DNA of 30,233 nucleotides, from positions 1-30,233 of the forward strand of contig DATIIF010000040.1 of assembly GCA_035479935.1 (NCBI GenBank), given 5' to 3'. A program made the translations under genes and the position numbers. The notes under the pieces were generated by a model. That model did no database searches, was not told the origin of the DNA, and worked only from the letters and a program-made list of their open reading frames with translations. Below are positions 1 through 30,233 of the stretch, one piece after another (positions within the stretch are counted from its first letter, which is position 1; each line of letters begins with the position of its first letter). The DNA is from Patescibacteria group bacterium (GTDB lineage Bacteria; Patescibacteriota; Saccharimonadia; Saccharimonadales; JACOTW01).

Positions 1-1077
1 AACCAGTACCAACGCCGAAACAAACTTATTACTAATTAATCCCTTACTCTGCCCGACGATTATCAGCACAATAGAGAACTCACTAACTTGGGCTAGTGCT
101 ACCGAAGCCTTAAAGCTGGTGCGTTTGGTATAGCCCAAAAAACCCATCACAGTCATGGCGACTATAGGTTTCACGACCACGGCAATAATAATCGCCCAGA
201 CAATAATCCAGAACATCGAGCCTAAGTGTGTAAACTGCAGGTTCGAACCAAGTGATATGAAGAATACGATCAAAAAGAAATCACGCAGCGGCCGCAAGCG
301 GGCACCAATTTCTTGGGCATAGGGCAGAGGGGCCAAGCTGATGCCGGCCACCAACGCACCGATTTCTGAGCTAAGCCCGATTTTGGCAAACATTGCCGCG
401 CTGCCCAGTCCCCAGGCGATGGCAAACAAAAACAAAAACTCCTGACTGTCGGCAATTATCTTATGAAACTGCGGCAAAACCTTGTAGCTGATTACATATA
501 TTAGCCAGCCGACAATTCCAGCTTTTATAACTAATCCAAAAAGAGACCCGAAAGCCAATGTTTGATGGCCGGTAGTGGCCGAAGCTATGACAACTAGCGC
601 AATAGCAATAATGTCCTGAACCAGCGATACGCTTATTGCAACTTTGCCGTAGAGCCGGGCCTGTTCCTTCTTATCGCTTAAAAGCTTAATAATAATTATG
701 GTGCTGCTGACCGCCAAAGAGGCGCCCAAAAACAGTGATTCATTATGATTTAAGCCAAACATCGAGCCGACAATCCAGCCTAAGATTGTAATTACGGCTA
801 CTTGAGTTACACCGACGGCTGTAGCCGTACGACCAACGTCTTTGACTACTTTTGGATTAAGCCCAAGGCCGATAATAAAAAGCAGCAAAGCAATGCCGAT
901 ATCTGAAAAAAGCGTCAGTGTAGCCGGCGATTTAGCTACATGTAGTACGGCCGGCCCGACTATAATACCGGTGATGATGTGGCCGATTATTAACGGTTGA
1001 CCAATAATGCGCATGATAAGCGCCACTGCCGCGCCGATGGCGATAATCAGACTTAATCCAGAAAAAATATTATCCAT
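1..1077 (-). CDS. CPA2-family cation:proton antiporter (KefB/KefC-like), 3' end runs off the window
   Basis: Absent from the ORF track because it has no stop in the window. Manual translation from ATG 1077 gives MDNIFSGLSLIIAIGAAVALIMRIIGQPLIIGHIITGIIVGP...LAVSSTIIIIKLL...LVQDIIAI...LAQVSEFSIVL, with CPA2 signature segments and many TM helices. It starts 3 nt after the NRAMP stop. Confidence 0.85.
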   Translation of the reverse strand, partial: MDNIFSGLSLIIAIGAAVALIMRIIGQPLIIGHIITGIIVGPAVLHVAKSPATLTLFSDIGIALLLFIIGLGLNPKVVKDVGRTATAVGVTQVAVITILGWIVGSMFGLNHNESLFLGASLAVSSTIIIIKLLSDKKEQARLYGKVAISVSLVQDIIAIALVVIASATTGHQTLAFGSLFGLVIKAGIVGWLIYVISYKVLPQFHKIIADSQEFLFLFAIAWGLGSAAMFAKIGLSSEIGALVAGISLAPLPYAQEIGARLRPLRDFFLIVFFISLGSNLQFTHLGSMFWIIVWAIIIAVVVKPIVAMTVMGFLGYTKRTSFKASVALAQVSEFSIVLIIVGQSKGLISNKFVSALVLV

Positions 1078-1080
1078 AGT

Positions 1081-2451
1081 TTAAAAAAACGAGAATATGG
1101 CTGCTCCGCCGGCCAATACCATTAAAGTAGTTACTGCCCAACCAAACAGCGTTGTAGAGCGCCTATTTACCCAGTCACCCATAATGTGCTTACTGCTGCT
1201 GATAATGACTATCAAAGCCAAAATCAACGGTGCCACAATGCCGTTAGCTACAGCCGAATAAATCAACGCTTTAATAGGATCTATCCCCAAAAAATTAATA
1301 GCCAAACCGATGATTACAGATATGATAAGCACGCCGTAAAATGCATGGGCCTGCTTGAGCTTGCTAGATAGACCACCGCGCCATTTTAAGCTCTCTGACA
1401 CTGCGTAGCTGGAAGAACCGGCTAAAACCGGGATTGCCAATAGGCCCGTGCCAATAATGCCGATAGCAAACAGAAAGTAAGTTGAGTTGCCGGCGAACGG
1501 TCGCAGCGCCTCGGCTGCCTGGGCAGCACTTTGAATATGGGTAATACCCTGGGGAAAAAGGATTGCGCCGCAGGCGGCGATGATGAAGAACATAACTAGG
1601 TTAGACAACAGCATACCGCTCCAGACATCCAGGCGCATCTCGCGGATTGCTTTCGGGTCCGAACCCTTACGGCTGGCTAGGGTTTTTTTGCCATCAGCAA
1701 TTTCGACTTCGATCTCCTGAGAAGTCTGCCAAAAGAATAAATACGGCGAAATCGTGGTACCCAAAATAGCGCAAATTAAGACAATCTGCTCCTTATTCCA
1801 GTGTATAGACGGCACAACAGAGCGGTGTAGCACATTGCCCCAATTCAAATGGGCCAGGATGGCCGAAGCCACATAAGCCAGCAAAATCAGCGCTAGCCAC
1901 TTTAAGTAACGGGCATAACGAGCGTAGGGAAGATAAATTTGTAGGATTAAGCTGAAAAGCGCAAAAGCGATAACTATCAGGTAAAAGTTGGCTCCGCCGC
2001 GCAACAACTGTACGGCTTTGGCCATAGCGCCTAAATCAGCACCGATGTTAAAAGCGTTGGCAGCAAATAGTAGAATAGTGCAGGTATATAGCACTCTTTT
2101 GGAAAAATGGGTACGGATGTTGCCTGCCAGCCCGCGCCCGGTAACAATGCCAATGCGGGCGCACATTTCTTGCACTAGCGCCATCAAAGGGAAGGTCACT
2201 ACAGACAACCACAGCAGCTGGAATCCATACTGGGCGCCGGTTTGTGAATAGGTTGCAATACCGGAAGGATCGTCGTCAGAAGCGCCCGTAGTCAGCCCTG
2301 GACCCAAAATATTCCAATACTGCCGAGTTTTTTTGACGGTTTTGCCATTCGGAAACGCCCGGGCCGCATGTTCGGTTTTGGTGACAGTAGCATCCAACAC
2401 TGTTGCCGGTGCAGCCGCAATTTTTTCAATTATGTCTTTGTCTCGGCTCAT
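1081..2451 (-). CDS. NRAMP-family divalent metal cation transporter
   Basis: LGPGLTTGASDDDPSGIATYSQTGAQYG TM1 motif, QEMCARIG, GTTISPYLFFWQ and about 11 hydrophobic segments. Confidence 0.9.
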   Translation of the reverse strand: MSRDKDIIEKIAAAPATVLDATVTKTEHAARAFPNGKTVKKTRQYWNILGPGLTTGASDDDPSGIATYSQTGAQYGFQLLWLSVVTFPLMALVQEMCARIGIVTGRGLAGNIRTHFSKRVLYTCTILLFAANAFNIGADLGAMAKAVQLLRGGANFYLIVIAFALFSLILQIYLPYARYARYLKWLALILLAYVASAILAHLNWGNVLHRSVVPSIHWNKEQIVLICAILGTTISPYLFFWQTSQEIEVEIADGKKTLASRKGSDPKAIREMRLDVWSGMLLSNLVMFFIIAACGAILFPQGITHIQSAAQAAEALRPFAGNSTYFLFAIGIIGTGLLAIPVLAGSSSYAVSESLKWRGGLSSKLKQAHAFYGVLIISVIIGLAINFLGIDPIKALIYSAVANGIVAPLILALIVIISSSKHIMGDWVNRRSTTLFGWAVTTLMVLAGGAAIFSFF

Positions 2452-2798
2452 TTTTTAGCTCTATTTCTCTTGAGTACAACTCCAGAGATACCAACTACCA
2501 CCAATGCTCCAGTTAAATCTAACGGTGTGTAAATTGCAGTATCAATACCTCTTAAATTGCTAAAGTATTTCCACTGAATGAAATTCCAATAGTAGCCATA
2601 CTTTAAGTCGCTTGTTTCTGCACATTCTGCAAATCTTGCATCTAAAGAATTAACTCCTAGATTACTACAGTAGCTAGGAAATATTCGCCTGGATACACCG
2701 ATCTTCAGGCCTCTATTTTGAATGACAGAAAACAAGCCAATCACTAGATAGATTACAGCTAGCGCTAGTATTAATTTTGTAATGTTGAAGCCATGCAT
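2448..2798 (-). CDS. Hypothetical membrane protein (two TM segments)
   Basis: 116-aa ORF with N- and C-terminal hydrophobic helices. Its TGA overlaps the NRAMP ATG (ATGA). No recognisable family. Confidence 0.55.
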   Translation of the reverse strand: MHGFNITKLILALAVIYLVIGLFSVIQNRGLKIGVSRRIFPSYCSNLGVNSLDARFAECAETSDLKYGYYWNFIQWKYFSNLRGIDTAIYTPLDLTGALVVVGISGVVLKRNRAKK

Positions 2799-2872
2799 CT
2801 TTTAGTTTTTTTGCCTTTAGCACTATGGTAGCGCCTGGCGCCCCTTTAGACAACTGTTTTAACTAAGTTCAA

Positions 2873-3565
2873 CTACTGTTTATTGGCTGGGTTGGCCCGG
2901 ATCTTCTGAGCCATTTCGGCGTTAATGATAGCCGCGAATTTATCCACGCTAACTCCAGTTGAGTCTACTAATTGATGGTTATCAATATATTTGCCGTCTA
3001 AAAAGAAAGTTGGCGTGGCCTGTTGCTGGCCAGTTTTTTGAAAGGCTGCCAGATCAGCGTTAATGGCGCTGTTTACTTTACTGCTAGAGTAATCAGTCGT
3101 GAACTTGTTAACGTCCAAGCCGATTTGTTGGGCGTAAGTCTTAAATATAGTTAGGGGATTATTAGAACTAGCCCATGACGTTTGATTGTCGTAGAGGGCG
3201 TCATGCATCTGCCAGTATTTGTTTTGCAGGCCGGCGGCTTCGGCTGCCCTGGCCGCCGCAAAAGCGTTAGGGTGGGCTGTCACAAGCGGTAGATTCCGGA
3301 ACTGGAAGTAAATGTCTTGCGAGAATTGAGCATAAACTTGCTTTAGCGGCTGATAATAAATCTCGCACACCGGGCATTGGTAATCACCATACTCAATCAG
3401 TGTTACGCCTTTTTTGCCTTGTCCTTCAATATGGCTGGTCGGCTGGTTACTGCTGCCACTGCTACTTGAATTGTTCTTATTGTTGCTTGATCCTTGTGCA
3501 ATCACAAAAATGCCAACAAATACAGCGGCCAACCCTGCCAGAATTGCTAAAAAGCGCTTATCCAT
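2873..3565 (-). CDS. DsbA-family thioredoxin-fold disulfide oxidoreductase, membrane anchored
   Basis: EYGDYQCPVC (CxxC), FRNLPL..HPNA..AARAAEAAG, ATPTFF cis-Pro loop, N-terminal TM followed by a Ser/Asn linker. Confidence 0.9.
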   Translation of the reverse strand: MDKRFLAILAGLAAVFVGIFVIAQGSSNNKNNSSSSGSSNQPTSHIEGQGKKGVTLIEYGDYQCPVCEIYYQPLKQVYAQFSQDIYFQFRNLPLVTAHPNAFAAARAAEAAGLQNKYWQMHDALYDNQTSWASSNNPLTIFKTYAQQIGLDVNKFTTDYSSSKVNSAINADLAAFQKTGQQQATPTFFLDGKYIDNHQLVDSTGVSVDKFAAIINAEMAQKIRANPANKQ

Positions 3566-3653
3566 ATGTTCGCAAAATTCTCCGTTTTATGTCCCTATCA
3601 TAACACGTGTAGTTGCTTTGCCGGGCTATCGAGCCATAGAGTAAGATAAAAGG

Positions 3654-4682
3654 GTGAAAGTAGCATTAGCAGTTGTTTTAGCGCTCATTTTCTTGATATC
3701 AATTATGCTTGAGAAAGTGCTGAGGGGAATACCGGTTAAAGAGTTAAGGCGGCGTGCAAGAAAGCACAAGGATAAAAAATTCGAGGCAATTTATAGACTT
3801 GCTGCCTTTGGCCGTTCTTCCGAGCTATTCTTGTGGCTAATTGGTGGGCTCAGCGCTGGCGGACTCGTTCTTATGGCTGTCGATACCGCGCGGTGGCTAG
3901 GATTGGCAGTAGTTTTAATCATTGTTTGGCTGGTATGGATGAGCAAACCGCTTGATCGCTCTTCCGGCTGGCTGTTTAAGTCGGCATCCTTGCTGGCGCC
4001 GCTTATAACGCCTTTTATTTCTTTTTTGCAACCAATTCTTAGTCACTTGACTCGACGAAAAAGTCATCGGAACGATGCTAGAATCTACGAAAAAGAAGAT
4101 TTGCTCGAGTTTTTAAAAATCCAGGCTCGCCAAGTTGATAATCGCATTGTGGATAAAGACTTAAAAACTGCCGCCAGCTCTCTTAGTTTTGGCGATAAAA
4201 CAGTCGGTAGCATCATGATACCGCGGCGCGAAATTAAGTGGGTGATGACTAGCGATCCAATCGGCCCAATGGTCATGGACGAGCTACACAAAACCGGCCA
4301 CACACGCTTTCCGGTAGTTAAAGAAATCATAAAATCTGGCAATCCCGAGATTGTTGGGGTGTTATATCTAAAAGACCTACTGGATCATCTGGAAGATAAA
4401 GGCCGCATCCGCGACATCATGTACCCGGGTATTAATTTTATTAACGAATCGCAAAATCTTCATGAAGCTCTTGATGGCTTTTTAAAATCCGGCCAGTATT
4501 TATTAATCGTAGTTAACAATTTTGAAGAAATCGTTGGGATGATAATTCTTGAAGATGTTCTAGAGCAAATTTTTGGCGAAAAAATTGCCAACGAATTCGA
4601 GCACTACGATGATATCCGTTCTGTTGCCAGCCAAGACGCCCAACAAACTGATAGTAAACCCGACAAACCTGGGGTAGAATAA
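3654..4682 (+). CDS. CBS-domain membrane protein (CNNM/CorC/hemolysin-like)
   Basis: N-terminal TM segments followed by a CBS pair: VGSIMIPRREI, GHTRFPVV, IVGVLYLKDLL, IVVNNFEEIVGMIILEDVLEQIFG. GTG start. Confidence 0.8.
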   Translation: MKVALAVVLALIFLISIMLEKVLRGIPVKELRRRARKHKDKKFEAIYRLAAFGRSSELFLWLIGGLSAGGLVLMAVDTARWLGLAVVLIIVWLVWMSKPLDRSSGWLFKSASLLAPLITPFISFLQPILSHLTRRKSHRNDARIYEKEDLLEFLKIQARQVDNRIVDKDLKTAASSLSFGDKTVGSIMIPRREIKWVMTSDPIGPMVMDELHKTGHTRFPVVKEIIKSGNPEIVGVLYLKDLLDHLEDKGRIRDIMYPGINFINESQNLHEALDGFLKSGQYLLIVVNNFEEIVGMIILEDVLEQIFGEKIANEFEHYDDIRSVASQDAQQTDSKPDKPGVE

Positions 4683-4687
4683 CACCT

Positions 4688-6001
4688 ATGGAACGAGTTT
4701 TGACGCGGGATGTGGCTAAGCATGCCGGTAAGGAAGTTACGCTTCGCGGATGGCTGCATAAAAAACGCCTAATTGGCGGGATTAATTTTATTTTGCTGCG
4801 CGACCGCGGCGGCTTGGCGCAAGTTGTACTGCAAGACGAAATCGAAGTCGAAAAGCTGCGTAATTTACACATCGGGACAGTGCTATTAATTACCGGTAAA
4901 GTGGTTGACGAGCCGCGTGCGCCGGGCGGCGCAGAAGTCCACGAGCCCAAAATCACAGTCGAGGTACCGGTAACCGAAGAACCGCTAATCGAAATCGACA
5001 AACCATTGAGCCATAAATCCGAAAATCTGGATACGCTTTTTGATAACCGCGTAATTGGCCTACGCAATTTGCAAGAGCAGGCCATCTTTAAGATCCAAGC
5101 CGAAGTCGAAGAAGCCATCAGCCGTTATCTAAAAAGCCAGGATTTTACGCAGTTCAACTCGCCAAAACTTTTGCCAGGCGCTACAGAGGGCGGAGCAGAG
5201 GTTTTTAAACTTGATTACTTTGGCAAAGAAGCGACACTAGCACAAAGCGCTCAGTTTTATAAGCAAATTATGGTAGGAGTTTACGAGCGTGTGTTTGAAA
5301 TTAATCCAACATACAGGGCAGAGCCGTCAGCCACCACGCGCCACATGACCGAGTATATAACTATTGATATGGAGATGGGCTTTATCACCTTCCCCGAATT
5401 ACTTAACACGTTAAGTAATTTGATCAATGCTGTAATAGATGGTGTTTGGCAAAAGTGTGAAGCAGAGCTCAAACTCTGGGATGCCAAAAAGCCAACTCTA
5501 ACTTCTGAATTCCCAGCTATGACTATGGCCGAGATTCACGAGAAGTATAGTAAAGAAACTGGCGAAGATACCACTAAGGAACTGGATCTAATTCCGAATG
5601 AGGAGCGCTGGATTTGCGAATACTCTGCTAAGAATCTAGACTCCGAGGCGATTTTTGTGACTGAATGGCCGGAGGCCGATGCCAAATTTTACCACAAATT
5701 ATATGAGGATAAACCTCAGCTGGCCGAACGGGCCGACCTGCTCTTCCGTGGTATTGAAATTGCTACTACTAGTATGCGGGAGCATCGCTATGATGTGTTA
5801 GTCAAGCAGCTGAAAGAAAAGATAGGTGCTAGCCCTGACGATGCGGGCTATAAATATTTCTTACAGGCTTTCAAATATGGTATGCCGCCGCATGGCGGTT
5901 TCGGCATGGGTTTGGAACGGCTGACCGAAAAAATCATCGGTCTTTCAAATGTCAAAGAAGCCACCCTCTTCCCCCGCGACATCAATAGATTGGCTCCGTA
6001 A
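4688..6001 (+). CDS. aspS: Aspartate--tRNA(Asp/Asn) ligase, archaeal-type non-discriminating AspRS
   Basis: 437 aa without the bacterial GAD insertion. OB-fold RGWLH...RAPGGAEV, motif 2 AQSAQFYKQ...YRAEPSATTRHMTE, motif 3 GMPPHGGFGMGLERL. Confidence 0.93.
   Translation: MERVLTRDVAKHAGKEVTLRGWLHKKRLIGGINFILLRDRGGLAQVVLQDEIEVEKLRNLHIGTVLLITGKVVDEPRAPGGAEVHEPKITVEVPVTEEPLIEIDKPLSHKSENLDTLFDNRVIGLRNLQEQAIFKIQAEVEEAISRYLKSQDFTQFNSPKLLPGATEGGAEVFKLDYFGKEATLAQSAQFYKQIMVGVYERVFEINPTYRAEPSATTRHMTEYITIDMEMGFITFPELLNTLSNLINAVIDGVWQKCEAELKLWDAKKPTLTSEFPAMTMAEIHEKYSKETGEDTTKELDLIPNEERWICEYSAKNLDSEAIFVTEWPEADAKFYHKLYEDKPQLAERADLLFRGIEIATTSMREHRYDVLVKQLKEKIGASPDDAGYKYFLQAFKYGMPPHGGFGMGLERLTEKIIGLSNVKEATLFPRDINRLAP
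5397..5420. repeat. Dispersed palindrome copy (inside aspS)
   Basis: AATTACTTAAC-AC-GTTAAGTAATT, perfect 11-2-11. Confidence 0.8.
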
Positions 6002-6011
6002 ACGTCTGAAT

Positions 6012-6779
6012 ATGAAAAATCGAGCTGTCATTTTTGATATTGACGGCACTGCTATCAATTCGCCTCAACAAAAAACACCATCGCAACGTTTGATTAATGC
6101 AATTAGAGAAATTGAAGATTCTTATTATGTTTGTGCGGCAACAGGACGGGTATGGCCCTTTGCCAAAGATATTCTTCAGGCCTTGAACCTGGTTGATCCA
6201 TGCATCATTTCTGGGGGCACTCAAATATGTAATCCAGCTGATGGAGAGATACTTTGGCAGTCCGATCTCGATCCAGCTGATTTTGAAACTGCTCTTAATA
6301 TCATGAAAGAGTATCCAGACTACTTAGTTATATATAACGAATACACCGAAGAAGATTATTTACATGGTGGAACATCGCCCAATGAAGTTAAGGTTAGTGG
6401 TCCAGTCTATATCTTGGAGCAAAAATTTATACCTAAATCAGTGGCACCAGAATTAGTTGCCAAATTATCAACTATTGAAGGCATTGCTTGCACGTTAGTA
6501 ACCGCCCAGAAACCTGGAGTAGTTGATATTCATGTCACTAATCGCGATGCTACTAAAGAACATACCATCGCGAAATTGCTGGAGATAATTAAAGTGGACA
6601 AAAAGAATACCATTGGCATCGGCGACGGCTATAATGATATCCATCTATTTAAAGCGGTGAATCATAAAGTGGCTATGGAGAATGCCGAAGCAGAACTAAA
6701 AGCAAGGGCCGATGAAGTAATCGGTCATGTATCAGACGATAGCTTTGCTCGTTATTTAGAAAGACTTGCAGGTAAATAA
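6012..6779 (+). CDS. HAD-IIB (Cof-type) phosphatase
   Basis: IFDIDGT (DxDGT), AATGR and GDGYND motifs. ATG 6012 is preferred over the track start at 5949, which overlaps aspS. Confidence 0.9.
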   Translation: MKNRAVIFDIDGTAINSPQQKTPSQRLINAIREIEDSYYVCAATGRVWPFAKDILQALNLVDPCIISGGTQICNPADGEILWQSDLDPADFETALNIMKEYPDYLVIYNEYTEEDYLHGGTSPNEVKVSGPVYILEQKFIPKSVAPELVAKLSTIEGIACTLVTAQKPGVVDIHVTNRDATKEHTIAKLLEIIKVDKKNTIGIGDGYNDIHLFKAVNHKVAMENAEAELKARADEVIGHVSDDSFARYLERLAGK

Positions 6780-6782
6780 TTA

Positions 6783-7709
6783 ATGAGTAATAAAATACTG
6801 GTTACCGATAGTCTTTTCATTTTTAACGAACACGTTAAACAGCTAGAAGCGGTGGGCTATGAAGTAGAACGACTGGATAAGCCGCGCGCCAGCGAAGAAG
6901 AATTATGCCGGGCAGTAAAGGGGAAAATAGGCTACATCTTGGGAGGCGTCGAACAAGTTACCGAAAAAGTAATAGATGCTGCCGACGACCTCAAGGCAAT
7001 TGTCTTCACTGGGATAGATTACAAAAATTTTATTCCAGGCTGGAAATTAGCTACAGAGAAGAGCATCGCCATAGCGAATGCCCCAGATGGTCCCACACAG
7101 GCTGTTGCTGAATGGGCAATCGGCGCCACACTCTTGATGAATCGAGGGTTTTTAGAACTTGGCCATACCGGGAACAAAAATTTTGCAACCACAAAAGGTA
7201 TCGAAAACCAAGCTATTGGGATCATTGGCTTCGGTCGAATCGGGAAACGGATTGCTGAAATGTTGAAGCCTTTTAATTCTAAATCCATAAGTTATTGGAG
7301 CCCTCATACACGGGACACGACCGGCTTAGCTAGCTACGCAGAGTTGGACCGACTCTTAAGTGGGTCTGATATTTTATACCTAGCTGTGCCAGCTGGCGCT
7401 GAAAACTTACTTGAGCAAAACATGATAGAAACAATAAAAGAAGGTTCTTTACTGGTAACTTTTACTCATGGCAAGGTTATAGATGAAAAAGCGCTGCTTA
7501 AAAGACTGGAAAATGGCAGTATGCGAGCTATCTCGGATAATCCAATTGAAAACGAAGCCTTTAAAAAACTGCCTTTAAATACTTGGTTTTGTTTTAATGG
7601 GTCTAATGCTTTCAACACAGAAACCGAAATTAAAATGACTAGTGATATGGTAATAAGATCTCTATTAAATCTTCTAAAAACTGGCAATGACACCTACAGA
7701 GTTAACTAG
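6783..7709 (+). CDS. D-isomer-specific 2-hydroxyacid dehydrogenase-like NAD(P)-binding protein (divergent active site)
   Basis: IANAPDGPTQAVAEWAIG, Rossmann GIIGFGRIG, LDRLLSGSDILYLAVP. The canonical Arg and His positions appear substituted. Confidence 0.85.
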   Translation: MSNKILVTDSLFIFNEHVKQLEAVGYEVERLDKPRASEEELCRAVKGKIGYILGGVEQVTEKVIDAADDLKAIVFTGIDYKNFIPGWKLATEKSIAIANAPDGPTQAVAEWAIGATLLMNRGFLELGHTGNKNFATTKGIENQAIGIIGFGRIGKRIAEMLKPFNSKSISYWSPHTRDTTGLASYAELDRLLSGSDILYLAVPAGAENLLEQNMIETIKEGSLLVTFTHGKVIDEKALLKRLENGSMRAISDNPIENEAFKKLPLNTWFCFNGSNAFNTETEIKMTSDMVIRSLLNLLKTGNDTYRVN

Positions 7710-7735
7710 CGGCATCAACCGCCTCACTCCATAAT

Positions 7736-8593
7736 ATGAGCTGGTTATTATTAACTTTTTTGTCTGTAATATCTCGCTCAATTTACGGCGTACTCACAAA
7801 GATTCTTTCAAATCAAGTAAAGACGTCTGTTTTCACTCAGGCGGCGCTTTTATCATTTGCGGGCGGTTTAATATCACTGCTAATCTCTCCGTTACTTGGA
7901 GGGCTAAGTGCTGATTTTTCAAAAGTCAGTCTCACAGTTGTTGCTTTTGTAATATTAGGGCAAGGTTTAGGAAATATAACTTATTTCCAGGCTATTAAGA
8001 AGCTTACCAATGGAACGGCACAAATCGCCTTTTCCTCGATTCTTGTTTTTAACACATTTCTTTCATTAATTTTCCTAAATCTTCACCTAACTCCAGTAAA
8101 TGTTTTTGGCGTCATTCTATTAATGCTCGCGATACTGAGCGTTACTAACGGTAAAGTTGAATTCAATAGAGAAGGAGTGCTTATGATGATATTCGCAGCC
8201 TTTTTATTTTCGGTTTTCCAACTTTCGAGTGCTAAGTTGTCAAAGCAAGTTGGAGCTACTACTTACCTGTTAATTGCTTATTTTGGCGCAGCTCTTGTCG
8301 TTTTTGCTTTGAAAACAAAAGTAATTGTTAAGGACTTAGCTCTACCTGATAGAAGATCAACTCTAGGATTGCCTTTGATAACAGCTGTACCAAGCTTAGG
8401 AAACTTTGCTTTTGCCTACTATGCTTATCGCGATGCGCCGCAACCAGCTAAAGTGGCAATGCTCTTGACCTCGCAGGTAGTGCTTACCGTATTTCTTAGC
8501 TATGTTTTCCTGAAAGAAAAAGGCCATTTTTGGCCAAAGGTCATCGCAGCGGCCTTAGTTGTTATTGCAGCAGTGCTAATCAAACGGGGATAA
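7736..8593 (+). CDS. EamA/DMT-family transporter
   Basis: 285 aa, about 10 TM helices in two repeats, C-terminal FLSYVFLKEK motif. Confidence 0.85.
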   Translation: MSWLLLTFLSVISRSIYGVLTKILSNQVKTSVFTQAALLSFAGGLISLLISPLLGGLSADFSKVSLTVVAFVILGQGLGNITYFQAIKKLTNGTAQIAFSSILVFNTFLSLIFLNLHLTPVNVFGVILLMLAILSVTNGKVEFNREGVLMMIFAAFLFSVFQLSSAKLSKQVGATTYLLIAYFGAALVVFALKTKVIVKDLALPDRRSTLGLPLITAVPSLGNFAFAYYAYRDAPQPAKVAMLLTSQVVLTVFLSYVFLKEKGHFWPKVIAAALVVIAAVLIKRG

Positions 8594-8613
8594 TACTTAA
8601 CTTGTTAAGTATT
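8592..8613. repeat. Dispersed palindrome copy at the convergent EamA/phosphatase junction
   Basis: AATACTTAAC-TT-GTTAAGTATT. It overlaps both stop codons. Confidence 0.85.
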
Positions 8614-9186
8614 TAGCTTAACTCCGTCAACCTCATGCAAAATATACGAGTCGTTCGCAACTGAGATATTAGCATAAGCACAATCGCCAATTTCAATTTC
8701 ACCTTCTTTTAGAATTTCTCGAAAAATATAGCGAATAGGTCCACCATGAGTTACGACTGCAGCGGTGGAATACTTACCAGTGTCTATCTTTTGCAGAGCT
8801 TCACGAATTCTTATGCCGAAACTATTATAATCTTCACCTTCAGCAACAGTAGAATGTTCATCAGCTAATAGTAATACTTGATCAGGAAACTTTTGTTTTG
8901 CCTCTTCTTTTGTAAGCCCAGTCAGTATCCCATAACGATTCCGTTCTCTAAAATTATCGATAGTTGTTAACGGTATGTTAATAGTGCGTCTTACAATTTC
9001 AGCTGTTTCCTTAGCTCTTATTTTTGGGCTGCAGTAAATGATTCCTATGTTCTTATCTGCTAATTTTCTAGCGACCCCTTCAGATTGCTGTTTGCCTAAA
9101 TCAGTTAGGTGGTCGTCATAATCCCCGCCGTATCTATTTTCAATATCACCAGTTGTTTGCCCGTGCCTTACCAAATAAATATTCAT
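8605..9186 (-). CDS. Histidine phosphatase (phosphoglycerate mutase family)
   Basis: YLVRHGQT, SPKIRAKET, FRER, VVTHGG motifs. Confidence 0.9.
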   Translation of the reverse strand: MNIYLVRHGQTTGDIENRYGGDYDDHLTDLGKQQSEGVARKLADKNIGIIYCSPKIRAKETAEIVRRTINIPLTTIDNFRERNRYGILTGLTKEEAKQKFPDQVLLLADEHSTVAEGEDYNSFGIRIREALQKIDTGKYSTAAVVTHGGPIRYIFREILKEGEIEIGDCAYANISVANDSYILHEVDGVKLNT

Positions 9187-9210
9187 TAATCTGGATTATA
9201 CGCTCAAAAA

Positions 9211-9678
9211 TTATTTACCTTGGTGGCGAGCGTGCCATTCGGTGTGGGCTTTGGGCATATCTTCGCCGCTGGCAAACAGAAAAATCACAGTCGTGCCTTT
9301 GCCCAAAAACGCAAACCGCTTGATTAGTGCAGCGACCTTTGTATCCTCGTCACCCAAAGACTTTAGATAATTTGCAAAAGAGCCGTGTTCTTTGGCAATC
9401 GATTGTATTTCTTTAGCGTTGGCTATGATGGCGCGGATTTTGGCCAAGTTATGAATGACGTCCCGGTCGTTCATCAGCTCTTCGATCTCCGGCTCTTGAA
9501 ATTTAGCCACTTTATCAATACTAAAATCCTTAAATGCCTTTTTGATGCCCGGCCATTTATTATCCAAAACTCTCCAATTCAGCCCGGCGACAAAGATCAC
9601 TCGGCTCATTCGCTCAAAATACTCGTCATCATTTTTGGGCTTGTCTATTTTGCCGTGCTTGGCATCCCAATTGGGCAT
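9211..9678 (-). CDS. tag: DNA-3-methyladenine glycosylase I-like protein (short Tag variant)
   Basis: YFERMSRVIFVAGLNW..KWPGIKKAFKDF, VIHNLAKIRAIIANA, GSFANYL. SD AGGAGG upstream. Confidence 0.75.
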   Translation of the reverse strand: MPNWDAKHGKIDKPKNDDEYFERMSRVIFVAGLNWRVLDNKWPGIKKAFKDFSIDKVAKFQEPEIEELMNDRDVIHNLAKIRAIIANAKEIQSIAKEHGSFANYLKSLGDEDTKVAALIKRFAFLGKGTTVIFLFASGEDMPKAHTEWHARHQGK

Positions 9679-9718
9679 AATCGCCTCCTAGATTATGTTC
9701 TCATTGTACAACTACAGG

Positions 9719-9757
9719 TTATTTTCTAGCCAAAACTTTCTTGAATAACCCTCTCAT
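9719..9757 (-). other. Possible 12-aa small ORF MRGLFKKVLARK
   Basis: ATG..TAA in frame, preceded by the purine-rich GGTGGAGAAAGGGGTTT. It lies between the operator and tag. Confidence 0.3.
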
Positions 9758-9783
9758 AAACCCCTTTCTCCACCAAGTTATAT

Positions 9784-9821
9784 AGTATGTATATTCAACC
9801 AATTGGTTGAATATACATACT
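9784..9821. promoter_or_regulatory. Putative ArsR-family operator (perfect 38-bp palindrome)
   Basis: AGTATGTATATTCAACCAATTGGTTGAATATACATACT. Its core matches the site upstream of arsR. Confidence 0.8.
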
Positions 9822-9889
9822 GGAGTCTACTGAAAGACGAAGCGAGGTAGGGGTGAGATTGAGGTAAGTGATGAGCTTGAAAAAGTGAG

Positions 9890-10222
9890 CTACATGCCAG
9901 GGGCGGGGAAGAGCTCGTGGATTTCTACCGAGAATTTGCCCGACTTGTCGCTTAGGAACGGATGCCCGTCAACCAGCTTCTTGGCTGATTCCATATCGTC
10001 AGCTTGCACGATCGAATAGCCGCTAAGCTGGCTGGCCTTGCCATCGGAGCCGTCATCAACCACAGCCACGCCATTAGCCATCGGCTGCCCAAAATCAACC
10101 ATCGCGTCACCGATTTTGTCCATCCATGCTCCCCATTTGGCCATTTCGGCCTTAGATTTTTCTGGCGCCATTTGTTCTGGTGGTGTTGCCGGGCCGTTGT
10201 AAAGTAATATAAATTTTTTCAT
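9890..10222 (-). CDS. YciI-family protein
   Basis: MKKFILLY...KWGAWM...GYSIVQADDMESAKKLVDGHPFL. SD AAGGAG. Confidence 0.8.
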   Translation of the reverse strand: MKKFILLYNGPATPPEQMAPEKSKAEMAKWGAWMDKIGDAMVDFGQPMANGVAVVDDGSDGKASQLSGYSIVQADDMESAKKLVDGHPFLSDKSGKFSVEIHELFPAPGM

Positions 10223-10234
10223 ATAATCTCCTTC

Positions 10235-10645
10235 TTAATTAAAGAATTTTTCTAACTTATTGAATGTGCCGACCCAACCATCGTCGTGCTGCGCCCGGGA
10301 TTCTTCGTCCACAAAGCCGGTGTGTTTTAGCGCGACTTCGGTTTTGTTTTCGTCAACTTTTTTAAAGTCGACGGACACGGTAGTCGATCCATGTCCCCAT
10401 GTAAAAACCAGCTTATTTGGCTCGCTGAACTCCAAATATTCGCCGTCCATATCAATGATCTGGTCGCCCATTTTCATCTGTACGTGGTATTTGCCACCTT
10501 TATGATTTTCCGAGCTGGCTTCTGGCGTGGTCATTCCCTCCGGGCTGTACCATTGCTTCATTTGCTTTGGCTCTGTCCATGCTCGAAAAACCTTGTCAAT
10601 CGGTGCATTAATCACTCTTTTTACTTCTACGGTCAGTTCAGCCAT
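10235..10645 (-). CDS. SRPBCC/AHSA1 (START-like) ligand-binding protein
   Basis: VKRVINAPIDKVFRAWTEP..MKQW, LVFTW, H..GW...FNKLEKFF. SD AGGAGG. It overlaps the arsR end. Confidence 0.9.
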   Translation of the reverse strand: MAELTVEVKRVINAPIDKVFRAWTEPKQMKQWYSPEGMTTPEASSENHKGGKYHVQMKMGDQIIDMDGEYLEFSEPNKLVFTWGHGSTTVSVDFKKVDENKTEVALKHTGFVDEESRAQHDDGWVGTFNKLEKFFN

Positions 10646-10997
10646 CCTGGCCTCCTTCTAGATAATTTTTTAATGAATCAAGGTTTGATTCCCAAAACTG
10701 AGTATAGTAATTAAGGTACCCTTCGGCATCTTTAAAGGCCACAGGATTTAAACTAACGTATTGCTTGCGCCCAATTTTGCGCTTAATTATAAAGCCGGCT
10801 TTTTCTAAGACTTTCAGATGCTTTGATACGGCAGCGAAGGTAAGGTTAGTGTAGGGCTCCCAAATCTGGGTAATTGTTAGCTGATATCGGCGGATGCGCC
10901 GCAGGATATCGCGGCGGGTAGGGTCAGACAAAGCGCTAAATATGGAATCCAGGCCCGGCTGCGTATCCGAAATTTCTGCTCCTGCCATCATTGCCAT
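10638..10997 (-). CDS. ArsR/SmtB-family transcriptional regulator (Cys-free, SRPBCC-associated type)
   Basis: FSALSDPTRRDIL, AAVSKHLKVLEKAGFI winged HTH, FWESNLDSLKNYLE. No Cys residues. Confidence 0.92.
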   Translation of the reverse strand: MAMMAGAEISDTQPGLDSIFSALSDPTRRDILRRIRRYQLTITQIWEPYTNLTFAAVSKHLKVLEKAGFIIKRKIGRKQYVSLNPVAFKDAEGYLNYYTQFWESNLDSLKNYLEGGQDG

Positions 10998-11014
10998 AAT
11001 CGTTTTCCCAATCT

Positions 11015-11063
11015 ATATTCAACCATTTAGTTGAATATTAATTCAAGAAACTATTCTTGTCAA
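11015..11063 (-). promoter_or_regulatory. arsR promoter with overlapping operator
   Basis: Minus strand TTGACA (11063-11058), 17 nt, TAATAT (11040-11035). The operator ATATTCAAC-CATTTA-GTTGAATAT (11015-11038) overlaps the -10 box. Confidence 0.8.
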
Positions 11064-11128
11064 TAATTTATTTGAGGTAAAGGTGTGATAAGTTAAGAAG
11101 TCGCTATAAGCGACAAGTCTTAGATAAA

Positions 11129-11638
11129 CTATTGGGCTTCGATGGCTAGAGCTTTTTGAACATCAAGCCAGAACGGATCAGTATCTTTTATAATTGCGCC
11201 ATGTTCCAAGTAAAAGCGTCGTGCAGCTTCTCGATTAGTGTTATGAGGATTCGAGGTAAATTGCATGACTGCTGCCTCATTCTCCTCACACCAGCCCAGC
11301 CCTTCATACCATACCTTACCAAATATACCTTGCCTTCTATAGTATGGATGAGTTGACACAAAGCCTAACCAAGCCATCTTACCAATTCCCTCAACTCCAA
11401 CATCGGGACTACATATCGTGTTTAAAGTTTCAGAACTGACAATCATGCCCGTTGTGGCCAATCGGGCTACAATCATTACCCTTTGATCGGGATGATCTAT
11501 ATGGTCGCGAATCATTCTTTCTGGCAGGGGCGTAGGCGGACGATCCGGACTTTCGGCATGAAGAAGTACCCCTAAAGCAGCAGCGTCATCCGGTGAATAC
11601 TCAGCCAGTCTTTCGATAACTACTTCAGAATTGCCCAT
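11129..11638 (-). CDS. GNAT-family N-acetyltransferase
   Basis: FVSTHPYYRRQGIFGKV (motif A R-x-x-G-x), FTSNP...REAARRFYLEHG. Confidence 0.8.
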   Translation of the reverse strand: MGNSEVVIERLAEYSPDDAAALGVLLHAESPDRPPTPLPERMIRDHIDHPDQRVMIVARLATTGMIVSSETLNTICSPDVGVEGIGKMAWLGFVSTHPYYRRQGIFGKVWYEGLGWCEENEAAVMQFTSNPHNTNREAARRFYLEHGAIIKDTDPFWLDVQKALAIEAQ

Positions 11639-11705
11639 CAGATAAAGATATTATTTTCTGAAACTGTTCGCAAGCATAAACGTGTCGAACTGCTACAATT
11701 TTCTT

Positions 11706-12341
11706 ATGAGAGTTTTGGTTTTTGGCGACAGCATTACTCAGGGTTTCTGGGACACCGAAGGCGGGTGGGTTGCTCGATTAAGGAAATATTATGATACACG
11801 GCAAATCGAAGACTTAAGAAATCGAGAAGAGCCCACAATCTTCAACCTAGGAATATCAGGAGGCACAAGCGAGACGATTTTAGCTCGGTTTGATAATGAG
11901 ACAAAAGCCAGAAAAAACAGAGAAGGGATGGTAATTATAGTTTCTACGGGATTGAATGATTCATACCGGGAAGGACCTGACCGTTACAAATCAACTCCAG
12001 AATCATACAGGCACAACCTTGTGCTACTGGCATCAAAGGCCAAAACCTACTCAAACAAAATTCTATTTGTAGGATTGGTGACTGGTGATGAAACCCAGAC
12101 AATGCCCGTCTTTTGGCGTGATATTTATTACGCCAACGAGCGTATAGAAGAGTTCGAGAATATTATGCAGAAAGTAGCATCTGAAAATGGGGTAAGCTTT
12201 GTACCAGTTTTTCAAGAATTTAAGAAGCATCTTGATGCCGGGGAAGACTTGTTGGCTGACGGTTTACATCCAAACAACGAAGGCCACGAGCTAATTTTTC
12301 AACTGGTTCGGCCAGAGCTGGATAAGCTACTAGCACTATGA
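11706..12341 (+). CDS. SGNH/GDSL hydrolase
   Basis: VFGDSIT, NLGISG, GLND, DGLHPN blocks. ATG 11706 sits 6 nt after TACAAT. Confidence 0.92.
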   Translation: MRVLVFGDSITQGFWDTEGGWVARLRKYYDTRQIEDLRNREEPTIFNLGISGGTSETILARFDNETKARKNREGMVIIVSTGLNDSYREGPDRYKSTPESYRHNLVLLASKAKTYSNKILFVGLVTGDETQTMPVFWRDIYYANERIEEFENIMQKVASENGVSFVPVFQEFKKHLDAGEDLLADGLHPNNEGHELIFQLVRPELDKLLAL

Positions 12342-12910
12342 AAGCCTATTTGATTCCCGGGAATGGCGAGGATTTAAAGTCGCGTAATTATCAGGCCGTC
12401 TTGGATATATATAAAAAACTCGGATACCAGCCGATCTTTGTGCCTATAAAGTGGAACTATCGGACAATTGATGATTGGATTGCGGAAGTAGATAACAAAA
12501 TCCCTGCAAAAGAAATACAGAATTCACTATTGAGTGGTTTTTCGTTCGGCTCGATGATAGCTCTGGCCGTGGCCGCTCAAGTTAATCCTAAAAAGCTTTT
12601 GCTTTTTTCTTTATCACCTTACTTTAAAGAAGATTTTCCTCTGCCGAAAGATTACGCTAAGTGGGCCGGCAAGAGAAAAACAGAAAATTTTAAGACCTTT
12701 TCAATGAACGATTTAGCTGTAAAGATAAACTGCCCGACAATAATATTCATCGGCAGAAAAGAAATAGATAAGTACAGTGATATGGATGAGCGTTCCAGCG
12801 AAGCACACAAACGGATTAAAAACAGCAGGTTAGTTGTAGTAGAAGATGTCGGTCATGACGTCAGCGACCCAAAATACGTGGAGAGTATAAAACACTCTCT
12901 AAATACTTAA
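12338..12910 (+). CDS. Alpha/beta hydrolase
   Basis: Nucleophile elbow GFSFG, late His (VGHD). ATGA overlap with the SGNH gene. Confidence 0.8.
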   Translation: MKAYLIPGNGEDLKSRNYQAVLDIYKKLGYQPIFVPIKWNYRTIDDWIAEVDNKIPAKEIQNSLLSGFSFGSMIALAVAAQVNPKKLLLFSLSPYFKEDFPLPKDYAKWAGKRKTENFKTFSMNDLAVKINCPTIIFIGRKEIDKYSDMDERSSEAHKRIKNSRLVVVEDVGHDVSDPKYVESIKHSLNT

Positions 12911-12924
12911 CAAGTCAAGCATTT
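12901..12924. repeat. Dispersed palindrome copy (imperfect) over the hydrolase stop codon
   Basis: AAATACTTAAC-AA-GTCAAGCATTT, with two T>C changes in the right arm. Confidence 0.75.
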
Positions 12925-12956
12925 TTTGTACTATGGTTTGAGAGTACAATTGGCTT

Positions 12957-13736
12957 ATGGTTAAGAACCAAAAAGGGTTCCATTTATTGCCCGTGTTGAT
13001 ATTGATCATCATTCTGGCTATTGGATTTGTGGGCTGGAATGTCCACAAGACTGGCAAAAGCAACAAGTCAGAAATACCCGGCAAAAGCTCCGCTCAAAAT
13101 GATCAGCCTCTAGTGCTCAAAAGCATTGGCTTTAACCTCGATTATTATGACCCGGCCACCAATCGCGCCGGCGACATAGAGTTCACCAATGTTGACCACA
13201 CCTTAAGTGGTCGCCAGCATCAAATTTGGCAGGATTTTGGCGTGCAAGATCCTCGTACTACAGACACAACTAAAAAGAACCCCCAGCCAACTTTTGTTTT
13301 GCCGCTGCATACTAAAGTCCACGCACTGGTTAGCGGCCAAGTGGTCGATGTCAAGAAACTATATAGTAATGATTACACAGTCTGGGTGGCGCGCTTTCCT
13401 AACAGCCACTACATTTACGAAACCGAACATGTAGACAATCCGATCGTCAAAAAGGGAGATAACGTGACCGGCGGCCAGGTTATTGCCGAAGTCAGTTCAA
13501 AAGATTCCCAAATCACACCAGGCTTTGGCCTGCTGGAAATCGGTATTTTATACACTGCCCATAATTATCCTCAACACCTTTGCCCTTTCCAGTATCTGGA
13601 TCCAGCTATAAAAGATGATGTCGGCAAAAAAATAACGGCGCTGCACAGCGCTTGGGAAACTTACTACGGTCAAAAAGTATATATGGAAAGTTTTGTCACG
13701 CCAGGTTGTGTAACCTTAGACCCAGCCAACGGTTAA
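12957..13736 (+). CDS. Prepilin-like N-terminus plus degenerate M23-like domain
   Basis: NQKGFHLLPVLILIIILAIGFVGWNV, then KVHALVSGQV, YETEHV, VKKGDNVTGGQVIAEV. No HxH motif. Confidence 0.65.
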   Translation: MVKNQKGFHLLPVLILIIILAIGFVGWNVHKTGKSNKSEIPGKSSAQNDQPLVLKSIGFNLDYYDPATNRAGDIEFTNVDHTLSGRQHQIWQDFGVQDPRTTDTTKKNPQPTFVLPLHTKVHALVSGQVVDVKKLYSNDYTVWVARFPNSHYIYETEHVDNPIVKKGDNVTGGQVIAEVSSKDSQITPGFGLLEIGILYTAHNYPQHLCPFQYLDPAIKDDVGKKITALHSAWETYYGQKVYMESFVTPGCVTLDPANG

Positions 13737-13737
13737 T

Positions 13738-13759
13738 AATACTTAACTAATCAAGTATT
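13738..13759. repeat. Dispersed palindrome copy (imperfect) just after a stop codon
   Basis: AATACTTAAC-TA-ATCAAGTATT. Confidence 0.7.
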
Positions 13760-13807
13760 TCCTCCGGAAGATAGCCCGAGTGTCGGATTCATTCCGCGCC
13801 CGGAGCG

Positions 13808-13834
13808 ATAAGGAACCCCTTCGCGGTTCCTTAT
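13808..13834. terminator. Hairpin between convergent genes (possible bidirectional terminator)
   Basis: ATAAGGAACC-CCTTCGC-GGTTCCTTAT, 10-bp stem. Confidence 0.6.
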
Positions 13835-13853
13835 AAGGCGCAGCGCAGCCGCT

Positions 13854-15095
13854 TTAGCGGGTGTAGGTTTTGGCGGCGGAGTCAAAGCTGGAGATACTGG
13901 AGCATTGCTTGCCAACAAAAACTTCGAACTTGAGCTCACGGGCGGCTGTCATCTGCACAATGCCGCAGCCAAATACATTCGATTTTGGCTTGAGTTTTAC
14001 CTCTTTGGCAACGGCCATCTGATCCCAGCTACTGCCGCCATTCTTGATATAATCCCAGCCTACTAGATCATACTTAACTAGCCCTCTAGACACGTCTACG
14101 TCTTTGGGATCCGGAGAATTAGTAAGTGTTACATGCTGCATGTCACTTTGGTTCTGAACTTGATTGTAAAGTGAGCCAATAGAAACTCTAAAATAGCTTG
14201 GATCGTACAGATCCGGCGCGAACGAAAGATGAGTTTTGAAATAGTTAGGGTCATGGCTAGTGCTATTACCACCGTACCCACCGGTGCTTTTCTCGAACCA
14301 GTTGCCAATAAGTTTTCCATCTATATCGTAATCTATCTTCCCTGCGATAGGTTCGGCTGTACGCGAATCTTTGCTTTCTACAATTTGGCGCAGAGCTGGC
14401 GTGTAATACGGGAACGGGTCGGCGGTATATATTTTCCAGGCCTCGCCATCATAAGAGACTGGGTTTACGAACCCACTCAGAGGTTTTTTAGTGTTCCAAA
14501 CTGCAAAGTCGAGCGTTTGGCCGCCAATGTGGCCGATCAGCTGGCCGGCTTTGACGCTGATCGGTAAATGATCCTTGTCTATTCCCGGCTGTACGCTCGT
14601 TACCAAATCGTAATAGTAAAAGAAGGTACACGATACGCTGAAGACAAGCCGGATTCGGCCCAGGCTACCATTTTCGGGCGGATGCACTTCAACATCAGTA
14701 ATCTTGGCGTCGGCCATTGCATAAACCGGATACGTGTCTTTGGCGGATTGAAAAACTGTTGGCTGAAAATACTGGTGGTCAATCGGCGTCACGTGCCCAC
14801 CGACTGTCAGGCCATAGGGGATTAGCAAAGAAAAATCGTCAGCATTCATTGGCAGGTGCGTAAAGGTAGTTTCGCCACTGCCGCTGCAGTTGTTATTACT
14901 GAGCATTCTGCCGGCTTTAATGGCCTTATCATCGGCCGAAGCATTGCTGGTTAGGATTTTGGACGTGGAATTATTGGATTTATCTTTGGCTTTACTAAAA
15001 ACCCGCCAACCAGCAAAACCGATAGCGACTATAACGATTACCGCCAAAAATAAAAATAAGTGACCAAAACCACTGTCTGAATTTTTCCTAAGCAT
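13854..15095 (-). CDS. Prepilin-like N-terminus plus degenerate M23-like domain and C-terminal extension
   Basis: SDSGFGHLFLFLAVIVIVAIGFAGWRV, then YPVYAMADAKI, VKAGQLIGHIGGQTLDFAV. ATG 15095 is preferred (TACACT 6 nt upstream). Confidence 0.65.
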   Translation of the reverse strand: MLRKNSDSGFGHLFLFLAVIVIVAIGFAGWRVFSKAKDKSNNSTSKILTSNASADDKAIKAGRMLSNNNCSGSGETTFTHLPMNADDFSLLIPYGLTVGGHVTPIDHQYFQPTVFQSAKDTYPVYAMADAKITDVEVHPPENGSLGRIRLVFSVSCTFFYYYDLVTSVQPGIDKDHLPISVKAGQLIGHIGGQTLDFAVWNTKKPLSGFVNPVSYDGEAWKIYTADPFPYYTPALRQIVESKDSRTAEPIAGKIDYDIDGKLIGNWFEKSTGGYGGNSTSHDPNYFKTHLSFAPDLYDPSYFRVSIGSLYNQVQNQSDMQHVTLTNSPDPKDVDVSRGLVKYDLVGWDYIKNGGSSWDQMAVAKEVKLKPKSNVFGCGIVQMTAARELKFEVFVGKQCSSISSFDSAAKTYTR

Positions 15096-15138
15096 AAGCG
15101 GAGTGTAACCTAAAGTATTGTCCAAATCCAGCGTATAA

Positions 15139-15220
15139 CCCGGTAGTAGACTTTCGTGGTATCCAACAAAAATGGATACAGTATCGACAAAGTCGATAGT
15201 CGCGAAAGCTCACTACCGGG
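15139..15220. mobile_element. Candidate MITE-like / T-shaped fold-back element
   Basis: Terminal inverted repeats CCCGGTAGT/ACTACCGGG, flanked by direct TATAA repeats, with two internal 7-bp hairpins. No transposase in the window. Confidence 0.45.
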
Positions 15221-15233
15221 TATAATCTAGGGT

Positions 15234-16070
15234 ATGGACGAGCGGGAAGGAAAGAGTCCGGAGAGTAATTCGCCTCAGAGCGAGGATGAGGATTATCAAG
15301 AAGCGGCACGTTCAACCGCCGATTATGCTAAATATAGTCCACCGCAAAAAGAACGAAGTCCAATCTGGCGTAAGCTGGGAATTGGCCTAGCGATTTTAAT
15401 AGTGATTGCGGTGCTCGGCGCAGGCGGATATTGGTTCGCCAAAAATCATAAATCGACCAAAACACCTACGCAGTCTTCGCAAGCCAGCCAAACCAATTCT
15501 GTCGATGCTGGTACCAAAATTACATCTGCCACTAAACATCACGACTCGACTAACTTCAATCTAGGTTTTGATTATCCGGCCGACTGGACAGTGACTGATT
15601 CCGGTAATGGTCAGCTTACAGTGCGTTCACCGGCTGTCAGCGTGAAAGACTCAGATGGGCAAACTGTGAATGTCAGAATAAGTCTGAATATTCGTGACAA
15701 GACTCAAAAATTGTCAGAATTTGATACCGGCAATGCGATTGCCGCACTCGATTCCGAAAAAGTAGCTTACACTAAGCCAACTCAAACTCAGCGAGCTAAT
15801 ACCTATCTGAGTTTTCTGATGTATGCTAGCTCGACGCGCGGCTTCGACGGTATTTATATAACCGGCGATAGCGGCTACAAGAAAGCTCAAGCCATACCCA
15901 AAGTCGACATCCAAAAAATCGAGCCCATTATTAGCCTAACTTTTGCCAAATGTACCGACAGTACCTGTTCAGGCAGCATGACGGCACTTAGTGTTAGTAC
16001 CGACAATTGGGATGACCAGAACTTTTCACAGCCACTTAAGGCCATGCTGCAATCTTTTAGCATTACGTAG
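15234..16070 (+). CDS. Membrane-anchored surface protein (possible PsbP-like extracellular domain)
   Basis: Charged N-terminus, single TM (LGIGLAILIVIAVLGAGGYW), Ser/Thr linker, FDYPADWTV motif. Confidence 0.7.
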   Translation: MDEREGKSPESNSPQSEDEDYQEAARSTADYAKYSPPQKERSPIWRKLGIGLAILIVIAVLGAGGYWFAKNHKSTKTPTQSSQASQTNSVDAGTKITSATKHHDSTNFNLGFDYPADWTVTDSGNGQLTVRSPAVSVKDSDGQTVNVRISLNIRDKTQKLSEFDTGNAIAALDSEKVAYTKPTQTQRANTYLSFLMYASSTRGFDGIYITGDSGYKKAQAIPKVDIQKIEPIISLTFAKCTDSTCSGSMTALSVSTDNWDDQNFSQPLKAMLQSFSIT

Positions 16071-16123
16071 AAGATATGAGTTGGCAAAAAGTGACCAAAT
16101 CCCTATAGTTTAACGGTAACCCT

Positions 16124-17860
16124 ATGGACGACGAACAAAAAAACCAAGCATCCGAAACTCGAGTAGTGGATTCCGAATCTAAGCCAACTGCAGATGTAAA
16201 GTCAGCTAGAAGAATTCCCATTAGCGCCGCTCATTGGCAGCGATTTAAAGACTGGTACGGCTCCAATAAAAAATGGTCGATTCCGGCCACGATCCTCTTG
16301 CTGGTAATACTTTTAGTCCTTGTACCCTGGACTCGATATAAAGTGGCCGGTTTGGTTATTAAGAAAAACTTCACTATCGAAGTTATGGATGCCACTAGCC
16401 GCACCCCGGTTAGCGGCGCTACCATTAGCATTGGCTCCGAAAACTCGCAAACGGACGGGAATGGTCGTGCGGCCCTACATCTAAGCAGTGGCCATCATGC
16501 TGTTTCGGTCAGTAAAAAATATTATCAAGATCGGCGAGCAGATGTGCTGGTGCCAATATTAAGTCAGAAATCTACGCCAGCCATTGGTTTAACCGCTACC
16601 GGCCGGCAAGTCAAGATTGTTGTAAAAGACCTGATAAACCAAAAAGTTTTGAGCGATGTTGACATTAAAATAGCCGACACCACAGCCAAGACTGATAAAA
16701 ATGGCACGGCTATAGTGGTAGTACCACCCGATGAAAGCACCCAAAAAGCCACATTGAGCATGGACGGCTACAACGATTCATCAGTAACAGTCAAAGTCGG
16801 TGACTCCAAAGTATTAGAAAACGACTTTATGCTGACGCCTACGGGTAAGGTGTACTTTATAAGTAAGCGCACCGGTAAGCTCGATCTGATGAAAGCTAAC
16901 CTGGACGGTTCTGGAGCCGAAGTTGTAGTCGCCGGTACCGGTAATGAGCATGATTATGACACCAAGCTCCTGCCGTCGACAGACTGGAAGTACGTGGCTT
17001 TTGTTGCCCAACGCAGCGCCACGGACCCGACACCGCAACTCTACATATTGGCGACAGCTGACGATAAGTTGTTGAGCGTGGACAGCGGCAACGCTATCTT
17101 TACACTTAAGGGATGGGCCGGTGACAACTTGATCTATTTTGTAAGCCGCAATGACGTTCAAACTTGGCAATCTGGTAAGGATAGACTTAAAAGTTACGAT
17201 GCCAGCAGCGGTAAAACCACACTTTTGGATCAAAGTGCGGCAACCGGGGATAGCAGCGCTTCGGCCTATGAGTTTTACGCATTGGTTACAATATCTGGCA
17301 ATAACATAATCTATGGTAAAAATTGGACTCAGGTCTACGGCACCACCTCACCGAGCGGTTTAATCGATGGCAAGCAGGATACGCTGGCTACAATTTCGGC
17401 TAACGGCCAAGGCCACAAAGTTTTAGCAAACTACGATGCCAACGATAACGTTCAATATGCTCAACATAGCTCCGTGGGTATCTATATCTGGCAGCAAACG
17501 GACCCATCCAGCGATAAATTCTTTGATTACACTGTTGGCTCAGCAGCGCCAAAAGATATCAATCTCAACAGCGACCAATTTTACCAAAATTATCCGCAGT
17601 ATTTTGTTTCACCATCTGGCAAGCAGACGTTTTGGGCCGAGAACCGCGACGGCAAAAATACCCTATTTGTAGGCGATTATACTGGCAGCAACTCTTCTAA
17701 CATTGCCAGCTTAAGCGACTATAGCCCATACGGCTGGTTCAGCGATGACTACCTGCTGGTAAGCAAAAGCAACAGCGAGCTGTATATTATGGGAACCAAG
17801 GGTGGCAAGGCTATTAAGATCACAGATTACCAGCAAACCGGCTATCCGGGCGAATATTAG
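16124..17860 (+). CDS. Membrane-anchored surface protein: two beta-sandwich (carboxypeptidase-regulatory-like) repeats plus a TolB-like beta-propeller
   Basis: Single TM, repeated (Q/K)TD(G/K)NG(R/T)A units, then KANLDGS, LLPSTDWKYVAF, VSPSGKQTFW propeller-like blades. Confidence 0.7.
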   Translation: MDDEQKNQASETRVVDSESKPTADVKSARRIPISAAHWQRFKDWYGSNKKWSIPATILLLVILLVLVPWTRYKVAGLVIKKNFTIEVMDATSRTPVSGATISIGSENSQTDGNGRAALHLSSGHHAVSVSKKYYQDRRADVLVPILSQKSTPAIGLTATGRQVKIVVKDLINQKVLSDVDIKIADTTAKTDKNGTAIVVVPPDESTQKATLSMDGYNDSSVTVKVGDSKVLENDFMLTPTGKVYFISKRTGKLDLMKANLDGSGAEVVVAGTGNEHDYDTKLLPSTDWKYVAFVAQRSATDPTPQLYILATADDKLLSVDSGNAIFTLKGWAGDNLIYFVSRNDVQTWQSGKDRLKSYDASSGKTTLLDQSAATGDSSASAYEFYALVTISGNNIIYGKNWTQVYGTTSPSGLIDGKQDTLATISANGQGHKVLANYDANDNVQYAQHSSVGIYIWQQTDPSSDKFFDYTVGSAAPKDINLNSDQFYQNYPQYFVSPSGKQTFWAENRDGKNTLFVGDYTGSNSSNIASLSDYSPYGWFSDDYLLVSKSNSELYIMGTKGGKAIKITDYQQTGYPGEY

Positions 17861-17875
17861 TGGTAAGGAGGCATT

Positions 17876-18199
17876 ATGACACTGGACGAGTATCAGGCAA
17901 AAGCTCTATCCACACTACTTGATTCAGCGAACGATTTGACATATGTCACCTTAGGTCTTAATGGTGAGGCGGGTGAAGTAGCCGACAAAATTAAGAAATG
18001 GATTCGCGATAGTGATTCTGATTTAGCCAGCCTAGATAAAGAAGCGATAATCAAGGAATTAGGCGATATATTGTGGTATGTGACGATTATGGCAAAGTTA
18101 CTGGGCTCTAGCTTAGAAGAAGTTGCCCAGATGAATGTCGGAAAACTTAATAGCAGATTGCAGCGCGACAAATTAGGCGGTAGTGGCGATAATCGTTAA
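17876..18199 (+). CDS. MazG-like nucleotide pyrophosphohydrolase
   Basis: [16 protein letters not shown]...ELGDILWY (EXXE...EXXD). SD TAAGGAGG. Confidence 0.9.
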
Positions 18200-18319
18200 A
18201 CCCGCTCACCTCCTTACTTTCCAGCACGCTCGAAAACTGGATATCATTCGTCCAGCCAGTCCGAACTCTATCTGTTTTCTCGCATGTGCTGTCAAGTAAG
18301 ACGTTCGCAGGTGACTAGA

Positions 18320-18345
18320 AAATTACTTAACAAGTTAAGTAATTT
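18320..18345. repeat. Dispersed palindrome copy abutting the AlkA stop codon
   Basis: AAATTACTTAAC-AA-GTTAAGTAATTT, perfect 12-2-12. Confidence 0.85.
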
Positions 18346-18970
18346 AATTTGGTGAGTTGTCCAGGCTTTGCCAAAGATACCAGGCGGCGACAGATTCGTA
18401 CGGGTGCCAGCCGTGTTTGTTGGCTATAGTAATACACATTGCCGGATCAGGCATCTCGGGCAAACCGTAGAGCCGCATCATCGCTTTTCGAATACCCAGA
18501 TCGCCAACCGGCAGCACGTCCAATCTGCCAAGTGTAAAAATCATAAACATGTGGGCGCTCCATTCGCCAATGCCTTTTACGGCGGTTAGTTGCTCGATTA
18601 ATTGGTCGTTGGGCATGTTAGAAATATGCTCCAGGTCTAACCGCCCGTCTATGATATGTTGAGCCAGATCTTTCATATAGCCGATTTTCGGGTAGCTGAT
18701 ACCGCAGGCCCGCAGTTTTTCCGGATCAGCTTTTAAAAGCTTTTCGGGCGATGGCAGCTCGCCATCAAACAGCGCCAAAACCCTTTGCCAAATACTGGCA
18801 GCCGCCTTTACGCTAAGTTGCTGTCCTACGATACTTCTGACTAGCCGGCCATAATAATTTTTGTGCGTTTCCAGCGAACAAGGGCCGTATTTTTTGATAA
18901 TCGGCGCCAGATGCTTATCCTTTCTAGCGAGGTATACCTCAGCTTTTGCTAGTTCTCTTGCCGATGCCAT
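18344..18970 (-). CDS. alkA: DNA-3-methyladenine glycosylase II (AlkA-like HhH-GPD)
   Basis: SIVGQQLSVKAA, LTAVKGIGEWSA (HhH), LPVGDLGIRK, WHPYESVAAWYLW. Confidence 0.85.
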   Translation of the reverse strand: MASARELAKAEVYLARKDKHLAPIIKKYGPCSLETHKNYYGRLVRSIVGQQLSVKAAASIWQRVLALFDGELPSPEKLLKADPEKLRACGISYPKIGYMKDLAQHIIDGRLDLEHISNMPNDQLIEQLTAVKGIGEWSAHMFMIFTLGRLDVLPVGDLGIRKAMMRLYGLPEMPDPAMCITIANKHGWHPYESVAAWYLWQSLDNSPN

Positions 18971-19021
18971 ATTTACATTAAAACAAATTGTAAAGAGAAC
19001 TATTAGCCTTGTGTTAAAATA

Positions 19022-19543
19022 TTGGTAGTTTACAGAAAAAATATAAAAGCCTGCCGGAAAATCAAAGAAAGAGAAGCCTTAGTGAATCCTTTGTCGCAAG
19101 TAGCGCCAGGAAACAACCAGTCGCTGGTGAATGGTGTGGTGCAATCTACAGCTCCGCCGACTTCTGTCCAGTCTCAGCCACCTATAGCCAACGCGCTCAA
19201 TGTAGAAATCGTACATGGTATAGCAGTTAAAGATCCTGATGATCCAAAATCGAAAGCCAAACCCCAGCCACAAAACACTGAATTTCTAGCACAGACTCGA
19301 AGTAGTGAAGACAAAGATTTAGATAAAATCCTTCATGATGTTAATAGCTCGGTTAAACAAGCTGGAAATTCACTAGAGACGCGGTTCGAGCACCTGGGCG
19401 GCGTTCGCAAAAAAGCCGCTATCAAAAAGGTCCAGCTAGACCGAGCTCATAATGGTACCCCGCCAATCACCGCGACAGCTATTGCTTGCTTGATCGCCTT
19501 GATCCTTTCCGCCTCAGCTCTGATGGTCTTTAAAAACGGTTAG
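19022..19543 (+). CDS. Hypothetical protein with C-terminal TM anchor (start uncertain; GTG 19082 possible)
   Basis: Pro/Gln-rich low-complexity N-region and a C-terminal hydrophobic helix. Confidence 0.6.
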   Translation: MVVYRKNIKACRKIKEREALVNPLSQVAPGNNQSLVNGVVQSTAPPTSVQSQPPIANALNVEIVHGIAVKDPDDPKSKAKPQPQNTEFLAQTRSSEDKDLDKILHDVNSSVKQAGNSLETRFEHLGGVRKKAAIKKVQLDRAHNGTPPITATAIACLIALILSASALMVFKNG

Positions 19544-19560
19544 TAGGATTTTCTAGAAAT

Positions 19561-20196
19561 ATGAAAATTACCAAATTTGTCCATTCGTGCTTACTGGTAG
19601 AGACTTCAGAAATTAATGTGCTTTTTGATCCCGGTAATTTTACTTGGGATAGTCATCTGTTGAATATTAATGAACTGCCCAGTCTTAACTCTATTGTTAT
19701 TACTCACGAACACCCTGATCACTATCATGAACAGGGTCTTAAGAAACTGAGCCATCGTTTTCCCAGAGCCACTATTATTACCAACAATGATTTAGCCGAA
19801 AAAATTTCAAAGCTCAAATTGCCAAATCCCATTCAGGGGGGCAGTGATGAGAACGTAGTAGTTTTTGAAGCAGTACATGAGCCGTTGCCCCTTAACGTGC
19901 CGAACGTTTTAAATATCGGTGTTCATATTCAGGATAAACTTACCCATCCCGGCGACTCATTTGCCTTTAAGCACACGTGCGAAGTCTTGGCTCTACCGCT
20001 GACTGGGCCATGGGCCAGCTTAAGGGATGCGCTAAAAACTGTAGTTGAACTAAAGCCCAAGACCGTGATACCAGTTCACGACTGGGAATGGCATAAAGCC
20101 GCCCGCGAGGCTCGCTACTCCATGTGCAAGAACTTGCTGGAGCCGCACAGTATAGAATTTATCGGACTCGAAAACGCCCAGCCAATCGAGATTTAG
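19561..20196 (+). CDS. MBL-fold metallo-hydrolase
   Basis: HSCLLVE, DPG, THEHPDH, HPGDS, IPVH motifs. Confidence 0.9.
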   Translation: MKITKFVHSCLLVETSEINVLFDPGNFTWDSHLLNINELPSLNSIVITHEHPDHYHEQGLKKLSHRFPRATIITNNDLAEKISKLKLPNPIQGGSDENVVVFEAVHEPLPLNVPNVLNIGVHIQDKLTHPGDSFAFKHTCEVLALPLTGPWASLRDALKTVVELKPKTVIPVHDWEWHKAAREARYSMCKNLLEPHSIEFIGLENAQPIEI

Positions 20197-21500
20197 TCAT
20201 TAAATTCCTGGCGCAACCACTCATCTAGACTTTTGCCACCGCCGCCGCTCAGACCTATAACTAAATCGCCATTTTTCAAATGTTTTTTTACGATGGTCTT
20301 TAGCTTTTCATTAAGCTCTGCCGGGCGAGCAACTGCTTCCGCTGGCGTATCAAGAAACTTTATTAAATCAGCTGGACTAAGAACTGGCTGGTTGGGATCT
20401 TCACGAGCCAAATAACTGGGCACCCAATAAAGTGCGTCGACACCGTCAAAAACGTCCTGGTGTTGTTCTTTCATGTAGTGCATTCGGCGATTGGTAAGCG
20501 GTTCATAAATAATAATTATTTTTTGCCCGGTTTTTTGGGCGGTTTCCAAAGCAACACTCATAACACCTCGGATCTTATCCGGGGTGTGGGCGTAATCGGT
20601 GTATAGATTTTCGGTTAGTTTCTCAAAGCGGCGACTAACGCCGGGGAAGTCGTTCATGAGTTTAATCAGCTCGTTAGGGGGCTTTTGGGTCAGGTGTGCA
20701 GCAGCTCTGATTGCCAGCCACCCATCGAAGCGGTTATAGCGGCCAATTAGCTTAATGTCATCAATAAAAGTTGTATTTTCTGACTCTATAAAAAGACCAG
20801 GCGTCGATTTACTTAACAAGTCAAGCTTTTCAGCGTCGTTGTGCCAAAGTACTACTTCCTGGCTTTGAGCAACAAAAAGTCTAAAGGCGTCAAAGTAATC
20901 TTTTTCGGTTGGAAAAATTTCATGATGATCCCAAGCCACACCACTGACAATCGACAAACGAGGCTTAAAGGCTAAAAAGTTTCGGTCGAATTCGTCGGCC
21001 TCATAAACAAAGTATTCACTCTTAGGGTCAAATTGACCCATGTCACCAAAACTGATTTTGGCACCGACGCTGTAGCTGGTAGGAATCTTTAACTGCTTAA
21101 ATAACCAGACAACCATTGCTGTAGTGGTGGTTTTGCCATGTGTGCCGGCAACAGCGATTAGCTTAAGTTCTTTTTGCGACAGAATCTCATTTAACAGTTC
21201 ATCACGCTTGGTCATTTTAATGTTATTTTCTTTGCAAAAGGTAAATTCTGGATTATCTGGGAAATCTAACGGCTGCGCCGAACCGTACACAAACCAATCG
21301 ATTGGTTTGCGAGCATGCACGGCAGCTATTTGTTCACGCGTGAGGCCTACATGCGTATCTTCAATACCCTGTTTTCTCAGGTACGCCAGATATTGGCTAT
21401 CCCTCCCATCAGATCCACTGACTTCATACCCCGCTTCTTTAGCAATTACCGCCAAGGCGCTAATAGCTGCCCCACCTACGCCCGAAAAATAGACATGCAT
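20193..21500 (-). CDS. murC: UDP-N-acetylmuramate--L-alanine ligase-like Mur ligase
   Basis: FSGVGGAAISALA, VSGSD, IAVAGTHGKTTTT, YEADEFDR, DHHE, PGVSRRFE, DYAHTP. ATG 21500 is preferred over the track start. Confidence 0.8.
   Translation of the reverse strand: MHVYFSGVGGAAISALAVIAKEAGYEVSGSDGRDSQYLAYLRKQGIEDTHVGLTREQIAAVHARKPIDWFVYGSAQPLDFPDNPEFTFCKENNIKMTKRDELLNEILSQKELKLIAVAGTHGKTTTTAMVVWLFKQLKIPTSYSVGAKISFGDMGQFDPKSEYFVYEADEFDRNFLAFKPRLSIVSGVAWDHHEIFPTEKDYFDAFRLFVAQSQEVVLWHNDAEKLDLLSKSTPGLFIESENTTFIDDIKLIGRYNRFDGWLAIRAAAHLTQKPPNELIKLMNDFPGVSRRFEKLTENLYTDYAHTPDKIRGVMSVALETAQKTGQKIIIIYEPLTNRRMHYMKEQHQDVFDGVDALYWVPSYLAREDPNQPVLSPADLIKFLDTPAEAVARPAELNEKLKTIVKKHLKNGDLVIGLSGGGGKSLDEWLRQEFND
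20810..20826. repeat. Dispersed palindrome copy (imperfect, inside murC)
   Basis: TACTTAAC-AA-GTCAAGC, identical over 17 bp to the copy at 12904-12920. Confidence 0.55.
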
Positions 21501-21603
21501 AAATATAGGGTATAGGACACAGGACACGGGGTCTAGTAAGTTTAATGACAATGGAGTTTTGACGGGTAGGGGCTGGCGTGACAAGATAGAAAGAGCTAAT
21601 GCT

Positions 21604-22218
21604 ATGAAAAGATCATCATTCATATTGTCATTTATTAAATATGTACCCAGGTACGTTTTTTTAATTTTGTTTATTACGAGTGCTTTAATATCAATCCATG
21701 CGCTGCGCCAGAATAATTTGCATATGGTTAAACTGCGTGATGCAGTTTACCAAGCCGATAAAAACAACGGCGATGTAAACACTGCACTAAACAGTCTGCG
21801 AGCTTACGTTTATGCTCACATGAATACCAATTTATCAAGCGGTACTAACGGGATTAAACCGCCTATCCAGCTTCCCTATACTTATGCCAGATTGGCATCG
21901 ACAGCTCAGCAACAATCCAGCAACGCTGGCCTTTACACCGAAGCTGAAAATTATTGCCAAGCAAAAATTCCGGCCAGTGAGTCGATATCCGGACGCGGGC
22001 GTATATCTTGCGTGCAGGATTATATATTAAGCCATGGCGGTAAAGTAGCACCAGAGGTGCCAAAAGTTCTATACGAATTCGATTTTATCAGCCCCTCTTG
22101 GAGCCCGGATCTAGCCGGCTGGAGCCTGATCTTTACAGCTATTTTCTTCTTGGCTTTTATAGTCAAACTGGCATTCGATAAGATATTGGGCGCTCAACTA
22201 AGGCACCAACAACTTTAA
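21604..22218 (+). CDS. Hypothetical two-TM membrane protein
   Basis: TM at both ends around a periplasm-like domain with a Cys pair (ENYC...ISCV) and WSPDLAGW. ATG 21604 avoids a long overlap with murC. Confidence 0.7.
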   Translation: MKRSSFILSFIKYVPRYVFLILFITSALISIHALRQNNLHMVKLRDAVYQADKNNGDVNTALNSLRAYVYAHMNTNLSSGTNGIKPPIQLPYTYARLASTAQQQSSNAGLYTEAENYCQAKIPASESISGRGRISCVQDYILSHGGKVAPEVPKVLYEFDFISPSWSPDLAGWSLIFTAIFFLAFIVKLAFDKILGAQLRHQQL

Positions 22219-22249
22219 GACCCACGGCCCTTTCGAGCGCGTGGGTCTT
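22217..22249. terminator. Hairpin between convergent genes
   Basis: AAGACCCACG...CGTGGGTCTT, 10-bp stem directly after the stop codon. Confidence 0.65.
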
Positions 22250-22270
22250 CTTGGACAGTCCTAAGTTAAT

Positions 22271-22900
22271 TTATCTTGCAGTGTTGTTTTGAGTCGAGCT
22301 AGGTGTAGCTTGGGTATTGGTGTTTGACTGTGTTTGGTTTGTTGTTGCACTACAGTTAGGACCATTTGGATTCTGTTTGATGTATTGCTGGATAGCCTGT
22401 ACGACTTTACCGTTGTCTTTCAGGTTCTCCCAGAAGGCTACTTGATTGCGATTGATCACCATTTCGTCATATGGCGAGTGCAATTGTTGACAGCCTAGTT
22501 TGGTAAGTTGCGGGTTAGATTGACCATTTTGTGATGACTGATCAGTAGTTAAGTAGTAGATGTTGTCTAACACAACGTATTTGTCGGTCATCTTAACGAT
22601 ATGACCGAAGTAGGTAGAGTAGAGCACCGAACCGCTAGTAACTCCGCCATTTAGGAAAAGTGCCTGGTATTTACTTTGACTAACTCTATCGAACTCAGAG
22701 CTTGCGTTGTTGTTACTGAATCCCAGGTAAAGTGATACGGCGGCAAGAAGCAAGGCAGTGCCTACAAGCAGCGTAAATAGCTCCAACCTGACTGTTCTAG
22801 TTGCCCAATCAATGTGTTTTCTTCGACCTGAGTGTGCTGGCCCCATTGTGTTTAGGGGTTGGGAGGCGTTACTGGCCCCACCACGAGACAAAAATGCCAT
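22271..22900 (-). CDS. Hypothetical membrane-anchored protein (family I associate with CPR genomes)
   Basis: Single TM, YQALFLNGG...YFGHI...LDNIYYL, LTKLG..LHSPYDEM.INR.QV.FWENLK. Confidence 0.75.
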   Translation of the reverse strand: MAFLSRGGASNASQPLNTMGPAHSGRRKHIDWATRTVRLELFTLLVGTALLLAAVSLYLGFSNNNASSEFDRVSQSKYQALFLNGGVTSGSVLYSTYFGHIVKMTDKYVVLDNIYYLTTDQSSQNGQSNPQLTKLGCQQLHSPYDEMVINRNQVAFWENLKDNGKVVQAIQQYIKQNPNGPNCSATTNQTQSNTNTQATPSSTQNNTAR

Positions 22901-22983
22901 CTGTTGATATACCTCTTTTATTTAAAATACCCCATTATAATAACGCATAAGCGTTTTAAAGGGCAAGCCCGACTTAAATAAAT

Positions 22984-23039
22984 CTAGACTTTAATGTCAA
23001 AGTCTAGGGTTGACAAGAGTAAACACCTCAGAGTATTTT
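22984..23039 (+). promoter_or_regulatory. Palindrome immediately upstream of a sigma70-type promoter
   Basis: CTAGACTTT-AATGTC-AAAGTCTAG (22984-23007), then TTGACA (23010-23015) and a weak -10 TATTTT (23034-23039). Confidence 0.5.
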
Positions 23040-23078
23040 AGGAGTACCATTAGTAATTAACGGAGAGAGGGATAAGCA

Positions 23079-23282
23079 ATGGCTTATAAGCATACAAACA
23101 GCAAAGGTGTTACATACTACTTAAACTCTAAAGATGTCACATTGCGTGGCGGTAAGAAACAAACTATTTACTACTTTAGTAAGGACGACCGTCCAGAAAC
23201 AGGTACAGAGTTGCCTGATGATCGAAAAGTAGAAGAAAACCCACGTAACGGGTTCCTAACACTAAAGCGCAAAGACAAATAA
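23079..23282 (+). CDS. Small basic conserved-looking hypothetical protein
   Basis: 67 aa with a purine-rich RBS, its own promoter and a terminator. Aromatic-rich YYL...IYYFSK, P...V.EN.RNG...LK. Confidence 0.8.
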   Translation: MAYKHTNSKGVTYYLNSKDVTLRGGKKQTIYYFSKDDRPETGTELPDDRKVEENPRNGFLTLKRKDK

Positions 23283-23302
23283 TTTAAAGCTCGGTTCGAT
23301 AG

Positions 23303-23328
23303 AACACCCGCTACCGGCGGGTGTTTTT
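23303..23328 (+). terminator. Intrinsic terminator
   Basis: AACACCCGC-TACCG-GCGGGTGTT followed by TTT. Confidence 0.85.
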
Positions 23329-23345
23329 GTTAGAATAATATTTGA

Positions 23346-24104
23346 ATGTCCAAATCGATTGTTAAAGTTGATGATCTGCATAAATCCTACAACGGCAAAG
23401 AAGTTGTTAAGGGAATCAGTTTTGAGGTAAAGGCTGGCGAGACATTTGGCATTTTAGGCCCAAATGGCGCTGGTAAAACCACTACGCTCGAGATGATAGA
23501 AACGCTGCGCCCGATAGATAAAGGCATCGTTACCATCGACGGCGTCAATGTATCGGAAAATCCGCAAAAAATTAAATATATGATCGGTGTGCAAACCCAG
23601 TCAACGGCTTTCATGGACAAAGTCAAACTTACCGAACTTTTAGAGCAGCAAGCTGCCGCCTACGGCGAGCACATCGACCCACTCAAATTATTAAGAGATG
23701 TTAACTTAGAAAGCCAGGCCGGCAACTATATTGAAAACCTATCCGGCGGGCAAAAGCAGCGCTTCAGCATTGCAGCAGCTCTGGTCCATAGCCCCAAGGT
23801 ATTTTTCTTAGACGAGCCGACTACCGGGCTCGATCCGCAAGCCCGCCGCCGTTTATGGGAGCTAATCCAAACGGTAAAAGCTAAAGGCGTCACAGTCATA
23901 TTGACTACTCATTACATGGAAGAAGCGGAGATGCTGTGCGAACGAGTGGCGATCATGGATGAGGGCACGATTGTTGCTATGGACTCACCAAAGAATCTGA
24001 TCAGACAGCTACTTGCAAAGGGCTTCAAAAAGGAGCGGCGTGTCGAGCAGGCCGACTTGGAGGACGTATTCATTGATCTAACGGGCAAGGAGTTAAGAGG
24101 TTAA
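23346..24104 (+). CDS. ABC transporter ATP-binding protein (ABC-2/DrrA-like)
   Basis: GPNGAGKTT, LSGGQ, FLDEPTTGLDP, TTHYMEEAE. Confidence 0.95.
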   Translation: MSKSIVKVDDLHKSYNGKEVVKGISFEVKAGETFGILGPNGAGKTTTLEMIETLRPIDKGIVTIDGVNVSENPQKIKYMIGVQTQSTAFMDKVKLTELLEQQAAAYGEHIDPLKLLRDVNLESQAGNYIENLSGGQKQRFSIAAALVHSPKVFFLDEPTTGLDPQARRRLWELIQTVKAKGVTVILTTHYMEEAEMLCERVAIMDEGTIVAMDSPKNLIRQLLAKGFKKERRVEQADLEDVFIDLTGKELRG

Positions 24105-24106
24105 TT

Positions 24107-25210
24107 ATGCCAAAGTGGCTTTATACGGTAGCGGTATTCGCCAAAATCAGCATCAGGCGCTATTTCCGGGACAAAGTGGCGATTTTCTTCACTGTGCTTT
24201 TCCCACTGATTTTCCTTGTCGTGTTTGGTAGTTTCAGCAAAGATAATAATGTGTCATTCCATATCGCCCTGATCAACCAGAGCCATAGCCAGTTCGCCCA
24301 GAAATTTGCCTCCGACACTAAAAACAGTAAGACGTTCAAGGTGAACGATAGCACCACACTGGATCAAGCCAAGCAAAAGATGAGCCGCAGTGAAATTGAT
24401 GCCGCAATAGTACTGCCCTCAGGTTTTGGAGAGGTCAAAAACAACTCCTATCCTTCCGGCCAAGCAGTGATTTATTATGACGAGAACAGTGCTCAAGCTG
24501 CCCAAACACTAAAAACCGTACTCCAGGGGCAATTCGAGGGCATAAACTCCAGCCTGGTGAAAATTCAGACGCCGTTCAGCGTCGCCAGCAAATCAACTAA
24601 CGCCCAGGGGCTATCCAAGCTGGACTATACGGTGTCAGGTTTGATTGGTTTCGCGATTATCGGGTTGGGAGTTTTTGGCCCCGTAAATTACTTCCCACTG
24701 ATGAAAAGGCAAGGAGTGTTGCGGCGGCTACACATAACACCTCTGCGCGTCTGGCAATTCTTCGTTTCTAGCGTGTTGAGTAATGCGGTTATTGGACTTT
24801 TCTCTATTGCCATAATGATTGCTGTGGCGTCTTCGCCTTTGTTCCACTTTAAAATAATCGGCAACTATTTTGAGCTGGCAGTATTTATAGTTCTTGGCAT
24901 ACTGACCATCTTTGGTATTGGGTTGGCTATCGGCGGCTGGGCCAAGAACGAGAACCAGGCGGCACCGCTGGCTAACATCGTGGTTTTCCCGATGTTGTTT
25001 TTGTCAGGTACTTTCTTCCCGCGCTATGCGATGCCTGAGTGGCTGCAGCATGTCACTGCTTTTCTGCCGCTAACACCAATTATTGATGGTATCAGGATGA
25101 TTGCCACAGAAGGGAAGCACCTGACAGATATTGGTCCACAACTCGGCCTGATAGCTATTTGGGCTGTGATTATTTATGCCATAGCGTTTCGTGTCTTTCG
25201 CTGGGAGTAG
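24107..25210 (+). CDS. ABC-2 type transporter permease
   Basis: N-terminal TM, large extracellular loop, 5 C-terminal TMs, FLSGTFFP...MP.WLQ...LPLT. Confidence 0.92.
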   Translation: MPKWLYTVAVFAKISIRRYFRDKVAIFFTVLFPLIFLVVFGSFSKDNNVSFHIALINQSHSQFAQKFASDTKNSKTFKVNDSTTLDQAKQKMSRSEIDAAIVLPSGFGEVKNNSYPSGQAVIYYDENSAQAAQTLKTVLQGQFEGINSSLVKIQTPFSVASKSTNAQGLSKLDYTVSGLIGFAIIGLGVFGPVNYFPLMKRQGVLRRLHITPLRVWQFFVSSVLSNAVIGLFSIAIMIAVASSPLFHFKIIGNYFELAVFIVLGILTIFGIGLAIGGWAKNENQAAPLANIVVFPMLFLSGTFFPRYAMPEWLQHVTAFLPLTPIIDGIRMIATEGKHLTDIGPQLGLIAIWAVIIYAIAFRVFRWE

Positions 25211-25236
25211 AAAATACTTAACGTGTTAAGTATTTT
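25211..25236. repeat. Dispersed palindrome copy directly after the permease stop codon
   Basis: AAAATACTTAAC-GT-GTTAAGTATTTT, perfect 12-2-12. Confidence 0.85.
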
Positions 25237-25301
25237 TGCGCAGACCCAATTTCACTTTTTATTCCGCTAAACCCTAACCCCTAGTTTATAATTTAGGGCA
25301 G

Positions 25302-25370
25302 ATGAACGAACTCTTCGATCTATTGTCTATGTCTCCGCATTTGAGTGCTCTGCGGAGGTCGTGGGTATGA
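25302..25370 (+). other. Putative leader-peptide uORF (MNELFDLLSMSPHLSALRRSWV) coupled to murJ
   Basis: ATG 9 nt after TATAAT (25287-25292). TGA overlaps the murJ ATG (ATGA). The uORF spans a hairpin that covers the GGAGG SD. Confidence 0.5.
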
Positions 25371-26965
25371 ATCGATGGCTAACGCGCGCTAATCAGCGTA
25401 TCTCGCTACCAAACGCTGCCGCTTTATTAATTGGCACAGCGCTGATTGGGCAGCTGTTAGGCTTTATGCGCACTCAGGTGATTAATGGTAATTTTAACAG
25501 CCCGGGGCACATAACTACCGACGCCTACTTTGCTGCTTTTAAGATTCCAGACTTCTTTTTCTATACCATTGCAGCTGGTGCACTAGGTGTAGCCTTTATG
25601 CCGTTTTTGGCCGATAAGTTAGAACACGGTGATAAGCGTGCAGTTTGGCAGATAACATCTGGATTACTCAATCTACTGGGAATCTTGATGGTAGCTGTTG
25701 GCGTGATTATGCTGGTCTTTACTGAACCCCTGCTACGCTTGGTCGTTGGTCACAATTTAGGTCCGCAGCAAACCCATGATGCTGTGATGATCATGCGCAT
25801 TATCGCCCTAAACCCGCTGCTATTTACAATCTCGGGCGTCCTGACATCTTTACAACAAACTTTCGGCCGATTCTTTTTCTACGCTCTGGGCCCGATCATC
25901 TACAACGTCTGCATTATTACCAGTGTGTACATTTTTAAAAATAACTTAGGTTTAACTGGCTTGGCATATGGTGCGCTGGCTGGAGCTGCCTTGCAACTTC
26001 TAATCGTTTGCTTGGGCCTGAAGGGTATGAACTTCAAATATCAACCTATTATCAATATGCGCAGCGCTGATTTTCGGCGGATACTGCGCAATCTACCAGC
26101 GCGTTCAATCGACCAAGGTATCGACTCTATCAACTCAATAGTCGAAACCAACCGCGCCAGCGTGCTGGGTACTGGCCGTATTACTTTCTACGAGAACGCC
26201 TATACTCTGCATTTAGTCCCCATTCTGTTGATTGGCACTACCATTGCTACGGCCGCCTTTCCGCGGCTCAATGAGCGCTTGGCGCAAGGCCGTCCCGATC
26301 TTTTCCGCCGGGACTTTCTGCAGATACTCAGGGTTATGATCTGGATCATTCTACCGGTGGCGGTTATTACATTCTTTGCCCGCGCCTATTTTGCCCGCTT
26401 AATTTATAAGAATATTGCACCCGATATCGCTTTGATTTTGGAATTTTTAGTTGGCGCCATCATATTTCGTACTCTGTACGCTATAATTTCGCGCTATTTT
26501 TATGCCCAAAAAGACACCAGAACACCGCTATTTGTTTCGCTCTTTACTATTGCGCTTAACATCGTGCTGGCTTTCAAGCTGGCCAAGCCGATAGATTTAG
26601 GTGGCTACGGAATCGCCGGCTTGGCCATAGCCCAGTCTGTTGTGGCCGCTGTTGAAGTATTTATTCTGGTCACTATAATGCTCTGGCGTGACCATAAGCT
26701 GTTCGATGGTGAATTTTGGGGCGGTGTAGCGCGCAGCCTGTCAGTTACCGGATTTACGGTTATGACAACCTATACTCTGGTTCATATTTTTCAGCTGCAG
26801 AGTAGCGACCGCGGTTTTATAACTCTAGGTACTAAGCTATTTCTAATAGTCGTACCGACGTTCGCGGTGCATATAGCAATTTCGGCGCTTTATGGGCTTG
26901 ATGAAGTCAAGCCGGTAATTGCCAAATTACGCCAAGTTATGCTCAAACCTGTGCGGATTCAATAG
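25367..26965 (+). CDS. murJ: Lipid II flippase MurJ (MviN)
   Basis: LLGFMR, TDAYFAAFKIPD, GALGVAFMP, AAFPRL, FYAQKDTRTP. About 14 TMs. SD GGAGGT 7 nt before ATG 25367. Confidence 0.93.
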   Translation: MNRWLTRANQRISLPNAAALLIGTALIGQLLGFMRTQVINGNFNSPGHITTDAYFAAFKIPDFFFYTIAAGALGVAFMPFLADKLEHGDKRAVWQITSGLLNLLGILMVAVGVIMLVFTEPLLRLVVGHNLGPQQTHDAVMIMRIIALNPLLFTISGVLTSLQQTFGRFFFYALGPIIYNVCIITSVYIFKNNLGLTGLAYGALAGAALQLLIVCLGLKGMNFKYQPIINMRSADFRRILRNLPARSIDQGIDSINSIVETNRASVLGTGRITFYENAYTLHLVPILLIGTTIATAAFPRLNERLAQGRPDLFRRDFLQILRVMIWIILPVAVITFFARAYFARLIYKNIAPDIALILEFLVGAIIFRTLYAIISRYFYAQKDTRTPLFVSLFTIALNIVLAFKLAKPIDLGGYGIAGLAIAQSVVAAVEVFILVTIMLWRDHKLFDGEFWGGVARSLSVTGFTVMTTYTLVHIFQLQSSDRGFITLGTKLFLIVVPTFAVHIAISALYGLDEVKPVIAKLRQVMLKPVRIQ

Positions 26966-26989
26966 CTACCTCTGTTATAATCTGGTTTA

Positions 26990-27532
26990 ATGAGATCCAA
27001 GCTAATTATTTTTAACGGTTTGCCGGCTACGGGTAAAAGCACTCTCTCAAGGCAAGTAGCATCTATAGTCCAGCTGCCTTTAGTAACTAAGGATTCCATG
27101 AAAGAATCATTAGCTGATGCTCTTGGGCTCTTGGACAAAAAAAGCTCAAAAATCATAGGTTCTGTTGCTGCTGAATCCCTTTGGACATTAACTGACAGAT
27201 TTTTGTCTGAGGGTAGATCGTTAATGATTGAAAACGCTTTTATTGAAGAGTACGCGACACCAGACCTAAAAAAGATTACATCCAAATACGAACCACTGGT
27301 ATTGGAAATTTACTGTGTTTGTAGGCCTGATATTAGACGAAAAAGAGAGCATGAGCGAATAATAAGTGCCCAGAGACACCCAATTCATACTGAAAATACA
27401 CTGGATACGGAAGAAGATGAGCTAAATAAAATATATGCTCCTTTGAAAAAAGGGAAATTTATTGAAGTTAATACAACCAAACCAGAACAAATTAAAATCG
27501 TAGATATAGTCTCGGAAATAGAAAACCTTTAA
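26990..27532 (+). CDS. P-loop NTPase / predicted small-molecule or nucleotide kinase (AAA_33-like)
   Basis: IIFNGLPATGKSTLS Walker A, LVTKD, lid-like RRKRE.ER. Confidence 0.8.
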   Translation: MRSKLIIFNGLPATGKSTLSRQVASIVQLPLVTKDSMKESLADALGLLDKKSSKIIGSVAAESLWTLTDRFLSEGRSLMIENAFIEEYATPDLKKITSKYEPLVLEIYCVCRPDIRRKREHERIISAQRHPIHTENTLDTEEDELNKIYAPLKKGKFIEVNTTKPEQIKIVDIVSEIENL

Positions 27533-27556
27533 TCGCCCCTGTATAATCACAAAGAC

Positions 27557-29338
27557 ATGGATCAGGGACATATAAGGAATTTTTGTATTATTGCTCATAT
27601 TGATCACGGCAAGAGCACCTTAGCTGATCGGCTTCTGGAATTGACGGGTACAGTGGAAAAGCGTCAGATGAAGGAGCAAATGCTCGATCGTATGGAACTG
27701 GAGCAGGAGCGGGGAATTACCATCAAACTTGCTCCCGTACGTATGAAGTACAAAGATTATGAGCTCAATCTTATAGATACTCCAGGCCATGTGGACTTTA
27801 GCTATGAAGTCAGCCGCTCGCTCCAGGCGGTTGAGGGTGCAATTTTAGTAGTTGACGCCACGCAAGGTGTTCAGGCCCAGACACTCTCGAACATATATTT
27901 AGCTCTGGCAGCCAATCTTAAAATTATCCCGGTACTTAATAAGATCGATCTACCAGCGGCCAACGTTGACCGGGTTAAAGCCGAAGTCATAAGTTTGCTG
28001 GGTTGCAGCGAAGAAGAGATACTTCTAACCAGCGCCAAAACCGGCGAAGGTGTAGAAAAAGTCTTAGAGCGTGTCGTATCAGATGTTCCACCGCCTTCAG
28101 GCAAAGCTCAAATTGAAACTCGAGCTTTAATCTTCGATAGTTATTATGACGATTACCGCGGAGTGATCTTGTATATTCGGGTAGTAGACGGCCGAATTGC
28201 TAAAAGTGTTGGTCTAAAAATGATGGCGACGAATGCCGAAGGCCAAGCGCTGGAAGTCGGATCTTTAAATCCCGATCTGGCGCCGGCTGGTGAGCTGAGA
28301 GCAGGCGAAATCGGCTATATTGTCACAAACTTAAAGAGTGCCCATTCCGGCCGGGTAGGTGATACCGTAACGCTGGCCAGCAGTCCAGCAAAAGGGCCGT
28401 TGCCCGGTTATAAGGATATACATCCGTTTGTCTATGCCGGCTTTTTCCCGACCAGCAACGAACAATATCAAGATTTGAAAGAGGCAGTGGAAAAACTCAG
28501 CCTCAGCGACTCGTCTTTACAATACACGACCGAAAACTCACCGGTTCTGGGTTTTGGCCTGCGGCTGGGCTTTTTGGGTTTGCTGCACATGGATATTGTG
28601 CGTGAACGGCTGGAACGCGAATACGATCTTGACCTGATTGTCACAAATCCCTCTACCGACTACGAAATTGAGCTGACAAACGGCGAGCAGTTGGATATTA
28701 AATCGGCGTCCGAACTGCCCGATATGACTTTGGTGGCCGAAATCCGCGAACCATGGATAAAAGGCGAAATTGTTTGCCCAACTTCTTATGTCGGTGCAGT
28801 TTTGCAGCTAATTGTTGCTGCCCGCGGTATGCAGAAAAATTTAAATTACGTTGATGCCCAACTGGCAGTCATAGACTTTGAAGCGCCACTAGCTAATTTG
28901 ATCACCGATTTTTACGACCAGCTAAAAAGCGTCACGAGCGGCTACGGATCGTTTAATTACGAGCTTGATAACTATAGAGTCGAAGCATTAGTAAGACTTG
29001 ATATTTACGTGGCTGGGGAAAAGGTTGATGCGTTAAGTATTATTGTCCATCGCAGCGAGGCTGAGCGGATTGGACGGAGCACCGTAGAAAAACTTAAAGA
29101 TGTCATCCCGCGTCAGCAGTTCAAAGTGGCTCTTCAGGCGGCCATTGGCGGTAAATTCATTGCTCGAGAAGACATCAGCGCCTACCGTAAAGACGTCACT
29201 ACCGGTTTGTATGGCGGTGATGTGTCGCGCAAAAAGAAACAGCTTGCCAAGCAAAAGAAGGGCAAAGAGCGCATGAAGCGCTTCGGTAAAGTCGACATTC
29301 CCGCCGAAGCCTTTGCCGTAATGCTCAAGCGCGATTAG
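27557..29338 (+). CDS. lepA: Translation elongation factor 4
   Basis: IRNFCIIAHIDHGKSTLADR, DTPGHVDF, NKID, GFLGLLH, YGGDVSRKKK.L.KQKKGK.RMK. Confidence 0.98.
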   Translation: MDQGHIRNFCIIAHIDHGKSTLADRLLELTGTVEKRQMKEQMLDRMELEQERGITIKLAPVRMKYKDYELNLIDTPGHVDFSYEVSRSLQAVEGAILVVDATQGVQAQTLSNIYLALAANLKIIPVLNKIDLPAANVDRVKAEVISLLGCSEEEILLTSAKTGEGVEKVLERVVSDVPPPSGKAQIETRALIFDSYYDDYRGVILYIRVVDGRIAKSVGLKMMATNAEGQALEVGSLNPDLAPAGELRAGEIGYIVTNLKSAHSGRVGDTVTLASSPAKGPLPGYKDIHPFVYAGFFPTSNEQYQDLKEAVEKLSLSDSSLQYTTENSPVLGFGLRLGFLGLLHMDIVRERLEREYDLDLIVTNPSTDYEIELTNGEQLDIKSASELPDMTLVAEIREPWIKGEIVCPTSYVGAVLQLIVAARGMQKNLNYVDAQLAVIDFEAPLANLITDFYDQLKSVTSGYGSFNYELDNYRVEALVRLDIYVAGEKVDALSIIVHRSEAERIGRSTVEKLKDVIPRQQFKVALQAAIGGKFIAREDISAYRKDVTTGLYGGDVSRKKKQLAKQKKGKERMKRFGKVDIPAEAFAVMLKRD

Positions 29339-29341
29339 CTT

Positions 29342-29896
29342 TTAGTAATAGATCTGAACTTGGTATATGTTTACCAGATAGCCACTTAAAACACTAACAG
29401 TGGTATCGCCTGTGCCTTTACCCATCAAACAAACAGGTGTATAGCGTGCAGGTGCACTATCGTCAGGCGATAATGTCAGTTTTTTGCTGTTGGTTCCAGC
29501 TACAAAGTTAACTGTCGTAGGCACGCTGATTTTGCCCTGTGCGGGGACTTTAACTATGAAGCAGGTTTGCTTAGGAGTACCAAGCTTGCCACCAGTTAAG
29601 TAAAGAGCTTGCCCGCCAGGCTCCACATACGTGACTATTGGCGGTTGATTAATCTGGGGGTTGTTGCTGACAAACGGAATGCCATCGATATCCGGATTGT
29701 TGGTTACCTTAGGGTCAGTGCCTATACCAGCAACCGAGCCATAGTCTAGAATTATCATCTTGTCTATTGTCGCCGCGCTGGATTTGAATATCAGCCACAC
29801 CCCTATAACGGCAAAAGCTGCTCCAAAAAGTAGTAAAGATTTTTTATTAAATTTAGTTGCAGTTGTAACTTTATTTGGCTGTTTAGATTTAGCCAT
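29342..29896 (-). CDS. Hypothetical secreted/membrane-anchored protein
   Basis: Basic N-terminus, hydrophobic helix ending KSSAA, beta-rich domain with two Cys. Confidence 0.65.
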   Translation of the reverse strand: MAKSKQPNKVTTATKFNKKSLLLFGAAFAVIGVWLIFKSSAATIDKMIILDYGSVAGIGTDPKVTNNPDIDGIPFVSNNPQINQPPIVTYVEPGGQALYLTGGKLGTPKQTCFIVKVPAQGKISVPTTVNFVAGTNSKKLTLSPDDSAPARYTPVCLMGKGTGDTTVSVLSGYLVNIYQVQIYY

Positions 29897-29992
29897 GTTT
29901 TTCTTTCTGTTTATTATTTAAGCTTAGGCTAAATGTATAATTCTTCGGCAATTTCGTCAATGACCGCACGAGTCTGGAGGTATAATCTAGCT

Positions 29993-30233
29993 ATGAGGAT
30001 ATGGGGAGCACCCAAGAGAGTTAAAGATATCGCCACTCACAACCCGGTGATGGACAGATTAGCGCATGGGCGACAGAATGCTTTTCAAAGATTCCCGCTT
30101 TTATTTACGCTGCTGGCAACCTTCGGAGTAGTTACAACTTTGTATGGCATGGAACACCTAATTGATAAAGTTAGTTGGCTGGCCAATAATCCTGTTATTT
30201 CACTGGTAGTTGGCTTAATGCTGCTAATTCTAA
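29993..30233 (+). CDS. Hypothetical membrane protein, truncated by the window end
   Basis: Open for 80 codons (MRIWGAPK...FQRFPLLFTLLATFGVVTTLYGMEHLIDK...). ATG 6 nt after TATAAT. Confidence 0.7.
   Translation, partial: MRIWGAPKRVKDIATHNPVMDRLAHGRQNAFQRFPLLFTLLATFGVVTTLYGMEHLIDKVSWLANNPVISLVVGLMLLIL

Follow-up and report, generated by a model that had tools for sequence, protein, structure and literature searches.

A palindrome of the origin region in Saccharimonadales as a candidate replacement for parS

The palindrome and its setting

The window, as we call the whole analysed stretch of 30,233 nucleotides, carries genes for an aminoacyl-tRNA synthetase, an EamA transporter, a histidine-phosphatase, an M23 peptidase, a MazG-like protein, an HhH-GPD glycosylase, a Mur ligase, an ABC-2 permease and a MurJ flippase, in or beside which lie the seven copies of the palindrome TACTTAAC-NN-GTTAAGTA that had been reported from it (Table 1). 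Matching with the pattern TACTTAACNNGTTAAGTA at no more than two mismatches recovers six of them (at 5400, 8594, 12904, 13740, 18324 and 25215) and gives none in shuffled sequences; the copy at 20810 has three mismatches. Exact TACTTAAC 8-mers number 15 on recounting, the same figure as in the preliminary description, where shuffled sequences average 1.1 and reach 4 at most. These include the four lone half-sites, which are weakly above chance (about one expected) and of uncertain status. Four of the seven copies are perfect, and the 10-12 bp arms claimed for them are recovered when A/T flanks are counted. The spacer does vary as described (AC, TT, AA, TA, AA, AA and GT), and the consensus is approximately AWTACTTRAC-NN-GTYAAGTAWT, two 8-bp half-sites around a free 2-bp spacer. 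Among 6+6 palindromes with spacers of 0-4, CTTAAC-N2-GTTAAG is the most over-represented in both genomes checked, with nine copies in G004, where others reach at most three (its own shifted register at spacer 4 excepted), and nine in G000 (Markov expectation 0.07), where others reach at most four. The palindrome is real and non-random.

Table 1. Palindrome copies, half-sites and host gene in the window
Feature	Position	Strand	Basis or setting
Class II Asp/Asn-type aminoacyl-tRNA synthetase gene	4688-6001	+	Pfam tRNA-synt_2, 4e-74
Perfect palindrome, 11-bp arms, AATTACTTAAC-AC-GTTAAGTAATT	5397..5420		Pattern match
Perfect palindrome, 10-bp arms	8592..8613		Occupies convergent gap between EamA and histidine-phosphatase genes
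Imperfect copy, 2 mismatches, right half GTCAAGCA	12901..12924		Pattern match
Imperfect copy, 2 mismatches	13738..13759		Convergent gap with ORF 13854-15125 (-)
Lone exact half-site TACTTAAC	14071..14078	+	Exact 8-mer match
Perfect palindrome, 12-bp arms	18320..18345		Between MazG-like and HhH-GPD glycosylase genes
Degenerate copy TACTTAACAAGTCAAGCT, 3 mismatches	20810..20827		Within Mur ligase gene (20193-21623, -)
Lone exact half-sites	22548-22555, 29032-29039, 29595-29602	-	Exact 8-mer match
Perfect palindrome, 12-bp arms	25211..25236		Between ABC-2 permease and MurJ flippase genes

The first copy is in frame within the synthetase gene, where it encodes L-L-N-T-L-S-N. The second occupies a gap in which the EamA gene ends at 8593 (+) and the histidine-phosphatase gene at 8605 (-), the stop codon of the latter falling within the right arm. 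In the third, the left-arm TAA is the stop codon of ORF 12338-12910, and the M23 peptidase gene (12957-13736, +) follows 35 bp downstream; its GTCAAG half-site recurs in G004, G078 and G120 and is thus a tolerated variant. The fourth copy lies 3 nt past the stop codon of the same peptidase gene. The fifth is flanked by the ends of the MazG-like gene (18199, +) and the glycosylase gene (18344, -), and 24-25 nt of it recur at 100% identity within recX of G001:C3. The last stands between the end of the permease gene (25210, +) and the start of the flippase gene (25361, +).

It was correctly noted that five of the seven window copies overlap or abut a stop codon, but a concentration at gene 3' ends holds for the window only: the 16 sites of the complete relative G004 comprise 12 intragenic ones and four in the gaps of tandem genes, and no convergent gap has any. 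On either strand, two of the three reading frames of the motif contain TAA; its sole in-gene reading is (L/I)-L-N-x-L-S, and in compact genomes copies otherwise come to lie on or against stop codons. A hairpin acting at the RNA level, as a bidirectional terminator or in 3'-end protection or processing, would fit the five gene-end copies (three of them between convergent genes), the A/T flanks that lengthen the stem, the short T runs, and the fact that perfect copies, at -7 to -10 kcal/mol, fold more stably than shuffles. However, the stems are AT-rich and weak and were missed by the terminator pattern of the scan, the imperfect copies at 12901 and 20810 (-0.8 and -3.4 kcal/mol) fold no better than shuffles, and the most stable hairpin among the copies (-10.3 kcal/mol) is the one internal to the tRNA synthetase gene, which is for that reason not a terminator. 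The predominantly intragenic sites of G004 and the clustering near the origin described below are likewise unexpected for terminators, and the stem sequence is conserved across families with no compensatory changes, a conservation that a structure-only element does not need. We consider an RNA-level role very improbable, and the earlier judgement that the palindrome makes a poor intrinsic terminator stands.

Selection on the DNA and phylogenetic spread

At one position of recX, the peptide (I/L)-L-N-x-L-S is encoded by 20 of 30 genomes, spread across many families, and always with the codons CTT AAC ANG TTA AG(T/C); in a paralogous helix one repeat upstream synonymous codons vary freely, and recX of genomes without the site encodes another peptide at the same position. 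Fixed codons beside a freely varying paralogous helix mean that selection acts on the DNA, and the palindrome is kept by selection at this level. The earlier proposal of a protein-recognised DNA site is supported in general terms.

A further reading is that the palindrome is a minimal attC-like recombination site, or the footprint of a REP/MITE-type mobile repeat at gene-cassette borders. The arms do fit RYYYAAC and GTTRRRY, the gene content of the window region varies relative to G004 and G001, and two copies flank the M23 peptidase gene, one copy lying at the edge of a segment missing in G004. Sites of the attC type are 57-141 bp long, whereas the palindrome spans 18-24 bp, and the window encodes no integrase or transposase. 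Moreover, most G004 sites are in frame within conserved genes, the sequence is identical across families of the order at low copy number, and the recX site occupies the identical codon in many families, which indicates vertical inheritance under selection and not insertion. This suggestion is highly unlikely to be correct.

Searched in the 151 Saccharimonadales genomes, the exact core CTTAAC-NN-GTTAAG was found in 75, with 1-10 copies each and along family lines, against about 10 matches in total for its reversed control. In the phylum outside Saccharimonadales only five single core matches were found in about 190 genomes, against 18 control matches, and the motif is confined to this one order. 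The genome-wide dispersal initially envisaged did not hold: the 597 kb bin contains 28 exact 8-mers, 15 in the window and 13 in the remainder, where half-sites are at or below chance.

These counts weigh on the proposal that the palindrome serves DNA uptake in natural transformation, in the manner of the paired gene-end signals of Neisseria. Competence genes are present in Saccharibacteria (DprA in 131 of 151 Saccharimonadales genomes), some repair and recombination genes contain a site, as recX does, or adjoin one, as do glycosylase genes, and the motif-negative genome G050 has no DprA. Known uptake signals occur about once per kb, however, and the roughly 10-25 palindromes per genome are too few; lone half-sites outside palindromes are at background, the sites are grouped in one chromosomal region, and DprA is present in all motif-negative families checked but missing in the motif-rich G139, G084 and G150. 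An uptake role is accordingly extremely unlikely.

Clustering near the origin

G004 is a single contig whose GC-skew origin lies near 628 kb, with dnaA at 647 kb. When no more than two mismatches are allowed it has 16 sites; their mean origin distance is 96 kb against 167 kb for random positions (p = 0.002), and they cluster by a Rayleigh-type test (p = 0.004). The segment of G004 collinear with the window is 581-607 kb, at a distance of 21-47 kb from the GC-skew origin, and all mappable site-bearing contigs of G000 fall at least partly at G004 527-607 kb. Sites on the dnaA contigs of G004, G011, G036, G078 and G104 lie mostly 20-200 kb upstream of dnaA, with a few G004 sites away from this zone.

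Between syntenic genomes the positions of sites turn over and the regional density is kept, a behaviour that counts against an operator for a transcription factor such as a lineage-specific LexA box for repair genes. The dimer-type palindrome would suit such an operator, as would the sites within recX and those close to glycosylase and MazG genes, but convergent gene pairs enclose three of the window sites, and in G004 the majority of sites fall inside genes. The LexA reading was rejected, as lexA of G000 has no upstream copy and its contig (C15) no match even at three mismatches; an operator of any kind seems barely credible. Overall the evidence favours the first of the suggestions made, a dimeric factor of nucleoid or chromosome organisation.

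Canonical parS and ParB in Saccharimonadales

Canonical parS is a near-universal bacterial sequence. Its core GTTNCACGTGNAAC is not above control in the 151 Saccharimonadales genomes (seven matches against nine), and the 53 of 201 phylum genomes that do carry it, usually in tight arrays, are all non-Saccharimonadales, so that the palindrome and canonical parS are mutually exclusive. ParB itself is present in 141 of the 151 genomes, with one ParB-family protein found per genome, and in G000 it is encoded in a parAB operon and has an intact GERRWRA box; its best PDB matches are Thermus Spo0J (1vz0, 1e-45) and Caulobacter ParB (6t1f). ParB_N was not matched in four fragmented motif-bearing MAGs of 85-95% completeness (G082, G048, G112 and G005), where assembly gaps are the likely cause.

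The recognition surface of this ParB is altered. Arg173 and Gln162 are parS contacts in the Caulobacter ParB-parS structure, and Arg173, which hydrogen-bonds guanine 1 of parS, is invariant among parS-binding variants (PMC7383237). Arg173 is absent from all 90 Saccharimonadales ParBs read and Gln162 from nearly all, whereas both are kept in 28 of 28 ParBs of phylum genomes with canonical parS. None of the seven ParBs without Arg173 in this phylum comparison is accompanied by canonical parS (Fisher p = 0.003, the lineages not being independent). Between the half-site TACTTAAC and its canonical counterpart TGTTTCAC five of eight positions agree, and the former has A where canonical parS has the guanine read by Arg173. 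Known parS sites number 2-22 and lie mostly in the origin domain (PMC7022226), and the copy number and the genic and intergenic mix of the palindrome are in line with this.

Several observations count against a parS reading. The exact core is missing from about half of Saccharimonadales genomes, and the two-base insertion at the dyad alters the relative geometry of the two DNA-binding domains of ParB. On one side of the origin the sites are strung out across about 100-200 kb, in contrast to the tight canonical arrays of sister lineages. In G004 parAB is about 200 kb away from the origin, and no site was seen on the parAB contig of G000. No single ParB residue cleanly divides motif-positive from motif-negative genomes, the recognition helices being nearly identical in motif-negative genomes (f38, G128 and G035) and motif-positive ones. 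The motif-negative, single-contig genome G050 has no over-represented replacement palindrome; a lone ACTAAAC-GG-GTTTAGT stands about 160 bp upstream of its dnaA.

The undivided recognition helices and the dispersal over 100-200 kb would both suit another DNA-binding protein, likewise dimeric, with a role in organising or marking the origin domain, as an analogue of RacA/ram, Noc/NBS or MatP/matS, with the site of ParB elsewhere. Non-ParB proteins do bind origin-proximal palindrome families in other bacteria (for example RacA/ram in B. subtilis), and four small ORFs without Pfam match are common to G004 and G000 and missing in G050. However, this comparison gave no candidate HTH protein, the annotated genes in the set being DprA, a nuclease, methyltransferases, transporters and similar. 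The single ParB-family protein per genome, the lack of canonical parS above control or of an alternative over-represented palindrome for ParB, and a parS-like half-site changed at the very base read by the lost Arg173 also speak against another protein, which we regard as a serious contender but an unlikely one.

Likeness to known systems

With canonical ParABS (TGTTNCACGTGAAACA; Bacillus subtilis Spo0J, Caulobacter ParB and Thermus Spo0J) the system shares a single chromosomal ParB with a GERRxRA CTP motif, a parAB operon, a palindrome of two 8-bp half-sites with five of eight bases in common, a few to about 25 copies, and genic and intergenic sites concentrated near the origin. It differs in the length of the palindrome, 18 bp instead of 16, the dyad holding a free 2-bp spacer, in half-site positions 1, 2 and 5 (G to A, T to C and C to A), in a ParB without the Arg173 and Gln162 conserved in parS-binding ParBs, and in putative sites that form no tight cluster but are scattered along 100-200 kb to one side of dnaA. 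Noc of Firmicutes and its NBS (TATTTCCCGGGAAATA) likewise illustrate a ParB-family specificity changed through position 173 and nearby substitutions; NBS also has A at position 1, and in both proteins a Glu precedes the G/R-H-A-R motif. Noc, however, is an extra paralogue beside ParB, whereas one ParB-family gene only is found here, and NBS keeps the 16-bp spacing and is distributed chromosome-wide except at the terminus. Of the specificity residues of Noc (Q173, K179, K184 and R201) none is present here; at these positions G000 has T, I, Q and G.

RacA/ram of Bacillus subtilis and MatP/matS of enterobacteria also pair short palindromes in one macrodomain with a dimeric organiser protein, but these belong to other protein families, none detected here; matS marks the terminus and not the origin, and ram sites are GC-rich and act in sporulation only. 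Neisseria DUS pairs and intrinsic terminators are similar as sequence-conserved inverted repeats at some gene ends. Unlike these, the present sites are about 100 times lower in copy number, have the palindrome and not the half-site as their unit, cluster near the origin, and are often within genes and weak as hairpins.

A candidate parS of the order

The preliminary description was right that the palindrome does not match canonical parS. The lack of canonical parS above control in the order, together with the altered recognition surface of ParB, nevertheless makes a replacement parS the best reading. The palindrome is probably a diverged parS, built on the half-site TACTTAAC and longer by two bases at the dyad. 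Recognised as DNA by a dimeric protein, it would mark origin-proximal chromosome in part of Saccharimonadales (Candidatus Saccharibacteria), and the parallel changes in protein and site suggest that the dimer is ParB and not another protein: a ParB without Arg173 and Gln162 would pair with a half-site carrying A at the guanine position, the halves being set two bases apart. As parS of the lineage, the palindrome would be the place where the chromosomal ParB CTPase clamp loads and from which ParB spreads, and it may nucleate the partition complex; with ParA (and SMC in model bacteria), ParB would segregate origins. In Saccharimonadales, whose tiny-genome bacteria seem to have lost the near-universal parS, the palindrome is probably a new centromere site.

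Sequence and regional clustering of the palindromes

Allowing up to two mismatches, the motif TACTTAACNNGTTAAGTA, a palindrome of two 8-bp half-sites around a free 2-bp spacer, matches the window at six positions (listed in the table) and gave no match in 100 dinucleotide-preserving shuffles; a seventh copy, the one at 20810, carries three mismatches. The exact half-site TACTTAAC is present 15 times on the two strands (shuffle mean 1.1, maximum 4). Four of the window copies are perfect, with arms reaching 10-12 bp when the A/T flanks are counted, and the 2-nt spacer is variable among copies. As an account of the sequence, the preliminary description of these palindromes was correct.

The bin that holds the window (G000), a MAG, comprises 597 kb in 74 contigs and has 44.8% G+C; it is 77% complete and 4.5% contaminated. 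It contains 28 exact half-sites, 13 of which lie outside the window, at or below the number expected by chance, and four of its five perfect palindromes are in the window. At up to three mismatches the bin has 14 sites, seven on the window contig (C40), three on C8, two on C20 and one each on C39 and C55. The motif family is therefore regional in G000 rather than spread over the genome, and the genome-wide dispersal for which a count had been proposed was not borne out. Among palindromes with two 6-bp arms, CTTAAC-N2-GTTAAG is the most over-represented in the bin, with nine copies against a first-order Markov expectation of 0.07; any other reaches at most four copies, barring the motif's own shifted register at spacer 4. 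The window contig is not a compositional outlier in a tetranucleotide PCA.

Coordinates of the sites and regions discussed
Feature	Genome or contig	Position	Remarks
Palindrome copy	window	5400	inside class II Asp/Asn-type tRNA synthetase gene, in frame
Palindrome copy	window	8594
Palindrome copy	window	12904
Palindrome copy	window	13740
Palindrome copy	window	18324
Palindrome copy	window	20810	inside Mur ligase gene, in frame
Palindrome copy	window	25215
Accessory segment	window	6001-16070	~10 kb, between tRNA synthetase gene and CarboxypepD_reg-domain gene
recX gene	G001 (same-family relative)	L186:10330-10923	two perfect palindrome copies
Heliorhodopsin	G004 (complete relative)	C1:416632-417426 (L030:16632-17426)	minus strand; Pfam 8e-91; weaker match in G000, none in G050
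Variant palindrome ACTAAAC-GG-GTTTAGT	G050 (motif-negative single contig)	C1:27334-27349	~160 bp upstream of dnaA
Tandem-repeat coding region	G050	C1:134700-138100
Tandem-repeat coding region	G050	C1:345100-347800
Canonical parS array	G188	C2:129053-129942
Canonical parS array	G322	C10:20667-21258
Canonical parS array	G337	C2:534599-536864

Gene context

Two of the window copies are intragenic and in frame; of the other five, three are found where genes converge and two in gaps between tandem genes. The link with stop codons that had first been remarked upon follows from the sequence of the motif itself: TAA is present in two of its three frames on both strands, so that a gene can accommodate it in a single frame, read as (L/I)-L-N-x-L-S, and in a compact genome the remaining copies come to lie on or beside stop codons. 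The proposed concentration at gene 3' ends fails outside the window, since of the 16 sites of G004, a complete relative, 12 fall within genes and the other four between tandem genes, and convergent gaps contain none.

Intrinsic (Rho-independent) termination calls for a stable, GC-rich hairpin at the 3' end of the transcription unit, with a U tract after it. The stems of the motif contain at most two G-C pairs; on RNA folding, perfect copies gave -7 to -10.3 kcal/mol and imperfect ones -0.8 and -3.4 kcal/mol, the latter no better than shuffles. The strongest hairpin (-10.3 kcal/mol) belongs to the copy inside the synthetase gene, and a simple terminator pattern scan picked up no copy of the motif. 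Intrinsic termination was rejected on account of these weak hairpins, the unmatched pattern and the largely intragenic sites of G004, and the initial judgement that the motif makes a poor intrinsic terminator stands.

Position on the chromosome

The genome of G004 consists of one 669,327-bp contig. Cumulative GC skew places its origin at ~628 kb and its terminus at ~256 kb, and dnaA is at 646,862. Its 16 sites at up to two mismatches lie on average 96 kb from the origin versus 167 kb under random placement (p = 0.002), and a circular test that assumes no origin places the mean direction at ~580 kb (p = 0.004); at up to three mismatches there are 26 sites versus 3 for the control. In inverted orientation the window aligns collinearly with 581-607 kb of G004, 21-47 kb away from the origin of that genome. 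Those other contigs of G000 that bear sites and can be mapped fall at least partly at 527-607 kb, with the exception of C46, which has one exact copy of the core and maps to ~275 kb. A tblastn search did not find dnaA in the G000 bin, so the window is placed relative to the origin only via its synteny with G004. On the dnaA contigs of G004, G011, G036, G078 and G104, sites are mostly found 20-200 kb upstream of dnaA, with a few elsewhere in G004. Instead of a tight array, they form a scatter to one side of the origin. Few copies with an origin-proximal concentration, as expected of a parS, are thus what the G004 sites and the synteny of the window display. The positions of the window sites are not conserved in G004 or G001; regional density alone is retained while individual sites turn over.

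The G000 bin contains two versions of one chromosomal region, the window contig on the one hand and C55 together with C8 on the other, the latter being syntenic with window positions 2873-25211 (65-74% identical in nucleotide sequence). In several genes C55/C8 is closer to G001, from the same family, and C40 is closer to G004, from another family. The MAG is probably a mix of two related Saccharimonadales populations, which fits its contamination estimate. The accessory segment of the window encodes HAD, 2-hydroxyacid dehydrogenase, EamA, histidine phosphatase, methyladenine glycosylase, YCII, AHSA1, ArsR, GNAT, GDSL, M23 and unknown proteins. It is absent in the C55/G001 version and partial in G004, so the gene content of the origin-flanking region varies.

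Conservation of a site within recX

Thirty recX genes from across the order Saccharimonadales were compared (loci L235-L264). In 20 of the 30 genomes (I/L)-L-N-x-L-S is encoded at identical codon positions, with one or two in-frame palindromes, and in all 20 the codons of the site are CTT AAC ANG TTA AG(T/C), usually after the Ile codon ATA. In the paralogous helix, which lies one repeat upstream, a similar peptide is common, and there CTG, CTA, TTG and CTT are used freely for Leu and AAC or AAT for Asn. Where the site is missing, in ten recX genes, the peptide at this place is a different one. Codons that are fixed at the site but free in the paralogous helix imply that the palindrome is what is conserved and that the peptide is dictated by the DNA. 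This pattern points to recognition of the nucleic acid itself, and speaks against both a coding artefact and a mobile insertion. The recX copy may be the oldest site of the family.

A recombination site resembling integron attC had also been suggested. An attC site is an imperfect palindrome of 57-141 bp with R''-L''/L'-R' cores, arrayed beside intI and bounding promoterless cassettes. The present sites measure 18-24 bp, no tyrosine recombinase was found among the window ORFs, and sites lie in frame within conserved genes, the one in recX being inherited across families; an attC or other mobile repeat was discarded on these grounds. For the LexA (SOS) box, a palindromic operator in the promoters of SOS genes including lexA, the preliminary description had seen no match to the known Gram-positive or Gram-negative sequences, and a LexA box is rejected here as well: lexA of G000 is on contig C15, with no motif upstream of it or anywhere on that contig, and many sites are in non-promoter positions. 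The proposal of a protein-recognised DNA site, by comparison, is supported by the fixed recX codons and by regional clustering near the origin, and the motif is very probably a selected, protein-recognised DNA site with a tie to the origin-proximal domain.

Distribution among genomes

Thirteen of 40 relatives, which belong to different families, have the exact 18-mer; the control gave none. The exact core is present in 75 of 151 order genomes at 1-10 copies each, compared with ~10 matches in all for a reversed control. It tracks families, being present in every sampled member of f2, f4, f8, f12, f28, f36 and f51 and in no member of f7, f14, f23, f29, f33, f38, f45 and f46. Outside the order it is at or below the control level (five single matches versus 18 control matches in ~190 phylum genomes). 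Sites number 9-26 per genome and are clustered; they are degenerate in G078 and G120, and motif matches are at control level in G128, G035 and G007. In G050, which has no exact core, a de novo palindrome search found no over-represented replacement palindrome; three of its eight weak motif matches are within 25 kb of dnaA, and the lone variant palindrome near dnaA (table) may be the same system with just one site. Raw palindrome counts in this genome are dominated by long tandem-repeat coding regions.

DNA uptake sequences (DUS/USS) are single non-palindromic units over-represented across a genome in hundreds to thousands of copies. An uptake-like signal, one of the functions first proposed, was rejected because the copies are too few by roughly a factor of 100, half-sites are at background, the sites are clustered and there is no association with DprA. 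The latter is encoded in 131 of 151 order genomes, among them those of every motif-negative family examined; the motif-rich G139, G084 and G150 lack it.

Canonical parS and the ParB of the order

Canonical parS, the standard bacterial centromere sequence, is a conserved 16-bp consensus, TGTTNCACGTGAAACA. At up to one mismatch it has no match in G000 (there is one 2-mismatch match, on C30), and at up to two mismatches none in G004, in agreement with the original statement that the motif does not correspond to canonical parS. Across the 151 order genomes the canonical core GTTNCACGTGNAAC gave seven matches versus nine for the control. In the phylum, it was found in 53 of 201 genomes, all outside the order and usually as tight arrays of 2-12 copies, and in none of the families without a ParB match, so the search detects the canonical system where it is present. 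Dense arrays of 5-7 copies per ~0.6-2.3 kb were seen in three of these genomes (table), and the array of G259 has 12 copies. In contrast to such arrays, the new motif is dispersed. In copy number, in the mix of genic and intergenic positions and in origin-domain location, it resembles described parS sets (PMC7022226).

ParB was found in 141 of the 151 order genomes, and ParB homologues assign the lineage to Candidatus Saccharibacteria (Saccharimonadales). G000 encodes a chromosomal ParB, with a ParB_N CTPase domain and an HTH, in a parA-parB operon on contig C13 (PF02195, 5e-34); the CTP-binding GERRWRA box is intact, and in structure the protein comes closest to Thermus Spo0J, Noc and Caulobacter ParB. 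In Caulobacter numbering, this protein has the substitutions Q162Y, S172A, R173T, A177N, T179I and A184Q and retains N178, G201 and R204. Arg173 is absent in all 90 order ParBs that were read and Gln162 in nearly all, and both are kept in 28 of 28 ParBs from phylum genomes with canonical parS. All seven ParBs without Arg173 in the phylum comparison come from genomes without canonical parS (Fisher p = 0.003, with lineages that are not independent). Genomes of other Patescibacteria families that show this combination are G153 and G181 (f75), G168 (f90), G177 and G201 (f99) and G306 (f72). Arg173 hydrogen-bonds guanine 1 of parS and is invariant among parS-binding variants, and Gln162 and Ser172 are DNA-contacting residues conserved in ParB and Noc (Jalal et al. 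2020, PMC7383237). The 18-bp motif departs from the canonical consensus in a related manner: its half-site equals the canonical TGTTTCAC at five of eight positions, with A in place of the G read by Arg173, and its halves are two bp further apart than in canonical parS.

A probable diverged centromere

Taken from these sequence comparisons, ParB is probably the binder of the motif, and a ParB-parS system with a diverged centromere is a fairly likely reading of it. On balance, the whole order Saccharimonadales may well have re-wired the near-universal chromosomal ParB-parS pair, with an altered ParB and a new 18-bp centromere. ParB would have lost the guanine-reading Arg173 together with Gln162, and would now load at TACTTAAC-NN-GTTAAGTA, with half-sites spaced two bp wider. 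The centromere sites would be scattered across a 100-200 kb domain flanking the origin, and even written into the coding sequence of recX.

Between the order and the rest of the phylum, ParB residues and site are clearly linked. Within the order, no ParB residue separates motif-positive from motif-negative genomes; half of the order is without the exact core, and many of the ParBs of those genomes have an almost identical recognition helix. Four fragmented motif-bearing MAGs gave no ParB_N match. Less probably, the motif could instead be bound by another DNA-binding protein. Subtracting the gene content of motif-negative G050 from that shared by G004 and G000 left 31 genes; the 20 smallest, which were scanned, have no evident sequence-specific DNA-binding domain, but four small ORFs lack a Pfam match. 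Full-text searches returned no report on parS in Saccharibacteria or Patescibacteria, and one for non-canonical chromosomal parS did not bring up the present motif; within the limits of the literature searched, the motif and the loss of Arg173 in the order appear to be undescribed.

Implications

Chromosomal parS is among the most conserved DNA sites in bacteria and, to our knowledge, work on changes of centromere specificity has so far concentrated on the Noc paralogue and on engineered variants. If a diverged centromere is the correct reading, a natural, order-wide switch that affects both partners and the half-site spacing would be a rare example of specificity evolution in a main-chromosome ParB centromere, and the motif would test what change in spacing is tolerated by the CTP-gated clamp. 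The other Patescibacteria families without Arg173 (f75, f90, f99 and f72) would then hold further undiscovered parS variants, and an orthogonal ParB-parS pair would be a possible tool for labelling DNA loci. Saccharibacteria are epibionts with reduced genomes, mostly known from MAGs only, and the motif would provide a handle on their origin domain and chromosome segregation. Should ParB not be the binder, the motif would still be a conserved origin-domain site with another protein partner.

Follow-up and report, generated by a model that had tools for sequence, protein, structure and literature searches.

A Decayed Start-Codon Insertion Element as a Putative Translational Relay Upstream of murJ in Saccharimonadales

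The murJ gene of the window (the whole stretch of DNA analysed, 30,233 nt, from a 0.6-Mb Candidatus Saccharimonadales MAG, bin G000) is preceded by a 65-nt leader that, judged by comparison with related sequences, is a decayed and shortened copy of a structured, dispersed mobile element of about 194 nt, here called type A. The reading we favour, with somewhat better than even confidence, is that murJ was once leaderless, that a type A element was inserted and later reduced by an in-frame deletion, and that the remnant now acts as a constitutive coupling relay to murJ. The ancestral gene would have had its ATG 8-9 nt after the -10 box, and the structured, palindromic element of about 194 nt would have inserted on this start codon, duplicating ATGAA; an in-frame deletion of 129 nt would later have taken the core, leaving the 65-nt leader. 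The promoter-proximal ATG at 25302, at or no more than about 3 nt from the mRNA 5' end, would now open a 22-codon relay frame, and the murJ ATG at 25367 would be locked in the closing helix together with an element-borne SD, GGAGG. Ribosomes starting at the 5' AUG would unwind the closing helix and stop at the UGA of AUGA, and murJ would then be started either by the same ribosome (reinitiation) or by a 30S subunit on the freed SD, the mode of coupling being termination-reinitiation and/or RNA unfolding. Such a relay would be constitutive, letting an essential gene tolerate the insertion, and is not a demonstrated sensor. The start of transcription, the translation of the uORF and the dependence of murJ on it are points that we infer from the sequence, and the SD could also permit some direct initiation at murJ.

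The features at the murJ start are collected in Table 1. The first-pass annotation had described a TATAAT, a gap of 9 nt, and then a 22-codon uORF ending in a TGA that runs into the murJ ATG; all of these lie where it placed them, with the TGA at 25368-25370 and the ATG at 25367-25369 forming the overlap ATGA. Its further claim, that CTCCGCA (25333-39) pairs with TGCGGAG (25351-57) and buries the SD GGAGGT, is borne out by complementarity and by the predicted fold; the SD (25354-25359) sits 8 nt upstream of the murJ ATG. The N-terminus of MurJ (MNRW...) aligns at residue 1 with all relatives. Logan contigs of four soil samples, all from one study and possibly including the source sample, give the leader region with zero differences.

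Table 1. Features around the murJ start in the window (positions of the window)
Feature	Position	Strand	Description and basis
A+T-rich inverted repeat followed by T's	25212..25237	+	Just 3' of the ABC-2 permease stop; sequence read
-10 box of the murJ promoter, TATAAT	25287..25292	+	9 nt, then ATG 25302; homologous to the -10 box of relatives
Relay uORF, 22 codons (MNELFDLLSMSPHLSALRRSWV)	25302..25370	+	Begins at promoter-proximal (leaderless-type) ATG
Left copy of duplicated target ATGAA (old murJ start)	25302..25306	+	Empty versus filled sites
Closing helix, 5' arm	25312..25339	+	Inverted copy of first murJ codons plus CTCCGCA 25333-25339; folds
11-nt loop in place of the deleted 129-nt core	25340..25350	+	Junction between two TGC repeats; alignment
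Closing helix, 3' arm	25351..25378	+	TGCGGAG 25351-25357, SD GGAGG 25354-25358, murJ ATG and codons 2-4
murJ (lipid II flippase), 532 aa	25367..26965	+	Pfam MurJ PF03023, E 5e-62

The genes upstream of murJ are an ABC-2 transporter pair, and the A+T-rich inverted repeat that follows them is probably a terminator separating murJ from this operon. A near copy of the hairpin (AATACTTAAC..GTTAAGTATT, then T's) is present at 8592-8614 of the window, and the same hairpin lies 3' of the permease gene in four relatives (L048, L077, L084, and L086); it is probably a conserved terminator. A scan with a consensus terminator did not flag 25212-25237, because its stem is poor in G-C pairs.

The leaderless ancestry of the gene is indicated by its relatives. 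The survey drew murJ loci from 40 related genomes and 9 protein look-ups, with 80 further loci each from metagenomes and from genomes, and dereplication left 164 distinct Saccharimonadales loci. TATAAT or TATACT lies 7-11 nt before the murJ ATG in 118 of the 164 (leaderless, 72%), a leader of 26-278 nt is present in 43, and a recognisable -10 box is absent in 3. Throughout bin G000, TATAAT peaks 7-10 nt before first start codons and SD motifs peak 5-9 nt before other start codons, and therefore the organism mixes leaderless and SD-led genes; the use of SDs is read from this upstream motif peak, the 16S 3' end being absent from the incomplete bin. Three close relatives (L035, with 86% MurJ identity, L036, and L038) have the promoter of the window and lack the 65 nt, their homologous -10 box leading directly, at 8-9 nt, to the murJ ATG. 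In other strains from the same soil samples, homology ends exactly at 25367, and the -10 box is again 8-9 nt upstream. Given this layout in the nearest relatives, the uORF ATG of the window occupies the position of their murJ ATG. Position 25302 itself presents the arrangement of leaderless initiation, TATAAT, 9 nt, and an ATG with no SD. The spacing of 8-9 nt between the -10 box and ATG suggests a leader of 1-3 nt rather than a strictly leaderless 5' AUG, and a 5' UTR of 0-3 nt is predicted for the uORF. Each genome of the relatives gave one match, a single murJ, and the gene is therefore presumably essential.

The origin of the additional 65 nt is apparent in two relatives, L061 (78% MurJ identity) and L039 (83%), whose 194-nt leaders align with that of the window at both ends, while 129 nt (43 codons) are missing from the window between two TGC repeats. 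The 65-codon uORFs of these long leaders, to which the uORF of the window is homologous at both ends, start with MNK(L/F)VDSL...SHL and end with ...AAVRR... before the stop, and they have the same ATGA overlap and GGAGG as the window. The 129-nt deletion is a multiple of three and the frame is retained. The long leaders are predicted to fold very stably (L061: -94 kcal/mol, z -4.6; the type B leader of L037: z -5.6), with a closing helix that joins the early uORF to the SD, to the AUG, and to the opening codons of murJ; in L061, the 5' arm of this helix holds TCGATTCAT, the exact reverse complement of ATGAATCGA. This closing helix is retained in the window, where it is capped by the 11-nt loop. 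The long leaders have CTTCGCA where the window has CTCCGCA, so that a U-G pair with GGAG has become a C-G pair.

Of 400 Saccharimonadales genomes, 82 contain the core that the window has lost, each of them with several copies. Bin G000 itself contains 4-5 copies, with only the remnant in the window; full or partial copies are located at C59:4126-4219, C59:5250-5297, C10:409-463, and C72:5538-5575, and a further one precedes lepA on C58. The consensus of the core has 31 conserved pairs, of which 23 have compensatory changes, and highly conserved internal loops; no Rfam family corresponds to it. When the empty sites (L038, L035, and L036) are compared with the filled ones (L039 and the window), a clean insertion at the start codon is seen, flanked on both sides by ATGAA, the right copy in the window being 25367-25371. 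With many dispersed copies, and with empty and filled sites that display target duplication, type A shows two properties of small dispersed palindromic mobile elements. A single origin of the type A murJ leaders is rejected by the MurJ tree, on which type A requires 4 changes and has leaderless sister lineages (support 100/100).

The predicted structure at the murJ start is extensive. When folding begins at the predicted 5' end (25302), the stem has a probability of 0.9-1.0, and the 7-bp stem of the first-pass annotation is the tip of a predicted 24-bp hairpin formed by the two arms of Table 1, which also takes the murJ AUG and codons 2-3 into its pairs. The predicted energy of the helix is -23 kcal/mol; the SD is predicted to be unpaired with a probability of about 0, and the murJ AUG with one of 0.1-0.3. 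Folding begun at 25295, with 7 more upstream bases, gives a minimum-energy structure without the stem (z -1.0), and because the stem thus depends on the assumed 5' end, the leader was refolded from the predicted start at 25302, where the energy z-score is still only -1.5. The burial of the SD in the window is matched by 20% of shuffled leaders, the mean unpaired probability from -13 to +3 is 0.15 compared with 0.25 in the shuffles, and by our own estimate the chance of a 22-codon open frame in the required phase is roughly 0.1. For the window alone, then, the hairpin and the open frame are suggestive and not significant, being within what chance can produce, and significance therefore rests on the comparison with relatives. 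Across the 43 leaders, the mean unpaired probability from -13 to +3 is 0.28 compared with 0.38 in dinucleotide-shuffled leaders, and it is lower than the shuffles in 33 of the 43 (Wilcoxon p 6e-6). Of 51 leaders, 30 have GGAG or GAGG between -16 and -4, and none of 139 leaderless loci has either; therefore the elements bring the SD with them. Searched against Rfam, the leader of the window had no match, and 12 long leaders of relatives had only sub-threshold chance hits.

Conservation of the reading frame across leaders, with the leaderless-type spacing between -10 box and ATG, is indirect evidence that the relay is translated. Read from the promoter-proximal ATG, 33 of the 43 distinct leaders stay open as far as the murJ start, compared with 3 and 9 of the 43 for the control frames, and 26 of the 33 open-through leaders end in NTGA. 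The uORF stop is at +1 in 26 leaders (NTGA) and at +4 to +10 in 7; it lies 3-18 nt upstream in 8 and far upstream in 2, and in 39 of the 43 no more than 10 nt separate it from the start of murJ. In the window this is the ATGA at 25367-25370, a stop/start overlap of the kind associated with translational coupling. The length of the leader is 2 mod 3 in 30, 1 mod 3 in 11, and 0 mod 3 in 2, and no in-frame MurJ fusion or extension is found among the 43. Of 33 type A copies located elsewhere than at gene starts, 13 are blocked by stops in every frame, therefore the open frame is not intrinsic to the element. Taken across the leader families, the open relay frames argue that translational coupling is under selection, as has been proposed for the MIRUs of mycobacteria.

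Sorted by blastn, the leaders form 27 mutually unrelated families, 19 of which include an open-through uORF, although these family counts overstate independence because leader families share ancestry. The families include type A, to which the window belongs, type B, type C, and several short leader types. Type B is about 100 nt long with 13-bp terminal inverted repeats (termini CCCGTTAGACTCC / GGAGTCTAACGGG) and uORFs that begin MNPVR, and type C combines a long hairpin, made up of 7-nt repeats, with a small SD hairpin behind it that shows covariation; both are also multi-copy dispersed elements. Copies of type B at other genes are again on start codons, flanked by ATGAA or ATGGA. Type B occurs in L037, L083, L241, L245, and L250, and type C in L062, L072, L103, L253, and L254; the window's own genome has one weak type C match, at C46:3825-3950. 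The leader types are scattered over the MurJ tree, which makes the murJ start a hot spot of gain and loss.

Several individual leaders depart from the common pattern. An element without a through-reading uORF is found at murJ in L096/L067 and L028, and at ndk in L230 (G144:C1), where the type A element has the SD GGAGG inside its closing helix; the relay is therefore not obligatory. At L094:723-1004 the relay frame is a 93-codon ORF with a GIY-YIG nuclease domain (Pfam E 2e-15), which runs from a leaderless ATG (MNPVR...) to an ATGA overlap; it gave the sole Pfam domain match among the leader ORFs, those of 65, 37, and 67 residues having none. The codon aligned to the murJ start at L060:1001 is GTA, with no canonical in-frame start nearby and a relay uORF ending in TTGTAA; this GTA could be a sequencing error or an unusual start.

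A search of G000 for leaderless-type short ORFs ending on the starts of long ORFs gave 22 of 161, compared with 1278 of 12378 for controls, which is no clear excess. The same search revealed a case at lepA on contig C58, where a leaderless-type 54-codon uORF with a type A-like element (C58:4117-4281, minus strand) is located upstream of lepA (C58:2330-4108) and stops 8 nt before it, therefore the relay layout occurs at another gene too. The product of this lepA is 76% identical to the LepA of the window. The contig also contains a second murJ of the bin (C58:5664-7277, minus strand), only 62% identical, and since relatives have one murJ each, C58 probably derives from another Saccharimonadales strain (bin contamination 4.5%).

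If the leader is a neutral relic, then the uORF is untranslated or irrelevant, murJ is initiated from its SD as the hairpin breathes, and the open frame is coincidental. This is rather unlikely in our estimation, although it draws on a good SD (GGAGG with 8-nt spacing), on the weak statistics of the window taken alone, and on the element leaders at L230, L096, and L028 that have no through-reading uORF. The excess of open frames, the clustering of stops on the murJ start, and the lack of in-frame fusions are hard to explain if the leader is not translated, the 129-nt deletion kept the frame, and a predicted helix of -23 kcal/mol in which the SD is almost never unpaired stands before a gene that is presumably essential.

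The first-pass annotation had proposed instead that a leader-peptide or coupling switch gates MurJ synthesis. Its suggestion of uORF and hairpin control survives as translational coupling through a helix that buries the SD, which is the best reading because the layout recurs in L061, L039, and unrelated leaders, the stops lie near the murJ start, and the SD and AUG are more paired than in shuffles; peptide-specific stalling is not supported, and the leader is not a conserved murJ control device. The ATGA layout is indeed present in L061 and L039, and arises convergently in unrelated leaders, but 72% of the relatives are leaderless and have no uORF. In the arrest peptide systems ermC, secM, and mifM, a specific peptide and a signal are required. 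The murJ leader resembles them in that translation of a uORF can open an SD-sequestering hairpin, and differs in having neither a conserved peptide nor an evident signal. A regulated switch of this type, in which a cell-wall or ribosome signal would make ribosomes stall on the 22-codon peptide and so open the SD hairpin, is in our view quite improbable. The 5' arm of the helix does fall inside codons 4-13 of the uORF, therefore a ribosome paused there would free the SD, and the stem was kept after the deletion of the core and has a C-G pair with GGAG where the long leaders have U-G. However, the peptides vary even within the homologous family, those of the window, L061, and L039 differing at many residues and that of L049 being frameshifted yet still open, and for this reason peptide-specific stalling is unlikely; among the 27 leader families the encoded peptides are unrelated, and most relatives lack a leader altogether. 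At an ATGA overlap, a ribosome that simply reads on to the stop has already opened the helix, so no stall is needed, and nothing in the context suggests an inducer or any other signal that would gate the synthesis of MurJ.

The last alternative, an assembly error or frameshift that conceals a true murJ start at 25302 and a 22-residue N-terminal extension, is hardly credible: the two frames are one base apart in phase (65 nt is 2 mod 3), but the MurJ proteins of relatives all start MNR or MNK aligned to 25367, the assemblies of the four samples are identical with no indel variants, and the L061 and L039 leaders share the phase and the ATGA overlap, and an artefact or extension is rejected on the relatives' starts and the identical assemblies.

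The coupling relay may also be extended into a broader proposal, which we regard as unlikely and offer as speculation. Saccharibacteria would carry several unrelated families of mini elements adapted to jumping onto the start codons of leaderless genes, each supplying an SD together with an open frame and having a length of 2 mod 3, which turns the old start into a relay uORF. The remnant in the window would have been domesticated by the host, its core lost in frame and its closing helix retained and strengthened by the change from U-G to C-G, as a translational throttle tying MurJ output to the capacity for leaderless initiation.

Short palindromic repeats are familiar from other bacteria. 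The RPEs of Rickettsia, the Correia elements of Neisseria, and ERIC are short, structured, multi-copy, and patchy in distribution, and are tolerated in or beside genes. The Saccharimonadales elements are like them in being short, structured, multi-copy palindromic repeats with a patchy distribution; we know of no RPE, Correia element, or ERIC with a preference for start codons, an ATGA relay layout, or an inverted copy of the host flank in a closing helix.

In our assessment, the closest published parallel is the case of the MIRUs (mycobacterial interspersed repetitive units), mobile repeats that insert at start codons and whose ORF is coupled at a spacing of -4 nt; insertion barely disturbs expression because the stop of the ORF overlaps the start of the host gene (PMC12548453). 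Both are small, non-coding mobile repeats on start codons with an ORF stop that overlaps the host start. The two are not related in sequence, and the Saccharimonadales elements are strongly palindromic, with a closing helix that buries the host start. The ORF of a MIRU is coupled to an upstream gene, whereas the elements at murJ are on leaderless genes and their relay ORF begins at a 5'-terminal AUG; the copy in the window, moreover, is a deletion remnant. Models of coupling include RNA unfolding and ribosome scanning (PMC12548453), and the proposed constitutive relay would fit both. Coupling at ATGA and TGATG overlaps has been described (PMC6728339). In Mycobacterium tuberculosis, the uORF uPPE2 is essential for PPE2 through a tight stop/start overlap (PMC11260477). 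The murJ leader is similar in having a short uORF that tightly overlaps the downstream ORF, the need for the uORF having been tested there and being proposed here from sequence. It differs in that uPPE2 was studied experimentally as part of the expression platform of a B12 riboswitch, while the murJ leader has no evident ligand-sensing part. Leaderless short ORFs have been reported in mycobacteria (PMC4633059) and 5'-terminal uAUGs on Escherichia coli mRNAs (PMC4965119); in these, as proposed here, a short ORF ahead of the annotated gene begins at an AUG on the 5' terminus of the mRNA, but they are not known to arise by insertion of a mobile element into a leaderless start codon.

A literature search for a murJ uORF, for palindromic elements of Saccharibacteria, and for start-codon elements in CPR yielded no paper on any of these. 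Set beside the MIRUs, the insertions described here are similar and putatively coupling, but sit on leaderless genes, and the copy in the window is a decayed one. Such leaders are easily taken for regulatory leader peptides, riboswitches, or small genes in the annotation of Saccharibacteria and other CPR genomes. With its 27 leader families, murJ offers a mutagenesis series made by nature, in which the rules of termination-reinitiation can be read, including the stop positions that are allowed and the avoidance of in-frame fusions. If the coupling relay operates as proposed, it would explain why a cell-wall gene that is both essential and leaderless is not destroyed when elements land, time and again, precisely on its start codon: the former 5' AUG would become the start of a relay frame that carries ribosomes through the hairpin of the element to the rebuilt start.
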